Virus record (IMG/VR): IMGVR_UViG_3300028888_000044
Location: 323,539-387,538 of that record
Source of the DNA: a virus
Taxonomy: Duplodnaviria; Heunggongvirae; Uroviricota; Caudoviricetes
DNA: 64,000 nt
Direction: 5' to 3' (one strand)
Positions within the stretch are counted from its first letter, which is position 1; every line of letters begins with the position of its first letter. Below are positions 1 through 64,000 of the stretch, piece by piece. The notes below the pieces were generated by a model that did no database searches, had not been told where the DNA came from, and worked only from the letters and a program-made list of their open reading frames with translations. The translations under genes were made by a program, and so were the position numbers.

Positions 1-473
1 TCCAAAACGGCTTTTCTGTTGTTACTGGCTTTAACAGAAAATACAACATAATCAACTCAAAAGGTGAGATAGTTCTACCTAATTGGTATCAAAACATATA
101 TATCTATGATAACGGACTTGCATCAGTGCAAGACCAAAATAAAATCAATTTCATTGATTTGAAACAAGATAACTTCTCATTTGTTTCAAATCAATGGTAT
201 GATTGGTGCGGCTATTCCTTCAACTTTAATCGAATGTGTGTTGGGATTGAAGGTAAAGATGGTTATATGTTTAACTACATTAACGAATATGGCGAAATCA
301 TATCTCCAAACATGTGGTTCAACAACTGTGATAAGCACTTTATAAAAGAGGATTACCAAAAATATCCATTAGTCGAAGTTAAATTATTCAATAAATGTAC
401 TATAAAATGTAACTTGATGGACATCAACGGAAATATAGTCTGTAAGGAATGGTTAGAACATAGAATATTTTAA
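1..473 (+). CDS. WG-repeat (KWG-like) protein, 5'-truncated by window edge
   Basis: Reading frame open from nt 3 with no stop; translated repeats of the form N..GxxVxPxWY/WF..G.A match the WG-repeat pattern in the giant ORF 48446..55591. Confidence 0.5.
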   Translation, partial: QNGFSVVTGFNRKYNIINSKGEIVLPNWYQNIYIYDNGLASVQDQNKINFIDLKQDNFSFVSNQWYDWCGYSFNFNRMCVGIEGKDGYMFNYINEYGEIISPNMWFNNCDKHFIKEDYQKYPLVEVKLFNKCTIKCNLMDINGNIVCKEWLEHRIF

Positions 474-551
474 TAAAATACTATCAGTTATATCATCAAA
501 AATATAATATAACTGGTAGTATTTATATTATATAAAACAATCAGCAATACT

Positions 552-950
552 ATGAGTAATAATTTAGATAACGCAATCAAGCAAGCTGTGCGCAAATCCA
601 TCAACGAGGCAAAGGATAGACACAGAGAAGGATATTGGAAAGAACGTTGGGCAAAACAAAAGGCTGAAAAGGAAAAGAAAATAGCCAACGGTGAAGATGT
701 ACCTAAAGAAAAGGATAGACATAGAAAAGGATATTACAGAGAATATAACAAGAAACATCCAGAAAGACTCAATAGAGGATATACAAAAGGCTATATAAAT
801 GGCAACGTCAACGATGGACTTGATATACCAGATAATTATGTAATTGGTTATGATGAATTCGGTAGACCTATTACAAACCACCCTCTGTCAGATATGCTTA
901 GAAACAAGGAAATGGAATGGCACGATGACGATTGGTGTGAAGATGATTAA
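552..950 (+). CDS. hypothetical protein (KDRHR-GYW repeats)
   Basis: ORF 132 aa; internal duplicated KDRHREGYWKE/KDRHRKGYYRE motif. Confidence 0.45.
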   Translation: MSNNLDNAIKQAVRKSINEAKDRHREGYWKERWAKQKAEKEKKIANGEDVPKEKDRHRKGYYREYNKKHPERLNRGYTKGYINGNVNDGLDIPDNYVIGYDEFGRPITNHPLSDMLRNKEMEWHDDDWCEDD

Positions 951-969
951 TAAATAAAGCCATAAACAT

Positions 970-1293
970 ATGTCAGCTAAAAAATATTGTTTCGATAAGA
1001 ATATAGAAAACTGTTATACTTGTATGTATATTGACGAATATGCATTCAACGTAAATGCAGAAGGACACATACCACACGGTTATGATGGTATGGCAGCTTG
1101 CTGCAAATTCAATGATGAAGAAAAAGAATCAGCAGAAAACAGAGAATTCATTTCCCCATTATGGGTTTCATGTGGCAAATATAAAAGATGCACTGAAAGA
1201 CAAGCAGACTATCTCGATATATTTGACAATAAAACACAACAAATAATCCCAAACCCTAACGATATATCAAAAATAACCGAAAACGAGGATTAA
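970..1293 (+). CDS. hypothetical Cys-rich protein
   Basis: ORF 107 aa, tightly spaced after previous gene. Confidence 0.45.
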   Translation: MSAKKYCFDKNIENCYTCMYIDEYAFNVNAEGHIPHGYDGMAACCKFNDEEKESAENREFISPLWVSCGKYKRCTERQADYLDIFDNKTQQIIPNPNDISKITENED

Positions 1294-1299
1294 AACAAT

Positions 1300-1614
1300 A
1301 TGGCAACAAATCACAATCAATCTGAAGACAATGATGATGTAAGAAAAGTGCTGCATCACGAATTTCTATTGAAGGTGCGTGAAAAAGCGTTTAGACACGG
1401 AGCACACAGATTCTTTAGTACATTTTTTCCAATAGAGCTTGATGATGGTACTGTTTGTACTATTCTGTCAGTAAAAATACCGCAAGAATGGTTTTTTATC
1501 AACGGTTCCCTTGTTAGAGCCAATTTCGTAATGATTGAGTCAAAAGAAAAAATAATTTGGTCTGATGATTTATCAATCAATGAATTGAAAAAATTAATGA
1601 AAATGTTCAAATAA
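1300..1614 (+). CDS. hypothetical protein
   Basis: ORF 104 aa followed by hairpin+T-run terminator at 1618..1656. Confidence 0.5.
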   Translation: MATNHNQSEDNDDVRKVLHHEFLLKVREKAFRHGAHRFFSTFFPIELDDGTVCTILSVKIPQEWFFINGSLVRANFVMIESKEKIIWSDDLSINELKKLMKMFK

Positions 1615-1617
1615 AAA

Positions 1618-1656
1618 CAACCAATAACAAATATTGGTTGTTTTTATTTTTTTTTA
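1618..1656 (+). terminator. rho-independent terminator
   Basis: caaccaataacaaatattggttg hairpin followed by T-run. Confidence 0.6.
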
Positions 1657-1690
1657 ACACTTTTTACTTGCATATTATAAAAATATTTAA

Positions 1691-1698
1691 TACCTTTG
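1691..1698 (+). promoter_or_regulatory. Bacteroidota-type -7 box TAccTTTG
   Basis: TAnnTTTG 27 nt upstream of ATG 1725. The upstream stretch tttttaacactttttacttgcata..tataaaaat recurs at 7217..7262 ahead of another promoter. Confidence 0.55.
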
Positions 1699-1724
1699 CA
1701 ATATAAAAATTAGTAATAACTGAT

Positions 1725-1928
1725 ATGGCAACACGTTGCGAAAAATGTAATATCTGTAAATTTCATAGTTGGGACTTGGAAACTCAAGAAGGCGATGAAA
1801 GATGGATAGATTATTGCACAAACAAAAAGCATTGCTCAAATGGTAACTTGTTTGAAATAAGACAACATTCAACTTGGACAAAAGTACCAATTTACCAATA
1901 TGAAAAAAAGAATCAAGAAGAAGGGTGA
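1725..1928 (+). CDS. hypothetical CxxC protein
   Basis: ORF 67 aa with CEKCNIC motif; promoter upstream. Confidence 0.4.
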   Translation: MATRCEKCNICKFHSWDLETQEGDERWIDYCTNKKHCSNGNLFEIRQHSTWTKVPIYQYEKKNQEEG

Positions 1929-2166
1929 ATGCGCACATTACTATCTTGGTGACGCATTCCTTGTAACAGATGACCCATACCCGATATATAACTACGAACA
2001 CTATTGCAAACTCGGCAAGTTCAATTGGACATGGGGAAATCATTCAGACGAAAAATTGCCTTGCAATAAATGCAAAAGGTTCAAGCTGTCAATGGCAAAA
2101 CAGAGAGAAAACGTCAGAAAATATAAGGAGTGGAGAAAAATACGCAACGGTATCGAATATTTATAA
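1900..2166 (+). CDS. hypothetical Cys-rich protein
   Basis: ORF 88 aa, overlaps preceding ORF by 29 nt. Confidence 0.4.
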   Translation: MKKRIKKKGECAHYYLGDAFLVTDDPYPIYNYEHYCKLGKFNWTWGNHSDEKLPCNKCKRFKLSMAKQRENVRKYKEWRKIRNGIEYL

Positions 2167-2187
2167 CCCAATACAGATAACACAACT

Positions 2188-2436
2188 ATGGAAAAAAAGA
2201 CAATAGTTTGCGATGCATGCGGAAGTGAAAAGAATGTCCATTCTTTACAAATGCCAGTGTTGCGCAAATACGATTCTACCGAAGGTAGAACTTCTTTTCA
2301 ACCAATGGCACTTCGTTTGAGAGAAATCGACCTTTGCGAAGATTGTTTGCGCAAAAGTACAAACATCATCGACCTAACCATAATGGGATATGGTGAAGTC
2401 AAGATTGTCGAGAACAAAGGGCTAAAAGATTTATAA
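2188..2436 (+). CDS. zinc-ribbon protein
   Basis: CDACGS...CEDC two CxxC pairs. Confidence 0.5.
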   Translation: MEKKTIVCDACGSEKNVHSLQMPVLRKYDSTEGRTSFQPMALRLREIDLCEDCLRKSTNIIDLTIMGYGEVKIVENKGLKDL

Positions 2437-2449
2437 CCCAATTAAGAAT

Positions 2450-2866
2450 ATGGACAAAAAAATTAACGAAGACTATGTGAGCTTTGAGGTAGCAAAGATG
2501 CTCAAGGAAAAAGGATTCAATGTGAATGATTGTAAAAATTCCCCTAATTATGCTTATAATAAAAATGGAGTATTTTCTGGTCCATCATGGGATACTGAGT
2601 ACTATGCTCCAACTCAACAAATGGTTATAAAGTGGTTGAGGACAGTATATAATTTGTGCGTTTTTGTTTTTCCATCATATGTTGACCAACATTTTCATAA
2701 CGGATGGGCTTTGTATCCAGAGTGTGATGGCAAGTGGGAATGGTGCGCATCCAAGAACGATGGCAGTATTGCAACATTTGGTTATGACGTAAATGGTCAC
2801 TATTTCAATTCACCTGAAGAAGCAACAAATGAACTGATACTTTATGCTCTAGAAAACTTTGTATAA
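2450..2866 (+). CDS. hypothetical protein with N-terminal SF.EAxxLKExGF motif
   Basis: Motif VSFEVAKMLKEKGF shared with ORFs 3379..3648 and 42171..42812. Confidence 0.5.
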   Translation: MDKKINEDYVSFEVAKMLKEKGFNVNDCKNSPNYAYNKNGVFSGPSWDTEYYAPTQQMVIKWLRTVYNLCVFVFPSYVDQHFHNGWALYPECDGKWEWCASKNDGSIATFGYDVNGHYFNSPEEATNELILYALENFV

Positions 2867-2885
2867 TTATAAAACATTTAATAAT

Positions 2886-3041
2886 ATGGATGAAAAAACA
2901 ACTGTAACGGTAATAAGCGGTGTTGAAGGCTATTCTGTTTACATAAACAATTATCGAATAGCAGGAAATAAACCGTGGGGTGGAGGAAAAGTTGTCTGCG
3001 AGTTCAAAGTTGACAAGCAAACAATCATTGACCGTTTATAA
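2886..3041 (+). CDS. hypothetical small protein
   Basis: ORF MDEKTTVTV..., alternative start of track ORF 2859..3041. Confidence 0.35.
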   Translation: MDEKTTVTVISGVEGYSVYINNYRIAGNKPWGGGKVVCEFKVDKQTIIDRL

Positions 3042-3132
3042 CACAACAAATAACACGACTATGAACAAGAAAGACAATTACGAAGACTACGATAAGACTT
3101 ATTGGGATTTTGACGATTAACAAGCACCCTAA

Positions 3133-3360
3133 ATGAGCCATTTAGATACAAGAGGTGCTGTTCACCTTAAAGAGAGAAGTTGGTATAATCACAATTATTA
3201 TCAACTACAGAATGGAAACGTCATTCTTGAAAAATGTGATGATGACACTGTTTTCTCTTATTATCTTGTTGGTGAGAAAACTGAATATTTGGGCGATTAT
3301 TATTATGAGTCTATATTCGTATTGCAACAAGGTTTATATGAATTAGATGTGACGTGCTAA
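3133..3360 (+). CDS. hypothetical protein
   Basis: ORF 75 aa. Confidence 0.4.
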   Translation: MSHLDTRGAVHLKERSWYNHNYYQLQNGNVILEKCDDDTVFSYYLVGEKTEYLGDYYYESIFVLQQGLYELDVTC

Positions 3361-3378
3361 TTATTCTTATATCATCAA

Positions 3379-3648
3379 ATGGATAATATAGTTAGTTTCA
3401 AGGAGGCTATATACTTGAAAGAGGTTGGTTTTAATGGCAAGTGTAATGGTTATTATTATTGCGATAGTAGTGCAGACAGCCTTACAGATGAAGATAGATA
3501 TGAATGTGCAGATAACGGCAAGTTATTCAAAAATTCAGATTCTTTATGCCGTGTTGCTGCGCCATTGGTAAAGTCTGCAAATAAATGGTATTCCAAAAAC
3601 AATATCATACCATTTGAACTCTTGCCTATTTCTAACCCAATTAATTAA
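3379..3648 (+). CDS. hypothetical protein with SF.EAxxLKExGF motif
   Basis: MDNIVSFKEAIYLKEVGFNG shares N-terminal motif with 2450..2866. Confidence 0.45.
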   Translation: MDNIVSFKEAIYLKEVGFNGKCNGYYYCDSSADSLTDEDRYECADNGKLFKNSDSLCRVAAPLVKSANKWYSKNNIIPFELLPISNPIN

Positions 3649-3812
3649 CAAAATATGGAAAATATCGAATTGTTGTTCACAATGCCAAGTGTGAAAGAAC
3701 CAGAAATCATCTATCCACTTGGATGGAGCAAGGACGGTCAAGCACAAAGGAGAGAAAGAAGAAGAAATTCCAAGAAGAATAAAAGCCGTTGGCACATTTC
3801 CCAATAAAACAA

Positions 3813-4073
3813 ATGATTACAACTATAACTAAAAACCAACAAAATAGTGTTTGGCATACCCCAAAAGACAACCCACCACAAGAGGGAAAGAAAATCATTT
3901 TCCTTTGGGGAGAAGGTAACAACATAAAAGACCTCAATCAAAATATGGGTGTCTTAACAACAGCATTTAGAGATATTAAAATTGTACGTGGTGATGGTGG
4001 ATGGAAAACATGGCTGTTTGAAAATGTCAAACTTTGGGCTTATGTTGAAGATTTATTACCCGAATCAATCTAA
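3813..4073 (+). CDS. hypothetical protein
   Basis: ORF; start chosen at MITTIT to avoid overlap. Confidence 0.35.
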   Translation: MITTITKNQQNSVWHTPKDNPPQEGKKIIFLWGEGNNIKDLNQNMGVLTTAFRDIKIVRGDGGWKTWLFENVKLWAYVEDLLPESI

Positions 4074-4085
4074 CAATTACTTAAA

Positions 4086-4458
4086 TATGGAACAAGATAA
4101 AATCAATTTATTGATAAAGGAGCTTTGTACAAGACAACCTTATGACTTGAAAGTCGTATATGATGGTAAAATTAAGCGTGTAGACTATATTGAACCACAG
4201 TATAATGAAATTAAATTAGAGGGTTTCAATTTTACTGTCGGAATCGAAGAAATTAAAATCTGCCTTCGCCCAAAGAGTTCAATGACTGAAGACGAAGAAA
4301 AAGAATACCATAATCTGTGCATTGAAACAGAAATAGAAGATAGAAATACCCTCGAATATAAAACGGTCTATTATGATACAGTACAATCATTGGATTATCT
4401 TAACGAAAAGATGATTGACTACCGTGACTTGCTTGGCCAAGACCTCGCTGTTTGCTAA
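4086..4458 (+). CDS. hypothetical protein
   Basis: ORF starting MEQDKINLL (internal start of track ORF 3982..4458). Confidence 0.45.
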
Positions 4459-4636
4459 CAAACTTTTATAGCTATGCCAACAAATCAAGAAAAATTAATC
4501 CAAGAGATTAAAGATGCGGTAGCAAAATATTGCCACGAAACTGGTGACTACTACTTTAGATGCGCAGTATCAGTTGATGTGTTCGGAACAATTGACGTTG
4601 ATATTATGTCGTAACTTATCAAAAAATATATCTGAT

Positions 4637-4828
4637 ATGGCAACAATAATTCAATCCAAGGAACAACAACCAAAGGAAAATCATAGAATCACAACTTGCT
4701 CATTTTGCCATTCTATTATAGACTACACACTTGATGATGTGCATTATTTCCAATTAGCAAAGTTTGATTACATCTTTTGCCCAAAATGCAAAGATTGGAT
4801 TGGTGTCAAACCTTGGTCAATTAATTAG
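4637..4828 (+). CDS. zinc-ribbon protein
   Basis: CSFCHS...CPKC. Confidence 0.4.
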   Translation: MATIIQSKEQQPKENHRITTCSFCHSIIDYTLDDVHYFQLAKFDYIFCPKCKDWIGVKPWSIN

Positions 4829-5147
4829 ATGAAAATATAACAACAACATATCCGAGTACGTATAGGGTATGGCTTACAAAGGCGCAGTCCAAACATCTGT
4901 AGCGCAAAAGATGCCTTGGTTTCGGTGCAACTCCGCTGCAAGAACGCCATGTCTTTAGTTTAGTGACAGAACAGTGTAAGTGTTGTTTTTTATACTTTGA
5001 ACAAAAAGAACAACAAAAAAATTATGGCAAAATTACATATACCAACTTGTTTTGAGGCGAATATACAAAGAACAGTAGAAAATGACCCTCAAATGTGTTA
5101 CATTGCACAAAAAATAGTTGATACTATTAATGAAAAAGTTAAAATAA

Positions 5148-5564
5148 ATGTATAAAAATATGGAAGAATACGGTTATGATTATGTAAAAATTACTGATAA
5201 GAGACACCCATCTAGTTTCATTTATGGTGTTTTCTTTAACGGTTATGAACATCCATGTGTCGGTTGCTTATTAATGTCAGAAAATTTTCCACCACTAATT
5301 CAAAAAGACATGGTAGAAAACCGTTTAAATAGTAATCAATGGGAAAACGGTTATTGGGTTGAAGTTGTACCAAAATCAGAAGTGCTTGAATTTAAAAGAC
5401 GAAAAATGGAGGAAATGGAGTCAGATTACACAAATAAACTTAAAAACTTGAAAGAACAAAAATTAAATTTGGCTCTTGAAAACCCATTGCAATTAGTTAA
5501 TAATTTGTCGAAATATGAGGATATAATAGCAATCAATGGGAAAAGGTTTGTTGTCAAAATTTAA
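5148..5564 (+). CDS. paralog family B protein (YxYVK / PKSEV / coiled C-terminus)
   Basis: Similar to 5580..5900 and to the four tandem genes 37734..38949. Confidence 0.55.
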   Translation: MYKNMEEYGYDYVKITDKRHPSSFIYGVFFNGYEHPCVGCLLMSENFPPLIQKDMVENRLNSNQWENGYWVEVVPKSEVLEFKRRKMEEMESDYTNKLKNLKEQKLNLALENPLQLVNNLSKYEDIIAINGKRFVVKI

Positions 5565-5579
5565 ACACATAAAATTTAT

Positions 5580-5900
5580 ATGGAAGGTAATTATCAATAC
5601 GTAAAACTAACAGAACAACATTTTGGTGTCAATCAAATCAAATATGGTGTTGTAGATTCAAATGGTATTTTGTACATTGATGGAACATGGCATAATTTGA
5701 ATACTTATCTAGAAAGCCGTTCACAATTCTATATAGACTACCAAATTGTTTCAAAATCAGAAGTTCTTGAAAGCAAAATTAAACACATTGACGAACAAAT
5801 ACAAGTTCTTCAAGACAGAAAACTCAAACTTGCGCTTGAAAAACCAGAAAAACTAGCATTTTTTGACACTGTTTTATTTTCAGAAAACGAAATATATTAA
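5580..5900 (+). CDS. paralog family B protein
   Basis: MEGNYQYVKLTE...SKSEVLESKIKHIDEQIQVLQDRKLKL resembles 37734..38036. Confidence 0.55.
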   Translation: MEGNYQYVKLTEQHFGVNQIKYGVVDSNGILYIDGTWHNLNTYLESRSQFYIDYQIVSKSEVLESKIKHIDEQIQVLQDRKLKLALEKPEKLAFFDTVLFSENEIY

Positions 5901-6200
5901 AAGAGTTATGATTACATTACAAGGAAAATAGTTGATACTATTAATGAAAAAGTTAAAATAAATGAACCAGCAACGGGTATTTGTTGTGAATTTTGGATAG
6001 ATAGTGAAATTACCAAACATGAAGAAATTACAATAGAACAACTGTTTAGAAATTATGGATGGAAACTAGAAATCAAAAAAATTAAAACTAGTCAAACATT
6101 GTTTGGAAAACAACAATACCTTTATAACATTTATATTTACCATAACTTGTTTCCTAAGCCATAAAAATAGTAAAAAAGAACAAACTGAAAATATATCAAT

Positions 6201-6491
6201 ATGACATTTGGTGAATTATATGCAAAAGTAAAAGTAAATGAACCTTTTACCATTTACAAGGAATTGTCTTCCGTTCGATATGAAGAAAGGAAAGCAGTTA
6301 TTTGTAAAAAAAATGAAGATTGTTTCTGTTTTTGCTTGCTGCAAAGAAACAGTACAAAAATGGCTGTTGGTACTGGATGGGAGGTCAGAAAGTGGGATTG
6401 GGACAAGGAAAACATTGCCTCATTCTATTTGAACAAGCCAAAAAATGCTACAATTGTCAAGAAAATCACTAAAACAATTGTTGTCGGCTGA
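6201..6491 (+). CDS. hypothetical protein
   Basis: ORF 96 aa. Confidence 0.4.
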   Translation: MTFGELYAKVKVNEPFTIYKELSSVRYEERKAVICKKNEDCFCFCLLQRNSTKMAVGTGWEVRKWDWDKENIASFYLNKPKNATIVKKITKTIVVG

Positions 6492-6542
6492 ATCAATATA
6501 CCGTACATTTTTTTGAAAAAAATAGTAAAAAAAAAACAAATT

Positions 6543-6848
6543 ATGAACAAATTCCTTGACAAACTTTCAAACGATTTCAGATTGATGATTCTGTTCACAA
6601 TCACAATCTCACTCCTTTTATTCCTTCTGTTTGGAGGATGCACAAGAAATCAACGTACAAGATTCTTCGGCGCTCAACAAGAAATCAACTTGCCACCAAA
6701 CCAAAAACTCATTGACGCGCACTTCAATGACGCAAGCTTGTGGATTCTGACAGAGGACATGGATGACGAATACACCCCAAAGACAAAGTATCTGACAGAA
6801 AAGTCAAGCTTCCTAGAAGGTAAGGTAATATTCCACGAACATAGGTAA
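6543..6848 (+). CDS. membrane-anchored hypothetical protein
   Basis: N-terminal hydrophobic segment LMILFTITISLLLFLLFGGC; terminator 6866..6900. Confidence 0.45.
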   Translation: MNKFLDKLSNDFRLMILFTITISLLLFLLFGGCTRNQRTRFFGAQQEINLPPNQKLIDAHFNDASLWILTEDMDDEYTPKTKYLTEKSSFLEGKVIFHEHR

Positions 6849-6969
6849 TAACTACAAAAAAGTCAACAACCAATAATTAAGTTGGTTGTTTTTTTTTGTT
6901 TTTTTAAAATTTTTATATATATTTGTAATGTATATAAAACTAAATTATTCATTTCAAGTGTGCAAAAAT

Positions 6970-7179
6970 ATGGATAAGCAAAGGAGAGACAATACTGTCT
7001 TTATCATTGCAAAAAGAGTAGGTTATTACGACAAATATACTTACTCTTATCGTTTCACTGATTGGGAATTTGACTATGACCATCCATACTATTTCCGAGA
7101 TGAGGCATATGAAGTCCTTATGTACAAAAGAAATCATTCTGACGGTCATACGGAGTACAAATGTGATGAAAGGATATAA
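6970..7179 (+). CDS. hypothetical protein
   Basis: ORF starting MDKQRRDN; terminator downstream. Confidence 0.4.
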   Translation: MDKQRRDNTVFIIAKRVGYYDKYTYSYRFTDWEFDYDHPYYFRDEAYEVLMYKRNHSDGHTEYKCDERI

Positions 7180-7262
7180 CAAAAATAAAAACAATCAATA
7201 ATTAAGTTGGTTGTTTTTTGTTTTTTTAACACTTTTTACTTGCATAATATAAAAATTATAGC

Positions 7263-7270
7263 TACCTTTG
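7263..7270 (+). promoter_or_regulatory. -7 box TAccTTTG
   Basis: 30 nt upstream of ATG 7300; conserved upstream block shared with 1651..1690. Confidence 0.55.
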
Positions 7271-7299
7271 CACCATCAAAATTAATAATAAAATAAATT

Positions 7300-7656
7300 A
7301 TGAAAAAATTATTTACTTTACTTGCAGTCATTGCATTGGCTATTACATTGGCATCGTGTGTTGAAAAAAACAAGGAATTGTATAAGGTCACAGACCATTT
7401 CGTTACAGAATTATCCACCACTTACGAACATTACGATATATTCGGTCACTATTCCACATATACCGAAGGAGGTGAATATCAAGTTACTCCAATCGTCAGA
7501 CTCATTGTGGTACGTATCGAAAAGAACCCAACAGATAAGAAGTATAACGACTTGGTTAAAACATTGAAAAAACATTACAAGAATGACGCTCGTGTAAACG
7601 ATGTATATCGAAACCAAGGAGGAACTGTTGTTATTGATTGTAGACATAAATATTAA
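7300..7656 (+). CDS. putative lipoprotein
   Basis: Signal peptide with lipobox MKKLFTLLAVIALAITLASC. Confidence 0.55.
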   Translation: MKKLFTLLAVIALAITLASCVEKNKELYKVTDHFVTELSTTYEHYDIFGHYSTYTEGGEYQVTPIVRLIVVRIEKNPTDKKYNDLVKTLKKHYKNDARVNDVYRNQGGTVVIDCRHKY

Positions 7657-7680
7657 TTTAAAAAAAAACAAAAAAAAATT

Positions 7681-8157
7681 ATGAAAAAGATTATGCTTTT
7701 TATCACACTCGTAGTGTGTTTAGTAACAAATGTTAATGCTCAAGTACTTTCATATGAAGAATGGAAGGAAGTCGCAAAAGATGCAAGGGTAATTCACTTT
7801 TACTCTGAAATCAATGAAAATGATTCAGTCCTTGATTTACGTTACCTTGACCACGGAATAATGTGCTGCAAATATTGTATCGGTCACTTGTCAGTGGATA
7901 ACGATATAAATGAAATGTTTCAGACTCTATATAATAAGGTTAACAGCTATAATGCAACCAAATGTTATAACTTGTTTTATAAAGTAAGTAACTTGTTGCT
8001 TGAAAATCATGAGTTATGGCTTCAACACTTGAAAAGTAATAATTGCAGAAGAGGAAGTATGGATGGAGCTATGTATATGATAATTGCAAGAGAGTCATTG
8101 GAACGCTGTGATGCACAACACGACATAACATATAGAAAGATAATGTCTCATCTTTAA
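7681..8157 (+). CDS. secreted hypothetical protein
   Basis: Signal peptide MKKIMLFITLVVCLVTNVNAQ. Confidence 0.5.
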   Translation: MKKIMLFITLVVCLVTNVNAQVLSYEEWKEVAKDARVIHFYSEINENDSVLDLRYLDHGIMCCKYCIGHLSVDNDINEMFQTLYNKVNSYNATKCYNLFYKVSNLLLENHELWLQHLKSNNCRRGSMDGAMYMIIARESLERCDAQHDITYRKIMSHL

Positions 8158-8241
8158 TGAGTTTTATTCACACTTAACTTAACACAAGAAACAGTAAATA
8201 ACTTGAAACTTGATTCATAAACTTAATTTACTATATTTTAT

Positions 8242-9369
8242 ATGGATGAGCAAATAAAAATGTTCATCCATATTTTTATGGGTATTATTAAATGGAATTA
8301 CGAAACTTGTTATAATGAAGCCAAGAAATATGAAACTAAATCTGATTTTGAAAAAGGTAGTAGAGGTGCATATAAATCGGCTTTAAAAAACAAATGGCTC
8401 GATAACTATACTTGGTTTATTGATGGAAATAAAAGAGCATTATTAAAACGAACTTTATGGAATAAAGAAACTTGTTATAAAGAAGCACAGAAATACAAAA
8501 CAAAAAGTGAATTTAAATATGGTTCTAATGGGGCATATAATGTTGCTAGAAAAAACAAATGGCTTGATGACTATACTTGGTTTGAAAATGGACGTAAATT
8601 ATTTGCTGAAAAAATTACGAAATGGACATATGACAAATGTCTTGAAGAAAGTAAAAAATATAGTTCAAGAAAAGAATTCTGTGACGGTTCTGTTGGTGCT
8701 TATACAAGAGCGTTGAATAATAATTGGTTAGATGATTTTACTTGGTTGAAAAATGAAAATATGTGGTCAGACCAAGTTGATTCTGTATATGGCTATTTCT
8801 TCGAAGATAACAGCGTGTATATAGGAAGAACTTTAATGCGTTGCCAAAGAAAAAGAGATTTACAGCATATTTTTGAGCCAACAGATGCAGTACATATTTA
8901 TGCCAAAGAACACAATTTTTCAGTACCTCAAATGACAATATTAGAAGATAATCTAACAATTGAAGAAGGTAGTAAAAAAGAAGGCTATTGGGTTGAATAC
9001 TACAAAAAACATAATTACAATGTGATAAACAGATGTAAAACTGGAGGTATTGGTTCATTAGGTAGAGGAATATGGAATAAAGAAAGATGCTATGAAGAAG
9101 CCAAAAAATACAAGGCAAGAATTGATTTTCTTTCTAACAACAAAAGTGCATATAAAGCAGCATGGAAAAATGGTTGGCTTAAAGATTACAAATGGTTTGG
9201 GAATATGAGGAAATCACTTAATTATTGGAATAAAGAAAGATGCCATGAAGAAGCCAATAAATATAAAAAAAGAGGTGATTTTGCCAAATATTGCGGTTGT
9301 GCATATAATGTAGCAAGGAGAAACAAATGGCTTGATGAATTCTATCCAAAAAATACACAAAATAACTAA
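8242..9369 (+). CDS. GIY-YIG homing-endonuclease-like protein with flanking ~43-aa repeats
   Basis: VYGYFFEDNSVYIGRT...R..RDLQH GIY-YIG motif. About 7 copies of a KW.YE.C..EAKKY.TK.DF....AY..A.KNKWLDDYTWF repeat surround it. Confidence 0.6.
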   Translation: MDEQIKMFIHIFMGIIKWNYETCYNEAKKYETKSDFEKGSRGAYKSALKNKWLDNYTWFIDGNKRALLKRTLWNKETCYKEAQKYKTKSEFKYGSNGAYNVARKNKWLDDYTWFENGRKLFAEKITKWTYDKCLEESKKYSSRKEFCDGSVGAYTRALNNNWLDDFTWLKNENMWSDQVDSVYGYFFEDNSVYIGRTLMRCQRKRDLQHIFEPTDAVHIYAKEHNFSVPQMTILEDNLTIEEGSKKEGYWVEYYKKHNYNVINRCKTGGIGSLGRGIWNKERCYEEAKKYKARIDFLSNNKSAYKAAWKNGWLKDYKWFGNMRKSLNYWNKERCHEEANKYKKRGDFAKYCGCAYNVARRNKWLDEFYPKNTQNN

Positions 9370-9385
9370 ATACACATAACACAAG

Positions 9386-9425
9386 AAACAGTCAAAATCA
9401 GTAAAAAAAACTGTTTCTTGTGTAT
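9386..9425 (+). terminator. rho-independent terminator
   Basis: cacaagaaacagt...actgtttcttgtg hairpin + T-run. Confidence 0.6.
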
Positions 9426-9534
9426 TTTCTGGTAATTTTTTGAAAATTTCAGGAAAAAATTAAAAATTTTGAAAAAAATAAAAAAAAATTAGTCAGACCA
9501 TTAAAATCTGACTAATTAAAGGGGGTCATCCATA

Positions 9535-9912
9535 TTAACATCTATAATATAATAGGTTGATTTTCAGTGTTTTATTGATATTATCGATATGTTCTTTAGA
9601 GAGTGTTTTACCGAGATAGCGCATGAATTGCATATCGTTATTATACCAGAAGTTCCAGCCTTCATAAGTATTATCCCAAGATAGGGTAGTGTTAATGAAA
9701 TCTGTTCTATTTTTTTCAATCATGTAAGGCAGATAAAATTTGATGACATTTTGAATATTCATTTCAACTTTTTTATCTTTCTTAAAGAAGTTGTTTACTC
9801 TGGATAATACGTTTTTGTTTTTTACATTATTGACGAATTTATCTGACAGACCATTTTGACTAAGGAAACTGATAAACAAATGAATAAGTAATTTAGTATA
9901 ATATTCTTTCAT
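9535..9912 (-). CDS. hypothetical protein
   Basis: ORF 125 aa; the 18-bp palindrome lies 34 nt upstream of its ATG. Confidence 0.45.
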   Translation of the reverse strand: MKEYYTKLLIHLFISFLSQNGLSDKFVNNVKNKNVLSRVNNFFKKDKKVEMNIQNVIKFYLPYMIEKNRTDFINTTLSWDNTYEGWNFWYNNDMQFMRYLGKTLSKEHIDNINKTLKINLLYYRC

Positions 9913-9945
9913 AATTATAATTAAATAAATGGTTATATATATTTA

Positions 9946-9963
9946 GGTACTTAATTAAGTACC
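9946..9963. repeat. 18-bp perfect palindrome GGTACTTAATTAAGTACC (copy 1)
   Basis: Exact match, 34 nt upstream of minus-strand ATG at 9912. Confidence 0.9.
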
Positions 9964-9969
9964 CTATTT

Positions 9970-10317
9970 TCAATCGAAAGGGAAATAATATTTACTTGAA
10001 ATAATATTCCATTTATCAGATAATTCCCCCCAAAATTGTCCACCTTCATTAGTACATCCCCATAGGAAGAAAGCACCAAGCCAAGAAGAAGGGTCGTTTT
10101 TATATAACAGCTTATGTTTCATATCAGCTAATGAATGGCATCTTGTTTTACCATTCATATATTTTTTTTCTAACATTAGATGTAAATAAGAATCATAAGC
10201 ATTATTATCCTTAAGTAGTCTAAAAAAGTCAGATAGACATTGTGTTTTTGAATCCATTTCAATATTTAATAACATTTCTATAGTTAATGGGTTATATACG
10301 TGTGTCATAATAATCAT
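9970..10317 (-). CDS. paralog family A protein
   Basis: N-terminal F.RxLKDNNAYDSY and C-terminal TNEGGQFW motifs shared by 7 genes. Confidence 0.55.
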   Translation of the reverse strand: MIIMTHVYNPLTIEMLLNIEMDSKTQCLSDFFRLLKDNNAYDSYLHLMLEKKYMNGKTRCHSLADMKHKLLYKNDPSSWLGAFFLWGCTNEGGQFWGELSDKWNIISSKYYFPFD

Positions 10318-10338
10318 AAAAATAAGAAGTGGTATTTT

Positions 10339-10659
10339 CTATCCTATGTTTTTATACAAATCATCGCCTAATAATTTTTTCCATTTGTAATGTAAATTAC
10401 TCCAATATAAGCTTCTTTCTTCAGTTTCACTCCAAACGAAAGCTTCCATTATCCAATTATATGGACTTAATCGATTAAAGAATTGTCTTATTAAAGTAGA
10501 ATTCACATCGTTTGTTTCTTTTATTTTTTTTAATATTTTATACAAAGGATGTGATTTACATATAATTGTATGAGACATATTGAACGTATACTTATCATAT
10601 GCATTCTCATCCTTCAAGAATCTACAGAATTTTGGTATTATATCACTGTTTGCTTCCAT
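10339..10659 (-). CDS. paralog family A protein
   Basis: FCRFLKDENAYDKY ... SETEERSLYW. Confidence 0.55.
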   Translation of the reverse strand: MEANSDIIPKFCRFLKDENAYDKYTFNMSHTIICKSHPLYKILKKIKETNDVNSTLIRQFFNRLSPYNWIMEAFVWSETEERSLYWSNLHYKWKKLLGDDLYKNIG

Positions 10660-10668
10660 ATGTTATAT

Positions 10669-10686
10669 ATATATTTAGGTACTTAA
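10669..10686. repeat. palindrome GGTACTTAATTAAGTACC (copy 2)
   Basis: Exact match, 10 nt upstream of ATG 10659. Confidence 0.9.
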
Positions 10687-10705
10687 TTAAGTACCCTATT
10701 TTTTA

Positions 10706-11023
10706 TTATACTCCAGCCATAAATTCAAAATTGAATTCATTACCTTTATCAATTGACTGAAGAAGCTTTTTCCATTCTATATTAATATCCTTCCAAAAGT
10801 AATGACCTTCTTTTGTATCTCGCCAAATAAAAGCATAGAATAATAGTCTTTCTAGCCTAATTGTCTTGTTGATGTACTTATCATAATCCATTTCGTGTCT
10901 CATTGGACTACCATTACAATATGTGCCATAATAACAATTGTAAACAAATTTATCAAAAGCGTTATGTTGTTTTAACAATCTTTCGAATTTACCAAGAATT
11001 TCTTTACGTCTTTCGCTAGTCAT
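10706..11023 (-). CDS. paralog family A protein
   Basis: FERLLKQHNAFDKF ... RDTKEGHYFW. Confidence 0.55.
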   Translation of the reverse strand: MTSERRKEILGKFERLLKQHNAFDKFVYNCYYGTYCNGSPMRHEMDYDKYINKTIRLERLLFYAFIWRDTKEGHYFWKDINIEWKKLLQSIDKGNEFNFEFMAGV

Positions 11024-11024
11024 A

Positions 11025-11333
11025 TCAGTTAGTTATTTCTTTATATAAAACTTTCCATTTATAATCAAGTCTTGACCAAAAAGAAAAACCTTCTTTTGTT
11101 TCAGACCACGCAAATGCATCATGAATCAAAAAAGGTAACAAATTATTTTGTTTCATTCGAATAATGTATAAATCAAAGTTTTTTTCTTTTCTTGCTGGAT
11201 TACTTGTGCAAAGAACTCCATTATAACAGTAATTTACAAATATGTCAAAAACTCTCTTTTCCTTTAAAAACCTTTCAAATTTTTTAAGGATATATTTATG
11301 TTTGCTTATTACTCTTGCATATTCTTGATTCAT
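11025..11333 (-). CDS. paralog family A protein
   Basis: FERFLKEKRVFDIF ... SETKEGFSFW. Confidence 0.55.
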   Translation of the reverse strand: MNQEYARVISKHKYILKKFERFLKEKRVFDIFVNYCYNGVLCTSNPARKEKNFDLYIIRMKQNNLLPFLIHDAFAWSETKEGFSFWSRLDYKWKVLYKEITN

Positions 11334-11352
11334 ATCTTTGTTGATGGATATA

Positions 11353-11370
11353 GGTACTTAATTAAGTACC
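11353..11370. repeat. palindrome GGTACTTAATTAAGTACC (copy 3)
   Basis: Exact match, 20 nt upstream of ATG 11333. Confidence 0.9.
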
Positions 11371-11538
11371 CTTATATTATTTTTAATATTTTTTTTGAAA
11401 ATACAATAAACCAACATAAATATATAAAAAAAAATTGATAATGTCAATTATCAAATATTAAAAAATATTAAAAAAAAAAGATGAAGGTCGTTTAAACCTC
11501 CATCTTTAACTTATAACCTGATATATAATATCTTTTTG

Positions 11539-11787
11539 TTATTTGAACTTGCTTTTAAGATATTCCAACCAACGTTTGTTTACATCAGCCCAGAAATCTT
11601 TGCCTTGAACTGTTTTCTTGAGGAATAAGGGGTAGATACAGAACTTCTTTGGGTCTTGAATCATCAATTGGAATTTTGCCTTATCATAGGTCTTCCACTG
11701 TGCAAGCATTTCATGCTTAAAAACTGGGTATATCTTTGTACGATATAACCAGTTAATAAAGAGCTTTACGTATTCGAACTGTGACAT
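11539..11787 (-). CDS. hypothetical protein
   Basis: ORF 82 aa. Confidence 0.45.
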   Translation of the reverse strand: MSQFEYVKLFINWLYRTKIYPVFKHEMLAQWKTYDKAKFQLMIQDPKKFCIYPLFLKKTVQGKDFWADVNKRWLEYLKSKFK

Positions 11788-11791
11788 AAAC

Positions 11792-12037
11792 TTAATAACC
11801 GATTACAATACGAGCGTTAATGATTTCACAAACTGGCATATAGTACTTGCCTTTCACATCAACCAAATCCTTCTGTTTAATTTTGGCTTTGTCGAAAGGG
11901 AATACATTAGCCAAGACTTTCAACTGATTGTTGATTTTGGACTGAATGTAGTTTGGGCGATAATCTGATGGGTTGACAATGATAGCTTCTGGTACGAGCT
12001 GCTTAACGATTGAAATTACATCTAATTTTTTTGCCAT
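11792..12037 (-). CDS. hypothetical protein
   Basis: ORF 81 aa, MAKK start typical of this genome. Confidence 0.45.
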   Translation of the reverse strand: MAKKLDVISIVKQLVPEAIIVNPSDYRPNYIQSKINNQLKVLANVFPFDKAKIKQKDLVDVKGKYYMPVCEIINARIVIGY

Positions 12038-12216
12038 AATAGTAAAACAAGTATTAAAAGTTGATATTTCTCATTTTTCGTAATGCAAAATTAATACATT
12101 TTTCTGTAAAAAGCAAGTTTTACAAATTAATTAACCATTTCTTAACTGAATATATAAAAAATGTTAACACAATAAAAAAAGTTGGTAAAAAATTTGGAGA
12201 TGTCATAAAAAAGCAT

Positions 12217-12240
12217 TAACTTTGCAGCGAGGGAAATAGA
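12217..12240 (+). promoter_or_regulatory. conserved box TTAACTTTGCAGCGAGGGAAATAG (copy a)
   Basis: TAacTTTG -7 motif fused to the reiterated GCAGCGAGGGAAA box. Confidence 0.5.
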
Positions 12241-12382
12241 TGGTCTTGCTTGGATACACAGTTTTATTTGGATGAATTTATGGTGTTATAACCCAATCAA
12301 AATAATAGGAATCATTTTGATTTCCCATATATTTTATATATAATAGACATAGTTATTAACACTTTAATTATTTCTATTATAT

Positions 12383-12547
12383 TATGCTATTCGAAGTAAC
12401 TGAAAATATTGTAGCTACAACTACAGTCACTGTAGAAGCTGCAAATGAAGATGAAGCTTATGCAAAAGCTGACGAAATTGTTGCAAATATGGATATTTCA
12501 CAGTTTATGTTGGGTGCTAAATTGGAGGGAAATTTGCAGAGAATTTG
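12383..12547 (+). CDS. hypothetical small acidic protein
   Basis: 54-aa ORF followed by strong bidirectional hairpin terminator 12595..12632. Confidence 0.35.
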
Positions 12548-12594
12548 ATTAATAGATTTTGTTTATCATAATTCAAAATTTTATTTCGTTATTT

Positions 12595-12632
12595 TGGAGA
12601 GGTGTGTTTCACAACACATCTCTTTTTTTTTG
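12595..12632. terminator. bidirectional hairpin terminator
   Basis: gagaggtgtgtttcacaacacatctc + T-run. Confidence 0.55.
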
Positions 12633-12650
12633 TCATCAGATGACGCTGCA

Positions 12651-12672
12651 ATTCCCTCGCTGCAAAGATACG
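12651..12672 (-). promoter_or_regulatory. conserved box (copy g, minus orientation)
   Basis: revcomp reads TATCTTTGCAGCGAGGGAAT, followed on that strand by GTCATCTGATGAC hairpin and an A-run, as in copies d and e. Confidence 0.5.
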
Positions 12673-12779
12673 ACTTTTTTTTGAAAGTACCAAATATTTC
12701 TGGTACTTTAACATTTATTTAACACAATAAAAAAAGAGCACCACCTTTTGGGTGATGCCCTTTGCAGAATGTTCACGTG

Positions 12780-13094
12780 TTAGCTGAACGTGGTGAATGG
12801 AACGAAGTCCGTGCCGTTATCGTACTTAATCGTGCAGTACTTCTCGCTGAAATGGAGACGTACACCGAAGCGCTGAAGAAGAGCGTTCACGCGGCTGCGT
12901 GTGGTCTGTGAGAAGCGGCAAGGATGATTCTCCATATCGGTAATGGTCACATAATCGCGTGTCGCGTTGGCGATGTGGACACCGTGGAGGTAAACCTTGG
13001 ATACACCGTTGCGTGTGATAACTTGCGTATTGCTCTTGAAGAAGTTACGGCCATTCATAATGGCTTTGTTCATTTCTTTTTCAATCTGTCTCAT
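12780..13094 (-). CDS. hypothetical protein (GC-richer island)
   Basis: ORF 104 aa; local GC clearly above window average. Confidence 0.45.
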   Translation of the reverse strand: MRQIEKEMNKAIMNGRNFFKSNTQVITRNGVSKVYLHGVHIANATRDYVTITDMENHPCRFSQTTRSRVNALLQRFGVRLHFSEKYCTIKYDNGTDFVPFTTFS

Positions 13095-13112
13095 AATAGT
13101 TGTTTGTTAAAG

Positions 13113-13283
13113 ATTAATAATCGTTACCCTCACCGTCAGTTACACCGCATACATTGTAGCATTCCATTGCATCGGTCATACCGATAAGAAGATTTTTTGT
13201 CTCGGATACTGCGTCTTCAAGTGACACGTCAGAACCGAAGTCCACGCGAACTGTGGCATAAAGTACAATTGGCTTTCCCATAT
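13113..13283 (-). CDS. hypothetical small protein
   Basis: 56-aa ORF MGKPIVLYAT... not in track (<60 aa), packed between neighbours. Confidence 0.3.
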
Positions 13284-13477
13284 TATTCCTCTAAAAGATT
13301 GGTGATTTCTTCGTCAATACTTGCCAAAAGATTGGCTGCGTCAAGAAGTCTGTCCAAAATGTCGGTATTGACCTCTCTACACTGTGCTTTGCGCTTCAAA
13401 GCAATAATTCGAAAGCGAAGGTCGATAGCTTCCTCTCTCGTCTTAATCAAGCCATCCAATTCAAGTTTTTCGTCCAT
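13283..13477 (-). CDS. hypothetical protein
   Basis: ORF 64 aa; minus -7 box CAAAgaTA at 13508..13515, 31 nt upstream. Confidence 0.45.
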   Translation of the reverse strand: MDEKLELDGLIKTREEAIDLRFRIIALKRKAQCREVNTDILDRLLDAANLLASIDEEITNLLEE

Positions 13478-13628
13478 AATAGTTACTGTTTTATTGTTTT
13501 TGATGGTGCAAAGATAGGGTATTTTGAGCTAATATGCAAGAAAATATTAATCTTTAACAAAACTTTAACTGATGTGTTAAATTAATGTTAAATAACCAGA
13601 AAAAGTTGCAAATACCAAATAAAAGTCG

Positions 13629-13636
13629 TATATTTG
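13629..13636 (+). promoter_or_regulatory. -7 box TAtaTTTG
   Basis: 42 nt upstream of ATG 13678; TGTTAAATTAATGTTAAAT direct repeat at 13575..13593 upstream. Confidence 0.5.
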
Positions 13637-13677
13637 CACCATCAAAATTAAACAATACATTAAAAAATATAAGAACT

Positions 13678-13992
13678 ATGACAGTAGCAGAACCCAATTT
13701 TCACAAGTTATCTGACGAATACGAAAAGCTTATCCGCAAATTTTTCAAGGTAAACAACATCAAGGAAGTTGTTTGCACCGACAAGAAAGAGCACTTCTTT
13801 GACCGTATTGAAGTAAAGAAAAACGGTACAATTACTGTGTATGCACACGGTTTGACCAAGACAACGTGGAAGAAGTTGTATTTTGATTTTACAGTTGATT
13901 ATGCTGTATGTCTTGCCAATATGGAGCACGATTTGTTCTTGCAGCAACGCCAAGGCAAACACGAGAAGTTTAACTTTTATTTTTACAATTGA
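13678..13992 (+). CDS. hypothetical protein
   Basis: ORF starting MTVAEPNF (track ORF 13585 start overlaps the promoter). Confidence 0.5.
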   Translation: MTVAEPNFHKLSDEYEKLIRKFFKVNNIKEVVCTDKKEHFFDRIEVKKNGTITVYAHGLTKTTWKKLYFDFTVDYAVCLANMEHDLFLQQRQGKHEKFNFYFYN

Positions 13993-14522
13993 TTATGAGT
14001 AAGAAGTTTTATGTCATCTTTGGTGACGGTGAATGTGAACGCGCAATAACCCCTCTTTGCGACACTGAAGACGAGGCTGTGGCAAAAGCCTATAGAGCCT
14101 CAACGAAGGTGCTCATTGCAAACAAGAAGGAGTTTTGCAAGAAGCTTCGCGAAGAAGGATTCGCCACTGATGCTCACGACAATGAGTACTATTTGTTTGG
14201 CGCTGACGTTCATTTCATCCCAAACGTATACTACGTTTCTGAAGTGGATAAGGACAACGTTCAAGAGTCCATAGCAGCTCAATTCCCAATTCAGATTGCA
14301 TCCAATAGAGAGACGAAGTTTGTTGTTTGCAGTTATGACAAGGACCATAACATCAACATCAAGTCTTTGCTTTTCGACACAGTGCAAGAATGCTTGGCAG
14401 ACTTCGTGCATTCACACTATATGGTGGTCATTCCATCACTCATTGAGGATATGGTTGGAGAGTGGCGCACAGTCTTTAACAACAAAGTGTACTTCATTGT
14501 TCAGCTCAATATCTACGCCTAA
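13989..14522 (+). CDS. hypothetical protein
   Basis: ORF 177 aa, 4-nt overlap with previous gene. Confidence 0.5.
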   Translation: MIMSKKFYVIFGDGECERAITPLCDTEDEAVAKAYRASTKVLIANKKEFCKKLREEGFATDAHDNEYYLFGADVHFIPNVYYVSEVDKDNVQESIAAQFPIQIASNRETKFVVCSYDKDHNINIKSLLFDTVQECLADFVHSHYMVVIPSLIEDMVGEWRTVFNNKVYFIVQLNIYA

Positions 14523-14754
14523 TAAGAAGTTACACATTGTAGTCCCTAAAGCTTTGGTGAAGCTTGATAATCTGCAAGTCCGTATGGCTTCAGATTATCC
14601 CTACGACAACAAACCTACCTATGACGAAGCTCGCCAAGAGATTATCAAAATCCTTGAAATGTTTGAAGATGTTAGCTACAATTAGCTAACATTTTTTTTA
14701 TGTGTTAAATAAATGTTAAACCGTCAAAAATATTTGGCGGTTTCAATAAAAAGC

Positions 14755-14780
14755 CTTATCTTTGCAGCGAGGGAAATATG
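14755..14780 (+). promoter_or_regulatory. conserved box TTATCTTTGCAGCGAGGGAAATATGC (copy b)
   Basis: Reiterated box followed by hairpin ccatcctatc..gataggatgg. Confidence 0.5.
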
Positions 14781-14840
14781 CATATATAAAAAAAAACCAT
14801 CCTATCGTGTTGATAGGATGGAAAACTATGAAAAAAGAAA

Positions 14841-15404
14841 CTACTTTTGTATAAGGAACCTCGGAATGTTGCAACCAACGAAGTTACCCAATACAATTAA
14901 AGGATAATACTTAAAAGCATATAGCTGAATCAGATAATGTTCGGCAGAGAACATATAATAAGCATCAGCAATACTGTGATACATTCCACTCAAGATGAAT
15001 GCAGCTACACCGAAAACTACTAACAGTTTGTTGCCTTGCCTACCACTATTGACGATTAACGTCATAATCAGACCACAACCAATACCCTTAAGGAAGTTAT
15101 CAAATTGACCATCAACTATTCGGTCATCAATGATATTGCTTGCCATATCGTGCTCTCCTATAACAAAAGCAACCAATGCACAACCACCGATATTCAAGAG
15201 CAGTATGCCAAGTAGCTGTAGCCATTCCTTTGGCTGTTTATAATTGAAGAATCCAGCTTGCCCAGTGTATAAAGGAAGTTTATATTCAATCACAGCAAGC
15301 AATCCAAAGGAGAAAAGTACGCTACCATACACTTGCCCAACGTTCAGATATACCGCTCCACCAAGGGCAATAAGAACACCCGATAGGATAGAAGACTTAA
15401 TCAT
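14841..15404 (-). CDS. integral membrane protein (about 6 predicted TM helices)
   Basis: Highly hydrophobic 187-aa ORF; could be a small-substrate transporter component, family not identifiable by eye. Confidence 0.5.
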   Translation of the reverse strand: MIKSSILSGVLIALGGAVYLNVGQVYGSVLFSFGLLAVIEYKLPLYTGQAGFFNYKQPKEWLQLLGILLLNIGGCALVAFVIGEHDMASNIIDDRIVDGQFDNFLKGIGCGLIMTLIVNSGRQGNKLLVVFGVAAFILSGMYHSIADAYYMFSAEHYLIQLYAFKYYPLIVLGNFVGCNIPRFLIQK

Positions 15405-15742
15405 ATCTTTTCAAGTTTAACGTATGAGTGTACGATATTAGGTACTGTGATTTCGTCTTCGTCATTCAAGCCATTGAACTCACGAATAGACTGTGCCATT
15501 GTGTCACAGTTGCTAACAAAATCAAGTGTTGGGTATTTAATCACAAACTCACTTCCCTTATAGTTAGGGCAATAGCCAAAGCCATCATATAGCTGAAAAG
15601 TCATTGTATGAGGCTTGTTGTCATTGAAGATATTGTTTGAAGCCTCGTCATTGAACTGAAACGTCTGAATGCAAATTAGTTTGCCATACAGTTTCTCTAA
15701 AATTTCTTTTGAAATAGGATTTTTTACTTTAGTCATATACAA
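15401..15742 (-). CDS. hypothetical protein
   Basis: ORF 113 aa, 4-nt overlap with downstream gene. Confidence 0.5.
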   Translation of the reverse strand: MYMTKVKNPISKEILEKLYGKLICIQTFQFNDEASNNIFNDNKPHTMTFQLYDGFGYCPNYKGSEFVIKYPTLDFVSNCDTMAQSIREFNGLNDEDEITVPNIVHSYVKLEKI

Positions 15743-15816
15743 TATAAAATTAAAATTTCATATCGTAATTATATATTCAAAATATGAATTACGGTATGAA
15801 ATTTTATTAAATAATG

Positions 15817-16245
15817 TTAATTCTTCTTCTGCTTGTCTTTCTTGGAAGCTTTAACCAATGTAGTACCATCACACGTAACACTAATGTGAAACTTCGAAAT
15901 ACCATTGATTTCAGCAGCCTTCATCTTGAACCATTTGCCGTGGTCTACTGGTAGATGCCTATCTGGGCAACTTGGGTCTGGTGTTTGGTTTGTCCACAGA
16001 TGAATCATCTCGTGGATAAGGACTTCCAAGGCAGTTTGCTCTTCCAATTGATAATAATCAGTCATCCTAATAACATCAATGCTGAACTCATTTCCGTGAG
16101 GGGACAAGTCAATGCATTGTTGAAATTCTCCCAAATGAGTCTTCTTGTGTTCAATCTCAAAAACTGGTTCTTTTAATTTATTCTCAAAGAATCTCTTGTT
16201 GAAGATAGGGAAGTACTTCTTCATAAACTCAATAGTTGGAATCAT
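15817..16245 (-). CDS. SprT-like zinc metalloprotease
   Basis: HEMIH (HExxH) with downstream C..D.H..DH residues. Confidence 0.5.
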   Translation of the reverse strand: MIPTIEFMKKYFPIFNKRFFENKLKEPVFEIEHKKTHLGEFQQCIDLSPHGNEFSIDVIRMTDYYQLEEQTALEVLIHEMIHLWTNQTPDPSCPDRHLPVDHGKWFKMKAAEINGISKFHISVTCDGTTLVKASKKDKQKKN

Positions 16246-16260
16246 ATTACTGTGTGGTTT

Positions 16261-18132
16261 TTATATTAAACTTGTGTCCTTATGCTGTTGATACATTGAC
16301 TTCTGACTTGGTACGACCTTGAAAGCACCTACCATAGTGTGATACACGAGAAGTCTCATATTGCCGCCAATGCACGTGCCACTGTTCTTGTCAATCTCGG
16401 CATCCAAAACGAGAGAGACGCACGAGAGTCCGAAGTCATCAGTTGTGAGATAGTCACGATTCTTCTCAAGTTGGAATTGCTTGAGCTTGTCAGCTCTGAA
16501 GCCAAACACGAGACTGTCACTTGTGAAACTGTCAAAACGCTTTACTTGGGAAGACACTGCATAATTGTTCTTACCTTGCATGTGCGCCTCATTGAAGTAG
16601 TCATAGCTACAGTCAATGTTTTTATCCTTAAGCATCTTATCAAAGATAATCTTTGCATTCTCTGAACACGACTTGCGTCCCTTGCAACGACTGAAGAAGA
16701 ACTCTACCTCTTCCTTGGTCAAGTCTATAGCGAAGTTACCACAAGGTGCTGAAGCAAGAACCGATGTCGCATCCAATTCGTTTGCACTGCAAACCCATTC
16801 CTTCTCTGTCTTGTCAGTTGGAACATTCTCCCTATCAGCAAAGTTTTGCTCATACTGACTGTACTGTGTGGCGTGGAACTTGTTGACGAAGAACATCGTA
16901 TTCAGTCTTTTGTGCTCAGACCTATATCCACACATACGACCAAGCAAGGCTTGTGCAGTTGCAGCAGCAGACAAGCTGTAGTCATACACTAAGTATGTAT
17001 AGTCCTTGAAGTTGCCGTGAATAGTTACACCAGCTCTGAACGCACCCTTGATTAATACGAGAAGTGGCTTGATAGGTATCTTTTGTTCCAAGAGAATCGG
17101 AAGTGTCACACCTTCGAACTTCTTGTTGAACTCAATGGCATCTATTTGTTCCTTGAGCCTATCAGAAAGCTTGTCATAGTTGAGCTTGCTTGTTGAGGCA
17201 TCCATTTGATAGACATCAAAATTATACTTCACGAAGTTACGCTCTACCAATTCCTCATTTTTGCGTGTACGCACGAAGAAGATACCGTCAATGCCATCAG
17301 ACTTGCAACGAGTCAAGCCCTCACGAAGGGCAAGCAGAATGTCTCCAACGTCCTCACAGTGTGACTTTGCATCGTGGACGAGTCCTTCATTGATGTACTC
17401 GCTGACTCCAACGTAACCACTGTTTGTTGGAAGCTCGATAATCTCCTTGCACTCATTGACATCAGATATTACCTCGCTGAAAGGCGTGGCAGATACTGAA
17501 ACAATATAAATGTTACGCGAAATAAGCTCGTTTGGATTTCTCCAATTGATGCCTTGCTTCTCCAAGAACTGTGTGAGCTTATTCTTCTTGCCGCTACCGT
17601 AATGACATTCGTCAATGAAAAGAATGGAATTGTCAATAGAGCCATCAAAGCCCATCAAGTCACTGTTCTTTAGAAGGAAGTACTTCTTCGGTGTCTTGTA
17701 CTTGAGGGAGCGCTTGCCATTGTAGGTGTTCTCTACAGTTGCATCGCTGACTTGCTTGATGACACGCTCGAACGTTTGCTCCTTGAGACCACAGTCGTTC
17801 ATTCCACAAAGGAAGAAGAACTTGTTTACCATCATAGGTTTATCCAAGTGCAATGCATTGACGATATTGACAACAGCATTAACCGCTCCAGTTTTTCCAC
17901 TTTGCATCTTTGCAATGAGAATAACGTGGTTGCGTCTTGTCTCTGCTCTATTGAAAGCCAAAAGAATGTTCTTTGCGCATTCAATTTGGGTGTCGTGGAT
18001 ATAACCATCGCACCCAATAGAGCCACTTCTGAATAAATTGTTATTAGATGATGTAATAAGATTTGTAATTACTTCTGTTTGAGTAAGAGTTTCTGTCATA
18101 GTTATTTGAATATTTTTGCAAAAATACGCCAA
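16261..18132 (-). CDS. SF2 DEAD/DEAH-box helicase-like protein
   Basis: Walker A AKMQSGKTG, DExH box FIDECH, motif III SVSATP, motif VI-like QALLGRMCGYR. Confidence 0.6.
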   Translation of the reverse strand: MAYFCKNIQITMTETLTQTEVITNLITSSNNNLFRSGSIGCDGYIHDTQIECAKNILLAFNRAETRRNHVILIAKMQSGKTGAVNAVVNIVNALHLDKPMMVNKFFFLCGMNDCGLKEQTFERVIKQVSDATVENTYNGKRSLKYKTPKKYFLLKNSDLMGFDGSIDNSILFIDECHYGSGKKNKLTQFLEKQGINWRNPNELISRNIYIVSVSATPFSEVISDVNECKEIIELPTNSGYVGVSEYINEGLVHDAKSHCEDVGDILLALREGLTRCKSDGIDGIFFVRTRKNEELVERNFVKYNFDVYQMDASTSKLNYDKLSDRLKEQIDAIEFNKKFEGVTLPILLEQKIPIKPLLVLIKGAFRAGVTIHGNFKDYTYLVYDYSLSAAATAQALLGRMCGYRSEHKRLNTMFFVNKFHATQYSQYEQNFADRENVPTDKTEKEWVCSANELDATSVLASAPCGNFAIDLTKEEVEFFFSRCKGRKSCSENAKIIFDKMLKDKNIDCSYDYFNEAHMQGKNNYAVSSQVKRFDSFTSDSLVFGFRADKLKQFQLEKNRDYLTTDDFGLSCVSLVLDAEIDKNSGTCIGGNMRLLVYHTMVGAFKVVPSQKSMYQQHKDTSLI

Positions 18133-18174
18133 AAATCTGTAAAAAGCAAAAATTCAAATACATTTAACTTGAAT

Positions 18175-18417
18175 TTAACATATTTCATAAAATTTCTTAA
18201 TACTGTCCATTATACTGAATAACTCCAAATTTGACAATGCTGTCAGCTTATAGACATAACCAAGAGGGAATTGAACCTTGCCAATTCCATCCTCGATAAA
18301 GACATTAATATCAGTTGTCCCGTAATTAACATAAACGTTTGGAATTGAAAGACGATATTGTTCCTCTTCCTTTCCATATCTTCGCATCAGCTTATGTATT
18401 CCCAATAATAGATTCAT
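18175..18417 (-). CDS. hypothetical protein
   Basis: ORF 80 aa; palindrome copy 4 lies 26 nt upstream. Confidence 0.45.
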   Translation of the reverse strand: MNLLLGIHKLMRRYGKEEEQYRLSIPNVYVNYGTTDINVFIEDGIGKVQFPLGYVYKLTALSNLELFSIMDSIKKFYEIC

Positions 18418-18442
18418 ATTATATAGTATTATATGTATATAA

Positions 18443-18460
18443 GGTACTTAATTAAGTACC
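18443..18460. repeat. palindrome GGTACTTAATTAAGTACC (copy 4)
   Basis: Exact match. Confidence 0.9.
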
Positions 18461-18562
18461 CTAATCATAATGAGCAAAAGCACCAGCTTTCACAAGCTAA
18501 TGCTTTTTATTACCCCATAAAAAAAAAAGGAGATGATATTATGGAGGTATGAAAAAAAGTGT

Positions 18563-18651
18563 TGGTAGAGATGGATTTGAACCACCGAAGCCTCATAAGA
18601 GGCGGCTGTGCCACTAAACACAGCCCCATTTGACCGCTTTGGTATCTACCG
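18563..18651 (-). tRNA. type-II tRNA-like gene, atypical anticodon loop (tRNA-like 1)
   Basis: revcomp cggtaga-ta-cca-aagcggtcaaa-tgg...gcctcttatgaggc(long variable arm)-ggtgg-ttcaaat-ccatc-tctacca-a. It has U8, a 3-bp D stem, GG in the D loop and a 5-bp T arm with TTCAAAT loop. The 1:72 pair is C:A. The anticodon region ctgtg-tttagtgg-cacag gives an 8-nt loop containing TAG. Confidence 0.5.
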
Positions 18652-18653
18652 AA

Positions 18654-18745
18654 TGGTTGATAGAGAGGGATTCGAACCCCCGAAGCCTCCGAAGAGGCGG
18701 TTGAGCTACTAACACAACCCCATTTGACCGCTTTGGTATCTATCG
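18654..18745 (-). tRNA. type-II tRNA-like gene with encoded CCA (tRNA-like 2)
   Basis: About 80% identical to tRNA-like 1; cgataga...ggggg-ttcgaat-ccctc-tctatca-a-cca. The anticodon stem has a T:T mismatch and a loop ttagtag. Confidence 0.5.
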
Positions 18746-18838
18746 GGTAATTAAACCATCATTGTGTCTTAATTACAATACGATTATATACACAAAAGCA
18801 GTCAAACAGAAATGTTTTTTGTTAATAAATGTTAAGAT

Positions 18839-19381
18839 TTACTTCAAATACAAGTTCTCCAAACGGTTGTTGAACTTATTACCATCTTTATGGAAAAGAC
18901 GCTGGCCTTCTATTGGACCATTGAATGTTTCATAGACAAGATAACAAGCTGTAAGCTGCACTTGCCCCCAAATACAGTGGCTCAAGCGAACTATAGGATT
19001 CTTGTGGTACTTGTTTGCAGTCTGCTTCAAAACATGCTTGGTATATTTGTTGCGGATACGACCAAGGTTTGAAGCCTCATAGTTAGTAAATGGATAATCC
19101 ATTGTCCTCCAAAACTCAATTTCAACCACGTCATAGTTGCTCACAAGCCATCCATATTCATCAGAAAGATAGTTGTTGATGGCATCATAATCGTCAGCTT
19201 CAATGTAATTTGGAAGCTCTACCTCGGTTGGAAGGGTGATGTCTTCACCATCAGTCTCCCATACAATGTTAATAGCTTTATATTTACAATCCATAGTGAT
19301 ATTGTTTTTTAACGCTGCAAAGATAGGTAATAATCGGCAATGCTGCAACTTTTTTGACACCATTAACAAAACTTTAACCAA
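18839..19381 (-). CDS. HNH homing endonuclease (free-standing)
   Basis: C-terminal HKDGNKFNNRLENLYL HNH motif; immediately upstream of the tRNA-like pair. Confidence 0.55.
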   Translation of the reverse strand: MVKVLLMVSKKLQHCRLLPIFAALKNNITMDCKYKAINIVWETDGEDITLPTEVELPNYIEADDYDAINNYLSDEYGWLVSNYDVVEIEFWRTMDYPFTNYEASNLGRIRNKYTKHVLKQTANKYHKNPIVRLSHCIWGQVQLTACYLVYETFNGPIEGQRLFHKDGNKFNNRLENLYLK

Positions 19382-19435
19382 TATGTTAAATTAATGTTAA
19401 AGTACCAGAAATATTTGGAATTGTCGTGAAAAAGC

Positions 19436-19467
19436 TCTATCTTTGCAGCGAGGGAAATAGCGTACAG
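19436..19467 (+). promoter_or_regulatory. conserved box CTATCTTTGCAGCGAGGGAAATAGCGTACAGC (copy c)
   Basis: Exact reiteration; preceded by TGTTAAATTAATGTTAAAG at 19383..19402. Confidence 0.5.
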
Positions 19468-19525
19468 CAAAAAAAATGGCATCATCTCATTTCGAGATAA
19501 TGCCATTCCTTAATGATGTCAGAAC

Positions 19526-19663
19526 TTATGATACTTGAGCTTGACAATCTACGCCTTCCCAATCACACCACAAACAGTGATAGTGAATATGACCATCGTC
19601 ATAGTTATAACCGTCCGATTCAAGCTTTTCCCCACAAATTGGGCAATAACGTACTTCTTCCAT
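19526..19663 (-). CDS. small zinc-ribbon protein
   Basis: MEEVRYCPICGEKL...HCLWCDW, two CxxC pairs; boundaries approximate. Confidence 0.35.
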   Translation of the reverse strand: MEEVRYCPICGEKLESDGYNYDDGHIHYHCLWCDWEGVDCQAQVS

Positions 19664-19675
19664 AGCTTTAATTGT

Positions 19676-19996
19676 TTACTTTTCAACATGCTCTTGCTGA
19701 ATTTCACCACAGCACAACATAATGTCTCCGTAGGTGATGTCTCTTGGCTGTAACTCGTCCAAACCACGATAGCAAAGAACTTCCTCTGCAAGCTTCTTAT
19801 GCCTTACCACATACTCACGTTTTGGATACGTTATAAAGATGCGCTGTGGGGCTGTAGTATCCTCTTTGTCAGCCAACTTGCCAATTGCGAACCCATTGAA
19901 GCACTCTACGTCATAACAGTGCTCCTTATCGTCTTTGAAGAACTTCTTGTCATAAAAGACAATTTCGTCTTCGAAAATCACGTTTTTTCTTGCCAT
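19676..19996 (-). CDS. hypothetical protein
   Basis: ORF 106 aa, MARK start. Confidence 0.5.
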   Translation of the reverse strand: MARKNVIFEDEIVFYDKKFFKDDKEHCYDVECFNGFAIGKLADKEDTTAPQRIFITYPKREYVVRHKKLAEEVLCYRGLDELQPRDITYGDIMLCCGEIQQEHVEK

Positions 19997-20280
19997 AGTT
20001 TACTTGAATTTGGTTATTAGCTCAATTCTCACCGTTAGTCATAAACACTTCAATAAGCTTGGGAATAAAGCCACAAAAGGCTACAATACCGAAAAATACG
20101 AATGGATGCATCATAATAGTATTGGTTTTTATTGTTAGTACTTGTTTTTGTTTCACTGTGCAAATATAGTGCTTTTAATTGACACTGCAAACAAAAACAG
20201 TAAGTTTAACAAAAGTTTAACTGTATTGTTAAAAAATGTAAAATGGCACTTACTTGCCACTGTAAGTGCCATCGAGTCAA

Positions 20281-20853
20281 TCAAGCTCTCTTGCCTTTTG
20301 AAGTGTTGTGGGCTTGTGTGCCATACTCCTTCCAACCGAAGGTTGCAGCTACGAAAGGACGAATGCTCTTGGTGCGCTTGAAGAACTTCTCTTCGGTGTC
20401 GATAACTCCATTGACAATATCATTCACGATTCTCTCTGCCTCATCGTATGTATCAACATAACGATAGACAACATAGTTCCATCCATCGTGGTGAGCGCCT
20501 TCAGCACGAACATTGTACTTGTCTGCATAGAAGCAAACATCGTCACAACCGATACTTGTGGTGAGCACTTTATTGACGTTAGTACCAATAATCTTGGTTC
20601 CAATTCTGCGACCACACCAAAAGCCCGAATTTGCATAGGCTATAATATAACCAACCCCTTCAATATCGAGGTTTTTGACTTCATCGTCAAACCCATTCAA
20701 AATGCATTGATAGACCCTTTCATCGTCAATATCCTCAACGTCACAGTCATTGCACTCTGCAAGCATTTCGCGTGTTTCCTCAATAACCTTCTCGTCATAA
20801 CAGTCAAAACTGCTGAAAATAGTGAGCTTCACTTTCTTAATGTTCTTTGCCAT
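20281..20853 (-). CDS. hypothetical protein
   Basis: Start moved to internal MAKNIKK (20853), since the minus -7 box CAAAgaTA at 20900..20907 lies inside the longer track ORF. Confidence 0.5.
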   Translation of the reverse strand: MAKNIKKVKLTIFSSFDCYDEKVIEETREMLAECNDCDVEDIDDERVYQCILNGFDDEVKNLDIEGVGYIIAYANSGFWCGRRIGTKIIGTNVNKVLTTSIGCDDVCFYADKYNVRAEGAHHDGWNYVVYRYVDTYDEAERIVNDIVNGVIDTEEKFFKRTKSIRPFVAATFGWKEYGTQAHNTSKGKRA

Positions 20854-21016
20854 AGTTTTATTTGTTTTTAATGTTAGTAATTGTTTTAATTTCACGGTGC
20901 AAAGATAGTGAAAAAATCAATACGCCACAACTTTTTTGACACCATTAACAAAACTTTAACCAATATGTTAAATTAGTGTTAAAGTACCAGAAATATTTGG
21001 AATTGTCACCAAAAAA

Positions 21017-21050
21017 CACTATCTTTGCAGCGAGGGAAAGAGCGTACAGC
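21017..21050 (+). promoter_or_regulatory. conserved box CACTATCTTTGCAGCGAGGGAAAGAGCGTACAGC (copy d)
   Basis: Exact reiteration; 20966..20984 TGTTAAATTAGTGTTAAAG lies upstream; GTCATCAGATGGCAC + A-run lies downstream. Confidence 0.5.
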
Positions 21051-21189
21051 AACTTGTCATCAGATGGCACAAAAAAAAGGACACCCGACAGTAGTCGGAT
21101 GCCCTCCCAAACAAATCTTACTAACCTTAAAAACACGTTGTAGCTCAGATGGGACTCGAACCCATACGGTCGAATGACCAAGGGATTTT

Positions 21190-21970
21190 CTTACTACTCT
21201 TGCTTTGATACAAGCCAACTTCGTGAGTTGTTGTAGTCTGGACTATTTCTTCACCATGCCAATTTGGTTTAGGTGTTTCGTATATAGTCTCTACGCCATT
21301 TAGGATAAATATCCATTTAGTAAGCCATCGCCAAAGTTTATGTCACCATAAACAAGGTTTCTGTTTGTTAGCGAAATTCTACTTCCCAATATTTTTTATT
21401 TATTGTTTTTTCCTTTCGGAAAGGAAGCACTCTTAATGTTTAGACCTCGATAATTATCTGTTTGTGCGTGGCAATTAGGGCATAAAATTTCAAGATTCTC
21501 TAATCTATCATCGGTTGTTATTCCATTTTTATGGTGTAACTCCAATGGTATTTTTTTACCCATCCATTTTGTAAGCCCACAACATTCACATTTTTCTTCT
21601 TTAATTTGTTCTCTAAAAAGCCTATTTTTTAATTTATAAGAACTATAATGAGAATTCTCAACTAATAATTCATCGGTTTTTATTTGGCGTTTAGGATTAA
21701 ATTTTAAACCTATATTCCAACCTTTACCCGTAAAATGTGAAATATCAATTTCATACTTTTCAATAATTTTATGAAGAGTATTATAATTCCCACCACAAGG
21801 TTTTAAATTAAAAAACCTAAGCATTTCAGCAATACTATGTGAACATTTTGCTGCTTCTACATATTCTTCTTTCGTTCTTTCTTTTCTCATATCATATTAC
21901 TTTAATAATAAATAGTACGATATGAGAAAAAGTAATCACGAAATTATGACTATATTTTGGTCTTTACCAA
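21190..21970 (-). mobile_element. group I intron (781 nt) carrying an HNH ORF
   Basis: Inserted between U34 and A35 of the Leu anticodon. The 5' exon ends in U and the intron ends in G. P7 R/S-like elements GCGTAGAGACTATATACG and AAATAGTCCAGACTAC lie in the 3' 200 nt. Confidence 0.65.
21396..21890 (-). CDS. intron-encoded HNH homing endonuclease
   Basis: LELHHKNGITTDDRLENLEILCPNCH HNH motif plus CECCG zinc knuckle. Confidence 0.75.
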   Translation of the reverse strand: MRKERTKEEYVEAAKCSHSIAEMLRFFNLKPCGGNYNTLHKIIEKYEIDISHFTGKGWNIGLKFNPKRQIKTDELLVENSHYSSYKLKNRLFREQIKEEKCECCGLTKWMGKKIPLELHHKNGITTDDRLENLEILCPNCHAQTDNYRGLNIKSASFPKGKNNK

Positions 21971-22050
21971 AAGTCCCTCGCGTCTACCAATTCCGCCACT
22001 GAGCCATCATTTTTGCTATTATATAAAATAAATATAACAAACAAAAAAAA

Positions 22051-22233
22051 TTAAGCTCTTAAGGCTTCAAGTTTTTGCTCTATTGCCTTTGGTGTGATAG
22101 CTTCACCGCCACCGAAGTAAACTGTGCCGTAATAGGTGTCATCGAAAGAGTCATAGACTTCATAACGGCCATTGCCGATAAAGCTCAAGTCCACTTCTCC
22201 ATAACCTTTAACGTAATATGATGTCTTCTTCAT
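22051..22233 (-). CDS. hypothetical small protein
   Basis: ORF; start chosen at MKKTSYYVKG. Confidence 0.4.
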   Translation of the reverse strand: MKKTSYYVKGYGEVDLSFIGNGRYEVYDSFDDTYYGTVYFGGGEAITPKAIEQKLEALRA

Positions 22234-22300
22234 TGTTGTAAGTTTCAAATTAAAAGGGGTGCTTGCTTTTCTTCGGAAGCACCCCAACAGTGAAAATTAG

Positions 22301-22849
22301 TTAGCTTGCAGCTACAGTCACGACTTCAGATGCTACAGTGGGAGTTGAGTCTGCAATTGCCTCGGAAACCATAGCAACGAGCTTCTTCACATCAATGCTC
22401 TTGTCCTTGGCATTGTAAGCCGTGAGTGGAAGAGCATCCACAGCAGACTTGAAAAGTTCAAAGTCAGTGGTGACAGTGTTGTAGATGCTGTAAGCTGCGT
22501 GGTACACGCGGTCGCTTGGGTGCGCGTATCCGAAGTGTGCTCCGAAGTACTTGGCGAACTCTACGATAGCCTTGGCGGTTTCTGCGTTCCACTTCGTATG
22601 AGCTGCGACAAAGCCGCTCAACTTGTATGCGGAAGACGTACAACCTACATAGGTGAGACACGTCATTGGAACACTCATTTCGTCAGCTATCTTGATAGCC
22701 TCCTTGCAGACCTTCTTGAGAAGACCGTACTGACGAAGGTTCAACGAAGGTGCTACAGCCATAACGCGAATGGCATCATTGAGGTTCTTCTTTGCGAAGT
22801 CAGCACCAAGAATTGCACACAGATTCTCTAAAATAATTTTCTTTGCCAT
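22301..22849 (-). CDS. hypothetical Ala-rich protein
   Basis: ORF 182 aa, MAKK start. Confidence 0.5.
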   Translation of the reverse strand: MAKKIILENLCAILGADFAKKNLNDAIRVMAVAPSLNLRQYGLLKKVCKEAIKIADEMSVPMTCLTYVGCTSSAYKLSGFVAAHTKWNAETAKAIVEFAKYFGAHFGYAHPSDRVYHAAYSIYNTVTTDFELFKSAVDALPLTAYNAKDKSIDVKKLVAMVSEAIADSTPTVASEVVTVAAS

Positions 22850-22884
22850 AGTGGTAATTTGTTTTTTAATGTTAGTAAAATTGG

Positions 22885-23160
22885 TTAAAGTAAATTGTTC
22901 TCTTTGAGCAACGATTCTAAATCGGAAGTCTCAAAGACATAAGCATAGTCTTCCAACTCTCTATCGTAGCCGACATTGTGGTCAAGAACAGTGTCTGCGT
23001 CAAGCTCTCCAACTTCAGTGTCATCTACCTTTACGGTGAACTTCTCGTCAGTGAAAGGATTTTCACTATCTGCATCGAACGAGTAGGTCAAGCTAACCTT
23101 GCGTCCGTCAGCCGTATCAAAATTGATAGGCGCTAATAAAGTTTCTACAAAAAGTCTCAT
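22885..23160 (-). CDS. hypothetical acidic protein
   Basis: ORF 91 aa; minus -7 box CAAAgaTA at 23189..23196. Confidence 0.5.
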   Translation of the reverse strand: MRLFVETLLAPINFDTADGRKVSLTYSFDADSENPFTDEKFTVKVDDTEVGELDADTVLDHNVGYDRELEDYAYVFETSDLESLLKENNLL

Positions 23161-23822
23161 AATCGTGTTGTTTATTAATTTTTACACCGCAAAGATACAG
23201 GAGATTTTTGGATTTTCCAAGAAATTTTACGTCTTTAACATTATTTTAACATTTCAGTTAACAAATGTTACTGTACGATACCTAACACCCAAGAAGCCTT
23301 AAAGTACTTCAAAGCTTGGGTCGGTGTCATTGGCTTTGGTGTTTTTTCCATTGTAGGCTGTGAAGCAAGAAGCCCACGTTTGCCTCTATAGCACACCTTC
23401 CAATTTGTGAACCTTTCGGTTATTGTTACGATTTCTTTGTCCATAGTTTTATATGTTTTTTAATTTTTACGGTGCAAAGATAGTGAAAATATCAATACCC
23501 TCAAAGAAATTTCAGTTATTTAACCAGTTTTTAACATATTTGTTAATTGAATTTAACAAAAAAAAATGGACACAGTTTCACAACTATATCCATTTTATCT
23601 TTTTACCTTGTGCCACTTTCACAAGCTCGTCACACGGTAACACATCTTTCATCTTATCGAGTGTTGTGTTTTATTACACTTTTTTCATTAATTTTGCTTT
23701 TCAGTTGATAAAAATACTCGATAAAAAATCCTTTGCCATCACTCTTTCCTCTAATATAAATATATACAATTTTTTATTAAAATCAAAACTTTTTCATATT
23801 TTTTTTAATTTTTTTTTGTTTA

Positions 23823-24062
23823 TTAAATATACTCCAATACCTCACAGTAGATTCTTTCCCTCTCTTCGTCAGTCAAGACAAGCTCTTCACAGTTCTCGTC
23901 TTCGAAAGGATTACCGCACCATACACCTATTTTACCATCCTCGTTCACTACGAGACAGTCCACACGAGCACCATTGTGACGAATGTCGAAGTCACTTACA
24001 ATGATGCAGTTGTCTTCATATTCTTCAAAAAGGTTGCAAATACAAGTTTCAACACTTCCCAT
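23823..24062 (-). CDS. hypothetical acidic Cys-containing protein
   Basis: ORF 79 aa. Confidence 0.45.
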   Translation of the reverse strand: MGSVETCICNLFEEYEDNCIIVSDFDIRHNGARVDCLVVNEDGKIGVWCGNPFEDENCEELVLTDEERERIYCEVLEYI

Positions 24063-24251
24063 AACGTTACTGTTTTCTTTTTTGATGTTAATACTTTATA
24101 GTGTTGCCACACACCATCATTTACGCACTGTTTGGCAAGCTCTTCAGCTTCTTCCTTTGTTTTGAACTTCGTTGGGCTAATACACACACCTTGCTTGGTC
24201 AAAGCAATCAAGAACCATTTTTCATTTGAATTGTTATTAGTTGTTGCCATA
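23996..24251 (-). CDS. hypothetical protein
   Basis: ORF starting MATTNNNSNEKW; minus -7 box near 24272..24285. Confidence 0.45.
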
Positions 24252-24391
24252 CATCTTTGTTTTTTTTCGTGGTGCAAAGTTATGAAATTAATAGCATATC
24301 AGCAAGAAATAATACTGTATTAACAAATTTTTAACAGTATAGTTAAATCCAAGTTAAAGTGCTTAAAATATTTTGTACTCTCACTGAAAAG

Positions 24392-24426
24392 CACTATCTT
24401 TGCAGCGAGGGAAAGAGCGTACAGCT
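24392..24426 (+). promoter_or_regulatory. conserved box CACTATCTTTGCAGCGAGGGAAAGAGCGTACAGC (copy e)
   Basis: Exact reiteration followed by TTGTCATCAAAAGGCAC + A-run and a hairpin that serves as minus-strand terminator for tRNA-Gln. Confidence 0.5.
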
Positions 24427-24512
24427 ACTTGTCATCAAAAGGCACAAAAAAAGCATCGAGCATAATGCCCGATGCAAAAACATTAAAAAACAATAACTAT
24501 TAACAAAGCTTG

Positions 24513-24585
24513 TTGTCCCTCCAAGACTCGAACTCGGACTTTCAGACTCAAATTCTGACGTGCTAACCGACTACACCAAGGGACA
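24513..24585 (-). tRNA. tRNA-Gln(UUG)
   Basis: revcomp tgtccct-tg-gtgt-agtcggtta-gcac-g-tcaga-atTTGag-tctga-aagt-ccgag-ttcgagt-cttgg-agggaca-a. Canonical cloverleaf with anticodon TTG, U33 and A37. Confidence 0.8.
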
Positions 24586-24599
24586 GTGTTGAATTGCTT

Positions 24600-25390
24600 T
24601 TATAAATATATAGAAAAATAAAATATAAAGCAAATAGAAAAGAAAAAAAAAGTGCCGATGGGAGCCAACGTGCCAAGGGACGTGCGATTGTGGGGACCTT
24701 TCTCATCTTCATAGGTCCGCACCGTGCAGTGCGTAGGGGCGATTGTTGTAGCTCTCATCGGCTTTTACCCAAGGGCCGACTGTGCGGCATAGTTATGCGG
24801 CATTAACTATCCTCACTCATTTATTTTGCCGCTAATAATGAGATTATTGGAACCTTGGTTTCAATGGGCATTCTCGTGGACTCGATGGCGTAGAAAGGCG
24901 CAAGTATCTGCTTGTCGGAGTGGCACAGTGACCGCGTAAAGCGTATTATAGTTTGTGCAGACTCGGAATAATGTCTCTCGTGGGAATCGCGCAAGCATAA
25001 ACGCGCGGTAAAATGAGACTTACGTAATGCGTTGTAGCACCTTGGATAGGATATAATCGCCTATCCACGAAAATGCCCGAAAATTTTATATTTCCTTTTA
25101 GCTTGAATACCGATTTCTATCTTGTCGATGTACATAACTTGTGCGCTTGTTGAGCTAATATTATACACGCAGTTTGTTCAATGCACCAAGTATAGAAGAA
25201 ATTAACAGTTTTAATTGGGCTGTCCCCTAATGTGCTGCCTCATAGCTGTAGGATTTACAAGTTACACATACCTTTAGATTCATTTCTCAATTAATAATTT
25301 TGATTTACCCTCAAAGGGGTCGGTCTCTTGCATTCATCGGTATGTCGGTCAGTTAAGTTGTTGATTATTACCCCACTGTTTGGTTGGGCT
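24600..25390. ncRNA. candidate large structured non-coding RNA (GC-rich ORF-free island)
   Basis: About 790 nt with no ORF over 60 aa on any frame and markedly higher GC than the flanks. It has many local hairpins, e.g. gccgactgtgcggc and ggataggatataatcgcctatcc, and sits between tRNA-Gln and a promoter-driven 41-aa ORF. Confidence 0.35.
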
Positions 25391-25391
25391 A

Positions 25392-25517
25392 TCACTTTGC
25401 CCAATAACTACCCTCTTTGGCGAAGATGCTGTAACGAATCTCGTCCTTACCAAACTTGTGCGGTACTGCGAAAACGCGCTTGCTTTCTACTGCTGAATTA
25501 AAACGTCCTTTTGCCAT
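25392..25517 (-). CDS. hypothetical 41-aa protein
   Basis: MAKGRFNSAVESKRVF...; minus -7 box CAAAgaTA about 40 nt upstream at about 25558..25565; coordinates within 2 nt. Confidence 0.35.
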   Translation of the reverse strand: MAKGRFNSAVESKRVFAVPHKFGKDEIRYSIFAKEGSYWAK

Positions 25518-25611
25518 AGTTGTTAGTTGTTTTTATTTGTTTTTATTAATTTTGACGATGCAAAGATAGGGCTTTTATCGTTACCTTGCAAGAAATTTTA
25601 GGTCTTTAACA

Positions 25612-25902
25612 TTATTTTAACACTTCGTGAACAATATTCAAACTTGTTACAACTAAATGAGTGTCATTTGTATTATAAGTGCGTTCACTATACGTGTACT
25701 CACAATACATAATGTCATTGCCATCTGAATTGGTTATCTTCACAACACACTTGTTTTCATTTGGGTCAATACTCTCAACAACGATTGACAGATTTTCACC
25801 CAAAACTTTTTTTAAGTTTGCCACTAAAGATTGTGGAAGATAGGAAATAACCATTCCCACACCAATTCCCAAACGATTGAAAATATCTTGTAATACTGTC
25901 AT
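25612..25902 (-). CDS. hypothetical protein
   Basis: ORF 96 aa. Confidence 0.5.
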   Translation of the reverse strand: MTVLQDIFNRLGIGVGMVISYLPQSLVANLKKVLGENLSIVVESIDPNENKCVVKITNSDGNDIMYCEYTYSERTYNTNDTHLVVTSLNIVHEVLK

Positions 25903-26159
25903 ACCTTATTTATTATTTATGCTTGCGAATAAATACATAAGATGTAAAAGAAGCTGAAGAACATTGGTCTTTCTTTTCCTCTTCAACAATTGGAGATATG
26001 TAATAAGCATTATCCATTATCTCAAGTTTTGTTCCGTTTGCCATAGTTGTTACTGTTTTTTAATTTAGTAACACAAAGATATAATAAATAATAATCAAAT
26101 CCAAGAAATAACTGTGAAAAAATATTAATGTGAATAGATTTTAACATAAGGTACTTATT

Positions 26160-26177
26160 TAAGTACCCTATATAATA
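26160..26177. repeat. palindrome variant GGTACTTATTTAAGTACC (copy 5)
   Basis: 17/18 match to the consensus palindrome. Confidence 0.8.
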
Positions 26178-26225
26178 ATGGCTTGACGATAATCGCCAAG
26201 CCATCTATCAGCAAGTCAGAAGAGA

Positions 26226-26927
26226 TTAGGCATACACAAACGTGATTGACTTGCTTGGGTCATAATCCATAACGTCAGTGCCATCAGATGCCATCTTGAG
26301 AAGAGCGTGAATGCCTTTCGTGGTCGCTGTAATGTTCTCACCGATACGCTCGTTGAGCTGCTTGATGCCCAAACGTTTGCCATCTTTCGAGCCATAGACC
26401 ACTTCCTTGCCCTTATACATTGGATTTGCATAGAGCTGCGCTTCAACACACCCATCAGCTATCTTGTTAATGGCGGTGAGCATATCATCCATTGCATAGG
26501 CAAGCTTCTCAATGTAGCCGTAAATGTCCTTGTCAGACTTCTTCGCTATCTTCTCTATTTTCGCTGCCGCATCAGTTGCCTTGTGGTGAGCTTCCACAAA
26601 TTCCTCGAAGTGTGGCTGAATATGCTCGTCACGAACGATTGTGCGCCAAATGTTGCCCCACTGCTTGTATCCGTGACGGAAGTAAGCCATATAGCTCTTG
26701 GAAAGCTTGAAGCTCGTGTTGATGTTTGCCACTTGCATTGCCAAGAGACGCATGGCGGTGACACTGCGCTTCTTCTTCGCTGCCTTCTTCTCGGCTGCTT
26801 CTGCTGCCTTCTTCTCGGCTCTCTTCATTGCCTTGTACTCACGAAGTGATACCTTGCTTCCATCACTCAAATAGATTGTTGTCTCGTCCAAATAATCGGA
26901 CACACTGAAAGAACGATTCTTTGCCAT
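26226..26927 (-). CDS. hypothetical Lys/Ala-rich protein
   Basis: Start moved to MAKNRSF at 26927; minus -7 box CAAAgtTA at 26973..26980 (46 nt upstream). Confidence 0.5.
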   Translation of the reverse strand: MAKNRSFSVSDYLDETTIYLSDGSKVSLREYKAMKRAEKKAAEAAEKKAAKKKRSVTAMRLLAMQVANINTSFKLSKSYMAYFRHGYKQWGNIWRTIVRDEHIQPHFEEFVEAHHKATDAAAKIEKIAKKSDKDIYGYIEKLAYAMDDMLTAINKIADGCVEAQLYANPMYKGKEVVYGSKDGKRLGIKQLNERIGENITATTKGIHALLKMASDGTDVMDYDPSKSITFVYA

Positions 26928-27100
26928 AGTGCTATTGTTTTTAATGTTAGTAATTGTTTTAATTTCACTGCGCAAAGTTACGCATTTTTTTTGAATCCAC
27001 CAAATTTTTTGGCAAAAAAATGATGTCTATTAAGTTTATTTAACAATTGTGTTAAATTCAGGTTAAAGTCCTTAAAATATTTTGTACTCTCACGAAAAAG

Positions 27101-27129
27101 CACTATCTTTGCAGCGAGGGAAAGAGCGT
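27101..27129 (+). promoter_or_regulatory. conserved box CACTATCTTTGCAGCGAGGGAAAGAGCGT (copy f)
   Basis: Reiterated box, directly followed by palindrome copy 6. Confidence 0.5.
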
Positions 27130-27134
27130 TGTCA

Positions 27135-27152
27135 GATACTTAATTAAGTACC
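27135..27152. repeat. palindrome variant GATACTTAATTAAGTACC (copy 6)
   Basis: 17/18 match. Confidence 0.8.
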
Positions 27153-27320
27153 CTATTGAACAGCACAAAAAAAAGGCATCGACTTTCACAAGCCAATGCC
27201 TTTTTTCTTTTATATTCCTACTGTGCCTTTGTGGTAAAGTGCGATTCGTGCGCTCCCTCGGTACAGTAAAAATATAAATAGTTTCAAGTTTCAATTTAGT
27301 GCACTGTAGAAACTGTTTTT

Positions 27321-27809
27321 TCACTCATCATCCTCATCTTCCTCGTCAGACTGCTTATGATAGTCTTCATCATTCTCGGTGCTCCAAACAACCTTGCCAT
27401 CTTCTTGGTCATAGATTTCAATGTCATCACTGTTAGAGTCACCACGCTCATAATCGGCAACTGCTGAAGCAATAACATCGTCCAAATCGTCAGAAGAATA
27501 CAGTATATCGTCTTCTTGGCCTACAATGCGCTGACAATAGCGGTCTTGGTCTTGGTACTCATAATCGCGTGTGCGCTTCTTGTAAAACGTCTCATAAGAG
27601 TCGCTAATGCCAAGCAAATCAATCAACTGTTCGGGGTCGTGCTCGAAAAGGTCATCAAGCTCGGTCGCTTCAATTCCATCGGGGTAAGAATCTTCCAAAA
27701 GCTCTTGGAGCTTTTCAATTTCGTCCTCGGTGAAAAGGTCATAGACAATTTGAGCACCACGAGACCAATTAATATCGGTCAAATCCATTTCTTTATATAC
27801 TTTAATCAT
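27321..27809 (-). CDS. hypothetical very acidic protein
   Basis: ORF 162 aa with DEEDEDDE tail; minus -7 box at 27852..27859. Confidence 0.5.
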   Translation of the reverse strand: MIKVYKEMDLTDINWSRGAQIVYDLFTEDEIEKLQELLEDSYPDGIEATELDDLFEHDPEQLIDLLGISDSYETFYKKRTRDYEYQDQDRYCQRIVGQEDDILYSSDDLDDVIASAVADYERGDSNSDDIEIYDQEDGKVVWSTENDEDYHKQSDEEDEDDE

Positions 27810-27938
27810 ATCAGTAGAAATTAGAAGTTAATAATTATTGTTTTGATGGTGCAAAGTTAGTAAAAATATCAATACCACCCAAATATTTCATCAAAAAAAT
27901 GAAGATTATTCACATTATTTAACATATCAGCTATATAT

Positions 27939-27957
27939 GGGTACTTATTTAAGTACC
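27939..27957. repeat. palindrome variant GGGTACTTATTTAAGTACC (copy 7)
   Basis: Near-exact match. Confidence 0.8.
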
Positions 27958-28145
27958 TATTAACAAATGCCCCAACCAAATTGATGGAAGGGGCATTTTG
28001 TTTAGAATAAGCTAACTGAAAGCTTTATAAGCCACACGATACCGAAGTATCCTATACATACGGTTGTCACACACACGATAAAGCAACACAGTATGAAAGC
28101 CAAGTATTTGGCATAATCGAGCACCTCTCTCATAACAGTACTGTA

Positions 28146-28672
28146 TTAAACTTCAAGCTCCACAAGAGGCACCCAAATTTTGGTACTGCCTACTCTCTCA
28201 TTGGGGGTATGCCAACTGCTTTCATCGGCATCGTTTGGAGTGTCAAAGTAATGGCGGTGTGCCACAAAATCCTTCATACGTGCCTTCTTCTCTGCTTCAG
28301 TATGTACGCCCATAACGTCCCAAATTTCTTCGTCACTCACAGTAAAGTGATTGCCCTTAAGTGGACCGTACACGAGCATCGAGACTTGCGTGGTCTCTTG
28401 CTTGTTGGCATCGAGCTTCACCACGATATGCGCGGTAGAATCATTGTTGGTATTCATACCCACTTTGACAACCTTGAAGAACGTGGTGTGATTGCCTTGA
28501 ATGCACTTGAAAAAACTGTATTCAACGTACACAGTGCGCACTTCCTTAAACTTTGGATGCTTGTCATAATCATCCTTATTAGCCTTCCACCAAGAATTGG
28601 CTGCGGTAGTGGTTGGAAACTCTGCAACTGCATTTGCAGTGCCATCGGTGTAATAAACCTTGATTTGATACA
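28146..28672 (-). CDS. hypothetical protein
   Basis: Start moved to MYQIKVYY (28672); minus -7 box CAAAgtTA at 28730..28737. Confidence 0.5.
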
Positions 28673-28840
28673 TAGCTTTGTTGTTTTTTAATGTTAGTAC
28701 TATTGTTTGTTTTTGCGGTGCAAAGTTACGCATTTTTTTTTAATTGTGCAATAGTTTACCCCAAAAAAATGCATTTTGTTTAGATTATTTAACATTTAAC
28801 CTATTTTCAGCTATAAATGACTGTTCAGAGCTGTATTCTT

Positions 28841-28863
28841 TTTCCCTCGCTGCAAAGATAGTG
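28841..28863 (-). promoter_or_regulatory. conserved box (copy h, minus orientation)
   Basis: revcomp reads CACTATCTTTGCAGCGAGGGAAA. Confidence 0.5.
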
Positions 28864-28991
28864 GTTTTTTCAATACCATCCAAATTTTTTGGCAAGAAAA
28901 TGCATTTTGTTTAGATTATTTAACATTTGACCTATAGATACAAAAAAAATGCCCACACTTTTCAGTGTAGGCATTGCAAGCATCTGCCGCG

Positions 28992-29336
28992 TTACTCTTC
29001 GTCTTCAGTGCCGATTTCAATCAACGCGCAAGCACAAGAAGGGAGAGAAGACTGTGCTTTGTGATAGACCGCCATCATAAAATCGTCAAAGACACTACGA
29101 GCGCGAATGGCATCAATCAAGTGCTCCAAATTCTTGATGCGGAGTGTCTCGATTCCGCGTGTCTCTTCACCCCACTTGATAGTGACGTGCTTTGTCACTT
29201 TGTCTTGAACAAGTGTGTAGGAGTCGGCTTCGTGGTGCTCAAACTTTGCAAGCACAACAACCTCAGTGTTGTAGCTCTTCATCAACTCAACGATAGCGGC
29301 AACAAGTGCCATCTTGTAAAGACCTTTGTAAAACAT
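28992..29336 (-). CDS. hypothetical protein
   Basis: ORF 114 aa; minus -7 box at 29395..29402. Confidence 0.5.
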   Translation of the reverse strand: MFYKGLYKMALVAAIVELMKSYNTEVVVLAKFEHHEADSYTLVQDKVTKHVTIKWGEETRGIETLRIKNLEHLIDAIRARSVFDDFMMAVYHKAQSSLPSCACALIEIGTEDEE

Positions 29337-29469
29337 AGCTTTTAGTTTTTTAATGTTAGTAACTGTTGTTTAATTTTCACGGTGCAAAGATAGTGCTTTT
29401 TTCAATACCATCCAAATATTTTGCAAAGAAAATGATTTTTATTAACATCATTTAACATTTGGAGCTATA

Positions 29470-29487
29470 GATACTTATTTTAGTACC
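29470..29487. repeat. palindrome variant GATACTTATTTTAGTACC (copy 8)
   Basis: Degenerate copy (15/18). Confidence 0.6.
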
Positions 29488-29540
29488 CAAATATATAATG
29501 AAAAATGCTCCACACTTTTCAGTGTGGAGCATCCTCTGCG

Positions 29541-30083
29541 TTAGTCGCGCTCATAGCGCTTATTGCCTTGCCAAATGCGAACGATGTTCGTGACGGTGAT
29601 GTCCTTGACCTCAACAACCTCTTCGGGAGTAAGACCGTATTCGAGCTGCTTCTTGCAAACTGAATGGCTGCGAAGGAAGGTTTTGATTTCCTCAACCTCT
29701 TCGGGAGTAGCTTCGCGCCCATCCACGAAATACGTGCTTGTTACCTTGCTATTGCCGTTAGAGGCGATGCGAAGATAAGTTACTGTGGGGTCGGTGTCCT
29801 TCGTGAGGAAATAAGGATAATCGCTCCACGAACGGCCTGTTGGCTTGTCCTCTTCGTAAGGGTGATTTTCTACGTCAATACCCAACTCCTTGGCTCTGCG
29901 CTCTATTGTGGAGCTGTAGCCTCTTCCTATAGCGATGTTGTGGTAGTGACTTGCCTTCGTCACACGTCCGTAATACTTGTTGCCCCTCTTGTTCATTGTG
30001 GGGACAGTCAGAATATCCATCTCTACACCGAAAGTGTTGCGCTTGATGGATTTAACTACACACTCTAAAGTCATTTTTGTCAT
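29541..30083 (-). CDS. hypothetical protein
   Basis: ORF 180 aa; minus -7 box CAAAgtTA at 30131..30138 (48 nt upstream). Confidence 0.55.
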   Translation of the reverse strand: MTKMTLECVVKSIKRNTFGVEMDILTVPTMNKRGNKYYGRVTKASHYHNIAIGRGYSSTIERRAKELGIDVENHPYEEDKPTGRSWSDYPYFLTKDTDPTVTYLRIASNGNSKVTSTYFVDGREATPEEVEEIKTFLRSHSVCKKQLEYGLTPEEVVEVKDITVTNIVRIWQGNKRYERD

Positions 30084-30672
30084 AGCTTTGTTGTTTTAAT
30101 GTTAGTAACTGTTGTTTAATTTTCACGGTGCAAAGTTACGCATTTTATTTGATACCACCAAATATTTTGCCAAAAAAATGCATTTTATTAACATCATTTA
30201 ACAGTTCAGCTATATTTCAGTTATATCCAAAAATTTCGCGTATAAGCGCTTTTCTATTTCAAATGATAAACTTATCCACTGAATAATTAAAATGCAAAAT
30301 AGAGCCATTTCTGCGCAAATATGGGCATATTTCCGTATATACGCGCGTATATGCGTATGCGTGGGGGTATGGATGGGTAGTGATGGGGCATATACCTAAC
30401 TATTGGGGGCGATGCCTCCCCCACCCTCCCCCTCCTACGCATCCTCTCCCCCCGACCGAGTTTTTGGGGGCTTACCAAACGGCAACGGTTTCTTGAATAA
30501 AATTTTCCAGAAATTTTTGTCTTTTTGAGGAAGGGGGTGGGGTGTTTTAATTATTGAGTGGTTTTAAAAAAATTCCAGAAAAATTTTTCTATAATTTTAT
30601 AGAGCTGATATTATAATTAATTTTGGTATTTTTTTATCGTTTCATATATTTATATAAAAATACATTTATAAT

Positions 30673-30978
30673 ATGAAAAATATAATTAGATTAACAGAAA
30701 ATGACTTACATAGAATAGTAAAGAATGCAGTAACAAGAATATTAACTGAAGGTAATCAATGGATTGGCGATTTTGGTAGAGAGAATTTCAATATGTTGCA
30801 ACAGAAAGTAAATGATTGTGGTGGGGCGTGTTCATTTTCATTGAATGGTACAGATTTTACGATAACACCTAGCCAAAGAGGTTTTTTAATACAAAGCGGA
30901 ACTGATTTTGGATATGAATCGTTTCAAATAGATTCTGCGTTGAAAGCTGCTTGGAAATATTCTAATGGTGTGAGATAA
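30673..30978 (+). CDS. protein with conserved N-terminal IRLTENxL..IVK motif (family D)
   Basis: MKNIIRLTENDLHRIVKNAVTRIL matches the N-termini of 35129..35623 and 61118..61573; terminator 31013..31048. Confidence 0.5.
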   Translation: MKNIIRLTENDLHRIVKNAVTRILTEGNQWIGDFGRENFNMLQQKVNDCGGACSFSLNGTDFTITPSQRGFLIQSGTDFGYESFQIDSALKAAWKYSNGVR

Positions 30979-31211
30979 TTATACTATTATGTAAAGTAAA
31001 GAATAAATAAGCAACCAATAAATTAAAATATTGGTTGCTTATTTTTTTATCTTTTTCCAAGAGTTTCAAAAGATTTCGATTTCGTTTTATGGAAAAAAAG
31101 ATATATAATTATCTTGTACAAACAATTAATTTTAGGCAATGATATACAATTTGGCATCAGTTGAGTAAAACAATTACTGACTGATGTCAAATTTATTTTC
31201 ATTTGAAATAA

Positions 31212-31721
31212 TTAGATATTCTGTATGGGCAAATAATATTTGCTATCTGTAAGTTTGTCTATAGGGATGATTTTTGTAAGTACGATTTTATTGGAAATGA
31301 TTTCACCGTGACGGTTCACGTGGTATTGTGTTCCCTTTGGTAGGTATCCTTCTATGAGGAATGCGTATTCATCCGAATCAATTGAATCTGCTATCGTATA
31401 GTGTGCGATGTTATATGATTTCATGTATGTTCCACCAAATCTGAGGGATGACAATCTGACTTTATTATATTCCCTATCGATAAATTTATGCACCTTGCAT
31501 TGTGTTGCGTCATAACTATGGAAACCTTGGTAACCAATGTATTTTTGAATACCTTTATGATATGATATATCCATTTCGGTATTATATTCTTTATTTAATT
31601 CATAAATGAATGAATCAAACCAGTATCCACACAATTTTCCTTTTATCTTTAAGCAAATCTTAAAGATTCTTACAGTACCGTCAGAAGTTATAGGCTTTAA
31701 TTCGTCTGAAATCCAGCACAT
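31212..31721 (-). CDS. paralog family C protein (MCW...SDGTVKIFKIC)
   Basis: One of 3 paralogs; shared C-terminal EGYLPKGTQY.VN..GEIIS. Confidence 0.55.
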   Translation of the reverse strand: MCWISDELKPITSDGTVRIFKICLKIKGKLCGYWFDSFIYELNKEYNTEMDISYHKGIQKYIGYQGFHSYDATQCKVHKFIDREYNKVRLSSLRFGGTYMKSYNIAHYTIADSIDSDEYAFLIEGYLPKGTQYHVNRHGEIISNKIVLTKIIPIDKLTDSKYYLPIQNI

Positions 31722-31741
31722 AGTTATAAATTGAATTGAGG

Positions 31742-32044
31742 TTAAATTGAATTTTTAAGAGTTGTTAGTAGAGTTGTGAAATTTGCAATTGCCATATCTA
31801 CAGCCTCGTTAGCTGTATAACTGAACCATTTGTTGAACTCATCTATATAGAAAATATTTCTCGTTATATCTTCATTCACAGTAGTGATTTTGACTACAAT
31901 CTCTTTTTTGACAAGTTCGACTTCTATTTTTTCGATTGTTAGGCGTTCAAGTTTCAATTTAGAGTAATTTACTCGGTACACTGTATCACCGACCTTCCAC
32001 TTAATATTATCAAGTGAATAAGGCATAATGTCTTCCTTTTTCAT
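31742..32044 (-). CDS. hypothetical protein
   Basis: ORF 100 aa. Confidence 0.45.
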   Translation of the reverse strand: MKKEDIMPYSLDNIKWKVGDTVYRVNYSKLKLERLTIEKIEVELVKKEIVVKITTVNEDITRNIFYIDEFNKWFSYTANEAVDMAIANFTTLLTTLKNSI

Positions 32045-32045
32045 A

Positions 32046-32528
32046 TTATATTAGTTTTATATTTGTTAGTACCATTCCATCAGAGATTATTTCATAGTTT
32101 TCGTTGATGTAGTAGGTTGCACCTTTTGGTATGTAGCCATCTACGACAACAGTAGATAAGCCTAGTGGGTCACAAAAGAAAGCGCTATAAGTTTCGATTA
32201 TTTTTTTTGTTGGAAAGTCTTTATAAGCATCAAATTTTGGCCACACCCTTGGGATGAAAATTCTTATATCATTAGAATATCTTTCTGTTTTACATTTTTT
32301 TTTCAAATAGCTATGAAACCCATTATATCCTCTAAACAAGGGATAATCCCACATGGATTGTATATTGATTTTAGTATGATATTCTGTGTTTAGCGCATAA
32401 CAAAAATCTTCAAAATAATAACTGTTTACTATATTTTTATTAAATTTGAGTGTTGTTTTACATATTTTGAATATCTTGACAGTACCATCAGACACAAGTT
32501 TTTTTAATTTATTTGATTCCCAGCACAT
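32046..32528 (-). CDS. paralog family C protein
   Basis: MCWESNKLKKLVSDGTVKIFKIC. Confidence 0.55.
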   Translation of the reverse strand: MCWESNKLKKLVSDGTVKIFKICKTTLKFNKNIVNSYYFEDFCYALNTEYHTKINIQSMWDYPLFRGYNGFHSYLKKKCKTERYSNDIRIFIPRVWPKFDAYKDFPTKKIIETYSAFFCDPLGLSTVVVDGYIPKGATYYINENYEIISDGMVLTNIKLI

Positions 32529-32546
32529 GTTATTTTGGATATTTGA

Positions 32547-32738
32547 TTACCAATCCAATTTGTTTCCTACGCAGAAACCGACAATGAAACCGATGATGTT
32601 CGCTACTGCAAGGTTAATGTTCATTAATTTGGTTGTTTGTTCTTCGGTCAATTTAAGCCAACTTGCGATTGTTAGCAACAAGTGAGCTTCAATCAAATAT
32701 AGACCGACAAATATTAAGATAAATGTCAAGACTTTCAT
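32547..32738 (-). CDS. small membrane protein
   Basis: Two hydrophobic helices. Confidence 0.4.
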   Translation of the reverse strand: MKVLTFILIFVGLYLIEAHLLLTIASWLKLTEEQTTKLMNINLAVANIIGFIVGFCVGNKLDW

Positions 32739-32744
32739 AATATA

Positions 32745-33002
32745 TTAAAATTTAATTATTGTTTCGGTGTCTCGCTTATAATCGTCACCTTGTATGCGAT
32801 GTACATAAAAACCGTCTTCGACAAGTTGTGTTTTCAATTCATCGGAAATAAACAAGTCAACTGTTGCAGAATATTCACCACTTTTTTTTGCTTCGAAAAT
32901 TGCTTTATAAACAATGTCTTGTTCATTAATCAATCTTTTTTGATTCACTCTGTCGGCATCGGCATGTGCCTCTTTTGCGGTAATTCGTCTGATATTTTCC
33001 AT
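32745..33002 (-). CDS. hypothetical protein
   Basis: ORF 85 aa. Confidence 0.45.
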   Translation of the reverse strand: MENIRRITAKEAHADADRVNQKRLINEQDIVYKAIFEAKKSGEYSATVDLFISDELKTQLVEDGFYVHRIQGDDYKRDTETIIKF

Positions 33003-33008
33003 AATTTT

Positions 33009-33209
33009 TTATTTTATTGTTTCTATAATTTTTTTCAAATATTGAATTTGAGCTGATAAGGATTCCTTATATATTTGTGTTTGCCTATTGTTCAAATTTG
33101 GCTTTGGGTATCTGTTTTCATTTATTTTTAATGCTTGTTTTTCTATTGTACCATCAACCCAAGCAGAAAATGGTTGCCAATTATTAAAATCAATTTTTGT
33201 ACAATCCAT
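33009..33209 (-). CDS. hypothetical protein
   Basis: ORF 66 aa. Confidence 0.4.
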   Translation of the reverse strand: MDCTKIDFNNWQPFSAWVDGTIEKQALKINENRYPKPNLNNRQTQIYKESLSAQIQYLKKIIETIK

Positions 33210-33214
33210 AAAAA

Positions 33215-33739
33215 TTAAGATTGATTATTTAAATAGTATTGGCTGTTTTTGATTGAATTTGTAGGGATGATTTTTGACAGCACAATTTTATCGGAGATGA
33301 TTTCACCGTATTCGTTCACGTAATATTGTGTTCCTTTTGGAAGATACCCTTCTATGAGGTATGCTGATTCATCTTTAAAGTAATTATCTTTAAGCAGATA
33401 GCTTGTGATTTTATATAATGATTTGTCTAAGCACGTTACCACACCAACACTTACCCTCTTTATTCCACCAAATATGCTACCAATTTCAAATAGCTTCACC
33501 TTGCATTTTGAAGCGTCATAACTATGAAACCCTTGTGTTCCAGTGTATGTTTTACGTTTTTCATTGTAGGTCACATCAATGGTTGTCTGATATTCTTTGT
33601 CTAGTATGTAGTTGAATGAGGTATAAAAGTAACCGCACAAGTTTTCTTGTCTTATTTTGCACACCTTAAAGATTTTGACAGTACCGTCAGAGACAAGTGG
33701 TGTTGGTGGCAATGGTGATGCGTTTTTAGTCCAGCACAT
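33215..33739 (-). CDS. paralog family C protein
   Basis: MCWTKNASPLPPTPLVSDGTVKIFKVC. Confidence 0.55.
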   Translation of the reverse strand: MCWTKNASPLPPTPLVSDGTVKIFKVCKIRQENLCGYFYTSFNYILDKEYQTTIDVTYNEKRKTYTGTQGFHSYDASKCKVKLFEIGSIFGGIKRVSVGVVTCLDKSLYKITSYLLKDNYFKDESAYLIEGYLPKGTQYYVNEYGEIISDKIVLSKIIPTNSIKNSQYYLNNQS

Positions 33740-33918
33740 GTTGTTATGTTTTTTTTTGTTTTAGAAATATATGAATTCTTCTGATGTTGAAATAACTTCC
33801 TTTTGTTCACCCCACAGTAGTGCTACTTGTACATTGCAGCCGCTATCGCAATATTTACAATCTGATGTGATAGATATTTTAAGGTTATCCTTGATTAATT
33901 GGATTATTTCTGTTTTAC

Positions 33919-34278
33919 TCATTTGACTATATATTTGTTTGGATTTGTCAGAATATCGTTAAGTTTTTTTTCAGCATCTTCCTTTGTATCGAAGTATGTT
34001 CTGTTTACGCTTGTTGTTCCGTGTGTCCATCTAACGAGTTGGCAGTTGTCAAGTTGTTTACCTTTGTAGATACATAGTCCATATTCTGATGTATAGTCAA
34101 CCCATGTGATGGTCTTGCAGATGAAATACATTGTCTTGGTGTTTATTTTTTCACCGAGGACGTTATAGTTGCTTGTTGTATATTCCTTTACGCTGTAGGT
34201 TACTGCTGTTGGATTTTCGTCACCGATTGATTTCCAACCATTGAACCAATCGATTATTTTATTGAAAAAATTTTTCAT
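33919..34278 (-). CDS. hypothetical protein
   Basis: ORF 119 aa, 4-nt overlap with upstream gene. Confidence 0.5.
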   Translation of the reverse strand: MKNFFNKIIDWFNGWKSIGDENPTAVTYSVKEYTTSNYNVLGEKINTKTMYFICKTITWVDYTSEYGLCIYKGKQLDNCQLVRWTHGTTSVNRTYFDTKEDAEKKLNDILTNPNKYIVK

Positions 34279-34994
34279 TTTTTATTTTTGATTTTTTTAA
34301 GTATTTCCAATGCCTTTTTGTTTCTCTTGATAGTCATTTTTGTAGACGTGATGATGTCAAATGCTTTATCTGGAAGTGGTGCGATTGTTTCTTCCTTTCC
34401 GTTTACAATTATTGTTGTGGTCAATGGGTAGTGTGCTTGATTTGGGTATTCGAATATTGCATCTAAACGCTTGATTTCTTCCAATAAATTTTCATTTTTT
34501 GGATTGATTTTAAAGCATTCGGTATATTCTTCGGAGAACATTGGCAAACCAGCGTTACTGTTGCAATAAAGTAATTTTACGGTAATTGTTCCGTTTTCAG
34601 ACAATTGTTTGTCTGTACATATATTGAATGGGTTTCCGTGCCATCCGTATTCACCGCCTATTTCGATATAGTCGAACAGTTCTTGTGCAAGATTGTATGG
34701 TTCTGTACCGAATAATTCAAGATAGCACTTATAGTAAGCACCTACTGTAACAATATATCGATTGCCGCACACATAGTCTTTTCCTCTGAAATATGCTGTA
34801 TCTATATGTTTGTGGTCCAATGGTACTTCATTATACACATCGAAGCAGTAATACAGATAGCGGTAATCACCGAAAAAATCGTTTTCTATCCAATCATTCT
34901 GCTTGATGACATCGTTGCTTCCATACTTTACCAAGCCCCTTTCTTTTGCCACATCGAGCAGATTGAGGATTTCATTGATTGTAATCTTAACCAT
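34275..34994 (-). CDS. hypothetical protein
   Basis: ORF 239 aa; minus -7 box CAAAgaTA near 35030. Confidence 0.5.
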   Translation of the reverse strand: MVKITINEILNLLDVAKERGLVKYGSNDVIKQNDWIENDFFGDYRYLYYCFDVYNEVPLDHKHIDTAYFRGKDYVCGNRYIVTVGAYYKCYLELFGTEPYNLAQELFDYIEIGGEYGWHGNPFNICTDKQLSENGTITVKLLYCNSNAGLPMFSEEYTECFKINPKNENLLEEIKRLDAIFEYPNQAHYPLTTTIIVNGKEETIAPLPDKAFDIITSTKMTIKRNKKALEILKKIKNKK

Positions 34995-35128
34995 ATTCTT
35001 TTATGTGTTATATATTTTTTCTTATTGCAAAGATACTGAATATATTTTATATTATCAAGATAATTTTGTTAAAATAGGTTAAAATAAAAAAAGCAACCAA
35101 TATTTGATTTATATTGGCTGCTTTAATA

Positions 35129-35623
35129 TTAAGCTCTGAAGTCATTTTTATCGAAATGTTGTTGCCCATAGAAGTTGTTAAGGTGTTGCGCTCTTCTTTT
35201 TGCTCTTGCTGCGCTTTGTGTTCTTGCCCTTGGTGGTATGAATTCTGCATTTGGCACTTCGTCAACGTAGTCTCCCTTCTTGTCCACGTAGCGTTTCAAG
35301 CTTCTGTTGCCGTATTCGTTGTTACGAGGTATATGGTTGCTTGCGAAGTATGTATTCTTATCCTTGTCATATGGATTTGCTGGTTTCATTGTCATTACAT
35401 CATTGAACAAATCGTATTCTGCGTCCTCATCGTTGTTCACGTCTGCGTAGGTTTGTGCAAGTTGGTCTGCTCTTTGCTTTTGTCCTTTTTCTATCATTTT
35501 GTCGTGAGCTGACTTGACTGTTGCATATGAAAGACCTTGGCCGTGAGCTTCGAGTATATCTCTAACGCATTCTTTTATTATATTGGTCAATTGGTTTTCT
35601 GTTAGTCTTATTCTATTTTTCAT
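35129..35623 (-). CDS. family D protein (N-terminal IRLTENQLTNIIKECV)
   Basis: Shares first about 25 aa with 30673 and 61118 genes. Confidence 0.5.
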   Translation of the reverse strand: MKNRIRLTENQLTNIIKECVRDILEAHGQGLSYATVKSAHDKMIEKGQKQRADQLAQTYADVNNDEDAEYDLFNDVMTMKPANPYDKDKNTYFASNHIPRNNEYGNRSLKRYVDKKGDYVDEVPNAEFIPPRARTQSAARAKRRAQHLNNFYGQQHFDKNDFRA

Positions 35624-35743
35624 AAAATTGCATTTTACTATAAATATAAAATAATTCTATAAAGAAATGAAAATGTATTATATAAAAATGGGGATAGTAA
35701 CTAAATACTACCTCCATTTTTATTTGTCAGCTTAATTTTAGTT

Positions 35744-36589
35744 CTAACGCTTGCCTATAGCGCTTGACATATCGAGCATCATATTGGAACCGCTCATAAC
35801 GGTTGGCACTGTGCCGTTCCACTTCTCAATCCAATCCTCTTGTACGATGAGTGGGCTAAGTGAAGCTGCGATGGTGCGGTTGTAGTATGCTTCAGCGTCT
35901 GCCTTAATCTGCATTGCCTCTGCTGCGCCCTTTGCTTCTGCGATACGAATCTTTGCCTCTGCTTCAGCCTCCTTGACTTTGTTTTCTGCCTTGAGAGCTG
36001 ACTGTACGGCTGCGTTCTTTTCGTTAATCATCTGTGCGAGTGACTGAGGAGGTGTAATCTGTGAGGTAAATTCCTCCACGATGAATCCCTCGTCCATAAG
36101 TGATGATTCGAGGCGCTTGCGCACGTCACGCTCGAAGTTTGCGCGATTTGACATAAGTGAGTCTGACGTGTACTGATTTGCGCATGTGCGGTAAGCTTCG
36201 TAGATACAAGTGCGGATGTATCCGTTCTCAAGGTCTTCGATACCCTTGCGGTACTTGACAAAGATGTCGCAAGCCTTTTCTGGGTTGATGCGGTAAGCGA
36301 TTGTCGGGTCCATCGAGAATACTGAAGCGTCCTTTGCGTTGACGTTGAATGCCTCGTAGTTCTTACGCTGAATGAATGTTGGGTAGGTGAACACGCTTGT
36401 GGTGATTGGGTTATAGAATACCCATCCCTTGCAAGTACCTTCCACTCCACCGTAGTCTTGCTCATTAGCTGACCACTTATGGAACTTGATGCCGATTTCA
36501 CCCGAATCGATTACGGAGCAAGAAGCTACCAAGAAGCAGATGAGGATAAACGCAATCACTGACGAAACGATTAACTTAATGTTGTCCAT
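35744..36589 (-). CDS. SPFH/band-7 (HflK/C, stomatin-like) membrane protein
   Basis: N-terminal TM helix; C-terminal Ala/Glu-rich coiled segment AEAEAKIRIAEAKGAAEAMQIKADAEA typical of HflC/flotillin. Confidence 0.5.
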   Translation of the reverse strand: MDNIKLIVSSVIAFILICFLVASCSVIDSGEIGIKFHKWSANEQDYGGVEGTCKGWVFYNPITTSVFTYPTFIQRKNYEAFNVNAKDASVFSMDPTIAYRINPEKACDIFVKYRKGIEDLENGYIRTCIYEAYRTCANQYTSDSLMSNRANFERDVRKRLESSLMDEGFIVEEFTSQITPPQSLAQMINEKNAAVQSALKAENKVKEAEAEAKIRIAEAKGAAEAMQIKADAEAYYNRTIAASLSPLIVQEDWIEKWNGTVPTVMSGSNMMLDMSSAIGKR

Positions 36590-36625
36590 TTTGTTTTAAT
36601 TTTTTAAAAGGTTAATATTTTTATT

Positions 36626-37078
36626 TTATTTTATTTCACCATTTTCAGTAATAGTATATTTGTTTGTGCCTATGTAAAAATGAGCAACACCATTAGTAAA
36701 ATTGCTACAATAATCAGCCCATTCCTTTATCAAGAGATTGCCGTTTTTGTCCATATAATTGTATTTCGAATGACCTTTTTTGTAAATTATTACACCAACG
36801 AAATGTTGGCTGCGCGTCACAAAAGTATCTTCAAACCAAATAGGAGAAACTAACTTTCCATCTTGATTGATAAAATTCAACTTGGTAAAAACATCAACTC
36901 TTGCCAACTCTTTCACTCCACCACTTCCAAAGGAATTAACCGATTCAAACCAATCTTTTGAAACGAGTTTTCCTTGTTCATTGATAAAATTCCATAATGG
37001 GCGTAAACCGAATTTATCAAGTTTTGAAACTCTTGCAAAACCATTTGTGAATTTGCCTACAATCTCATACTTTTTCAT
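36626..37078 (-). CDS. WG-repeat protein
   Basis: Repeats N.INQDGKLVS..WFE / YNYMDKNGNLLIKEW like the giant ORF. Confidence 0.5.
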   Translation of the reverse strand: MKKYEIVGKFTNGFARVSKLDKFGLRPLWNFINEQGKLVSKDWFESVNSFGSGGVKELARVDVFTKLNFINQDGKLVSPIWFEDTFVTRSQHFVGVIIYKKGHSKYNYMDKNGNLLIKEWADYCSNFTNGVAHFYIGTNKYTITENGEIK

Positions 37079-37191
37079 ATAAAAATGTTTTTTGTTATTG
37101 TTTTTGTTAATTTTTTACAATGCAAAGATAAGGAGTTTTTTTGGTATTTGCAAATAAATTTTGTTAAAAGAAGTTAACTGTGTTATTTTTT

Positions 37192-37719
37192 TTAATTATT
37201 ATTGGAAAGACCTAATTCCTTTTGTAATTTGTAATATAGGTTAAGCTTTGCTTTACGTTCGTTCTCTTCCCACGTTTCTTTATCTGTGATAATATGTTGG
37301 AGGTATTCGTCAGACCAAGTTAGCTGATATACTGGGAATCTTACAATAGCTCCGTTGTCACAATGCCCTTCGACAGTATGGTTTCTATGGTTAAAATAAT
37401 AACGGTTAACTTTGGTAAAGTTGATGTCCTTGTTTGCCAAGTAATATCCTACTCTTTTGCAATTGTTTTGGAAAACAGAATCCATGATTTCATAATCTTC
37501 CAAAAAGCCTTCACCCACTGGTATTTCCCATCTGACTTCTGCTTCACTGCAAATTGGTAGAATGGAATATCCAAGCTGATTAAGTATTCTTTGAACTTCA
37601 TCTGAAGGGTAAGGAATCAAGATTGAGTTTTTGCCCAACTTCTTTGCCTCTTGCACTTGTTGTTGAATGTTTTGGATTCTTTCGTCATCATAGAAGATGT
37701 TATATTCTTGTGTTGACAT
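37192..37719 (-). CDS. hypothetical protein
   Basis: Start chosen at MSTQEYNIF to avoid overlap with 37734..38036. Confidence 0.45.
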   Translation of the reverse strand: MSTQEYNIFYDDERIQNIQQQVQEAKKLGKNSILIPYPSDEVQRILNQLGYSILPICSEAEVRWEIPVGEGFLEDYEIMDSVFQNNCKRVGYYLANKDINFTKVNRYYFNHRNHTVEGHCDNGAIVRFPVYQLTWSDEYLQHIITDKETWEENERKAKLNLYYKLQKELGLSNNN

Positions 37720-37733
37720 AATTATTTTGTATA

Positions 37734-38036
37734 TTAGTTTAGAGAAACCACAGGGTCGAAATATGTTAAATTTTCTGGATATTCTTCTAAGAAAATCTCG
37801 CACTTTCGTCTTTTTAGTACTGCGATTTGCTGTTCGATTTGTTTAAGCTTATATTTCATAACTTCTGATTTCGGAACAAATTTATAAGTAGCTTCATTCT
37901 CTTTCAGATATTTATCGAAGAAATAAAAGTTATGACCGATTGTTAAATAGCCTTTTTCATCTACAGCGCCATAATGAACAACATTGCGACCATATTTGGC
38001 ACAATTAATTTTGACGTACTTGTACTTTCCTTCCAT
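37734..38036 (-). CDS. paralog family B protein
   Basis: MEGKYKYVKIN...VPKSEVMKYKLKQIEQQIAVLKRRK. Confidence 0.55.
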   Translation of the reverse strand: MEGKYKYVKINCAKYGRNVVHYGAVDEKGYLTIGHNFYFFDKYLKENEATYKFVPKSEVMKYKLKQIEQQIAVLKRRKCEIFLEEYPENLTYFDPVVSLN

Positions 38037-38054
38037 ATGTTTTAATGTTATTTC

Positions 38055-38339
38055 TTAAAAATGAATCAATTTAACAGCTGATTCTGAAGGCACATTATCT
38101 TTTCTTTTTCTAAGTTCGTTCATTTGTTCAAGAATATGTTTCTTTTTATGGTTTTCGACTACAATTCTTGGAACTTCCTCAAAGGTTGAATCAGCAAATA
38201 ATCGTTTAAAGAACTCAAAATCCAATTGCATATAGTTGCAATAATGAAATATATTTGTTTTTGTATTCAATACGCCAAAACCATAATGGTTGGTTAAGTT
38301 ATATGTAACTTTGTAGAACTTATAGTTGCCTTCTTCCAT
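38055..38339 (-). CDS. paralog family B protein
   Basis: MEEGNYKFYKV...FEEVPRIVVENHKKKHILEQMNELRKRK. Confidence 0.55.
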   Translation of the reverse strand: MEEGNYKFYKVTYNLTNHYGFGVLNTKTNIFHYCNYMQLDFEFFKRLFADSTFEEVPRIVVENHKKKHILEQMNELRKRKDNVPSESAVKLIHF

Positions 38340-38341
38340 GC

Positions 38342-38632
38342 TTAAACGTAATGATTGATACGTATTAATTCTGTTGGGTCTTCCGAATATATTTTTTCTT
38401 TTCTTTCTCTAAGCTTATTCATTTGTTCAAGCAATTTTTTCTGCTTATAAGCCATAACTTCGGTTTTTGTAACTTCCTCGAAAGTGTGATATGGACTATT
38501 TTGTTTATACCAATCAAAATTATAGTCAAAGTTGTTCACACACAAACAATTTGTTCTAGTGTTTAGTGCACAGTATTTGATTGCTTTTGTGCTTTTATGT
38601 GTCATTTTAATGTATTTATATTCGTCTGTCAT
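38342..38632 (-). CDS. paralog family B protein
   Basis: MTDEYKYIKM...FEEVTKTEVMAYKQKKLLEQMNKLRERK. Confidence 0.55.
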   Translation of the reverse strand: MTDEYKYIKMTHKSTKAIKYCALNTRTNCLCVNNFDYNFDWYKQNSPYHTFEEVTKTEVMAYKQKKLLEQMNKLRERKEKIYSEDPTELIRINHYV

Positions 38633-38949
38633 TTCTTCTTTTGATGAATTGGTAATACAAAATCACTTATTAAAACCAAGTCTTTTGGTTCTTCATAATC
38701 AGTTTGATTTATTCTTGACCTAAGAGTGTTGATTTGGTCAATGATATATCTTTTTTTATTGTTTAGTACAACAATTCTTGGAACTTCCTCAAACGTTAAA
38801 CTATCTCGACCGATTTTAGACTTGTATATACTAAAATTCAGTGTTGCACCATTTCTCAAGTATACTTGATTGTTTTCATCTACACAACAATAATGAACTC
38901 CTTGTGTCCATTTGTTAGTAACTTTATAGTATTTAAAATTTTCTGCCAT
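38629..38949 (-). CDS. paralog family B protein
   Basis: MAENFKYYKV...FEEVPRIVVLNNKKRYIIDQINTLRSR; minus -7 box near 38978. Confidence 0.55.
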   Translation of the reverse strand: MAENFKYYKVTNKWTQGVHYCCVDENNQVYLRNGATLNFSIYKSKIGRDSLTFEEVPRIVVLNNKKRYIIDQINTLRSRINQTDYEEPKDLVLISDFVLPIHQKKK

Positions 38950-39109
38950 TGTCTAATGATTAATTTCTGTATTGCAAAGATACATATTTAATTTAACACT
39001 TAAAAGTAAAAAGTGTTAAAAAAACAAAAATAATGAGTAATATTTAATCGTTATTAGTAAGTTAAAAATATTTATATACAAACTAATATTTATAAATTAA
39101 CTTTAGGCA

Positions 39110-39889
39110 ATGATATACTTAAAATTATTTATTACAGATGCTGAAAGACAAGCATGTACAGATGAATACGAATATGTATCATATACAGAGGAAACAGATG
39201 AAGTTCATATTAAGCGCATTGTGCCATTAGAAGAAACACCATTGACTTTGGTTGCTCTGACTGACGGAACATTAATATATACGAATAACAATCAAAGTTT
39301 CGGCATAACATATTCGACAAATAACGGCAGAACATGGTCAGAATCATCTAATGATATTACCGTAAATGTTACAGCTGGTGATAAGGTTCAATGGATGGGA
39401 AACATAAGCACAACAATTGGTAATCCAGGAAATTTTAGTGCAAGTACCGCATCATTTAATATTGAAGGAAACATAATGTCAATTTTTTACGGTGAAAACT
39501 TTATTGGGCAAACAGAATTTACTCGATATAAGTATACTATGAATTTATTTGCTAATTCGAAATGTGTTGATGCATCTAAATTGATAATGCATTTGACTTC
39601 ACTTGGAAATGGTTGCTATGGTATGTTTAGTGGATGCACAGAGCTGACTATAGCCCCTACATTAACAGCACAAGTGCTAAATGGTTCGTGTTATTCCAAC
39701 ATGTTCAATGGTTGTACAAATTTGTCGTATATCAAAATGCTTGCGACAGAAATAAATGGAAACAATTGTTTAACTAATTGGGTAGATGGTGTTGCCGCGA
39801 ATGGAACATTTGTAAAAGATGCAAGTATGACTACATTGCCAAGTGGTACAAGCGGTATTCCTGACGGATGGACAGTTATAGATGCATAA
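39110..39889 (+). CDS. hypothetical protein
   Basis: ORF 259 aa; bidirectional terminator 39890..39935. Confidence 0.5.
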   Translation: MIYLKLFITDAERQACTDEYEYVSYTEETDEVHIKRIVPLEETPLTLVALTDGTLIYTNNNQSFGITYSTNNGRTWSESSNDITVNVTAGDKVQWMGNISTTIGNPGNFSASTASFNIEGNIMSIFYGENFIGQTEFTRYKYTMNLFANSKCVDASKLIMHLTSLGNGCYGMFSGCTELTIAPTLTAQVLNGSCYSNMFNGCTNLSYIKMLATEINGNNCLTNWVDGVAANGTFVKDASMTTLPSGTSGIPDGWTVIDA

Positions 39890-39932
39890 AAAAATAAAAC
39901 CAAATACAATTGTATTTGGTTTTATTTTTTTT

Positions 39933-41168
39933 TTAATAGAAATGAAGAACTTTCTTGAACATATCCACAACATCTTCATAACCAGTATGTTTTCCTTTAT
40001 CCTCACTAATCTTGCAAGTATCGGAGAAGAATGGGTAATTACTATTCTCTTTGATTGCAAGGAGCTTGATAACGATATTCATTGGTTTGATTTCATCTAC
40101 GATACCTTTCCAATCGTTTGTCCAAGCTGTTCCTATTCCATAACTGATTTTAGGATATTCTTTTCCAATGACTTTCTGGATATGGCAAGCATCATCAATT
40201 GACAATGCATTACTGAAGATGATTGTCTTTTCCTTTGGGTCGATGCCAAGAGAGCTGTATTTGTCACAAATCTTGTGGAACTGTTCGAAGTTGTCACCAC
40301 TATCAATTCGAAGTCCATCGAAACAGTTTGCAAAGTCTTTGTTGAAGTTTCGAGCAAAGGCATCGAAACCGTAGGTATCATACAAGTATGTTCCCAAAGC
40401 ACCCTTGAATGTATGCCTCCACTTTTCCATTGCAATCTTATTGGCAAGCAGTGGACCGTACAGACCAGCAATACCGCTAATCCATTCGTGTGCCATTGTT
40501 CCGATTGGTGTGGTGTTGTACTTCATTGCAAGGTAAACGTTAGATGTACCAACGCACTTGCCATTTGTTTGACAAAGTGGTGATATGAATGTTGGTCTAT
40601 TTTTGGTTGCATTAAGCATTGCTTTGAGAGCAGTTTCCTCCGTTTCGAAAGAAGAACGTCTTCGAGTGCCGAAATCAGCCCATACACATCCATTGTCAAT
40701 CATTTGTGCTGCCTTGACAAACGACTTTGTATAATACTTCTTGTAATCGAATTTTTTGTCAAGTTCAGTAATCTTGTAATAGAGTTCTGAAACGATTGCA
40801 AGAACCATTACTTCGAGCAACACAGTTTCTGCCCACAGACCTTCGAAAATGATATGCAGATGTCCATCTGTATCTTGTGAAACGTTAACAAGGTCGGAAT
40901 TGAATCGGAATCCACGAAGATAAGTGAAGAACCATTGTGGAAGGTACTTGCACTTTTCCTTCATAAAGTTGATTTCTTCTTCTGTGATTGTCAATGTTTC
41001 GAGAGTTTGTATTTCGGCTTTTAAGAATTGGTCAAAATGTTTTGGATAAACTGTTTTGTTCCTATCAACAAACTCGTACCTTACGATTGCATCTGGAAAG
41101 TTATCCACGATTGCGCAGCACATTGTAAGTTTGTACAAGTCTGTATCTGTAAAGTGTTTAATAATCAT
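39933..41168 (-). CDS. nicotinate/nicotinamide phosphoribosyltransferase-like (type II PRTase, PncB/NadV family)
   Basis: ADFGTRRRSSF and PIGTMAHEWISG motifs, characteristic of the NAPRTase family. Start set at MIIKHFTDTDLYK just downstream of the stop of the upstream gene. Confidence 0.6.
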   Translation of the reverse strand: MIIKHFTDTDLYKLTMCCAIVDNFPDAIVRYEFVDRNKTVYPKHFDQFLKAEIQTLETLTITEEEINFMKEKCKYLPQWFFTYLRGFRFNSDLVNVSQDTDGHLHIIFEGLWAETVLLEVMVLAIVSELYYKITELDKKFDYKKYYTKSFVKAAQMIDNGCVWADFGTRRRSSFETEETALKAMLNATKNRPTFISPLCQTNGKCVGTSNVYLAMKYNTTPIGTMAHEWISGIAGLYGPLLANKIAMEKWRHTFKGALGTYLYDTYGFDAFARNFNKDFANCFDGLRIDSGDNFEQFHKICDKYSSLGIDPKEKTIIFSNALSIDDACHIQKVIGKEYPKISYGIGTAWTNDWKGIVDEIKPMNIVIKLLAIKENSNYPFFSDTCKISEDKGKHTGYEDVVDMFKKVLHFY

Positions 41169-41172
41169 AAAA

Positions 41173-41616
41173 CTATTCTTCTGTTTCTTCGTTAGTTTCT
41201 GTTGGTGTAGTTTTCTTACTTTCGTATGGATTGGTAAGGAATTCGAATACTTCCTCCTTGTTGTCGGCAAAATCGAAAGCGTTGTTACTTGAAAGATGGG
41301 CTATGATGATGTCTTCAACTTCATCGTTACGGTCTTCTACAGTCCACTCACCGAACGACATATCATCATATACGATATAGCAATTACGGAGAGTAATGGC
41401 CATTCTATCGGTTGACTTGATTTCCTTGCCGTGCACACAAACGCATTCTACAGTTTCACCGTCTTCTGTAGTAATCTTGTCAACACTGACGCTGAATACA
41501 TTGAATGCATTTGCTCCGTGTGGGTATACGTGAGCGAATTTCTTGTTAAGAAGAGCTTCTACTACCTCTTTAATCTTTTCAACTGCCACTTGGGTCTTTG
41601 TAATTACTTCTGCCAT
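41173..41616 (-). CDS. hypothetical acidic protein
   Basis: ORF 147 aa; minus -7 box CAAAgaTA near 41655. Confidence 0.5.
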   Translation of the reverse strand: MAEVITKTQVAVEKIKEVVEALLNKKFAHVYPHGANAFNVFSVSVDKITTEDGETVECVCVHGKEIKSTDRMAITLRNCYIVYDDMSFGEWTVEDRNDEVEDIIIAHLSSNNAFDFADNKEEVFEFLTNPYESKKTTPTETNEETEE

Positions 41617-41702
41617 TTAATTGAATTTTTTAAGTTGTTTTAATTACAATGCAAAGATACACCTTTTTTCATTAAAAAGCAAGAAATAATTTATAAAATA
41701 TG

Positions 41703-41972
41703 TTAAAACCCACATATTGCGCATAGCATGCTTTCTATTGGGTTATCAAACTTCATCATATGGTCATTTCGTATTCTACCATCCTCTTGAATGTCATATC
41801 TAACGTTTTTATACATTATATAATAACCATTTACACCAGCTTGTGCAATTTGAGCTTGCACATAATATAATTGCAATTCGTTATGAATTATTCCTATGCA
41901 TTCATTTTCTGGTGAAAATACTTTCATAGTGAAATTCTGTATTTGTTTGGTTGGTAATACATTAATTGCCAT
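41703..41972 (-). CDS. hypothetical protein
   Basis: ORF 89 aa. Confidence 0.45.
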   Translation of the reverse strand: MAINVLPTKQIQNFTMKVFSPENECIGIIHNELQLYYVQAQIAQAGVNGYYIMYKNVRYDIQEDGRIRNDHMMKFDNPIESMLCAICGF

Positions 41973-41977
41973 AATTT

Positions 41978-42193
41978 CTAATGTTCACAAATAAAATAAA
42001 ACTTGTTGTTACAAAAGGGGCAAGTGAAGACTTCTTTCCATCTCATTGTTACGCCATACTTACCATCTTCAACTTTTTCTACGTCTTGTATTTCTACAGA
42101 CAAGTCATTATAGTTTTTCAAATAAGAATCTACATTTTCCCCACAATGCGGACATAATGGGGAATAATCTTTATCGTGTAATATTTCTTTCAT
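41978..42193 (-). CDS. zinc-ribbon protein
   Basis: CPHCGE...CPFCNN. Confidence 0.45.
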   Translation of the reverse strand: MKEILHDKDYSPLCPHCGENVDSYLKNYNDLSVEIQDVEKVEDGKYGVTMRWKEVFTCPFCNNKFYFICEH

Positions 42194-42812
42194 TTTCTAA
42201 AAAATATTTTATAGCAGCTTCAATTGCCTCTTCTTCTGTATTCCTTGGGAAATATTCTTCAGTTATTAGTTCATATGTTTTAAGGTCAATAATAGCTGTT
42301 CCATACTGATGATATTCTGAACTCATATCAGCATTGGTAAATGTATACGTAGATGGAAAAATCCCAACATTATGTACGATTTTAAGCCATTTTTTAGCCA
42401 TTTGAATAGTTGGGCATAAAAATACTTCCTTTGAATGTTCGTTCCATCCATTATATTTGCATACTGACATAATGTCATCATTATCTACAAATGAACGACC
42501 TACCGTAAAGCATTCGGCTGACAACTTATATATACCATTTGTATCTTGGCTATCATTAGCTTTATCAAGTATCCACACACATCTACATTTTGCATCAAAT
42601 CCAGACTTTTTAAGTAACTTAGCAATATCAAAAGATACAAAATCTTCTGTAACTATAAATTTTTCATTGCTGCGTAAATATTCAGAAACTGTAGGACCTA
42701 TTTTATTATATTTTTCCATTTCAAGTCTATCTTCGGCAAGTTGTTCTGGTGTAGCTGTGTCCAAATAGTGTAACATTTTCTGTACAATATTATCTAAATC
42801 TTTTTGTTCCAT
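42171..42812 (-). CDS. hypothetical protein with SF.xAKLLKKSGF motif
   Basis: Shares motif with 2450..2866. Confidence 0.5.
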   Translation of the reverse strand: MEQKDLDNIVQKMLHYLDTATPEQLAEDRLEMEKYNKIGPTVSEYLRSNEKFIVTEDFVSFDIAKLLKKSGFDAKCRCVWILDKANDSQDTNGIYKLSAECFTVGRSFVDNDDIMSVCKYNGWNEHSKEVFLCPTIQMAKKWLKIVHNVGIFPSTYTFTNADMSSEYHQYGTAIIDLKTYELITEEYFPRNTEEEAIEAAIKYFLENERNITR

Positions 42813-43039
42813 TACTTAATAATTTTTTTACGCATAACATCACCATTTGTGTCAGTAATGTATATGTATTTATTCTTTTCAGATGGAAGAGAATTGCTGA
42901 TAGACCATTCCGAATCGTTTTCGCTTACCAATAAGATGGAACCGTCAGACCATTCGCACCTATAATACTTTCCATCATATCCAACTATCACTACAGTGTA
43001 TTTACCGTCAGTGATTGCATCACCTACTTTAAATTTCAT
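42812..43039 (-). CDS. hypothetical protein
   Basis: ORF 75 aa, start/stop overlap with neighbours. Confidence 0.45.
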   Translation of the reverse strand: MKFKVGDAITDGKYTVVIVGYDGKYYRCEWSDGSILLVSENDSEWSISNSLPSEKNKYIYITDTNGDVMRKKIIK

Positions 43040-43353
43040 ATCTCATTATAACCTTTTATTACTTTAAGATTTGGGTTAAAGAACACATTTCCAATCACAT
43101 GATAAGCAAAATCACCAATCCAAGTGCCAAGTATGGATTCGACAAATTCAAACGAATTACGATAATCAGATGCCGTTGACCTAATTTTGTGATTGTTATC
43201 CAAGAATATCTCTTGTCTTACTGGTGCTCTGTATGTACACCATCCCTCACCATTATAATTAGATTCTAAAACGTCACCAACATAAATTGGTGTTCCAATG
43301 CAATCATAAATACCAGTAAATTGTCTGCAATCATATTTATATGGACGATACAT
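43036..43353 (-). CDS. hypothetical protein
   Basis: ORF 105 aa. Confidence 0.45.
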   Translation of the reverse strand: MYRPYKYDCRQFTGIYDCIGTPIYVGDVLESNYNGEGWCTYRAPVRQEIFLDNNHKIRSTASDYRNSFEFVESILGTWIGDFAYHVIGNVFFNPNLKVIKGYNEI

Positions 43354-43459
43354 AATTTTATTATTTTAAGTGTTCTATACTGTAGTTAGTATATACATTT
43401 TTATTTAAAAACAAAAAAAAACACTTTGGATTTTTTATTCCAAAGTATTTTTAATTTCA

Positions 43460-44509
43460 TCAATTGACCCAAACTTCTTCATCGTATCCACCATTTTCAA
43501 TTGCGTTTCTGTAGAATTCGATTTCGTCAATTGAAATTGGTTTGTAATTGTTTGCATCTACACCTACATTGTAGCCGAACTTCTTGCACTTCTGTGTTCC
43601 GTGAATATGTCCGAACAGAATGAATGAATCTTTAAGATTGAATTCGTTCTTGAACTGAAGTCCTATAGATGGCTCGTGGGTCAATATGTATGACTTGCCG
43701 TTGGATAATTTTTCAATTACAACCTTGAGGGAAAACTTACCATATCCAATATATGCCACTGATGGCTCTTGTGACTTCCCTTCACGTTCGTAGTTACCTT
43801 GCAAGAAATGCAAAGTGCCATTTAGATAGTGGCTATATTCTGTTTCACCGAAATCTCCCAAATGATAGATTTTGTCACAAGGATGAACTGTGTTGTTCCA
43901 ATTCTCAATCAAGGAGAAATCCATATCCTTGACATCAAGGAATGGTCGCTTTGAGAGTTGTAGAATCCTTTCAGAACCGAAATGGGTGTCGCTTGTGAAA
44001 TACACCTTTGGTGATTTTTCACATTCATCGATATACTCAACGAGAGAAGCGATACAGTCTTCGAGAGAGCTGTGCACAGTACCCATATGGTACTGTTCCA
44101 ATTTCTTTTGGAAATAGTCTCTGCCGCCAAATTCGTCATAACATCCGAAAATGATTTTCTTGCCTCTTGCGATATACTCACCGAATTCAGTCCGTGTTGT
44201 TTGCGCGTAATCGTGGTGGTGCTTTTGAAGCTCTTCGGTATTGGATGGTTTTGGAATCCAAAAGAGGATTACGTCAGCAAATCTCATATTAACTTCCTCC
44301 CAATCAACTTGTTCGTCATAGTTGAAATTCTTGTAGCTTTCACGTCTTGGCGAGAACCAAATTACATTATCGAGATTTGGCATGTTGTGTTGCCATTTTT
44401 CTGCTCCGAAAATTGGACCAGCTAGAAATACGTGCCACTTTGTCTTTGGTAAAATACCACCTAATTCATTCTTTAACTCATTGAATTTTGTTGGACAGCA
44501 AATAGTCAT
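43460..44509 (-). CDS. two-domain protein: N-terminal nucleoside 2-deoxyribosyltransferase-like fold plus C-terminal calcineurin-like metallophosphoesterase
   Basis: N-terminal VFLAGPIFG..W resembles the YLAGPF motif of NDT-fold enzymes. C-terminal HLGDFG, LQGNYE and ILFGHIHG match phosphoesterase metal-ligand motifs. Confidence 0.45.
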   Translation of the reverse strand: MTICCPTKFNELKNELGGILPKTKWHVFLAGPIFGAEKWQHNMPNLDNVIWFSPRRESYKNFNYDEQVDWEEVNMRFADVILFWIPKPSNTEELQKHHHDYAQTTRTEFGEYIARGKKIIFGCYDEFGGRDYFQKKLEQYHMGTVHSSLEDCIASLVEYIDECEKSPKVYFTSDTHFGSERILQLSKRPFLDVKDMDFSLIENWNNTVHPCDKIYHLGDFGETEYSHYLNGTLHFLQGNYEREGKSQEPSVAYIGYGKFSLKVVIEKLSNGKSYILTHEPSIGLQFKNEFNLKDSFILFGHIHGTQKCKKFGYNVGVDANNYKPISIDEIEFYRNAIENGGYDEEVWVN

Positions 44510-44511
44510 AA

Positions 44512-44976
44512 TTATTTTCTTTTATATTTTTTTTCAATGTGATACATCTTTTTAGTTGCCTTAAGAGCAAGCCCCTCTTCTATAAGGTTTTCTGTATCAA
44601 AGAAGTTAGAAAGAAGAAAGGCATCGGCTTTTCTTGTATATTTAGCAAAAACAAATGGAGAATTCTTCTCTGCATCATCATCATCCTCATGTTCGAGTTC
44701 AAGGATTGGCTGATTGAGTAAATCAGCAAATATATCCCTTTCAACTTGCATCATTGACTCTAGTTGGCGCAAATAAGGTTTGATTTCTGACACGTAGACT
44801 TGAATAACTCCTTTGTCATCAATTGGCTTGAAATTAAACAAGAAATTACCGTCACCATCATCAAAACCTCCGATAAGCTCAAGTGGCTGTGTATAACCGT
44901 TTACCTTGCATTTTACGTGATAGGGGGCTAATGCACATAAAACAGTAAACATTTTAATTTTTTGCTCGTTTGTCAT
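44512..44976 (-). CDS. hypothetical protein
   Basis: ORF 154 aa. Confidence 0.5.
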   Translation of the reverse strand: MTNEQKIKMFTVLCALAPYHVKCKVNGYTQPLELIGGFDDGDGNFLFNFKPIDDKGVIQVYVSEIKPYLRQLESMMQVERDIFADLLNQPILELEHEDDDDAEKNSPFVFAKYTRKADAFLLSNFFDTENLIEEGLALKATKKMYHIEKKYKRK

Positions 44977-45051
44977 AATTATTTTTTTAATTAAGCATTT
45001 AATATTGATTGTACAAGAACAGTTTCTTTCTCTGTCATATTCAATTTTGTT

Positions 45052-45846
45052 TTAATCGTACATTCCTTCTTCAGCTTTAAGAGCATAGCCTTTCAAAATT
45101 AGACCATTAAAATCAATATGATGATAATTTAGAAAGTCAAATATTGCTGAATTTGGAACTTTTGTTCCATCTTCAAGGTGGACATAAATGTCCAAAGAGT
45201 AATATTCCTCCCATTCCTCATCTGTCATATCTTCCATTGGGCGAAGATATGGTTTTATATCCTCAAGGTCATGCCAGTGATGGCAACTATCAACTATAAC
45301 AAAGTCATCTTCTATAGCAAAAGCGCCAATAATCGTAGAATTTGATTCATGATGAGTAATTGTTTCCTCATTCAAATCATTTACGTTAGTAATATTAAAA
45401 GATAACTTTATCTTTGTGTTTGTACCAACTCTAGCAGCTAAATCACTGAATATTAATCGTTTTTCCACTAGCGTCAAAGGATAGATGTCTCTGACATCAA
45501 GAATTCTTCTCTCAACAATGTTTTCCCTTGGAAATATGTATTCAAACTCATTGAGAATCTTATATCTTGATACAGTAAACTCGTTGATTGTAAAGCCATT
45601 AGATACAAGTTCCTCCAAATCTCTTTTTGAGAACCACTTCTGTAGTGTTTCTTTGGATGGGGCGCTTGCGAACCATCTTGTTCCCTCTTCTCCGTAGATT
45701 GGGTCGAATTCCATTGGCAAATCACGGCATTTACCGTCTGTCAACATATCGAACAATGGTTCCCATGTTCCATCGAACTTACGCCACAAACCTTTTTCTT
45801 TTTGGGTGTGCTCAACCCTATATACTTTAATCTGTTCCATTTCCAC
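45052..45846 (-). CDS. hypothetical protein
   Basis: ORF 264 aa. Confidence 0.5.
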   Translation of the reverse strand: MEMEQIKVYRVEHTQKEKGLWRKFDGTWEPLFDMLTDGKCRDLPMEFDPIYGEEGTRWFASAPSKETLQKWFSKRDLEELVSNGFTINEFTVSRYKILNEFEYIFPRENIVERRILDVRDIYPLTLVEKRLIFSDLAARVGTNTKIKLSFNITNVNDLNEETITHHESNSTIIGAFAIEDDFVIVDSCHHWHDLEDIKPYLRPMEDMTDEEWEEYYSLDIYVHLEDGTKVPNSAIFDFLNYHHIDFNGLILKGYALKAEEGMYD

Positions 45847-46234
45847 TTATTTCAAAATTAAAATTAATATCGCAGTCTCTCAACCAATGCTGAAACTGAT
45901 GTACTGTGACAAATTCCTTTTCAACGACAATTCGTCTTTCTTCGTCATTGAATCTGCCTTGGCTATACATAGATATTGAAAACAGTCCATCTTCCTCATC
46001 AATGACTGTTATTGAAATACCACCATCCCCATAAAATTTTTGAAGAGTATATTTATTGTCTTTTACCTTGAATCCGTTTGCCAAAAGGAGGTCTGTTGTC
46101 AGACTAATTGGCTCAAAATTACCGATTGTAGAATCGTCTAATTGAAATGTAGGAGATACAACTTGGTAATAATAGTATTTTCCATCTACATACCATTTGT
46201 ACCAATCACCAATCATTAATTCTGTTTTTACCAT
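45827..46234 (-). CDS. hypothetical protein
   Basis: ORF 135 aa. Confidence 0.5.
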   Translation of the reverse strand: MVKTELMIGDWYKWYVDGKYYYYQVVSPTFQLDDSTIGNFEPISLTTDLLLANGFKVKDNKYTLQKFYGDGGISITVIDEEDGLFSISMYSQGRFNDEERRIVVEKEFVTVHQFQHWLRDCDINFNFEISGNGTD

Positions 46235-46431
46235 AATTTTAAAAATTTTAAATGAACTTAAGCCTAAGTGCTACAATCTGACCTTTTGAATTTTTGGTTT
46301 CATATAAGGAATAACTTCCATCGCCAAAACCACTCAAACAATTGACACACTTGTTATCGAAACATTTACCAGACCGTCGTTCTTGTTTTACTTTTGGATA
46401 AATCCATTTTTGAGTAAACACATCCGAAGAA

Positions 46432-46782
46432 TTAAATATAGTCAAAAGTAGTCACACTACCTTTTATACATTCACTCCTTGCAGTTTCTTGCAAGTTCCT
46501 TCGAAACGATAACAATACTTCTTTTACCTTCTCACGTTTAAACTTCTTAGGTTCAAAAGCACCATTATCCAATTGTTTTAAGAGCGATTCTCGTAACACG
46601 GTTACAAGCACTCTGTTCCTTATATTCTTTGCAGCATTAAAATCTGCATTATCCTTATATCCACATTCAATACATTCAAATTTATCTTTGTTTATTTTTT
46701 GCATATTCACTATATTTATTTGAAATTTTGCTCCAAAATTCATATCCCTCTTCTGTACACGAGAAAAAAAATGCGTTTTCAA
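46432..46782 (-). pseudogene. IS200/IS605 TnpB (OrfB) C-terminal remnant
   Basis: ECIECGYKDNADFNAAKNIRNRV matches the TnpB C-terminal CxxCG...D.NAA.NI signature. Only the second CxxC pair is present, and the ORF overlaps a family A gene by 100 nt. Confidence 0.45.
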
Positions 46783-46939
46783 TCAAATCTATTCTGTCTA
46801 AATGTACTATAACATACATCGCCCAATTAACCCAGTTGTGAAATCTAATGTGGTGGCTCTTAAAGAAAGCGTTGAAATATTTCTCATAAACTCCGTTATC
46901 TTTCAAGAATCGTAAAAAGTCAATTAGTGTTTTATTCAT
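46682..46939 (-). CDS. paralog family A protein
   Basis: FLRFLKDNGVYEKY ... TEEGYEFW. Confidence 0.55.
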   Translation of the reverse strand: MNKTLIDFLRFLKDNGVYEKYFNAFFKSHHIRFHNWVNWAMYVIVHLDRIDLIENAFFFSCTEEGYEFWSKISNKYSEYAKNKQR

Positions 46940-47198
46940 TGTATACTTGTTTTAAATCAACTAAAATTTTATGCCAAAAATCATATCCCTCATTTGAAGA
47001 AGCAAATGTAAATGCTCCTCCAAGAATATAATTTTTAGGCGTTGTAAAATTAGACAATCTACGCTCAACCCATTTCAACCAATATTTTGTTTTGTCTTGA
47101 TTATCTATCCTTCTATAGGAAAAAAAATTTTCAAAATAAGCATTATACGCTGAATGGTCTTTTAATACCCTTAAAAACAGCTTTATTGTTTCATTCAT
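46932..47198 (-). CDS. paralog family A protein
   Basis: FLRVLKDHSAYNAY ... SNEGYDFW. Confidence 0.55.
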   Translation of the reverse strand: MNETIKLFLRVLKDHSAYNAYFENFFSYRRIDNQDKTKYWLKWVERRLSNFTTPKNYILGGAFTFASSNEGYDFWHKILVDLKQVYNE

Positions 47199-47467
47199 AA
47201 TTTAAGTTTATCAAGTTCGCGTACAATATCCCACCAAAATTCTGAGCCTTCATCGGAAGATACAAAATTGAATGCACCACTGACAAGCATAGAAATTTTT
47301 CTACCAAATACTTCACCACTTAAGCACATATTAGCCCAATATTTCCAATATGTATATGGGTCAACATCATCTATTGAATGTCTTAAAAAGAAATTGTCGA
47401 AATATTTCTCATAAGCCCCTTTATTTTTCAATATTCTGAAAAAGAGCTGTATATTTTTTTCGTTCAT
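47195..47467 (-). CDS. paralog family A protein
   Basis: FFRILKNKGAYEKY ... SDEGSEFW. Confidence 0.55.
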   Translation of the reverse strand: MNEKNIQLFFRILKNKGAYEKYFDNFFLRHSIDDVDPYTYWKYWANMCLSGEVFGRKISMLVSGAFNFVSSDEGSEFWWDIVRELDKLKL

Positions 47468-47567
47468 ATTGCAAATATATTGAAAAAAAAAGTAATATAC
47501 AATGATAAACAGTTAAATTATGTTAAATGACAACAATTCGTATTTTTTACCAACTGTTGCCATAATT

Positions 47568-48317
47568 TTAGACTATCTTAAACGTTTCTGTATCAAGTAT
47601 ATGTACTGCTGCATTGTCAAGCATTTTGCAGTTACAGAATTCCATTATATCACCATATGCTATTTTGTAGTCTTTATCATAATAAGCTTGTATAGTGTGA
47701 CCGAATACTTGCTTGATGTTTCTGATTTTATTGCCTTCATCAGCCATGTCTTCTTGCGTTTCGTGTACGTCTGCCCAAATGCAAGAGCTGCAAGCATCAT
47801 ATCCACCTCTGTAGAACGATACCATATAAAACAATTCCATTCCATTTGGACTGTTTGGCAATTCATTTAATGTAGTGCTGATTAAGTTAATGTCTATTTC
47901 TTTATCGCCAAATACTTTGTTATACCAAGAACTATTGATTCCAGCGTGGGTAAACAATATATCATCAGCAACGAATGAAATATTGAATAAATTAAGATTC
48001 TCTGCAAACAATGAATGGATTTCATCATGATGTTCCTTAGAATGCCTACTATGATAATATGACAGATTATAATAGCTGTCATATACATATGGGAAGTCGT
48101 GATTCCCAAGCAGAAGCACTACTTTTCCCATATTCTCTTGCTTGAATTCGATAATCTGTTTGAAAATATCGATTGCAGTTAAAACATCTATATGCTCAAA
48201 GTCATATGGGTCTAAATAGTCACCAAGGAATATAACCTTGTCATATTGAGATATATCTTCACACGGTTTTTTCCAAAAATCTCTACCGTGTACATCTGGT
48301 ATTACTAAAATTTTCAT
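47568..48317 (-). CDS. calcineurin-like metallophosphoesterase (Ser/Thr phosphatase / 2',3'-phosphoesterase family)
   Basis: DVHG, GDYLD, GNHD and GH motifs in canonical order. Confidence 0.65.
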   Translation of the reverse strand: MKILVIPDVHGRDFWKKPCEDISQYDKVIFLGDYLDPYDFEHIDVLTAIDIFKQIIEFKQENMGKVVLLLGNHDFPYVYDSYYNLSYYHSRHSKEHHDEIHSLFAENLNLFNISFVADDILFTHAGINSSWYNKVFGDKEIDINLISTTLNELPNSPNGMELFYMVSFYRGGYDACSSCIWADVHETQEDMADEGNKIRNIKQVFGHTIQAYYDKDYKIAYGDIMEFCNCKMLDNAAVHILDTETFKIV

Positions 48318-48445
48318 ATCTTAAAAATTGTAAATATAGATATATTATATAAAAAAAATATTAGAATAAAAAAAAAATTACTCTAATATTATATTTTAAT
48401 TTAGTTCTAAAATACCTTATATTTATTATTATAAATATAAAATTT

Positions 48446-51400
48446 ATGGAGATAACTAATAGTATTGTCAAGAATTGTTTAACTGAATATGTACAAGATA
48501 GGTTTCAATTATTGACTGAAGACCAAAAAAGAACAATTCGCAACAAAATAACAAGGGTTGTTTCATCAAGAGTACCTCATAGTGTTGATGATACCCAAAT
48601 GATTGAGAAATTGGTTGATGATATATGGAATACATATGTTCTTCACCCACTTCACGATGGGGTTCATCATAGGCAAAATGATGAAATCACTATAATCAAT
48701 CAGAACATTGAAAGATTGATTCCATATGTTATAAAGCAAAAAAGTGATAATGAATCTGAAAATGTTACTTACTATATTACAACAAATCCAAGAATTCGCA
48801 ACAGTTGGGAGAACTTGATACAAGCACAAAGGCAGAATAGAAATGTAACTTTGTGGAGAGATGATGGTGGTGATTTGACTTATTGGGATGTAAACAAACG
48901 TTATAATGATGCGATAAATTCTGCTAAAAACACGAAAATTGAAGGCAAGTACCATTACTCTGTTTACAAGGTAGAAAACTACGATACACCAATTGAAGGG
49001 TTGGGAATGACAGTTAGAGAACTTGGACAGTATACTGGTGGAAAAGGCTCGCTAAGCTGTGTACCGTTGTGCTATACACAATCTCTAAATACGTATAACA
49101 ATTACACAAAAGGCAATGAATACAATATGTATGCTCTACTGCGTGACGGTTGGCAGAATGAACCATGCAAAATGACAGAAGGTTATCCATTGGATAGCTA
49201 TGGTCTTTCTATGATATTCGTCATAATAAGTCCTACTGGAAATATAGTAAACAACAATGTAAGATGGAATCACGGCCCAAATGGGTATCCAAGAAGTGTT
49301 GACAACATATTCACTTATAAGGAATTGACAGAAATTGTTGGTAGCGATGTAATGGAACAACTTAACACTACTATTGATGTTGACCAATCGTTACGTTTGA
49401 CATATGAGGTTGAAACTAAACTTAAAGAAGGTCAAGATATTAACGACATATTTACTTCTAAAGGTAAAGAATGCTGTGGTTATATACCAGTTTGTTATAT
49501 GCGTAAATGGAATATTATTGATTCTTCAAAGTCATTGTTATGTGACGAATGGTTCGATGGTATTGGCGCTTTTCATCCAAATGGTTTTTGTTATGTTTGT
49601 AAGAACCACTTATATAACTTTATTGATGTTAATGGAGAATTTGTTTGGGATAGACCGTTTGAAGAATGGTTTGATTCCATTGATTCGTGGTCATTTGATG
49701 ATAATGGTTTGTGTAAGGTTATGAATCACTATAAGTATAATTGGTTAAAGACTGATGGTACACTATTATTTAATAACCAACAACAAGAATGGCTAAATAA
49801 TGCTGGTGATTTTCATAATCAAATTGCTTATATAAAATTACATGGTAAATACAATTATATTAGAACTGATGGCTCATTTGTTTGGGATTATGATGACACA
49901 CAATATTGGTTTGATGATGTTGCTGATAAAGGTTTTAATAACTCCAATGTTGCTGTGGTAACAATTGACAGATTGGTTAATTTATTGAAAACAGATGGTA
50001 CACTAGTTTGGAATAAATCACCCGAATTATGGTTTAATGCCATTGTTAATAATAGTGTTAACGATGGGATATTCCAAGTAAAACGTAGCAATAAATATAA
50101 TTTCCTAAGAATGGATGGTACATTGGTTTGGCAGAAACCTTTTAATGAATGGTTTACATCAATTGGAGCATTCTATAATGGTTTGGCAAAAGTAACTACA
50201 TCATTTGGTGAAACATATAATTTTATTAAAATTGATGGAACATTGCTGTTTGACGAAACAGATGATACAAAACATTTTGATAAAACTGGTAATTTCGCTA
50301 GTGGACCAGCATTTGTTTGCATAAATAATAAATATAATTTCATTAGAGAAGACGGAACTTATATTTGGGATAAACCAATAGGACAATGGTTTGATAGTGT
50401 TAGCGAATATTTTAGAGAAGGTTTTGCTTGTGTGCGCAAGAAAGGAGTTGCAAATTTTATATCTACAGAAGGAAAGTTGTTATGGAAGAAACCATTAAAA
50501 GATTGGTTCAGTGGTGTAGACCCTTTTTATCAAGGGATAGCACAAGTACGAAAGAATGGCAAAAGTAATTACATACGAACAAACGGGAAATTAGTTTTGA
50601 ATAAACCATTTGATGAGTGGTTTTTATGGATGGGTGAGGTTATAAATAGCCCTAATATATTTATTGTAAGAGATGCAATGAGATATAACTATATTAAAGA
50701 TGGCGAATTGTTATATAACCAACCTCGTACAAAATGGTTTACTGATATAAGCAGAATACTTGATAAAATCAATGATAATATATCTGGCTTCCTTGTACAA
50801 AAGGGATATAAGTACAATTTCTTGAAACTTGATGGAACACTTCTCAATAGCAGTTTCGTAAGTAAAAGTGAATTAGAATCTATAATTCGAAGAATAAAAC
50901 ATCAATCGTCCAATATACAAGAATCCTTAAGGGAATATGTAACTAAAAATTTACAACTTCTTACTGAAGACCAGAAGAAGACAATTCGTAACAAGATTGC
51001 AAGAGGTATTGTTTCAATGACTAATCTTGATGTAAACAGTACTGAAGTACAATCGTTAGTAGATAATGTTTGGAATACATATGTTGTGCATCCAGTTGAA
51101 GGAGAGAAGCGACAGAATGACGAGATTACTGTTATTAATCAGAACATTGAAAGATTAGTTCCGTATGTCTTGAAGCAAAATGATTCTGAAAATTACTTTA
51201 TAAGCAACAATCCAAGGATTCGTAAAAGTTGGGAAAACTTGATACAAACCCAAAGGCAGAACAGACAAACCAAGCTATGGCAAGACAATGATAATTTGCT
51301 TTATTGGAATACCAATAAAAAGTATAATGATGCAATAAATGCCGCAACAAGTGAAGAAATTAAAGGCAAGTATCATTATAGTGTGTATAAGATAGAAGAT

Positions 51401-54400
51401 TACCATACGCCAATTGAAGGCTTGGGAATGACTGTTACAGAACTTGGCAAGTATACTGGTGGGCAAGGCGCAGTGCCTTTGTGTTATACACAAGGTGAAT
51501 CAACATATAACAGTTATACTGAAAACAATCAATTTAATATGTATGCTGTGTTGCGTGATGGATGGCAGAATGAACCTTGTGAGATTGAAGAAGATTATCC
51601 ATTGGATAGCTATGGTTTATCAATGATATTTGTCATTATTGATGAAAATGGAAAGATTGAATACAGTAATGTAAGATGGAATCACGGTCCAAGAAATTAC
51701 GCAAGAAGTGTTGACCACATATTCTCGTACAATGAATTGAGGGATATTGTTGGAAGTAATGTAATTAAGCAAGTTGGTGCACATGTAGAAATAGACACAT
51801 CGTTACAATTGACATATGAGGTAGAGAAAAAGTTAAAACAAGACTTATCTATTTACCAAATATTTGGTGATGTTGGCTTTTTTAAGGACGGTTTGGCAAA
51901 GGTTTACTATTCTGGTTTATTCAATTACATAGATTCATCTGGAGACTTACTAACTGATGAATGGTTTGATTCTTGTGCTCCATTTCAAAATGGGCTTGCT
52001 GCGGTACGAAAAGGACAAAAGGTAAATTATATAAAGACAGACGGTACTTATTTATACAACACAGATAATACTGATGATTGGCTTACTATGGCTTGTGATT
52101 TTGATGAAAATGGTTCTGCTATCGTTGGAAAGAATAATAAATACAATTTTATTCTAAAAGATGGCACATTCATTTGGAAAGGTGAATGGTTTGATTTGGT
52201 TGGTGATTTTATTAATGATATTGCTCTAGTTAAAAAAGATAACAAAGCTAATTTTTTAAGATTTGATGGTACATTAGTTTGGAATTATGAAAATACAAAT
52301 GATTGGTTTGATGATGCTACTAATTTTAGTGCGGATTATAATATCGCAGTGGTACGAAAAGGAGGTAAAGGTAATTATTTGAAGACTGATGGTACATTGG
52401 TTTGGAATTATCTTGACACAAAGAAATGGTTTGATACTGTTTGCCATTTTTATGATGGTTTAGCTCAAGTTAAAATCAACTATAAGTATGAAGAAAAATG
52501 GAACTACCTCAAACTAGATGGAACTTTTTTATGGAAGAAGCCATTAAAACAGTGGTTTGATAATGCTTATAGGTTTGATGAAGGTGTTGGTATAATAGAA
52601 TATAAAGGTAAAAACAATTGGTTAACAACCAAAGGTGAAATATTTTGCCCAGATATGTGGTTTGATTGGGTTGGAACATTTCACAAAGGGATTACTAAAG
52701 TAGAAATAAACGGTAAATTTAACTTTTTAAATAGTAATGCTAAGTTATTGTGGGGGTCTTACGATGACACAACAGATTGGTTTGATTACGTTGAGAGGAT
52801 TGAGCAAGGATATGCTAAAGTAAGAAATCAAGGACGTTGGAACATATTACGACCAGATGGTAAATTATTGTGGGATTATCCAAATCCTCAAGATTGGTTT
52901 AATAATATGGGTACACTTGATAAAGAAGAAATAATATATGTTTCAAAAGATGGTAAAAGTAATTATTTAAATCTTCAAGGTAAACTTCTAAGCCAAAATT
53001 GGTTTGATAGTTGTTTTGTATTTGAGAATGGCGTTGGTAAAGTTCAAAAAGACCAACGCATGAATCTAATCAGAAAAGATGGCACATTTGTATGGAACAG
53101 ACCATTGAAAGATTGGTTTATTTTCATTGGTGAAGTAGACTCATTTGGTAATTCAGAGGTATACACGCATTATCAAGGTGCAACAGTTGGTAACTTATTG
53201 AAAATAGAAGATGGTACGTTACTGTGGAAGAAAAGTCCAAAATTATGGTTTCGTTACATTGACGTTAATAAGATATTACCAAATGGTGTAAAAGGTTATA
53301 GAGTCTCCAAGACAACAAAGACTATGATGAAGTATAACTTCTTAAAGTTAGATGGTACTCTTCTTTTCAAAACATTTTTATCTAGTCACAGCTATAATTT
53401 GGCAATGCATACTTTAAGGGATAATGATAATCAAATAATACAAGAATCTTTACGAGAATATGTTAAAGATAAGTCGTTGTTGGCTGAAGCAGATTCACGA
53501 ATTAAGGGAACTAGAAACGCAATTAAAAGGGGTATTGCTGCAATAACCAAACTTGACATTAATGACCCTATTGTAGAAAACTTGACCAATGATGTTTGGA
53601 ATACTTATGTTGTTCATCCTATCGCAAATGAAAATCGTCAGCTTGACGAATATATTGCCATTAGGAATAATGCTGACAGACTTCTTATGTACGCGGTAAA
53701 ACAGAACCAAGATGGCACATATTACATAACAAAAAATCCACGTTTGAAAAATGGCTTTGAGAATCTTATTCAAGCACAAAGGAAAGACAATACAAAACCA
53801 ATACTTGATAATAATGCAAATTTGTTCCAATGGTATAACACACAGAAATACAATCAAGCATTGGAAAACTTACAAGCCAATAGTAAAAAAATACTGAAAG
53901 GTCAATATAGTTACAAAGCATATCCAATCACTGATTTTTATGATAACATTAAAGGCTTGGGAATGACTGTTAAAGACCTTGGGGAGTGGACTGGTAGTGA
54001 AGAAGCTGTCGAATTGTGCTATACTCAATTTGAAAATACGTATAACCAATATACACACGGCAACAAATACAATATGTATGCTTTATTGCGCCAAGGTTGG
54101 CAAGACGAGCCTTGTGAGAAAGGAGAAGGCTATCCTTATGACAGCTACGGTCTTTCTATGATATTCGTAATTATCGATGATAATGGTGATATAGCTACAA
54201 GTAATGTTAGATGGAATCACGGTGACAATTCTTATTCTAATGTAGATAATATGTTCAACTATGCTAAATTAGTACAAATTGTTGGTTCTAATATACTTAA
54301 TAAAATACATTGTACATATAATGATGACATAACTCGTAATATGTCACTTATAGTAAGACTTGAAAAAGCTTTAAGCAATATCGATGCAACTGATGTTGAT

Positions 54401-55591
54401 TCGTTTTTTGATGTTTTCAATAACATTTCATACCAATATGAAGATTTGGAAAATGTTGAGCTATTTACTCTTGGAAGTGATAGGCTAATAACAGTAGAAT
54501 ATGAAGAAACATATGCAAATATATATGATATAAAAGAGAAGCATTTTATTTCAGATGAGTGGTTTTCTAGTATTTCGAATTATGAATGCGGCTATAGTGC
54601 AGTACAATTCTTAAATGATGGAACATGGAATTTTATTGATGAAGAAGGTAATTTTTTAAATGACAAGCGTTATGACCACTGTTATGATTTTGACAACGGA
54701 TACGCTGTTATTAAAAATAATCAAGAAATGTATGAAGTAATAAATATAAAAGGTGAAACATTGTTTACTACAGATAAACTAGTCAGGATTATTGGAGAAG
54801 AACGTGTAGCTTATGAAGCATCTAATTATTCCTTATTATTGGATATGAGCGGTAAAAAAGTAGTTGACACATATTTTGATTATATTGGTTATTGTTACTG
54901 CGAAGGATATATTACAGTAAAAGTTGATAATAGAGTTAATTTTATAGATGCAAATGGAAAATATTTATCAGACGTTTGGTATGTTGATATTGAACAACCA
55001 TTTTCAAACGGATGCGCTGTTGTTAAGTGTGATAATTATCTTATAAATATGATTAATAAAAAAGGTCAAAAGCTACTTAAAGAAGATGCTATAAGATGGA
55101 AAACAATATATGATTCTAAATATGAGAATATATTGTACTATATATTTGATTTAAGACAGTCAGACGGTCATATTAAAGAATTTGTAAAAACAAACGGTCA
55201 AATTATATGTGATGCTCTAACTTTTAGTGAAGCAAATCACCTTAAGATGTTAAAAATTCAATTTTTAGATGAAAGTTGGAACTATTTAAAAGAAGATGGT
55301 ACAATGTTATTACCATATACTTGTTATGAAATTTCAGATTTCTATGAGCACTCTTATAATCAAGATATAAAATTTGCAATTATCAAAAAAGAGAAAAATA
55401 AAGAATGTGTTATTGATGTAAATGGAAATGAAATGACAGAAGAATATGTTGCAATGTATCCTTTAGCAAGAACTGAAAACTATGTTGCTTTAGGTGTAAA
55501 AGGTCCAGAAGATGGTTACAAAATTGATTGGCAGTTTAATGCAATAAAAATAAGTAAGGATGAGCTTGTTGATATGATTATGAATAATTAA
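48446..55591 (+). CDS. giant 2381-aa protein: three tandem ~800-aa modules, each an N-terminal conserved domain followed by WG-repeat arrays, plus a distinct C-terminal region
   Basis: Module starts near aa 1, ~815 and ~1640 all contain LREYV.K.LQLLTEDQK.TIRNKI... and the conserved block YHYSVYK..GLGMTV.ELG.YTGG..CYTQ..YNMYALLRDGWQNEPC..YPLDSYGLSMIFVII..NVRWNHG. Dozens of YNFI..DGT..W...WFD WG-type repeats follow each. Confidence 0.7.
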   Translation: MEITNSIVKNCLTEYVQDRFQLLTEDQKRTIRNKITRVVSSRVPHSVDDTQMIEKLVDDIWNTYVLHPLHDGVHHRQNDEITIINQNIERLIPYVIKQKSDNESENVTYYITTNPRIRNSWENLIQAQRQNRNVTLWRDDGGDLTYWDVNKRYNDAINSAKNTKIEGKYHYSVYKVENYDTPIEGLGMTVRELGQYTGGKGSLSCVPLCYTQSLNTYNNYTKGNEYNMYALLRDGWQNEPCKMTEGYPLDSYGLSMIFVIISPTGNIVNNNVRWNHGPNGYPRSVDNIFTYKELTEIVGSDVMEQLNTTIDVDQSLRLTYEVETKLKEGQDINDIFTSKGKECCGYIPVCYMRKWNIIDSSKSLLCDEWFDGIGAFHPNGFCYVCKNHLYNFIDVNGEFVWDRPFEEWFDSIDSWSFDDNGLCKVMNHYKYNWLKTDGTLLFNNQQQEWLNNAGDFHNQIAYIKLHGKYNYIRTDGSFVWDYDDTQYWFDDVADKGFNNSNVAVVTIDRLVNLLKTDGTLVWNKSPELWFNAIVNNSVNDGIFQVKRSNKYNFLRMDGTLVWQKPFNEWFTSIGAFYNGLAKVTTSFGETYNFIKIDGTLLFDETDDTKHFDKTGNFASGPAFVCINNKYNFIREDGTYIWDKPIGQWFDSVSEYFREGFACVRKKGVANFISTEGKLLWKKPLKDWFSGVDPFYQGIAQVRKNGKSNYIRTNGKLVLNKPFDEWFLWMGEVINSPNIFIVRDAMRYNYIKDGELLYNQPRTKWFTDISRILDKINDNISGFLVQKGYKYNFLKLDGTLLNSSFVSKSELESIIRRIKHQSSNIQESLREYVTKNLQLLTEDQKKTIRNKIARGIVSMTNLDVNSTEVQSLVDNVWNTYVVHPVEGEKRQNDEITVINQNIERLVPYVLKQNDSENYFISNNPRIRKSWENLIQTQRQNRQTKLWQDNDNLLYWNTNKKYNDAINAATSEEIKGKYHYSVYKIEDYHTPIEGLGMTVTELGKYTGGQGAVPLCYTQGESTYNSYTENNQFNMYAVLRDGWQNEPCEIEEDYPLDSYGLSMIFVIIDENGKIEYSNVRWNHGPRNYARSVDHIFSYNELRDIVGSNVIKQVGAHVEIDTSLQLTYEVEKKLKQDLSIYQIFGDVGFFKDGLAKVYYSGLFNYIDSSGDLLTDEWFDSCAPFQNGLAAVRKGQKVNYIKTDGTYLYNTDNTDDWLTMACDFDENGSAIVGKNNKYNFILKDGTFIWKGEWFDLVGDFINDIALVKKDNKANFLRFDGTLVWNYENTNDWFDDATNFSADYNIAVVRKGGKGNYLKTDGTLVWNYLDTKKWFDTVCHFYDGLAQVKINYKYEEKWNYLKLDGTFLWKKPLKQWFDNAYRFDEGVGIIEYKGKNNWLTTKGEIFCPDMWFDWVGTFHKGITKVEINGKFNFLNSNAKLLWGSYDDTTDWFDYVERIEQGYAKVRNQGRWNILRPDGKLLWDYPNPQDWFNNMGTLDKEEIIYVSKDGKSNYLNLQGKLLSQNWFDSCFVFENGVGKVQKDQRMNLIRKDGTFVWNRPLKDWFIFIGEVDSFGNSEVYTHYQGATVGNLLKIEDGTLLWKKSPKLWFRYIDVNKILPNGVKGYRVSKTTKTMMKYNFLKLDGTLLFKTFLSSHSYNLAMHTLRDNDNQIIQESLREYVKDKSLLAEADSRIKGTRNAIKRGIAAITKLDINDPIVENLTNDVWNTYVVHPIANENRQLDEYIAIRNNADRLLMYAVKQNQDGTYYITKNPRLKNGFENLIQAQRKDNTKPILDNNANLFQWYNTQKYNQALENLQANSKKILKGQYSYKAYPITDFYDNIKGLGMTVKDLGEWTGSEEAVELCYTQFENTYNQYTHGNKYNMYALLRQGWQDEPCEKGEGYPYDSYGLSMIFVIIDDNGDIATSNVRWNHGDNSYSNVDNMFNYAKLVQIVGSNILNKIHCTYNDDITRNMSLIVRLEKALSNIDATDVDSFFDVFNNISYQYEDLENVELFTLGSDRLITVEYEETYANIYDIKEKHFISDEWFSSISNYECGYSAVQFLNDGTWNFIDEEGNFLNDKRYDHCYDFDNGYAVIKNNQEMYEVINIKGETLFTTDKLVRIIGEERVAYEASNYSLLLDMSGKKVVDTYFDYIGYCYCEGYITVKVDNRVNFIDANGKYLSDVWYVDIEQPFSNGCAVVKCDNYLINMINKKGQKLLKEDAIRWKTIYDSKYENILYYIFDLRQSDGHIKEFVKTNGQIICDALTFSEANHLKMLKIQFLDESWNYLKEDGTMLLPYTCYEISDFYEHSYNQDIKFAIIKKEKNKECVIDVNGNEMTEEYVAMYPLARTENYVALGVKGPEDGYKIDWQFNAIKISKDELVDMIMNN

Positions 55592-55596
55592 AAAAT

Positions 55597-55640
55597 AAAT
55601 GATGCCGAATAAATTTGTATTCGGCATCATTTATTTTTTA
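55597..55640. terminator. bidirectional terminator
   Basis: gatgccgaataaatttgtattcggcatc hairpin flanked by A- and T-runs. Confidence 0.6.
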
Positions 55641-55893
55641 ATTGCATTCTGTTCATTACATAAACAGCCTCTTCTTCACAGTCGAATTCCAAGCTTTGCT
55701 CGAACCATAATGAGGTATACCCAAAAAAGTAGTTACAAGCGATAACATATCGAGTTTCGCCATTTCTTTGCTTTTTGATTATTTTATACCTTTTAGCAAA
55801 ACTTGCATATTCACCGTTTGTCTGTATAGCGTGATAGTGCAAATATAATGCAATAAAAGGTGATAAAAGAAGCATTCCTAAAATAAATCCCAT
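55627..55893 (-). CDS. small membrane protein
   Basis: N-terminal hydrophobic helix. Confidence 0.4.
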   Translation of the reverse strand: MGFILGMLLLSPFIALYLHYHAIQTNGEYASFAKRYKIIKKQRNGETRYVIACNYFFGYTSLWFEQSLEFDCEEEAVYVMNRMQLKNK

Positions 55894-55956
55894 AGTAGTA
55901 ATTTTTTTTACGATGCAAATATAGCAATATTAATTGATATTAGCAAATTTTTTTAG

Positions 55957-57477
55957 TTAAAAATCGTTAATAGTGCTTTCCATCATTTCTATATCCACCT
56001 CACCTTTATCTATACGCTTGCTTTCCAACAAGAAGAAAGCCTCTGTTTTAAGCTTAAATGCTTCTTTTAATTCATCGCCAACGATTCTCAATACAAAGCC
56101 TTCACGAGGTACTTTATTATGACAAAGAGGTTCATTCTTTTCCATGAAGAATCTTTTTTCCTTACCAAGAAGTTCAAGTACATTTTCATGCCAATGATTT
56201 TCGGTATCGACTTCTGGGTAAAAATCAGCCAACTTGCCACGGAAAAGCACGTCAAGTACGAAAAGTCTGTCAGCAATTTCTGGGCGTTCATTCATTAGAT
56301 TCTTAGTCCAATTTATTACTTCATCAACTTCCCATTCTTTTTTAGAGCCATCTTCGTTAGTTGTCGTTATTCTATATGGCATAAATTTATTATGACCAAC
56401 TTCACATCCATAATCGTAATTTCCAGTAGCAAACATTTTTTGCAAACCAGTTTCGTAGCCAAAAATTTCACCATAAACTGTCATACCTTCTTGTATAGCC
56501 CCTTTCAATATCTCGTTATATTCTGCCCATACGTCTGTTTTATAATAACATTCTGTGCTATTTTCGTTGATATATTGGTTTCTAATTTGGTGTCTAGATG
56601 AATATATGGTATCATATACATATTCTATCTTTTGTAATTTGATAGGCAATGAATGGCAAACCTTATTCACTATATTGGTTAGCCAACCAAATGGTGTACT
56701 ATATTGCTTTGGTCTTTTTGTTAGAACATTTGCAAATATTGCAGAAGTGCCATGTATTTTAGTAGTGATAATTACTTCAGTATCTGGTTTAATCAAATTA
56801 AAATTCTTCTTAAGTGGCTGTGTATCATAATGAAAGAAGAATTGGCCTGGAATCATTCGGTCATATCGTTTGATTTTCTTTTGGCTCCACGTATATTCTC
56901 GTACAATTCTTTTTTTCTGTGGTATATATGGAACATATGCTTTGATAAACAATTCACCATTGACTGTATCAAAGTCGTAACCTATATAATCCTTCAAATT
57001 GATATTAACTATTTCTGGACAAAACTTTGCCATTGTTTCAATACTAAACAAGAAACCGCTAGAATCAACACCTCTAAGTCTAATCATTTTTACTCTTCGG
57101 TGTTTGGTAAAAAAACCAGTGTTTTCTTTAATCAACGATTCCAATCTTGAAACTTCTTCCAAATCTTGATTTGTTTTTGCCAATTGAAGCTGTGTAAGGA
57201 TTTTACCTACTTGAACCGCATTTGCGTTCTTGTCGAATTCGCTTTGTTCAAACAGATTATTTACTGACAAGAATCGTTCATTTAGTTGTGTTTCGTTTTC
57301 AGCATAGAACATCAAATCACCTTGCTTTACCAAATCTCGTCTGACTACAATTGTTTGTCCGTTTACTTTTGTTGATGCAAGAAAATCAGAATTTGGTATA
57401 GGTTCAATCTCACCAACCTCAATGATTGACGCACAGTATTCGTGGTTTATATGTTCTGATTGTTCTAGTATTTTCAT
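55957..57477 (-). CDS. ATP-dependent RNA ligase, Rnl2-like
   Basis: Nucleotidyltransferase motif I TKIHGTS (KxHG, as in T4 Rnl2 KIHGTN) and downstream GEIFGY motif III-like. Confidence 0.55.
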   Translation of the reverse strand: MKILEQSEHINHEYCASIIEVGEIEPIPNSDFLASTKVNGQTIVVRRDLVKQGDLMFYAENETQLNERFLSVNNLFEQSEFDKNANAVQVGKILTQLQLAKTNQDLEEVSRLESLIKENTGFFTKHRRVKMIRLRGVDSSGFLFSIETMAKFCPEIVNINLKDYIGYDFDTVNGELFIKAYVPYIPQKKRIVREYTWSQKKIKRYDRMIPGQFFFHYDTQPLKKNFNLIKPDTEVIITTKIHGTSAIFANVLTKRPKQYSTPFGWLTNIVNKVCHSLPIKLQKIEYVYDTIYSSRHQIRNQYINENSTECYYKTDVWAEYNEILKGAIQEGMTVYGEIFGYETGLQKMFATGNYDYGCEVGHNKFMPYRITTTNEDGSKKEWEVDEVINWTKNLMNERPEIADRLFVLDVLFRGKLADFYPEVDTENHWHENVLELLGKEKRFFMEKNEPLCHNKVPREGFVLRIVGDELKEAFKLKTEAFFLLESKRIDKGEVDIEMMESTINDF

Positions 57478-57483
57478 AGTAAG

Positions 57484-58152
57484 CTATTCTAATTTTTGGC
57501 ATTCTTCTTCAGAGTACAAAGAATGCAGTTTATTAATCCACCAAGCAGTTTTGACTTTAACTGATGGTCGTTGTTGGCCTTTCATTAATGTTGAACGTTT
57601 GAAAACAACACCTTCCTTGATATTAAGTGGGTTGTCAATATCGGTTATTTTTTGTATTTGTGAAATTATGTCGTAATCTAAAGACCCAACATATACAAGT
57701 TGAGCCACTTCAATTCCACAATCAGAAAACAATTTCCAAAAAATATTGGGTTCTATATATCCTTTCTTTTTCAAGAAAACATCAATTAGAGCCAAATGCA
57801 TATCATCACCTTCGACATGTTTACCAGCAAAAGATTGCTCACCATACCATTCAAAAAAGAATGTTATTTCGTCAATGCCGTTAAACACACCTTTTTTCTT
57901 TGAATTTTCAGCAATAATATTTTCAAGTATTTCTCCGTATTTAGATGCTTTGAAAAATTTTACTGCATCTCCAAGCTGTTCGCTGTTTTCATCTACTGTA
58001 ACTGTTCTTGAGCCATAATTAGCCCATTGCTTCTTTTTACAATTATAGGCCGCACAAAAATTTTGTCCGTCCAACTTATTAAAACCCCAAACAGTTTCAC
58101 CTTTCAGTGTCCCATCGTCTTGTATTCTAGGTATACTGTTATAATGTTTCAT
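57484..58152 (-). CDS. ATP-dependent polynucleotide ligase (KxDG nucleotidyltransferase)
   Basis: Motif I KLDGQN, motif III FFFEWYG, motif IV EGVVFK and motif V KVKT in canonical order. Confidence 0.55.
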   Translation of the reverse strand: MKHYNSIPRIQDDGTLKGETVWGFNKLDGQNFCAAYNCKKKQWANYGSRTVTVDENSEQLGDAVKFFKASKYGEILENIIAENSKKKGVFNGIDEITFFFEWYGEQSFAGKHVEGDDMHLALIDVFLKKKGYIEPNIFWKLFSDCGIEVAQLVYVGSLDYDIISQIQKITDIDNPLNIKEGVVFKRSTLMKGQQRPSVKVKTAWWINKLHSLYSEEECQKLE

Positions 58153-58163
58153 ATTAATTAATC

Positions 58164-58367
58164 TTAAGTAGCGTGTTTAAAGAATTTACGGATTACTATC
58201 CAATACGTGCACACTAAAGTGAATACAGCAATCCAATGCTCAACATAAAGGAATTTAATGTCTTCGTTAGAAAAATCCTTGCAAATAAAATTACGGATTA
58301 TTACTAAAGCAAAGCACACAATATACATTACAAATAAAAATATTTGTTGCCAAGGTTTAATACTCAT
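58164..58367 (-). CDS. small membrane protein
   Basis: Two TM helices. Confidence 0.4.
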   Translation of the reverse strand: MSIKPWQQIFLFVMYIVCFALVIIRNFICKDFSNEDIKFLYVEHWIAVFTLVCTYWIVIRKFFKHAT

Positions 58368-58440
58368 ATTATTATATTTTTTTATTCGTTATCATTGGTT
58401 ATGTAATTGCATAGGCAAATCAATGCAAGAATTACTAATA

Positions 58441-58632
58441 TTATACTAAGCATATTACTTCCAATTTAATGTCTCTTTCTCGATTTAACATATCAATGAA
58501 CTCTTGAATGGAAATTTCCTTTATTTCTGTATATGATTCACTATGATTGCGTTTGCAAGTCAAACAGCATCTGTCACATTCTATAATTGTACCGAAAGGC
58601 ATACAATCATAACGAGTAATTTTAACTGTCAT
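58441..58632 (-). CDS. small Cys-rich protein
   Basis: CDRCCLTCKRNH. Confidence 0.4.
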   Translation of the reverse strand: MTVKITRYDCMPFGTIIECDRCCLTCKRNHSESYTEIKEISIQEFIDMLNRERDIKLEVICLV

Positions 58633-58644
58633 TTGTATCGAAAA

Positions 58645-58890
58645 TTAGAAAATTACAGCTCTATCTATCAATAGTGTGGAATCGTCAGTAGAAAAGACTT
58701 GTTTCCCATTAAAGAAATGTTCACATCCAAGTTCGCAGATGGACATTATTTTCCTTTGGGCAGAAGTTCCATAATCAGAATTAGATAGATTATTTTCAAG
58801 CATTTTCGCAGCATTATCAAACGAATTGGATACAACATAAAATGTACCCAATCCATTTGTTGTTATTCTATACAATTTAATATCACTCAT
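58645..58890 (-). CDS. hypothetical protein
   Basis: ORF 81 aa. Confidence 0.45.
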   Translation of the reverse strand: MSDIKLYRITTNGLGTFYVVSNSFDNAAKMLENNLSNSDYGTSAQRKIMSICELGCEHFFNGKQVFSTDDSTLLIDRAVIF

Positions 58891-59026
58891 CGTTTAAAAT
58901 TTTTCCAGTTTTCAAAACTCATCATCATAAAATAATATTTATCGAATGACTTTATTTGAAACCATACGCGATTATTACTATTATTGCCTTGGATAAAATA
59001 TGCCCCATATATCTTATTATTAACAT

Positions 59027-59398
59027 CTATAACAGAATCTTCATTGATTTTATCACATCCACAACACTGATAATTTGGATGAAAAGTAAAATAATAACAA
59101 GAAAATTGAAATTTTCCTTAATGGTTTCAGCGTTATAACTATCGTGGTCAGTTACCAACAACTTGAAAACCTTTCCACTTATAGTGTCAATATATACGTT
59201 TACATTATGATATAAGTAATTACCAAAAAAGTATTCACGATTATTAAGGTGCTTTGGTACAAAACCTTTTTGGTATAGCTGTTTCTTGACAGTTTCATAA
59301 GAGCCATCAATTGGGATACCATTGAATGTGATTATATTTTGGCTAAATGAAACTAGATTACAGAATAGAAATGTTAATAATAAGAATATATGTTTCAT
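59027..59398 (-). CDS. secreted hypothetical protein
   Basis: Signal peptide MKHIFLLLTFLFCNLVSFSQ. Confidence 0.5.
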   Translation of the reverse strand: MKHIFLLLTFLFCNLVSFSQNIITFNGIPIDGSYETVKKQLYQKGFVPKHLNNREYFFGNYLYHNVNVYIDTISGKVFKLLVTDHDSYNAETIKENFNFLVIILLFIQIISVVDVIKSMKILL

Positions 59399-59411
59399 TT
59401 AAATTACCGAT

Positions 59412-59753
59412 TTATGCATTAACTGGATAATCTTCTCTCCAATACTTTGTAGATTCAGATGTTTCTTCAACTTCTTTGTCGGAATTCATATATTCAACAA
59501 ATTTACCTTCATCGAAACCAAAACTAAAATTACTGAAAAATTTACCAAAATACAAAAGAGCTTTTTTAATTGTCGCAGTTTTACCTTGCTTGACACCTTT
59601 GTTAAGGACATCCGTCAATGTATCTCCAGTTGGATTATCTACGCATTCTTGTGCGGCAGAAATATATGCATCAATGGCGGCATCATATGCCGCTTGATTA
59701 TATTTGTACTTAGAGGCAAAAGCTTTTGCCTTTTCGGTAATAACGTCTCGCAT
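59412..59753 (-). CDS. hypothetical protein
   Basis: ORF 113 aa. Confidence 0.45.
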   Translation of the reverse strand: MRDVITEKAKAFASKYKYNQAAYDAAIDAYISAAQECVDNPTGDTLTDVLNKGVKQGKTATIKKALLYFGKFFSNFSFGFDEGKFVEYMNSDKEVEETSESTKYWREDYPVNA

Positions 59754-59772
59754 ATTTTTTTTTCAAATATTG

Positions 59773-60141
59773 TTAGAAGTCTTGATGTTGAGTGAGTTCA
59801 ATATCATCAAGCAATTTACGAATGTTAACACCCTTTCTAGCCGCATCCTCAAGAATTTCCTTAACCTTTGCGGTCTGTTCTTCATCAAGTTCACTCTTAC
59901 GAGCTTCAACGAGTGTTAGCAAGTGGTCTTCAAACTTTTCAACAGCTTCCTTAGTATCCATTGTATTAAGAACACTCTCAATTGCATTTAGGCAAATGTC
60001 GTTTACATTGACACGTTTGCCAAAATCAGCGGCCTTGTCCTTGAACTGTTCACTCACTTCTGTTGCAGTCTTTGCTGCGGATGAAATAAGCTCTTGCATA
60101 CGAGCATTCAATTCATCAAAATTAATCTTAAAATTTTTCAT
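59773..60141 (-). CDS. hypothetical helical acidic protein
   Basis: ORF 122 aa. Confidence 0.45.
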   Translation of the reverse strand: MKNFKINFDELNARMQELISSAAKTATEVSEQFKDKAADFGKRVNVNDICLNAIESVLNTMDTKEAVEKFEDHLLTLVEARKSELDEEQTAKVKEILEDAARKGVNIRKLLDDIELTQHQDF

Positions 60142-60192
60142 AATTTAACTTATTGTTTAAAAAAGTGAATAATTTGTTGTATACATAGTATC

Positions 60193-60636
60193 TTAATTTA
60201 AATACATAACACCACCTTGAGGTGAAATATAACAATCAAAAACATAATTTGAGTATTTAACCCTCCACGCATCAGATGTTACCCAAAGGTTTTTTTGAGC
60301 AAATTCATCAATTTGTGAAATAAAGTCAGAATAGCTTAAATTACTTCTTAAAATTTTAGCTAATGAAACGAATGTTTCTTTATTAAATGTTGTAGCATAA
60401 TAAGGTTGATATAAAGTATGAATTGCATGCTTGCCATAAATATTTATTTCAATTTTATCATTTAAACATGAAATGTCAAAATGATATGTATCAAATGCCC
60501 TTCCTATAAAAACTTTTTGACCATCAATAAAATATTTAGCTGATATTTTTTCTGCAAGTTTATTTAAAAATTCCAATTGTGTCATATAATTGTATGATTT
60601 GTACTGTGAGTATATAGTAAAAAAAATAAAAAACAA
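60193..60636 (-). CDS. hypothetical protein
   Basis: ORF 147 aa. Confidence 0.45.
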   Translation of the reverse strand: MFFIFFTIYSQYKSYNYMTQLEFLNKLAEKISAKYFIDGQKVFIGRAFDTYHFDISCLNDKIEINIYGKHAIHTLYQPYYATTFNKETFVSLAKILRSNLSYSDFISQIDEFAQKNLWVTSDAWRVKYSNYVFDCYISPQGGVMYLN

Positions 60637-60721
60637 AAAAAATTGTAAAAAAAATCATCTTGAATTTTTTTTGATTACACATATATTTATATATATAATA
60701 TTTTTTAATTCAAATAAAACA

Positions 60722-61108
60722 ATGAATACAAGAAGGTTAATAAGAGAGTCAAGAAGATTTAGAAAAATGCTAGGTGAAGCATATGGTGATGATATGCCTC
60801 AAATGAGAGGTGGTCAAGGCCAAATGCCTAATGATGGCGCAATGCCTAACCAAGGTGGTCAAATGCAGCAGTCTATGAATGATGAATATATGGAGACAAA
60901 TGAGGGTGAAGCAAATGCGCCTTATGAGGAAGAAACTGAACACAACAATGTAATTGACCAAATCAGACAATTGGCTATCAAGGGTATTGCTCAATATGCA
61001 GATGATATTGAATCAGAGCAATATCAATCGTTAAAGAAGATTTGGCTTTTGACAGATAAGTTCTATGAAGGACTTGAAAACGAAGAAGGAAATAATGTTA
61101 AAAAATAA
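60722..61108 (+). CDS. hypothetical Gln/Gly-rich protein
   Basis: Start at MNTRRLIRESRRF; low-complexity GGQGQMPNDGAMPNQGGQMQQ. Confidence 0.45.
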   Translation: MNTRRLIRESRRFRKMLGEAYGDDMPQMRGGQGQMPNDGAMPNQGGQMQQSMNDEYMETNEGEANAPYEEETEHNNVIDQIRQLAIKGIAQYADDIESEQYQSLKKIWLLTDKFYEGLENEEGNNVKK

Positions 61109-61117
61109 GTAAATACA

Positions 61118-61573
61118 ATGGCTAAAAAGATAAGATTAACAGAAAACGAATTGCGTAATGTTGTTGCAGAGTCAGTAAAAAGAGTACTTAAGGAAATGGA
61201 GTATGGAACAGCTGGTTACGCATCTGGCAGAGCAGCTAGGCAAGCAGCAAACCCTAGTTTTGGTCAAAAAATAAATGACAGACTTGGTGGCATGTTCGGT
61301 AAAACTTCAGAAGACTATGCAAATCAGTCTGCAAGAATAAGACAAATGGGGTTAGAAAAAGCCAATGACGCTGATAAAAAATATTATGATAAGCAATGCC
61401 AATTAGACCCAACGTTCGCTGAAAAATTCCCTACTTTTAATGATTATAAATATAGAGGTTCTTCAAATACAGAAGATTTTAAATATAAATATGACAATGG
61501 TAGAAGTGGTGGTACATATTATAAACGAGGAATAGGGAATACAAATGATATTCCAAAGTTCGGTAATTCATAA
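61118..61573 (+). CDS. family D protein (N-terminal IRLTENELRNVVAESVKRVL)
   Basis: Shares N-terminal motif with 30673 and 35623 genes. Confidence 0.5.
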   Translation: MAKKIRLTENELRNVVAESVKRVLKEMEYGTAGYASGRAARQAANPSFGQKINDRLGGMFGKTSEDYANQSARIRQMGLEKANDADKKYYDKQCQLDPTFAEKFPTFNDYKYRGSSNTEDFKYKYDNGRSGGTYYKRGIGNTNDIPKFGNS

Positions 61574-61604
61574 AAATTAATTATAGATAAAATAGTTTAT
61601 TTGT

Positions 61605-62204
61605 ATGTCTTTACTTTTAAAAATACCAGAAAAATTTCAACCTATTAGATATATAGAAGAAGTTATATCACAATTTATCACAGAAGCTGTTGATAAAGTA
61701 ATAGATGATGATAGATATAATCATTGTGGATTTGAAATGCTTATTGGTATTCCAGGTTGCGGTAAATCAACATATATAAAAAAAATACAGATAGATAATG
61801 CTGATATTGTTGTTATAAGTCCAGATAATATTCGTAGAGAATTAACTAGCAATGTATCAGACCAATCACAAAATGTAAATGTTTGGAATATTGCGTTAGA
61901 AAAAATAATTCAGAACATTTCTAATGGCAAATATGTAATATTAGATGCAACAAATGTTAGCACTTATTATCGAACACAATTGCTTAATAACATAAAAAAT
62001 GCTGTCGGTAATAACGTTAAAACATATGCAACTGTATTTTATAGTGACCCAGATATATCCAAAAAAAGAATATCAACAGATATTGCAAATGGTATAGATA
62101 GAGCCAATGTTCCATATGAAATCATTGATAAGATGTATGAAGATTATTTGGAAACATTGCAAACTATTAAAACAGAAGGTTTTGATAAAATATTTTGGCA
62201 ATGA
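61605..62204 (+). CDS. P-loop kinase, polynucleotide 5'-kinase-like
   Basis: Walker A LIGIPGCGKSTY near N-terminus; ILDATN Walker B-like; size and layout like the Pnk kinase domain. Confidence 0.5.
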   Translation: MSLLLKIPEKFQPIRYIEEVISQFITEAVDKVIDDDRYNHCGFEMLIGIPGCGKSTYIKKIQIDNADIVVISPDNIRRELTSNVSDQSQNVNVWNIALEKIIQNISNGKYVILDATNVSTYYRTQLLNNIKNAVGNNVKTYATVFYSDPDISKKRISTDIANGIDRANVPYEIIDKMYEDYLETLQTIKTEGFDKIFWQ

Positions 62205-62223
62205 TATATATTTATTATTATAA

Positions 62224-62262
62224 TTAACAAAAAAAGACCAAGATTTATGTCTTGGTCTTTTT
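62224..62262. terminator. bidirectional terminator
   Basis: aaaaaaagaccaagatttatgtcttggtcttttttt. Confidence 0.65.
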
Positions 62263-62496
62263 TTGTTTATTTATCAATTCTTTTTCTTGATAATCAAATT
62301 TCTCAATCTTGTATTCTGTTTTTCTTTTTGTGCTTTTAGTAATTGATTTTGATTTGTCACAGCATTGTTTCAGAACTCCCTCCAATTCTTCGGCAGTGTC
62401 AGTTATTGGTGTAAAGGTCTCTTGGAACCACTTTGTCCAAGTGATTCCAGAGTTAGAGAAATATTCATATCTGCTTATAATCCTATATTTTTCCAT
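62245..62496 (-). CDS. hypothetical protein
   Basis: ORF 83 aa. Confidence 0.4.
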   Translation of the reverse strand: MEKYRIISRYEYFSNSGITWTKWFQETFTPITDTAEELEGVLKQCCDKSKSITKSTKRKTEYKIEKFDYQEKELINKQKKTKT

Positions 62497-62762
62497 ACAT
62501 TATAAAATGTATATAGTAAATATTGGAAAATAAAGAGTTATTCCTCCTTTTTCTTGAATTTCTTGACAATCCAATCCTTGATTGCCTTTATTTTGTCAAT
62601 TGCCTTGATTACGAACGATGGCAATTCATTTGTCTTATATGCTGTATAGATAATATAAGACAATAACAAAATGATTAAAATGTAAATTACTTTTGCCATA
62701 ATATAATGTTTTTTTTAATTCTTTATTGTTTAAGAATATTTATAAATAAATATTTCGTTTAA

Positions 62763-63905
62763 ATGAAAAAGGAAGAATTAATTGAAATAAAGAAAGATAA
62801 AACTGGTACTGGTTTGCTTATAGAGCACGATGGATATATCAAACCAAACAGTCAACTAATCAAGGAAAGTATGGATGGTGAATGGCATTGTCCATTTCCA
62901 TTCGTAGTTGATGCAGTATTTCAAAAGGCTGACGTAAAAAATGCGAATGGTCGTATTTATCCAAGAAAAATACTTGAAAGGGAAATTGAAAACTATCAGC
63001 AAAAAATACGTGAACATAGAGCACTAGGGGAATGTTATACACCATATGTATTAGTCTTATGCGTAGATGGTTGGAAATGTCTTTCTAGTATCACAGAAAA
63101 TGATTCTGTATTAACTTTAAACACATCTACCAACGAAATTGAAATCCAAAAAGTATCTAAAAAAATTGAATATGATTATGATGGTGAAATGATTAGGTTA
63201 GAAAGCAGTAACATATCAGATTTAGTTACACCAAATCATGGGTATCCAATATATAATGATAAAGATATTTTTGAAAATTTTTACACTGCTGAAGACATAT
63301 TTAATGGTAATATAAATAATATTGAAAAATGTTATATTCCTAAATTTGTCCCATCTTTTGCTAATTGTGTTTCATTAAACAAAAACAAATTAATGGTTAC
63401 AAAAGAAAATTATTGTGGGAAAGTAATGTGTATAGAAGTACCAAATCATACTTTTTACGTTATGTCAAATGGTAAATGCCATTGGAGTAAAAACTGCAAT
63501 CACCCTAGTGATTCCACTATAGACCTTGGAAGAATCAGTCATAACATCATTGAATTGCATTGGGAAGGAAATACAGTAGTAGGTAAGCTTGAATTGAATA
63601 TCAGTGAAGGTTTTAGAAGAAGTGGTATTTGCTCAACTCTTGGTGATACTGTTGCTAATCTTCTATTGAATGGCTATAAGATAGGTGTTTCGTCAAGAGC
63701 CGTAGGAAGCGTAGAACAGAAACTTGGTGTACTGATGGTTGGAGATGACCTAGAACTTATTTGTTGGGATGTGGTTAGCGACCCGTCAACTCCAGGAGCT
63801 TGGATTGGTGATAAAGAAGAACTTCAACAATATGTTGAGGAAAAGGAAAGTAAAAATTCTTTAATATCTGAAAAAATTAGTAAATTAAAAGATATTTTAA
63901 GTTAA
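62763..63905 (+). CDS. hypothetical protein with a possible mini-intein/Hint insertion
   Basis: Internal segment begins RALGE|CYTPYVLVLCVDG, has a TxxH block (LVTPNHGY) and an IEVPNHTFYV block, and ends ...WSKN|C, the order of intein blocks A, B, F and G. Confidence 0.45.
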   Translation: MKKEELIEIKKDKTGTGLLIEHDGYIKPNSQLIKESMDGEWHCPFPFVVDAVFQKADVKNANGRIYPRKILEREIENYQQKIREHRALGECYTPYVLVLCVDGWKCLSSITENDSVLTLNTSTNEIEIQKVSKKIEYDYDGEMIRLESSNISDLVTPNHGYPIYNDKDIFENFYTAEDIFNGNINNIEKCYIPKFVPSFANCVSLNKNKLMVTKENYCGKVMCIEVPNHTFYVMSNGKCHWSKNCNHPSDSTIDLGRISHNIIELHWEGNTVVGKLELNISEGFRRSGICSTLGDTVANLLLNGYKIGVSSRAVGSVEQKLGVLMVGDDLELICWDVVSDPSTPGAWIGDKEELQQYVEEKESKNSLISEKISKLKDILS

Positions 63906-64000
63906 TAGTTATGGCCGATAAGGATGATATTATAAAAATTCACAAAAAGATAAAATTCCAAACAATTTGTCCAATTTGTGACACAGAAATACATTTTTCA

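What the first reader, a model, noticed from the sequence alone, without database searches (positions are those of the whole stretch)
13575..30210. TGTTAAAT-N4-TGTTAAAG direct repeats 40-110 nt upstream of many promoters
Pairs of TGTTAAA half-sites spaced 11 bp apart recur upstream of promoters on both strands. Positions are 12716, 13575, 14701, 19383, 20966, 23241, 24341 (variant), 25596, 27041 (variant), 28781, 28911, 29431 and 30185. Several carry a further conserved extension, AAAACTTTAACCAATATGTTAAATTAATGTTAAAGTACCAGAAATATTTGG.

One-helical-turn spacing of direct repeats is typical of an activator or repressor binding site. This could mark a temporal regulon. The -33 TTTG element is not obviously conserved at these promoters.
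Basis: seen in the sequence. Interest (0 to 1): 0.55.

Follow-up and report, generated by a model that had tools for sequence, protein, structure and literature searches.

The report
Bacteroidota upstream promoter repeats in phage
The paired TGTTAAA repeats are real, but they are this phage's copies of an upstream promoter element that Bacteroidota bacteria carry on their own ribosomal RNA promoters and that many unrelated phages of these hosts share, so they most likely recruit host RNA polymerase rather than a phage-encoded regulator.

Summary
The repeats exist and are far beyond chance. There are 17 same-strand GTTAA pairs at 11-bp spacing, against 0.36 expected, all between 12.1 and 27.1 kb.

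They are not at variable distances. The heptamers start exactly 54 and 43 nt upstream of the T of a TAnnTTTG -7 box, 12-13 nt upstream of an invariant -33 nTTG. Seven further promoters (26.0-30.2 kb) carry the heptamer one 11-bp step further out, at -65.

That is more than 118 viral contigs and 120 bacterial contigs, almost all Bacteroidota. Matches include 16S rRNA operon promoters, Bacteroides phage B124-14 and 5-6 kb gut Microviridae.

It is therefore a host-type upstream promoter module. The literature on Bacteroides phage promoters already calls such sequences "UP elements". The best mechanism is recruitment of host RNA polymerase on one DNA face, probably through the two alpha C-terminal domains. 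An unknown host activator remains a serious rival, and a phage-encoded regulator is unlikely.

The "temporal class" idea is untested. It is plausible, because the element is confined to the small-ORF/tRNA region. This is an ordinary feature and a new member of a known kind.

The parts
12086..12147 (-). Type-1 promoter module: AGTTAAG/GGTTAAT heptamers (12130-12147), -33 CTTG, -7 TAATTTTG. Drives the 81-aa ORF 11792-12037.
12663..12724 (-). Type-1 module: TGTTAAA x2 (12707-12724), -33 TTTG, -7 TATCTTTG. Orphan promoter (initial transcribed sequence GCAGCGAGGGAA) facing the terminator of the + strand ORF 12384-12548.
13509..13570 (-). Type-1 module: AGTTAAA/TGTTAAA, -33 CTTG, -7 TATCTTTG. Drives the 64-aa ORF 13283-13477. 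Back-to-back with the 13575 module.
13575..13636 (+). Type-1 module: TGTTAAA x2, -33 GTTG, -7 TATATTTG. Drives the ORF starting at 13678.
14703..14764 (+). Type-1 module: TGTTAAA x2, -33 TTTG, -7 TATCTTTG. Orphan promoter facing the terminator of the minus-strand gene 14841-15404.
18119..18180 (-). Type-1 module: TGTTAAA/AGTTAAA, -33 TTTG, -7 TATTTTTG. Drives the ResIII-type helicase gene (16261-18132).
19318..19379 (-). Type-1 module: GGTTAAA/TGTTAAT, -33 GTTG, -7 TATCTTTG. Drives the HNH-endonuclease-like ORF (18842-19294).
19384..19445 (+). Type-1 module: TGTTAAA x2, -33 TTTG, -7 TATCTTTG. Orphan promoter.
20161..20222 (-). Type-1 module: AGTTAAA/TGTTAAA, -33 TTTG (19-nt spacer), -7 TATATTTG.
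20900..20961 (-). Type-1 module: GGTTAAA/TGTTAAT, -33 GTTG, -7 TATCTTTG. Drives the 190-aa ORF 20284-20853.
20966..21027 (+). Type-1 module: TGTTAAA x2, -33 TTTG, -7 TATCTTTG. Orphan promoter facing the terminator of the intron-containing tRNA unit.
23190..23251 (-). Type-1 module: TGTTAAA x2, -33 CTTG, -7 TATCTTTG. Drives ORFs 22885-23160, 22301-22849 and 22051-22287, and probably the split tRNA.
23475..23536 (-). Type-1 module: TGTTAAA/GGTTAAA, -33 TTTG (19-nt spacer), -7 TATCTTTG. Drives the 58-aa ORF 23268-23444.
24275..24336 (-). Type-1 module: TGTTAAA/TGTTAAT, -33 CTTG, -7 TAACTTTG. Drives ORFs 23996-24250 and 23823-24062.
24341..24402 (+). Type-1 module: AGTTAAA x2, -33 TTTG (19-nt spacer), -7 TATCTTTG. 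Orphan promoter facing the terminator of tRNA-Gln.
25561..25622 (-). Type-1 module: TGTTAAA x2, -33 CTTG, -7 TATCTTTG. Lies upstream of about 900 nt without long ORFs and of tRNA-Gln (24512-24585).
27050..27111 (+). Type-1 module: TGTTAAA/GGTTAAA, -33 TTTG (19-nt spacer), -7 TATCTTTG. Orphan promoter.
26074..26146 (-). Type-2 module: single TGTTAAA starting 65 nt upstream of the -7 box, -33 CTTG.
26973..27045 (-). Type-2 module: TGTTAAA at -65 with a degenerate partner, -33 TTTG. Drives the 233-aa ORF 26229-26927.
27852..27924 (-). Type-2 module: TGTTAAA at -65, -33 TTTG. Drives the 162-aa ORF 27324-27809.
28721..28794 (-). Type-2 module: TGTTAAAT at -66, -33 ATTG. Drives the 175-aa ORF 28149-28673.
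28853..28925 (-). Type-2 module: TGTTAAA at -65, -33 TTTG. Initial transcribed sequence GCAGCGAGGGAA. Sits in tandem 132 nt upstream of the 28728 promoter.
29385..29457 (-). Type-2 module: TGTTAAA at -65 and TGTTAAT at -55 (10-bp spacing), -33 TTTG. Drives the 114-aa ORF 28995-29336.
30131..30203 (-). Type-2 module: TGTTAAA at -65 and TGTTAAT at -55, -33 TTTG. Drives the 180-aa ORF 29544-30083.

Best explanation
The TGTTAAA pairs are the upstream part of host-type (Bacteroidota primary sigma factor, sigma-A) promoters, not operators for a phage regulator.

Each promoter is a fixed module: [R-TGTTAAA-n]x2 with an 11-bp period, then 6 variable nt, an A-rich block, (T)TTG at -33, 19-20 nt, and TAnnTTTG at -7. 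The published numbering places the T of TAnnTTTG at -12. On that numbering the heptamers occupy about -66..-60 and -55..-49. A variant class shifts one 11-bp step to about -77..-71.

Inferred mechanism: the two heptamers lie on one face of the helix and act as an UP-element-like docking site for host RNA polymerase. Most probably each alpha-subunit C-terminal domain binds one heptamer. This would raise polymerase recruitment without any phage protein.

The phage would thereby give its small-ORF/tRNA region (12-30 kb) strong promoters that work immediately on infection. This is the same device the hosts use at rRNA P1 promoters, and the same logic as T4 early promoters with UP elements.

- Shown: the anatomy, the register, and the distribution in hosts and phages.
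- Inferred: the binding partner, the stimulatory effect and the early timing.
For: 1. Fixed register in the window. 17 promoters have heptamers starting at exactly -54 and -43 from the -7 box. 7 have them at -65 (with or without -55). The intervening sequences have diverged.
2. Pair spacing is far beyond chance.
4. Gaps of 5-14 nt to -33 were allowed, yet 12-14 nt accounts for 128 of 133 viral hits and 117 of 123 genome hits.
5. Spacing controls: an N5 spacer gives 12 loci and N3 gives 55, against more than 118 for N4. With N3 the proximal gap shifts to 13, so the distal site keeps its place.
6. In promoters of the fetched loci that were not selected for the repeat, GTTAA peaks at -29 and -18 from the -33 TTTG. 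The counts are 15 and 13 of 95 in genome loci, and 27 and 24 of 284 in viral loci, against backgrounds of 0.5 and 1.9 per position.
7. Host rRNA promoters carry it. 16S rRNA follows in L246 (Duncaniella muris), L253 and L316. 27 of 123 genome hits share the rRNA-type leader, mostly at contig ends or scaffold gaps.
8. Bacteroides phage B124-14 has four such promoters. Two gut Microviridae carry the complete module in non-coding DNA.
9. A Bacteroides phage promoter in common use (P_BfP1E6) is described as having 'UP elements' (bioRxiv 10.1101/2025.03.18.644028, citing Whitaker 2017).
10. The alpha C-terminal domain of 8dkc_A keeps the E. coli DNA-binding residues, as LSVRALNCL and NFGKKSL. One search identifies 8DKC as P. 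gingivalis RNAP. A second close match, 9n9p_A, also keeps them; its organism was not established.
11. TSS numbering is taken from PMC6847099. The T4 early-promoter analogy is taken from PMC2988021.
Against: - No binding or activity data exist for this sequence. The 'UP element' label in the literature is by analogy, and I could not read Whitaker 2017 to confirm that it refers to these heptamers.
- Canonical alpha-CTD reads A/T tracts through the minor groove. The invariant G of GTTAA, present in all 34 heptamers of the 17 type-1 pairs, looks more like base-specific recognition by a transcription factor.
- The heptamers lie about one helical turn further upstream (-49..-66) than E. coli UP subsites (-38..-59).
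- A separate A-rich block at about -42..-37 could be the true proximal UP subsite. That would leave three sites for two alpha-CTDs.
- Host occurrences are not restricted to rRNA. They include an ABC-transporter operon, small membrane proteins and regulators.
- The fetched loci used for the 'unselected' promoter test were chosen because they contain the element, so their other promoters may not be independent.
Confidence: 0.55

Rival explanations
1. The heptamer pair is the binding site of a conserved, abundant host transcription activator. Examples would be two winged-helix or HTH monomers bound head-to-tail, or one protein with two reading heads. It would activate from one DNA face, as Fis does at E. 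coli rRNA promoters. Phages would exploit that host factor.
For: - The GTTAA core is invariant, including a G, in all 17 type-1 pairs.
- The unit is a 7-bp repeat plus a 4-bp A/T-rich spacer with an 11-bp period. This is the architecture of OmpR/PhoB-type sites such as the pho box CTGTCATAWAWCTGTCAY (my own knowledge).
- The same heptamer also occurs in reverse orientation at a different register: TTAAC at 13 nt upstream of the -33 TTTG in 64 of 284 viral-locus promoters. Orientation- and distance-dependent classes are typical of activators such as MarA/SoxS (my own knowledge).
- A separate A-rich block next to -33 could already be the alpha-CTD site.
- Pairs predominate over single sites.
Against: - No such factor is known to me or was found in the searchable literature.
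- The targets are heterogeneous and include constitutive rRNA promoters, lytic phages and Microviridae across several orders of the phylum. This argues against a condition-specific regulon.
- Unlike pho boxes, the site does not replace the -33 element.
Confidence: 0.3
2. A phage-encoded small DNA-binding protein, activator or repressor, binds the direct repeats and defines a temporal regulon.
For: - The element is confined to one contiguous region (12.1-30.2 kb) of small ORFs and tRNAs. Promoters elsewhere in the window have a different upstream architecture.
- Phages of these hosts can encode DNA-binding proteins aimed at this promoter zone. Viral locus L115 encodes a 320-aa protein with a MerR-like HTH and an alpha-CTD-like domain.
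- A phage protein that later shuts these promoters off through the same sites is not excluded.
Against: - The identical element in the identical register occurs at host rRNA promoters and in hundreds of unrelated contigs.
- It occurs in B124-14.
- It occurs in Microviridae with no annotated regulator.
- No HTH, sigma, anti-sigma or ADP-ribosyltransferase domain was recognised in the 48 window ORFs scanned. This is weak evidence, because most of them are ORFans.
- There is no alpha-CTD-like ORF in the window.
Confidence: 0.07
3. The repeats have no function of their own. They are carried along in recently duplicated or shuffled promoter cassettes, as with the promoter-early-stem-loop cassettes of T4-type phages, or they merely reflect A/T-rich curved DNA.
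For: - Several promoter regions are clearly paralogous: repeat families D1-D9 and 8 copies sharing an invariant initial transcribed sequence.
- Indels relative to the 95%-identical relative fall at promoter cassettes.
Against: - Between the conserved blocks the copies have diverged, while GTTAA stays at exactly -53 and -42.
- The same register is found in unrelated phages and bacteria with unrelated flanks.
- The N3, N4 and N5 spacing controls argue for selection on geometry.
Confidence: 0.03

Closest known systems
'UP elements' of Bacteroides 16S rRNA promoters and Bacteroides phage promoters (P_BfP1E6; Whitaker et al. 2017, as cited in bioRxiv 10.1101/2025.03.18.644028)
   Same: - Same host phylum and same -33/-7 core.
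- Phage B124-14, a Bacteroides fragilis phage, has four promoters with TGTTAAA-N4-TGTTAAA in the same register.
- Bacteroidales rRNA P1 promoters have the element too.
- The literature says the phage promoter has 'UP elements'.
   Different: - I could not read the original paper, so the identity of its 'UP elements' with these heptamers is inferred.
- That P_BfP1E6 derives from B124-14 is from my memory only.
- This window is a different, much larger T4-like phage with no close relative in INPHARED.
- The window uses the element at 24 promoters in three registers.
E. coli rrnB P1 UP element (two alpha-CTD subsites, about -38 to -59)
   Same: - It lies upstream of the sigma region-4 element.
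- It is A/T-rich.
- It has two subsites about 11 bp apart on one face.
- It is present at rRNA promoters.
- It needs no extra factor.
- The alpha-CTD DNA-binding residues are conserved in P. gingivalis RNAP alpha (8dkc_A).
   Different: - The sites here are about 10 bp further upstream.
- They have a defined heptamer with an invariant G rather than A-tracts.
- Alpha-CTD binding is untested.
T4 early promoters (sigma-70 core plus UP elements; Alt/ModA modify alpha R265), PMC2988021
   Same: - A large T4-like phage; a prohead core protease S77 is present.
- It equips a region of many small non-essential-type ORFs and tRNAs with very strong host-type promoters carrying upstream elements.
- The logic is immediate takeover of host polymerase.
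   Different: - Different host phylum and different promoter code.
- No Alt/ModA-like enzyme was recognised in this window.
- Timing was not measured.
Pho box / OmpR-PhoB family direct-repeat sites
   Same: Two 7-bp direct repeats separated by a 4-bp A/T-rich spacer (11-bp period). TGTTAAA matches TGTCATA at 5 of 7 positions.
   Different: - Pho boxes replace the -35 element and define a stress regulon.
- Here the -33 element is intact 12 nt downstream, and the targets include rRNA operons, phages and microviruses.

Membership tests
Bacteroidota sigma-A (sigma-ABfr) -33/-7 promoter | -7 element TAnnTTTG (TAHHTTTG) | tested here: met
   All 24 modules have TA[ACT][ACT]TTTG followed by C or T. 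Consensus definition from PMC6847099.
Bacteroidota sigma-A (sigma-ABfr) -33/-7 promoter | -33 TTTG about 19-21 nt upstream of the -7 element | tested here: met
nTTG lies at a 19-20 nt spacer in all 24: TTTG 14, CTTG 6, GTTG 3, ATTG 1.
Bacteroidota sigma-A (sigma-ABfr) -33/-7 promoter | Transcription starts 4-5 nt after the -7 element | not testable with these tools
   No RNA data. ORFs start 27-56 nt downstream of most gene-driving copies.
UP element (alpha-CTD docking site) | A/T-rich sequence immediately upstream of the sigma region-4 element, about -40 to -60 | tested here: inconclusive
   The 18-bp pair is A/T except for the two G's. It lies at about -49..-66, one turn further out than in E. 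coli. A separate A-rich block sits at about -42..-37.
UP element (alpha-CTD docking site) | Two subsites about one helical turn apart, in fixed phase with the core promoter | tested here: met
   11-bp period and fixed -54/-43 register. The N4 spacer is preferred over N3 and N5 across IMG/VR.
UP element (alpha-CTD docking site) | Present at the host's rRNA promoters and other strong promoters | tested here: met
   16S rRNA lies downstream in L246, L253 and L316. 27 of 123 genome hits have the rRNA-type leader.
UP element (alpha-CTD docking site) | Host alpha-CTD has the DNA-binding '265 determinant' | tested here: met
   8dkc_A (P. gingivalis RNAP) and 9n9p_A keep the R, N, C and G, K, S equivalents.
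UP element (alpha-CTD docking site) | Bound by alpha-CTD and stimulates transcription without other factors | not testable with these tools
   Needs footprinting or in vitro transcription with wild-type and CTD-deleted alpha.
OmpR/PhoB-type activator site (pho-box-like) | Two 7-bp direct repeats with a 4-bp A/T spacer | tested here: met
   Consensus AAR-TGTTAAA-nTAR-TGTTAAA.
OmpR/PhoB-type activator site (pho-box-like) | Site overlaps or replaces the -35-type element | tested here: not met
   An intact -33 nTTG lies 12-13 nt downstream of the proximal heptamer.
OmpR/PhoB-type activator site (pho-box-like) | Restricted to a functionally coherent regulon | tested here: not met
   Targets include rRNA operons, ABC transporter, membrane proteins, regulators, phages and Microviridae.
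   It is found in more than 118 viral and 120 bacterial contigs with unrelated flanks.
   None was recognised among 48 ORFs. Most are ORFans, and only 64 kb of the genome is visible.

The most novel reading that the evidence does not exclude
The TGTTAAA heptamer may be a sequence-specific promoter 'address' read by something not yet characterised. That could be an unknown phylum-wide Bacteroidota activator, or an unusual base-specific binding mode of alpha-CTD.

Phages would then encode their transcription programme by the register and orientation of the same heptamer:
- forward pair at -54/-43 (12-27 kb);
- forward at -65 (26-30 kb);
- reverse TTTAACA abutting -33 (promoters at 1.7, 7.3 and 35-56 kb).

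The orphan, terminator-facing promoters with the invariant start GCAGCGAGGGAA would be a further functional class, for example insulators, antisense RNAs or priming RNAs. This class is shared with other Bacteroidota phages.
Probability: 0.2. Interest if true: 0.6.

Novelty: new member of a known kind. Interest (0 to 1): 0.3.

Why it matters
**For annotating this phage**
- The result turns an apparent phage regulon into a practical promoter map. It gives 24 host-type promoters with predicted start sites in the small-ORF/tRNA region.
- It predicts that these genes need no phage factor, so they are probably early.

**More generally**
- The data show that the upstream element used in Bacteroides synthetic biology is a strictly phased 11-bp heptamer lattice.
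- The lattice is conserved across Bacteroidia, Flavobacteriia and Sphingobacteriia, at rRNA promoters, and in very different phages.
- Its binding partner has not been demonstrated.
- A defined heptamer with a defined register makes one question directly testable: do Bacteroidota have a sequence-specific UP element or an unknown global activator?

Tried and rejected
- The literal pattern TGTTAAAT-N4-TGTTAAAG matches none of the listed sites. It was replaced by the 11-bp form.
- A megablast of 12-31 kb against INPHARED found no related phage. The only hit was an 80-nt match to Prevotella Lak megaphages inside a tRNA intron region.
- The search for related loci with the helicase returned only the 95%-identical relative (IMGVR_UViG_3300028805_000076). 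That is too close for phylogenetic footprinting.
- Full-text searches for the motif string, for Bacteroides UP elements and for a Bacteroidota RNAP-promoter structure found no paper that prints or analyses TGTTAAA repeats.
- Whitaker 2017 and Chen 2007 are not held. No supplements are held for two toolkit papers.
- Rfam found only one tRNA in the window. It found nothing for the 24.6-25.5 kb non-coding stretch or for the tRNA intron.
- Rfam on 18 host loci found RNA genes only for the rRNA cases.
- tblastn for an alpha-CTD-like protein in the window was negative.
- Pfam and PHROG scans of 48 window ORFs found no DNA-binding regulator, sigma factor or ADP-ribosyltransferase.
- IHF, CRP and Fis consensus sequences were compared by eye, from memory, and do not fit.
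- The pho-box resemblance was considered and rejected as membership, because of the position relative to -33 and the spectrum of targets.

Full report
**1. Observation**

It matches none of the listed sites.

The sequence does contain TGTTAAA-N4-TGTTAAA, with 11 bp from start to start. Exact copies lie at 12707(-), 13575(+), 14703(+), 19384(+), 20966(+), 23234(-) and 25605(-). One- or two-mismatch copies lie at 13553, 18163, 19362, 20205, 20944, 23519, 24319, 24341 and 27050. In all there are 19 hits against 5.3 expected, and no shuffle out of 100 reached 19.

The heptamer by itself is hardly enriched: 49 against 36 expected. The signal is in the pairing. Same-strand GTTAA cores 11 bp apart occur 17 times, against a mean of 0.36 and a maximum of 3 in 200 dinucleotide-preserving shuffles. 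A 10-bp spacing occurs 7 times, and every other spacing from 5 to 45 bp occurs 2 times or fewer. All 17 pairs lie between 12130 and 27067.

The 51-nt "extension" is exact at 19368 and has one mismatch at 20950.

**2. Anatomy in the window**

The region is full of Bacteroidota-type promoters, with TTTG at -33 and TAnnTTTG at -7. I anchored every TAhhTTTG box and looked upstream.

- **Type 1 (17 promoters).** The two heptamers start exactly 54 and 43 nt upstream of the T of the -7 box. The promoters are 12093-, 12670-, 13516-, 13629+, 14757+, 18126-, 19325-, 19438+, 20168-, 20907-, 21020+, 23197-, 23482-, 24282-, 24395+, 25568- and 27104+.
- **Type 2 (7 promoters).** A good TGTTAAAT starts 65 nt upstream (66 in one), with a degenerate partner 10 bp closer. 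The promoters are 26081-, 26980-, 27859-, 28728-, 28860-, 29392- and 30138-.

The slots at -43, -54 and -65 form an 11-bp lattice tied to the core promoter. The sequences between the conserved blocks differ from copy to copy.

Published numbering for Flavobacterium places the T of TAnnTTTG at -12, with the start site 4-5 nt after the box (PMC6847099). On that numbering the heptamers occupy about -66..-60 and -55..-49, or -77..-71 for type 2.

It consists of the reverse-complemented heptamers of the minus-strand partner, then the plus-strand pair, then the A-rich block and the -33 element.

No promoter outside 12.1-30.2 kb has heptamers in these slots.

The genes served are mostly small ORFans. 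They also include a ResIII helicase, an HNH endonuclease, a SprT-like protein, a formate/nitrite-transporter-like protein and tRNA genes. The rest of the window marks a large T4-like phage, with a prohead core protease S77, RNA ligases and NAPRTase.

**3. The element is not specific to this phage**

I scanned for the composite TGTTAAA-N4-TGTTAAA-N(5-14)-TTTG-N(18-22)-TAnnTTTG.

- The bacterial hits are almost all Bacteroidota: Bacteroides, Prevotellaceae, Muribaculaceae/Duncaniella, Alistipes, Capnocytophaga, Chryseobacterium, Flavobacteriaceae, Pedobacter and Olivibacter.

The taxon restriction is partly built into the pattern, but the geometry is not. Gaps of 5-14 nt were allowed, yet 12-14 nt accounts for 128 of 133 viral matches and 117 of 123 genome matches.

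Changing the spacer gives far fewer hits. N5 gives 12 loci and N3 gives 55, against more than 118 for N4. With N3 the proximal gap moves to 13, so the distal heptamer keeps its position.

A consensus from 48 mutually diverged instances reads AAR-TGTTAAA-nTAR-TGTTAAA-N6-AAAAnA-TTTGG-N20-TAyCTTTGCA.

In promoters of the fetched loci that were not selected for the repeat, GTTAA still peaks at -29 and -18 from the -33 TTTG:

| Loci | At -29 | At -18 | Promoters | Background per position |
|---|---|---|---|---|
| Genome | 15 | 13 | 95 | 0.5 |
| Viral | 27 | 24 | 284 | 1.9 |

Pairs predominate over single sites. One caveat applies: these loci were fetched because they contain the element, so their other promoters may not be independent.

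**4. Host and other phage contexts**

- Rfam places 16S rRNA downstream of the element in L246 (Duncaniella muris DSM 103720; promoter at 5674, 16S at 6166-7698) and in L253. L316 shows the P1 leader, a second promoter and the 16S 5' end.
- 27 of 123 genome hits share the same leader (GCACTCGC...). Most stop at contig ends or scaffold gaps, as expected for rRNA operons.
- Other host hits precede an ABC-transporter ATPase with a palindromic leader, a small membrane protein in Flavobacteriaceae, a probable phosphate transporter (named from the sequence by eye), candidate regulators and prophage-like genes.
- Bacteroides phage B124-14 has four promoters with the same architecture.
- Two gut Microviridae (MT135381 and MZ089795) carry the complete module in non-coding DNA. 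They are 5.8 and 6.0 kb, with capsid, pilot and replication genes annotated.

A phage-specific regulator cannot explain this distribution.

**5. Mechanism**

What is shown is a pair of identical heptamers, one helical turn apart, in fixed phase with the core promoter. The element is conserved at strong host promoters and is borrowed by unrelated phages.

The most economical reading is an UP-element-like docking site for host RNA polymerase, with one alpha C-terminal domain per heptamer.

In support:
- Chain 8dkc_A, which one search identifies as P. gingivalis RNAP, and a second close match, 9n9p_A, retain the residues that contact DNA in E. coli. They appear as LSVRALNCL and NFGKKSL, which correspond to R265, N268, C269 and G296, K298, S299.
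- A recent preprint says that the widely used Bacteroides phage promoter P_BfP1E6 contains "UP elements", citing Whitaker 2017.
- The T4 precedent is close. T4 early promoters combine excellent core elements with UP elements to capture host polymerase at once (PMC2988021).

Against this reading:
- The invariant G.
- A position one turn further out than E. coli UP subsites.
- An additional A-rich block next to -33, which could be the real proximal subsite.

These points keep an unknown, abundant host activator alive as a rival (0.3). The 7+4 direct-repeat design is that of OmpR/PhoB sites. However, the intact -33 element and the heterogeneous targets fail the pho-box membership tests.

The phage-regulator model gets 0.07 and a pure duplication artefact gets 0.03. 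That these are early promoters is an inference. It rests on factor-independence and on the kind of genes served.

**6. Comparison and novelty**

The finding is a new member of a known kind: host-type promoters with upstream elements in a Bacteroidota phage.

Three things seem not to be spelled out in the papers I could search:
- the exact heptamer;
- its 11-bp lattice;
- its spread across several classes of the phylum and into Microviridae.

I could not read the primary paper, so I do not claim these as new.

**7. What led nowhere**

- No close phage was found in INPHARED.
- Only a 95%-identical relative was found in IMG/VR.
- No paper prints the motif.
- Rfam gave no hit for the odd non-coding stretches.
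- No regulator-like protein and no alpha-CTD-like protein was found in the window.

**8. Side observations**

- **Orphan promoters.** Eight promoter copies share an invariant initial transcribed sequence, TTTGCAGCGAGGGAA. Six of them have no ORF of 50 aa or more within 200 nt and fire head-on into the terminator of the convergent gene or tRNA. Of the other two, 12217+ has a 54-aa ORF starting 167 nt downstream, and 28860- lies in tandem upstream of another promoter. Similar orphan promoters (GCAGTGGGAA...) occur in three other loci, L333, L338 and L205. In L205 one faces a tRNA-Leu.
- **Reverse heptamer.** Promoters elsewhere in the window carry the heptamer in reverse (TTTAACA), ending 7 nt upstream of -33. 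This arrangement is also common in other Bacteroidota phages.

Noticed in passing
window 12217(+), 12670(-), 14757(+), 19438(+), 21020(+), 24395(+), 27104(+), 28860(-); also L333, L338, L205: Eight full-consensus promoters share an invariant initial transcribed sequence, TTTGCAGCGAGGGAA. Six have no ORF of 50 aa or more within 200 nt and fire head-on into the A-run plus hairpin that terminates the convergent gene or tRNA. 12217+ has a 54-aa ORF 167 nt downstream, and 28860- sits in tandem upstream of another promoter. Four are the back-to-back partner of a gene-driving promoter. Three carry a 15-nt near-palindrome, TGYCATCWGATGRCA. Similar orphan promoters (GCAGTGGGAA...) occur in unrelated loci; in L205 one is antisense to tRNA-Leu. 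Function unknown (antisense RNA, insulator, primer RNA or mobile cassette).
   Followed up: partly
window promoters with -7 box at 1691(+), 7263(+), 35035(-), 37130(-), 38982(-), 47479(-), 55923(-); many viral loci such as L178, L138, L002: A second promoter architecture uses the same heptamer in reverse orientation (TTTAACA, often a pair 10-11 bp apart), ending 7 nt upstream of the -33 nTTG. TTAAC lies 13 nt upstream of the -33 TTTG in 64 of 284 viral-locus promoters. The A3/T3 end of the heptamer falls at almost the same position (about -49/-50) in both orientations.
   Followed up: partly
window ~21140-22010 (-), ORF 21396-21890 (-): This looks like a split tRNA gene. A tRNA 5' half lies near 21960-22010 and a 3' half near 21140-21170, separated by about 800 nt that encode an HNH-like endonuclease. 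The 80-nt stretch 21178-21257 matches Prevotella Lak megaphages at 85% identity. Neither ARAGORN nor Rfam calls it.
   Followed up: partly
window 18561-18745 (-): Two adjacent 91-92-nt tRNA-like genes that are 86% identical to each other. ARAGORN calls one with a 4-base anticodon and the other as tRNA-Thr(agt). Rfam does not call either at its gathering score. They may be type II (long variable arm) or otherwise unusual tRNAs.
   Followed up: no
window ~24600-25520 (-): About 900 nt of comparatively G+C-rich sequence without long ORFs lies between promoter 25568(-) and tRNA-Gln (24512-24585). No Rfam match at E <= 1. It may be a structured RNA or a long tRNA leader.
   Followed up: partly
L115 8695-9657 (-) (IMG/VR contig): A 320-aa phage protein with an N-terminal MerR/excisionase-like HTH, a coiled-coil-like middle and a C-terminal domain. 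The C-terminal domain is most similar to the alpha-CTD of chain 8dkc_A (P. gingivalis RNAP; E = 1e-15) and keeps the R265 and N268 equivalents. It could be a phage-encoded alpha-CTD mimic aimed at upstream promoter DNA. No counterpart exists in this window.
   Followed up: partly
window 13101-13475 and 19522-19656 versus L066: Compared with the 95%-identical relative (IMGVR_UViG_3300028805_000076), whole small genes are present or absent, with breakpoints at promoter cassettes. This recalls the promoter/stem-loop-mediated shuffling described for T4-type phages.
   Followed up: no
window 11349, 18439, 26146, 27131: Four copies of a 25-nt palindromic repeat, AAGGTACTTAATTAAGTACCCTA (repeat family D14), lie in intergenic DNA near gene ends.
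   Followed up: no
window 14844-15404 (-); 62763-63905 (+); 48446-55591 (+): Three unusual cargo genes. One is a formate/nitrite-transporter-like protein (Pfam E = 7e-16). One is a prohead core protease S77 with a weak intein-splicing match (E = 1e-3), which suggests an intein. One is a 2381-aa protein with WG beta-repeats.
   Followed up: no
window 12-30 kb versus the rest: G+C is 35-42% in the promoter-rich small-ORF/tRNA region, against 28-33% in most of the rest of the window.
   Followed up: no

Follow-up and report, generated by a model that had tools for sequence, protein, structure and literature searches.

Two tandem class II tRNA-like genes on the minus strand, at 18745..18654(-) and 18651..18561(-) of the window (the whole 64,000-nt stretch of viral DNA that was analysed), descend, as judged from sequence comparison, from tRNA-Tyr(GUA) and have kept the bacterial tyrosine identity set while losing the features of a decoding tRNA. 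Because that identity set was kept and the decoding features were lost, the genes probably encode mimics in a phage-host tRNA conflict and not working adaptors. With a probability of about 0.4, they are tentatively read as non-decoding mimics of tRNA-Tyr, or of tRNAs with a GUN anticodon, that would probably serve as decoys for a host anticodon nuclease. Decoys for host tRNA-targeting nucleases were among the possibilities offered in an earlier note on this DNA, and this is the possibility that the comparative data favour.

Gene structure and tyrosine ancestry

Both genes were found by ARAGORN and by direct reading, as expected from the tandem minus-strand pair described in the earlier note, and the U8, 3-bp D stem, long variable arm, T arm, and 7-bp acceptor stem listed there were all read directly in the sequence. 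Copy A (18654..18745, minus strand), a class II tRNA-Tyr-derived gene, and its paralogue copy B (18561..18651, minus strand), which starts 2 nt downstream of the CCA of copy A, were each delimited by direct reading, ARAGORN, Rfam, folding, and alignment. The copies are 85% identical (79/93 alignment columns); their high similarity had been recognised before, at a figure (about 80%) that is revised here. The acceptor stem of copy A (CGATAGA/TCTATCA) has C1xA72 and is followed by A73 and an encoded CCA; that of copy B (CGGTAGA/TCTACCA) likewise has C1xA72 and A73, without an encoded CCA. The C1:A72 mismatch of both copies and the single encoded CCA, which belongs to the upstream copy (copy A), were therefore seen as previously reported. 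In both copies the D arm consists of a 3-bp stem (CCA/TGG) with the loop AAGCGGTCAAA, and the variable arm forms a 5-bp hairpin; the T arms read GGGGG-TTCGAAT-CCCTC (copy A) and GGTGG-TTCAAAT-CCATC (copy B). The cloverleaf marks of a tRNA, G18G19 in the D loop, T54-Psi55-C56 in the T loop, and U8/A14, are in place.

In a sensitive Rfam search of the 400-nt region only, the two cloverleaves matched RF00005 at 32.1 and 32.4 bits (E about 5e-5), above the gathering score of 29 bits, and no family besides tRNA was found in the region; the whole-window search at the gathering cut-off reported neither copy. Folding gave MFE z-scores of -2.3 and -5.6 for the two copies, and a family HMM run over the window and all collected loci yielded no additional copies.

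The anticodon arms deviate from the standard. In both RF00005 matches, this arm stays outside the alignment, as a local insertion of 7-11 nt, and ARAGORN labelled 18654-18745 as ‘Thr agt’ and 18561-18651 as ‘??? tagt’, i.e., with a four-base anticodon. The register was set by homology with canonical relatives (G26, then stem 27-31/39-43), the loop of which is CU-GUA-AA. Copy A then has the stem GTTGT/TCAAC with a U31.U39 mismatch and the 9-nt loop GTTAGTAGC (G-UUA-GUA-GC), which contains GUA, and copy B has the stem GCTGT/ACAGC and the 10-nt loop GTTTAGTGGC (G-UUUA-GUG-GC), in which GUG replaces GUA. Counted inside an extra G32-C38 pair, the loops shrink to 7 nt (TTAGTAG, copy A) and 8 nt (TTTAGTGG, copy B); the 7- and 8-nt loops of the earlier note hold for this count and not for the homologous register. 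In the MFE fold, the arm of copy B is closed to 9 bp with a UAGU tetraloop. Neither copy has the standard arrangement of a 5-bp stem and a 7-nt loop with U33 adjoining the anticodon and a purine at 37, and no model assigned it to either of them, which bears out the earlier observation of non-standard arms. The tRNA-Thr(AGU) assignment implied by the ARAGORN label was rejected as a register artefact, the Thr identity pairs G1-C72 and C2-G71 being absent.

Several lines of evidence point to tyrosine rather than leucine ancestry. The D arm CCARAGYGGTYAAATGGGG occurs in IMG/VR mainly within tRNA-Tyr(GTA) genes, and 109 of its 121 matches in bacterial genomes carry the loop CTGTAAA. The best matches of the family HMM outside the family were canonical tRNA-Tyr genes (checked: L019/L020/L026, L016, L128), and copy B is nearest to the phage tRNA-Tyr L019 and a tRNA-Tyr of a Prevotella MAG. 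Both copies have the D arm, class II variable arm, A73, and G34-U35 of tRNA-Tyr. With bacterial and phage tRNA-Tyr(GUA) they share the D arm TACCARAGYGGTCAAATGGGG, G26, the T arm, the long variable arm followed by TTC, and all tertiary-contact nucleotides, so that tRNA-Tyr(GUA) is by this comparison the clear evolutionary parent of the pair. Against the CUGUAAA loop of that parent, the window copies have 9 and 10 nt with two (copy A, displacing GUA) or three (copy B, preceding GUG) bases inserted between U33 and G34, Watson-Crick complementary bases at 32/38, G37 in place of A37, and, in copy B, G36; at 1:72 they have CxA rather than G-C or U-A. Neither copy therefore has the GUA at 34-36 of a 7-nt loop or the paired 1:72 of an elongator tRNA-Tyr.

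A leucine identity was first suggested by one sequence (L002) and was ruled out by the D-arm census: the D arm lies in a Leu gene in L002 only and elsewhere in Tyr genes. The Leu(UAG) reading of the earlier note fails on this tRNA-Tyr body, and UAG falls into the anticodon register only if counting starts at the 5' side of the loop, and position 37 is then a U.

Conservation and genomic context

Across both copies of three near-identical genomes, 94% of the alignment cells are paired and five pairs are changed on both sides, with compensatory changes between paralogues or among the three genomes at 3:70, 4:69, 28:42, 30:40, and 51:63. C1xA72 is present, and unpaired, in both copies of all three (6/6), and the anticodon loops are identical although the stems have changed. 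The pair is 98.9% identical to that of the relative L001, in a surrounding block of about 95% identity. In the wider clade, 6/7 acceptor pairs stay complementary, as does every D, anticodon, and T stem pair except U31.U39 of copy A, with seven sequence variants of the acceptor stem and six each of the anticodon and T stems; the tertiary-contact bases are all invariant. The cloverleaf body is, on this covariation, under structural selection.

The same locus, upstream of an 80-aa ORF and a helicase gene, is occupied in phages with helicases 58-70% identical. The anticodon loop differs among them: CCGUAAA in L194, UGGUUAA in L191, and CCUUGUAAA (9 nt) in L268/L358, against GUUAGUAGC and GUUUAGUGGC for the window copies. 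A72, A73, and G34-U35 are invariant among the family genes. The base 5' of G34 varies (C, G, U, A, with 0-3 inserted nt), as does the third anticodon base (36; A, G, U), and a canonical seven-base loop with U33 adjoining G34 was found in no family member; the L194 loop departs from it at C33 alone. Position 1:72 is CxA or AxA in 11/12 family genes, one L194 copy having U1-A72. The earlier note had made its interpretation depend on conservation in related phages: the element is conserved, the anticodon loop is not.

According to a published review table, the bacterial tyrosine identity set comprises A73, G34, and U35, with some identity role of G1-C72 for bacterial TyrRS, and the positions invariant in the family coincide with this set. 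The identities that the altered anticodons would call for are lacking: copy B (GUG) has neither the G-1 nor the C73 of tRNA-His, and the L191 gene (GUU) does not have the G73 of tRNA-Asn.

The element is dispensable in some relatives, to judge from its distribution. The locus is empty in L195, and no copy was seen ahead of the helicase gene in L270, L271, and L359-L361, some of which are short contigs that hold too little upstream sequence to judge by; the L267 copy is clearly degenerate and the L192 copy is a hybrid. In tRNA-Tyr-like genes of unrelated huge phages (L021, L010, L009), G34 is preceded by a single inserted base, which suggests recurrent pressure at this site. Searches by DNA similarity of GenBank phages matched nothing to the 500-nt region and, with a 20-kb query, gave only an unrelated 80-bp Lak phage match; the L010 gene had no relative among GenBank phages, Lak phages included. 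Apart from chance matches, searches of IMG/VR and JGI metagenomes with exact and loose patterns of the loop yielded L001/L005 (the same phage), the 2.7-kb contig L004, and the L009 gene, and nothing else. Among 46 matches to a pattern of 1-3 inserted nt before GTR on this D arm, only L001 and L021 qualified, the others being coding sequence, and of 87 stretches matching a variable-arm pattern, none besides the L001 locus passed the T-arm filters by which they were screened. Scanning IMG/VR with a helicase profile led no further than huge phages (44-47% identity), in which the helicase has no tRNA gene nearby.

The sequences flanking the pair suggest a two-gene unit. The motif TATATAAT (18783..18790, minus strand; direct reading and comparison with relatives), a putative promoter element, lies 37 nt upstream of copy A; together with a T-rich stretch it recurs upstream of other genes of the window, a tRNA-Leu gene among them, and it is kept in L001, L004, and L191, with TATATCAT in L268. 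About 55 nt downstream of copy B, direct reading revealed an 11-bp hairpin (AGCATTAGCTT-GTGA-AAGCTGGTGCT, then TTTT; 18479..18504, minus strand) that recurs in L001, L268/L358, and L191 with its pairing kept by compensatory changes and was not flagged by a consensus scan; it is a putative terminator or processing hairpin closing the unit. An HNH/NUMOD4 gene (18839-19381) is located immediately upstream of the pair, and the region holds other mobile elements, including an HNH-bearing intron in the tRNA-Leu gene. The window also encodes two RNA ligases, a Pnkp-like kinase, and metallophosphoesterases; RNA ligase and kinase repair genes form a phage toolkit against anticodon nucleases. Many neighbouring ORFs belong to no known family, and the density of standard-code ORFs in the window is normal.

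Proposed decoy function and competing explanations

Under the decoy reading, copies A and B would probably be transcribed as one short unit (the TATATAAT motif, A, B, and the hairpin), which RNase P and 3' processing enzymes would cut to tRNA size. Selection would keep the whole L-shaped body as well as A73, G34-U35, and the long variable arm as ‘tyrosine’ marks for a protein reader, and what the ribosome and EF-Tu require, namely a paired 1:72, a U33 adjoining position 34, a 7-nt loop, and a fixed third anticodon base, has been given up. The products would then not be elongators; their role as tRNA-Tyr (GUN-anticodon) mimics would most likely be that of decoys or competitive inhibitors. With a purine, or a displaced base, on the 5' side of G-U, they would be bound by a presumed host nuclease against tRNA-Tyr or the GUN anticodon but would make poor substrates for cleavage. 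The 1:72 mismatch, a known EF-Tu anti-determinant in bacterial initiator tRNA, would exclude them from translation; there, a Tyr body bearing GUG or GUU would miscode.

Colicin E5 provides a model for such a nuclease: it requires Y-G-U-N, its cleavage of Tyr minihelices is nearly abolished when U33 is changed to A or G, and base 36 is not required. At this recognition context the window copies have A-G-U and L191 has G-G-U, and no family member retains the parental context 5' of G34, i.e., the loop changes fall at positions that a nuclease reads. Retron-Eco7 PtuAB is known to deplete tRNA-Tyr, which phage T5 counters with its own tRNA-Tyr, and anticodon-loop changes of phage tRNAs have been proposed as nuclease evasion. 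Several points count against a decoy, the absence or decay of the element in some relatives among them. The base that precedes G-U is still a pyrimidine in L194 (C33) and L268 (U before G), which would by the YGUN rule stay E5-sensitive; given the role of G1-C72 for TyrRS, the 1:72 mismatch may also weaken recognition by a Tyr-specific reader; and a decoy cannot replace depleted tRNA-Tyr, so it would have to inhibit the nuclease efficiently. The loop variability could, moreover, partly reflect relaxed constraint instead of an arms race, and the near-canonical L194 form may still decode.

The last point leads to the strongest competitor, which we consider unlikely yet worth serious attention: the loop changes would block an anticodon nuclease while a 3'-stacked G-U-A still reads UAY, replacing tRNA-Tyr as in T5. 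A supply of phage tRNA-Tyr does rescue phages from retron-Eco7, and the proposed evasion by loop mutation fits here equally. L194 is canonical save for C33, with U1-A72 in one copy; the last seven loop bases of L268 (UUGUAAA) form a normal Tyr loop; and the 8-nt loop of yeast mitochondrial tRNA-Thr1 can read triplets. In addition, no tRNA-Tyr with the family's D arm was seen in the window or in a 120-kb relative, in a search confined to that D arm. Against continued decoding, GUG (copy B) and GUU (L191) on a body with Tyr and not His or Asn identity would lead to misincorporation, the EF-Tu anti-determinant at 1:72 is found in 11/12 genes, and the window copies combine 9- and 10-nt loops with a G32-C38 pair, a U31.U39 mismatch (copy A), and arms closed in the MFE folds.

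A role outside translation appears distinctly improbable. The products would be charged or bound by TyrRS on the strength of their retained A73, G34-U35, and long arm, and would be held off EF-Tu by the 1:72 mismatch; tyrosine could then be donated to a non-ribosomal phage or host enzyme, or, within the same low estimate, TyrRS could merely be bound or titrated. Such carriers or ligands would account for the match of the invariant positions to the Tyr identity set, for the lost decoding features, and for an initiator-like 1:72, and the many neighbouring ORFs of no known family leave room for a partner. However, the ORFs scanned yielded no aminoacyl-tRNA-dependent transferase, cyclodipeptide synthase, or comparable enzyme, the mismatch sits ill with the contribution of G1-C72 to bacterial Tyr identity, and the change specifically at the base 5' of G34 is left unexplained. 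We also know of no Tyr-tRNA-dependent process in phages.

Decay has little to recommend it. The insertions would be neutral damage in dying tRNA-Tyr genes or scars of mobile elements, possibly left when cuts made by the neighbouring HNH homing endonuclease were repaired imprecisely, or when its target site changed so as to become immune. The HNH/NUMOD4 gene directly upstream (18839-19381), the further mobile elements (the HNH-bearing tRNA-Leu intron included), the degenerate L267 and hybrid L192 copies, the empty L195 locus, and the lack of a copy in the short contigs L270 and L271 (with limited upstream sequence) would fit. Compensatory change nevertheless maintains every stem across the clade, with invariant tertiary-contact bases; the loops stayed identical in three genomes whose stems changed; G34-U35 and A73 are never lost; and L268/L358 has a 9-nt loop where the upstream genes have no HNH family on record.

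Slighter still are the chances of expanded-anticodon decoders, i.e., +1 frameshift suppressors, as the earlier note proposed, or four- or five-base readers (e.g., of UACU(A)) at programmed phage sites. ARAGORN did report four-base anticodons in copy B and L021, and the one base inserted in the megaphage genes lies at position 33.5, which is the geometry of engineered quadruplet decoders. The window insertions relative to the parent loop are instead +2 and +3 nt, 1:72 is mismatched, which argues against EF-Tu delivery, and the body has held its Tyr identity while the last base of the ‘anticodon’ has moved among A, G, and U. Each related lineage has a loop of its own in sequence and length, whereas decoders conserve their loops and the genes to be served are shared; the standard-code ORF density is normal, and no split-looking gene was seen among the domain-bearing genes.

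Hardly credible, finally, are ‘pro-anticodon’ loops, from which a host nuclease would excise wobble-region bases before the phage kinase and RNA ligases reseal the ends, so that the attack itself switches the tRNAs on. Copy A minus UA would become GU-GUA-GC and copy B minus UUA would become GU-GUG-GC, both normal 7-nt loops. L021, L010, and L009 minus the single inserted base, and L268 minus the inserted C and U, would likewise give canonical seven-base loops (N-U-GUA-A-N). RloC-type tRNases that excise the wobble base exist, and the phage encodes repair enzymes; however, the 7-nt loops of L191 and L194 have a substituted base 33 that is beyond repair by excision, and the 1:72 mismatch would persist. 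Recoding of stop codons was rejected: the window has normal ORF coverage under the standard code, and CUA, UCA, or UUA can follow U33 only in registers that open the stem. T-box targeting was set aside because the GUG/GUU variants would not base-pair with a UAC specifier, and so was TGT targeting, which requires U33-G34-U35, retained only by L268/L358 and absent from the window copies.

Significance and relation to known systems

Phage tRNAs are now viewed as weapons against tRNA-destroying host defences, and the known cases are working tRNAs with small loop changes. The pattern of this clade is different: every stem and the Tyr identity nucleotides were kept by selection, and the anticodon loop and first acceptor pair were rebuilt differently in each lineage. 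Should the products act as decoys, they would be the first anti-defence RNAs with the shape of a tRNA and would point to an undiscovered nuclease of rumen bacteria specific for tRNA-Tyr or GUN anticodons. If they still decode, they would be natural tRNAs with 9- and 10-nt loops and U33 out of its normal place, bearing on the tolerance of the ribosome for anticodon-loop geometry and on genetic-code engineering. In either case, the family offers a small set of natural variants that lends itself to testing.

With bacterial initiator tRNA-fMet, the pair has C1xA72, G2-C71, and A73 in common (acceptor end 5'-CG...CAACCA-3'). That identity was rejected, as the likeness is limited to this acceptor end: the pair is class II and has neither a CAU anticodon nor the three consecutive G-C pairs at 29-31/39-41. 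The enlarged loops on a normal cloverleaf recall sufD, sufJ, SufB2, and yeast mitochondrial tRNA-Thr1 (8-nt UUUUAGGU, which the inner loop UUUAGUGG of copy B superficially resembles). In those tRNAs a single base is added, 1:72 is paired, and the loop is conserved; in the pair two or three bases are added, 1:72 is mismatched, and the loops vary among lineages.

Like the T5 tRNA-Tyr that counters retron-Eco7 PtuAB, the T5 tRNA-Lys that counters PARIS, and the altered-loop tRNAs of mycobacteriophages, the pair is a phage-encoded form of a tRNA species that is known to come under attack. As in the mycobacteriophage type, its changes are concentrated in the anticodon loop, and this phage also has RNA-repair genes. 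The known counter-defence tRNAs are point-substituted or over-expressed and still decode, whereas the altered loop length, U33 context, base 36, and 1:72 of the pair make decoding doubtful. No description of phage tRNAs of this kind was found in the literature.

Phage-encoded RNA decoys include pseudo-ToxI repeats and CRISPR-repeat-like anti-CRISPR RNAs; to our knowledge, a tRNA-shaped one has not been described. The pair differs from these RNAs in its tRNA shape and in having a mechanism that we infer, and the proposed logic is the same, namely that a phage RNA would mimic the natural RNA ligand or substrate of a defence protein.

Detection, fold and setting of the tandem pair

Two tandem class II tRNA-like genes were recovered by ARAGORN, i.e., copy A (18654–18745 (−), 92 nt) and copy B (18561–18651 (−), 91 nt), the only further tRNA reported by this program in the window being a tRNA-Gln(UUG) (24512–24585). 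A whole-window search with the Rfam tRNA model found neither copy; when the region was searched at higher sensitivity, the pair scored 32.1 and 32.4 bits (cut-off 29), with the anticodon arm left as an unaligned insertion in both matches. By direct reading, copy A was CGATAGA-TA-CCA-AAGCGGTCAAA-TGG-G-GTTGT-GTTAGTAGC-TCAAC-C-GCCTC-TTCG-GAGGC-TTC-GGGGG-TTCGAAT-CCCTC-TCTATCA-A-CCA, and copy B (85% identical) was CGGTAGA-TA-CCA-AAGCGGTCAAA-TGG-G-GCTGT-GTTTAGTGGC-ACAGC-C-GCCTC-TTAT-GAGGC-TTC-GGTGG-TTCAAAT-CCATC-TCTACCA-A. All features listed in the earlier note, among them the C1:A72 mismatch and the long variable arm, were found in this reading, which confirmed the existence of a pair of non-canonical tRNA-like genes and sharpened its description. 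The 7- and 8-nt loops noted there were also seen but are merely the interior of an extra G-C pair formed by positions 32 and 38 in both copies. The minimum-energy folds of the two copies had z = −2.3 and −5.6, both closing the arm further, in copy B to 9 bp and a UAGU loop.

The same pair was present in two close relatives (the 120-kb contig behind loci L001, L003 and L005, and locus L004), being 98.9% identical to that of L001 within an enclosing block of ~95% identity. The few substitutions were stem-located and retained pairing (U4-A69 to G.U, G30-C40 to A-U, C28-G42 to U.G, G50.U64 to A-U), the variable loop was the sole other site changed, and the D, anticodon and T loops were unchanged among the window and both relatives. 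Across six sequences, 94% of cells were paired, with both-side changes at five pairs; all slid controls collapsed, and C1xA72 was unpaired in 6 of 6.

The window (33.8% G+C; standard code reading normally) encodes a prohead core protease, an NAPRTase and a 2408-aa ORF, and no close relative of this large tailed phage was found among GenBank phages. The N-terminal half of the protease (Peptidase_S77, 62763–63905 (+)) gave a weak intein-splicing-domain match, which may be another mobile element. Within the searched 20 kb (10000–30000), the sole nucleotide-level link to GenBank phages was an 80-bp stretch (11179–11258) in a small minus-strand ORF, sharing 85% identity with nine genomes of Prevotella Lak megaphages.

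The pair is situated within a small tRNA region, to which the tRNA-Gln and a tRNA-Leu also belong, with a free-standing HNH_3 + NUMOD4 homing-endonuclease gene (18839–19381 (−)) directly upstream; this gene was also present in L001 and L004, and no HNH family is on record for the genes at the corresponding position in the more distant loci L191 and L268. A split tRNA-Leu(UAA) gene (22005..21141 (−)), undetected by ARAGORN and Rfam (group I intron model included), contains a 781-nt intron (21190–21970; last base of the 5' exon U, last base of the intron G) that separates U34 from A35 and holds a second HNH ORF (21396–21890). Its exons equal the uninterrupted tRNA-Leu of L268 (1258–1342), except for two compensated D-stem bases. 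An RNA-repair-like gene set (55957–58176 (−), 61596–62204 (+), 47568–48320 (−), 43460–44521 (−)) comprises two adjacent RNA-ligase-family genes in separate ORFs (TAG stop, ATG 6 nt on), a P-loop kinase with a match to the kinase domain at the N terminus of bacterial Pnkp, and a pair of calcineurin-like phosphoesterases (metallophosphoesterases). A T-rich stretch followed by TATATAAT is repeated upstream of coding-strand genes, including both tRNA loci (e.g., 22025, 18790, 18425, 15775, 48351 and 35684, all (−)), and is a candidate promoter motif of the phage. Since TATATAAT is located upstream of the pair and a hairpin kept with compensatory changes stands 3' of it, copies A and B look like a single short transcription unit.

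Variation at the same locus across the helicase clade

The adjoining helicase (16261–18132) has many homologues, and phages with a helicase 58–70% identical carried the same gene type at the same position, i.e., with a conserved 80-aa ORF and the helicase downstream of it. The sample comprised 12 genes with five loop types: L194 (helicase 58%) held two copies (loop CCGUAAA; 1:72 AxA and U-A), L191 (70%) two copies (UGGUUAA; CxA and AxA), L268, L269 and L358 (68–69%) one copy each (CCUUGUAAA; CxA), and the window lineage two copies (GUUAGUAGC and GUUUAGUGGC; both CxA). A single hybrid gene (L192:5382–5465) joins the 5' acceptor strand of copy 1 to the 3' acceptor strand of copy 2, with two added acceptor mismatches, and reflects either recombinational deletion or assembly collapse. 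In the L268/L358 member of the family (L268:3461–3551, L358:548–638), the T loop was UCCGAAU, with C in place of the near-universal U55, and the spacer from acceptor to D stem had three nucleotides instead of two. The sequence upstream of the helicase yielded no copy in L270, L271 and L359–L361, several of these contigs extending only a short way on that side.

Seven acceptor stems, six anticodon stems and six T stems differing in sequence were all complementary, except at 1:72 (mismatched in 11 of the 12 genes) and at U31.U39 of copy A. The D arm, G26, the TTC before the T stem, A72, A73 and G34-U35 were invariant. The base 5' of G34 varied (C, G, U or A, with 0–3 inserted bases), as did base 36 (A, G, U), base 37 and loop length, and the canonical form, seven bases with U33 immediately preceding G34, was absent from every clade member.

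Tyrosine ancestry and a putative decoy function

In a scan of IMG/VR, most occurrences of the D-arm CCARAGYGGTYAAATGGGG were in tRNA-Tyr(GTA) genes, whose loop was CTGTAAA, and a single contig had it in tRNA-Leu; with one genome per bacterial species, the same loop was found in 109 of 121 D-arm matches. The canonical sequences nearest copy B were phage tRNA-Tyr (loci L019, L020 and L026) and the tRNA-Tyr of a Prevotella MAG, and a family HMM ranked family members first, followed by matches that, where checked, were canonical tRNA-Tyr genes. Compared with CU-GUA-AA, the loops read GU-[UA]-GUA-GC (copy A) and GU-[UUA]-GUG-GC (copy B). As judged from sequence, the pair is a descendant of tRNA-Tyr, not of tRNA-Leu, and the Leu(UAG) relation once proposed is not supported by the D-arm census and the HMM. 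The Prevotella match and rumen-type sample names are only hints of the host.

Decoding tRNAs conserve the anticodon loop above all else; in the clade genes it is the least conserved part. A mismatched 1:72, which excludes bacterial initiator tRNA from EF-Tu, is common to that tRNA and nearly all clade genes. The invariant nucleotides match exactly the bacterial tyrosine identity set in a review table (A73, G34, U35), and the body is of class II; neither copy B (GUG) nor L191 (GUU) has His or Asn identity, respectively. Taken together, these features would describe an RNA kept recognisable to some protein as tRNA-Tyr or, in a broader sense, as a tRNA with a G-U-N anticodon, and no longer suited to the ribosome.

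Ligase and kinase genes, a classic phage counter to anticodon nucleases, are both present in the window phage. Retron-Eco7 PtuAB depletes tRNA-Tyr, which T5 counters with its own tRNA-Tyr, and colicin E5 cleaves at the G/Q34–U35 junction of Tyr, His, Asn and Asp tRNAs, requiring Y-G-U, with base 36 free and cleavage near nil with A or G at 33. The third-base drift in the clade fits this tolerance at base 36, colicin E5 being an E. coli toxin and a model only; the window copies show A-G-U-A and A-G-U-G and L191 G-G-U-U, whereas two clade lineages retain a pyrimidine before G-U. Three unrelated huge-phage contigs of 385, 635 and 59 kb (L021:8410–8495, L010:2994–3081 and L009:3827–3908 (−), the last undetected by ARAGORN) carry tRNA-Tyr-like genes with 8-nt loops (N-U-N-GUA-A-N), one base inserted before G34, complementary 32 and 38, and a normal G1-C72; the T stems of L009 and L010 both contain a bulged A, with covarying bases around it. 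Such insertions suggest that the U33-G34 context of tRNA-Tyr has come under pressure repeatedly. On these grounds, a non-decoding tRNA-Tyr/GUN mimic that would serve as a nuclease decoy is the leading explanation, with a probability of roughly 0.4; it develops the decoy alternative of the earlier note.

Separately, many Rfam tRNA matches of 110–180 nt in the huge-phage contigs L017, L023 (which also encodes a tmRNA) and L025 suggest intron-containing tRNA genes. The tRNA-Tyr of all three is interrupted: L017 and L023 have the break directly after CTGTA(A), L025 where the anticodon loop begins.

A tRNA that still decodes while resisting nucleases would be consistent with L194 and perhaps L268, but is rather unlikely, since it is at odds with a Tyr body bearing GUG or GUU, with the mismatch at 1:72 and with loops of 9 and 10 nt. 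A Tyr-charged RNA with a role outside translation, or a TyrRS ligand, agrees with the conserved identity set but lacks a partner enzyme and appears improbable. Little weight is given to decay or a homing-endonuclease scar, which covariation contradicts, even though a degenerate copy (L267:310–407; 20-nt anticodon loop, broken acceptor stem, beside a run of N) and the absence of the gene from the L195 locus indicate that the element can be lost. Frameshift decoding, raised in the earlier note for the 8-nt loop, or multi-base decoding is very improbable given the insertion size, the loop variability and the 1:72 mismatch. Least credible is a cut-and-religate scheme, in which a host nuclease would excise the extra loop bases and the phage kinase and ligases reseal a 7-nt loop.

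Changes in the anticodon loops of phage tRNAs have earlier been proposed as a means of escaping nucleases. Phages are already known to carry tRNAs moulded by conflict with defences that target tRNAs, and the pair would be a variant of these.

Follow-up and report, generated by a model that had tools for sequence, protein, structure and literature searches.

A repeated box in an uncultured rumen Bacteroidota phage as the predicted start of a gene-less promoter class facing neighbouring terminators

A 19-nt core is repeated eight times in a 64,000-nt stretch of viral DNA (IMGVR_UViG_3300028888_000044:323539-387538; the window). It is best read as the -7 element, the discriminator and the first bases of the predicted transcript of a promoter class, here called class II. 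On balance, class II is probably a specialised promoter class read by the host, with an orphan or antisense output and a role in cis, carried on cassettes that undergo gene conversion.

The repeated core

The core TA(T/A)CTTTGCAGCGAGGGAA occurs eight times in the window, always between 12.2 and 28.9 kb (Table 1). When up to one mismatch is allowed, CTTTGCAGCGAGGGAA is observed eight times against a chance expectation of 0.42 (16-nt core), and none of 100 shuffled sequences attained nine core matches. The same search bears out the count made in a first-pass annotation of this DNA (eight copies, six on the plus and two on the minus strand), together with the -7 motif that it placed at the start of the box: TAnnTTTG is found in all eight copies (TATC in seven, TAAC in one). 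The annotation also gave the box about 35 nt in every copy. The 19-nt core is indeed common to all eight, but the full 31-nt string is present in only three or four of them: it is exact at 21020 and 24395, has one mismatch at 19438 and has three at 28860 on the minus strand, and in the remaining four copies divergence begins past GGGAA. A hairpin and an A-run had been ascribed to four copies; the A-run is found in six, but the hairpin GTCATCnGATGRC is intact in only two places (12632-12644 and 21056-21068) and is degenerate at 24399. The near-identity described for 19330..19470 and 20920..21055 was recovered as 87% identity over 163 nt between 19308-19470 and 20890-21052. Across the eight copies, mean pairwise identity is 0.99 for the core (19 nt) but 0.60 for the -33/-7 spacer, 0.58 for the region upstream and 0.40 for the 12 nt that follow the core; the copies are thus old, and the core is under constraint.

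The repeated box is a real repeat. That the copies are an assembly artefact or a collapsed repeat has practically no probability: nothing but repetitiveness itself favours it, whereas the flanks are unique to every copy and independent assemblies from other samples (IMG/VR, JGI, ENA and NCBI contigs) contain the same copies. On the strength of these assemblies, mis-assembly, the concern raised in the first-pass annotation, was rejected. When 185,579 species genomes were scanned for the 19-mer, three matches were obtained, none in Bacteroidota and none in an array, which speaks against a CRISPR repeat, a solitary repeat unit or a host promoter mimic.

Table 1. Predicted class II copies and the elements that flank them (positions within the window).
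Feature	Position	Strand	Details
Class II copy c12221	12161..12236	+	-7 box TAACTTTG 12217-12224; start region CAGCGAGGGAA 12225-12235
54-aa ORF	12384-12548		Downstream of c12221, the sole copy with a plausible gene
Terminator of c12221/ORF 12384-12548 unit	12596..12625	+	Faced by c12666
Class II copy c12666	12652..12735	-	-7 box 12670-12663; start region 12662-12652; same-strand terminator upstream, 12763-12733; faces hairpin 12632-12644 and + terminator 12596-12625
Class II copy c14761	14692..14776	+	-7 box 14757-14764; start region 14765-14775; stand-alone unit, + terminator 14665-14696 to one side, - terminator 14797-14821 to the other
Terminator of gene 14841-15404	14797..14821	-	Faced by c14761; 8 U on gene strand, 2 U in class II direction
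Class II copy c19442	19364..19468	+	GTTAAA at 19387 and 19398; TTTG at -33; -7 box 19438-19445; start region and conserved leader extend to 19468; divergent partner, class I promoter 19325-19318
Terminator, convergent gene cassette	19477..19506	-	Faced by c19442; -17.9 kcal/mol and 8 U on gene strand, -14.0 kcal/mol and 4 U in class II direction
Class II copy c21024	20946..21050	+	-7 box 21020-21027; 31-nt box exact; divergent partner, class I promoter 20907-20900
Small hairpin GUCAUCAGAUGGC	21056..21068	+	Downstream of c21024; U-G wobble pair possible in + strand RNA only
Terminator after tRNA-like/HNH cassette	21075..21108	-	Faced by c21024; -20.7 kcal/mol and 7 U on gene strand, -11.5 kcal/mol and 0 U in class II direction
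Class II copy c24399	24321..24425	+	-7 box 24395-24402; 31-nt box exact; divergent partner, class I promoter 24282-24275
Terminator after tRNA-Gln	24453..24475	-	Faced by c24399; -14.6 kcal/mol and 7 U on gene strand, -10.7 kcal/mol and 1 U in class II direction
Class II copy c27108	27030..27129	+	-7 box 27104-27111; divergent partner, class I promoter 26980-26973, 124 nt apart
Hairpin	27175..27200		A8 on left, T6CT4 on right; sole terminator usable both ways; -15.5 kcal/mol on gene strand, -5.7 kcal/mol in class II direction
Class II copy c28856	28830..28935	-	-7 box 28860-28853; co-oriented with genes, past terminator 28975-28948; 132 nt upstream of class I promoter 28728-28721, the two modules forming a tandem duplication

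Promoter anatomy and the two promoter classes

The consensus for Bacteroides sigma-A promoters consists of TTTG at -33 and TAnnTTTG at -7 (PMC7366714). The core makes up the -7 box and the following 11 nt of a complete promoter of this Bacteroidota type, set in a frame of about 90 nt that runs from two GTTAAA sites (11 nt apart) through TTTG at -33, a 20-nt spacer, TAtcTTTG and CAGCG to AGGGAA. Each of the eight window copies has AAATATTTGG at a distance of 20 nt on the 5' side of TAnnTTTG, and TAnnTTTG itself is found in these eight and in 27 of 27 instances across relatives. Motifs and spacing are thus identical to those of the canonical promoter; unlike it, the phage box adds an invariant CAGCG AGGGAA 3' of the -7 element and an invariant spacer sequence, and the frame adds the two upstream GTTAAA sites.

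The frame GTTAAA-N5-GTTAAA-N34-38-TAnnTTTGCA recurs on other Bacteroidota phage contigs in IMG/VR, at more than 119 loci, where it is followed in most cases by an A-rich leader and then ATG. Promoters with this frame and a different start region (A-rich leader plus ATG) also precede neighbouring small early-type genes and are referred to as class I. The box copies, which constitute class II, have the same -33/-7 elements as class I but differ in spacer and start region. Both classes are present in each genome compared.

Orientation and the terminators faced by class II

Seven of the eight class II copies have no ORF downstream; the exception, c12221, probably drives the 54-aa ORF listed in Table 1. 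A convergent terminator lies head-on 15-60 nt ahead of six of the eight. By folding, every one of these six hairpins is weaker on the class II strand than in the gene direction, and five of them have no U tail in the class II direction. The earlier proposal that the box is a promoter facing away from the local genes agrees with its -33/-7 geometry, its missing ORF, its facing of the neighbour's terminator and its retention in relatives. Divergent promoters had also been proposed for the intergenic regions, and four plus-strand copies do lie back to back with the minus-strand promoter of the next gene; the distance from one -7 box to the other was measured as 113, 113, 113 and 124 nt and not the 130-190 nt first given. 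The 113-nt geometry is found again in the pair 13516-/13629+, which has genes flanking both sides. Stand-alone units (c14761, c12666 and L023) carry class II with no divergent partner and speak against the need for one.

Because class II points back at the preceding terminator without a gene of its own, short non-coding or antisense RNAs are its most likely products. The discrete product of 40-70 nt put forward in the first-pass annotation is not assured: given the missing U tails and the weaker folding on that strand, read-through into antisense RNA is no less likely than a short product. The predicted antisense overlap with the 3' end of a gene spans the terminator hairpin, and the coding region would be reached only by read-through. 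A purely antisense role is at odds with a few copies, namely c12221, c28856 (in tandem with class I) and similar tandem or gene-driving copies in two relatives (L178 +2525, +8387 and +15474; L180 +919).

Relatives and concerted evolution

In L178 (70% protein identity), 11 orphan class II copies are found in 18 kb, eight of them antisense, and L180 (58% protein identity) has five orphan copies; the orphan class was looked for in more distant relatives and not found. A relative of about 120 kb has seven of seven exact copies in the same region. A DNA search of the phage collection gave no match for the ~120-kb uncultured rumen phage except for a short tRNA-like stretch. Across lineages, TATCTTTGCAGYG and the class-specific spacer TCGTGnAAAAGCnC are kept. 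The start sequence is lineage-specific (AGGGAA, GGGGGAA or CGAAA) and uniform within a genome. The copies clearly evolve in concert within a genome, through gene conversion between copies. For instance, AGAGCGTACAGC in the window corresponds to AGAGCATACAGC in a relative at 95% identity, in several copies each, and c24399 holds a conversion tract in the same comparison. The lineage-specific start region appears equally compatible with a co-evolving factor and with gene conversion. Cis interference alone leaves unexplained why six start-site nucleotides are invariant per genome yet different between lineages.

All class II copies lie at 12-29 kb among ORFans, HNH endonucleases and tRNAs, and cassettes in this region are gained and lost as indels between close relatives. 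One gene-replacement boundary (19522) adjoins a class II/terminator module, 17 nt past the terminator beside c19442. For other indels between close relatives, the boundary falls at a gene start or a palindrome is involved.

Proposed mechanism and alternatives

As a specialised, host-read class, class II would be transcribed by the host primary-sigma RNA polymerase and would fire toward the preceding cassette's terminator; in most cases it stands back to back with the class I promoter of the next gene. Since the terminators act mainly in the gene direction, its transcripts would be either very short (50-100 nt) or antisense run-ons into the preceding gene. Their role would most likely be in cis, with convergent transcription and 3'-end antisense RNA damping or insulating each cassette, much as in synthetic circuits that set an antisense promoter at the back of a one-way terminator. 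Gene conversion also homogenises the repeated cassettes, which would supply homology for cassette shuffling, as in the promoter-early stem-loop (PeSL) cassettes of T4-type phages. A wider proposal, which is doubtful, is that of a genome-wide regulatory layer in a small rumen Bacteroidota phage clade: class II, with its lineage-specific start signature, would follow nearly every early ORFan cassette, past the one-way terminator, and serve either a global, phage-factor-switched antisense shut-off of early genes or high-copy small RNAs acting in trans, for example as decoys.

It is unlikely that the class II units are multi-copy genes for trans-acting small RNAs, with host or phage targets or as decoys, in which a 5' end rich in purines would be followed by a single hairpin, an A-tract and a hairpin for termination. 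The units c14761, c12666 and L023 are self-contained between two terminators; good two-way terminators at L023, L024, L178 -5653, L178 -6983 and c27108 would yield RNAs of about 90 nt; two U-G wobble pairs of the small hairpin are possible in plus-strand RNA only; and the copy number reaches 11 in 18 kb. However, just 6-7 or so transcribed nucleotides are kept per lineage, these differ across lineages, and the bodies of 10-60 nt, some as short as 12 nt, cannot be aligned between lineages. The conserved seed or structure of a trans-acting small RNA family was not found across class II copies and relatives, a search of the window gave no complementary target above chance, Rfam gave no match, and, read in the class II direction, the majority of the hairpins faced are without a U tail. 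With a similarly low probability, the start region could be the recognition site of a phage factor that switches class II and thereby produces a timed antisense sweep through the early genes. Equally improbably, such a factor might act as a repressor positioned over +1 or as a loader, Q-like or ops-like, under which polymerase ignores terminators. A start region that is invariant per genome but lineage-specific agrees with this, as do the spacer kept across lineages and the coexistence in each genome of two classes with the same -33/-7 elements and different start regions. The layout of a promoter closely trailed by a terminator, as in lambdoid PR'-tR' units, points the same way. Conversely, no candidate factor was found, and uniformity within a genome could be obtained by gene conversion alone. 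All eight sites lie inside promoters and none stands alone, so a separate binding factor is not required; antitermination is not needed either, since termination in the class II direction is already weak at most of the terminators faced.

Class II might also be a by-product, the backward arm of a two-way promoter cassette that was duplicated over a one-way gene array and carried along for homology only. The pair 13516-/13629+, with equal geometry and genes on both sides, fits this account, as do concerted evolution, mosaic copies and the gain and loss of cassettes between close relatives. It is nevertheless very improbable: an idle arm would be expected to decay, yet conservation is highest in the -33 and -7 elements and in the start region while the spacer is at 60%; the class is kept in lineages at 58-70% protein identity; and copies without a divergent partner exist.

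Comparison with known systems

PeSLs have been described as repeated cassettes in T4-type phages (Arbiol et al., 2010, PMC2839356; Comeau et al., 2014, PMC4122927). Like them, the class II cassettes are repeated composites of a strong host-type promoter, an AT-rich upstream element and an adjacent terminator stem-loop; both cluster among small ORFans, homing endonucleases and tRNAs, and both show recombination between copies and cassette indels between close relatives. Unlike PeSLs, class II promoters are of the -33/-7 type, because the host belongs to the Bacteroidota. Moreover, two promoters stand back to back here, and the boxed one is aimed at the stem-loop and has no gene. Recombination exactly at the boxes was seen only in the form of gene conversion. 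Since a single boundary adjoins a module and the other indels end elsewhere, PeSL-like shuffling at class II boxes is weakly supported.

Lambda OOP is an antisense RNA of a gene's 3' end. As in OOP and in the synthetic design with an antisense promoter behind a one-way terminator (Brophy and Voigt, 2016, PMC4731013), the promoter is situated at a gene's 3' end and points into the gene over a terminator that is strong forward and weak in reverse; the effects expected there are polymerase collision and a 3'-end RNA duplex. Relative to OOP and to that design, the phage differs in that one dedicated, conserved promoter sequence recurs behind many cassettes, that overlap with the coding sequence hinges on predicted read-through, and that some copies are in tandem with a gene promoter. 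In Pseudomonas phages, conserved antisense promoters and their RNAs have been mapped (LUZ19 P001 and PAK_P3; PMC10914365), which likewise run against the gene array and are kept in sequence and position among relatives. These promoters are single or few per genome, and those of LUZ19 are read by its own polymerase, whereas here there are 8-11 host-type copies.

Significance

To our knowledge, hardly anything of how Bacteroidota phages control transcription has been mapped. The locus described here is a compact system that lends itself to testing: its two promoter classes have their -33/-7 elements in common and can be told apart only by spacer and start region, and class II is consistently gene-less, aimed at the neighbour's terminator, present in 8-11 copies per genome and shared across lineages. 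The GTTAAA-bearing promoter frame is a candidate strong, portable part for engineering Bacteroides and Prevotella. If class II fires, it would represent a natural instance of gene cassettes being tuned and insulated by antisense promoters, and a Bacteroidota counterpart of the PeSL cassettes, the presumed drivers of gene shuffling in T4-like phages.

Extent and conservation of the repeat

The box, at first described as an element of about 35 nt in eight copies, is truly reiterated eight times as a shorter core, TTTGCAGCGAGGGAAA, found with at most one mismatch where shuffles give an expectation of 0.42, but the full 31-nt string matches only four places with three mismatches or fewer: exactly at 21020 and 24395, with one mismatch at 19438 and with three at 28860 on the minus strand. 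Alignment of the eight copies gives TA(T/A)CTTTGCAGCGAGGGAA as the invariant block. Mean pairwise identity among the eight window copies is 0.99 over the 19-nt core and 0.91 over the -33 element, 0.60 in the -33/-7 spacer, 0.58 in the upstream region, 0.40 in the 12 nt directly after the core and 0.30 in the 20 nt past those. Such steep differences along the module indicate that the copies are old and have diverged where free to do so, with the core constrained. The near-identical pair singled out in the first-pass annotation is confirmed (87% identity over 163 nt), whereas the GTCATCnGATGRC hairpin ascribed to four copies is intact in only two and degenerate in a third. An assembly artefact can be ruled out by the unique flanks and by the presence of the same copies in independent assemblies. 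The observation holds up and turns out somewhat richer than its first description.

Coordinates of the repeat copies and of other features in the window (free energies, in kcal/mol, are for the terminator hairpin that the copy faces)
Feature	Position	Strand	Gene strand	Class II direction	Remarks
Core copy c12221	12221	+
Core copy c12666-	12666	-
Core copy c14761	14761	+
Core copy c19442	19442	+	-17.9	-14.0
Core copy c21024	21024	+	-20.7	-11.5
Core copy c24399	24399	+	-14.6	-10.7
Core copy c27108	27108	+	-15.5	-5.7
Core copy c28856-	28856	-
Near-identical pair	19308-19470, 20890-21052
Intact GTCATCnGATGRC hairpin	12632-12644, 21056-21068
HNH endonucleases	18839-19294, 21396-21890
Tandem tRNA genes	18561-18745	-			two, of 91-92 nt, with long variable arms
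tRNA-like 3' part	21128-21260	-			variable-arm-like hairpin, T arm, acceptor strand; downstream of HNH endonuclease gene
Stretch of ~780 nt	24590-25370				between tRNA-Gln and promoter 25568-; partly GC-rich locally
2381-aa WG beta-repeat protein, two RNA ligases, AAA_33-type kinase, NAPRTase	48446-55591, 55957-58152, 39933-41270, 61605-62204	+, -, -, +
Near-perfect palindrome GGTACTTAATTAAGTACC	10673-10710, 11348-11385, 18438-18475, 26145-26182, 27130-27167, 29465-29502				six copies, at gene ends

Promoter anatomy

Every copy has the complete make-up of a Bacteroidota primary-sigma promoter, with AAATATTTGG (the -33 TTTG), a 20-nt spacer in which AAAAG is conserved, and TAtcTTTG; two GTTAAA sites, 11 nt apart, lie upstream of -33. 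The box promoters match the published consensus of TTTG near -33 and TAnnTTTG near -7 (PMC7366714). The same frame stands at the region's small minus-strand genes, with CACCGTGAAAATTAAAC... and an A-rich leader after it and the ATG some 45 nt on. These gene-driving promoters are termed class I, and the boxed promoters, mostly without an ORF, class II. Four class II copies (19438, 21020, 24395 and 27104) stand back to back with class I promoters, the -7 boxes being 113 or 124 nt apart, so that the earlier figure of 130-190 nt to the next gene's -7 box has to be replaced by a measured 113-124 nt. Between the divergent promoters lies a symmetric block of four TTAA-type sites. A pair at 13516 (-) and 13629 (+) has the identical 113-nt geometry but has a gene on either side.

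A scan of IMG/VR found the frame GTTAAA-N5-GTTAAA-N34-38-TAnnTTTGCA at no fewer than 119 loci, against a chance expectation that we roughly estimate at 0.5, and an A-rich leader and ATG follow most frame sites among the matches listed. The frame is not special to the window's phage, and its wide occurrence, mostly ahead of a leader and ATG, gives good, if indirect, support to the box being a working promoter. The sequence TTTGCAGCG is common elsewhere too, but its continuation by AGGGAA was seen only in the lineage of the window's phage; the start region is what is peculiar to the box. The paired sites (GTTAAA or TTAAC, 11 nt apart and about 36 nt upstream of TAnnTTTG) are widespread in Bacteroidota phage contigs (at least 119 loci, L027-L144); they are candidates for an UP-like element or for a site where an activator binds. 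In gut phage contigs that are unrelated (L080, L146, L148, L153, L154 and about 10 more IMG/VR loci), the frame precedes a conserved non-coding leader, TTCAATAAATATATCGGGAGAGAAATAGGAAGCTCTTCCGTCAATTCGGTGGAGCATTTTTTATGCTC, which may be a structured RNA or riboregulator. A host promoter or CRISPR-repeat mimic was rejected, a 19-mer scan of species genomes having given three chance matches, none in Bacteroidota.

Downstream of the box

A credible downstream ORF is absent for seven of the eight copies; the remaining one, c12221, probably serves a 54-aa ORF at 12384-12548. Six copies aim at a convergent gene's terminator, which lies 15-60 nt off. In these hairpins G-U pairs on the gene strand become C-A mismatches on the opposite strand, and 7-8 U lie on the gene side; a U-run in the class II direction is met by c27108 only. 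With hairpins weaker in that direction, the predicted class II transcripts would end inefficiently after 50-100 nt or run antisense into the preceding gene. Terminators flank c14761 and c12666- on both sides, which would make them free-standing mini-units, and c28856-, oriented like the genes, precedes a class I promoter by 132 nt, the promoter module being duplicated in tandem there.

A leader peptide was rejected because ATGs after the box are missing or open non-conserved frames of 3-20 codons, and a conserved RNA fold because the copies form differing single hairpins. An AGAGC/GCUCU mini-stem and a 5' GGGAA-UUCCC pairing are inconsistent from copy to copy. No Rfam family was found in 18-29 kb at the gathering threshold or at E up to 1, and the search within the phage for an antisense target of the conserved leader gave just two 10-mers, which is chance level.

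Relatives of the window

A 120-kb contig, IMGVR_UViG_3300028805_000076 (= Ga0247608_10000173), is about 95% identical to the window and was the sole match in a single-protein search of viral contigs. It keeps all eight copies, with the core exact in seven and GGG changed to GGA in one. Two window copies carry AGAGCGTACAGC and a third ATAGCGTACAGC; the relative has AGAGCATACAGC in three. At c24399 the relative matches the paralogues c19442 and c21024 across a clustered block, GTACCAGAAATA; the window reads GTGCTTAAAATA there. The comparison of orthologous copies shows concerted evolution. Gene content also differs: two genes at 13101-13475 form an indel joined exactly at a shared gene-start, CATAATAGTT, a junction which suggests that the conserved class I 5' leader and start region is also a recombination point; a gene replacement begins 17 nt beyond the terminator adjoining c19442; and one gene is missing at 36633-37104 in the comparison of the two. 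An inserted palindrome distinguishes them at 23555. The stretch 23270-23555 was considered as a swapped cassette and rejected, finer BLAST resolving it into no more than insertions of 50 nt and 36 nt in the relative.

Four short metagenomic contigs from relatives further off (L015, L020, L023 and L024, with proteins 40-93% identical) have the box in the same module; they were found by an exact 19-mer and are therefore uninformative on core conservation. The unbiased sample consists of homologues of the helicase-like protein at 16261-18132. Among these, L178 (70% protein identity) has 11 class II promoters within 18 kb; its genes are arrayed on the plus strand only, and eight of the promoters run antisense to them, the other three standing in tandem ahead of class I promoters. 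Five are present in L180 (58%), and none in 16-22 kb of L181-L184 (47-55%). Conservation over the 27 instances extends to TATCTTTGCAG(C/T)G and to the spacer TCGTGnAAAAGCnC; the start sequence varies by lineage (AGGGAA in the window's, GGG(G)(G)AA in L178 and CGAAA in L180). The predicted transcribed bodies, of 10-60 nt, are unalignable between lineages and usually hold one hairpin with (T)ATA and A7-9 at the end, followed by the neighbour's terminator hairpin. An exact 20-mer in an otherwise unrelated contig (L016/L021) was left uncounted, as TATCTTTGCA promoters are numerous in metagenomes and the match may be due to chance.

Genomic setting

The 12-31 kb region is made up of small ORFans, tRNAs and the two HNH endonucleases; elsewhere the window has RNA ligases, a polynucleotide-kinase-like protein and NAPRTase, which suggest that tRNA repair and NAD salvage functions are encoded. 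The WG beta-repeat protein has no PHROG match. BLAST of 19-28 kb against a phage collection found no DNA relative beyond an 80-nt tRNA-like match to Prevotella Lak megaphages. The host is probably a Prevotella. The tRNA-like 3' part, for which ARAGORN gives no tRNA call even with introns allowed, is 85% identical to a Prevotella Lak megaphage stretch and 96% identical in contig L020. The tandem tRNA genes are called as a four-base anticodon (tagt) and Thr(agt); their identity is doubtful, and they may be of Leu or Ser type or suppressors. The ~780-nt stretch has no ORF above 57 aa, no Rfam match and a fold energy like that of shuffles (z = -0.24); it is 96% conserved in the 95% relative, which carries a 174-nt insertion at 25372. 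Similar copies of the palindrome occur in L178 and L180, and the 95% relative has it at the equivalent of 23555, where the window lacks it. Present or absent at one site, it appears to come and go as would a small element that is mobile or prone to indels, and it may be a site for a protein or form an RNA hairpin.

Role of the orphan promoters

The promoter, its orientation, its terminator-side position and a few start bases are conserved and the RNA body is not, a pattern in the sequences which points to initiation there, or its control, mattering more than the RNA sequence. A family of trans-acting small RNAs would fit the self-contained units, the good two-way terminators of a few and the two U-G wobble pairs on the box strand only, but no conserved seed, structure or target was seen. 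Recognition of the start region by a phage factor, either a repressor or an antiterminator, would account for its genome-wide uniformity and lineage specificity, although gene conversion yields the same pattern and the analysis brought out no candidate. It is hard to square a neutral by-product of duplicated two-way cassettes with the conservation of exactly the functional promoter positions, the survival of the class at protein identities as low as 58% and the existence of stand-alone copies. A replication origin or primer, transcription-driven DNA entry and supercoiling coupling of divergent promoters were set aside on account of the hairpin within 15-60 nt and the stand-alone copies that have no partner.

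Class II appears, with a probability a little better than even, to be an orphan/antisense promoter class in cassettes like the promoter-early stem-loops (PeSLs) of T4-type phages, with a role in cis as the likeliest. Confidence is high that the box is a promoter, moderate that it makes orphan or antisense RNA, and low for a specific role in cis. The layout matches an antisense promoter set behind a terminator that works one way, a design reportedly used in synthetic work on antisense transcription. A synthetic antisense-transcription study describes such transcription as able to tune gene expression (PMC4731013), and conserved antisense promoters occur in other phages (PMC10914365). T4-type PeSLs are likewise repeated promoter/terminator cassettes in an ORFan-rich region, with mutual recombination and cassette indels between close relatives (PMC2839356, PMC4122927). 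Unlike those, the cassette here is two-way, its backward arm being a separate, gene-less promoter class. The box represents a conserved class of orphan promoters, mostly antisense, carried in PeSL-like cassettes by an uncultured clade of rumen Bacteroidota phages.
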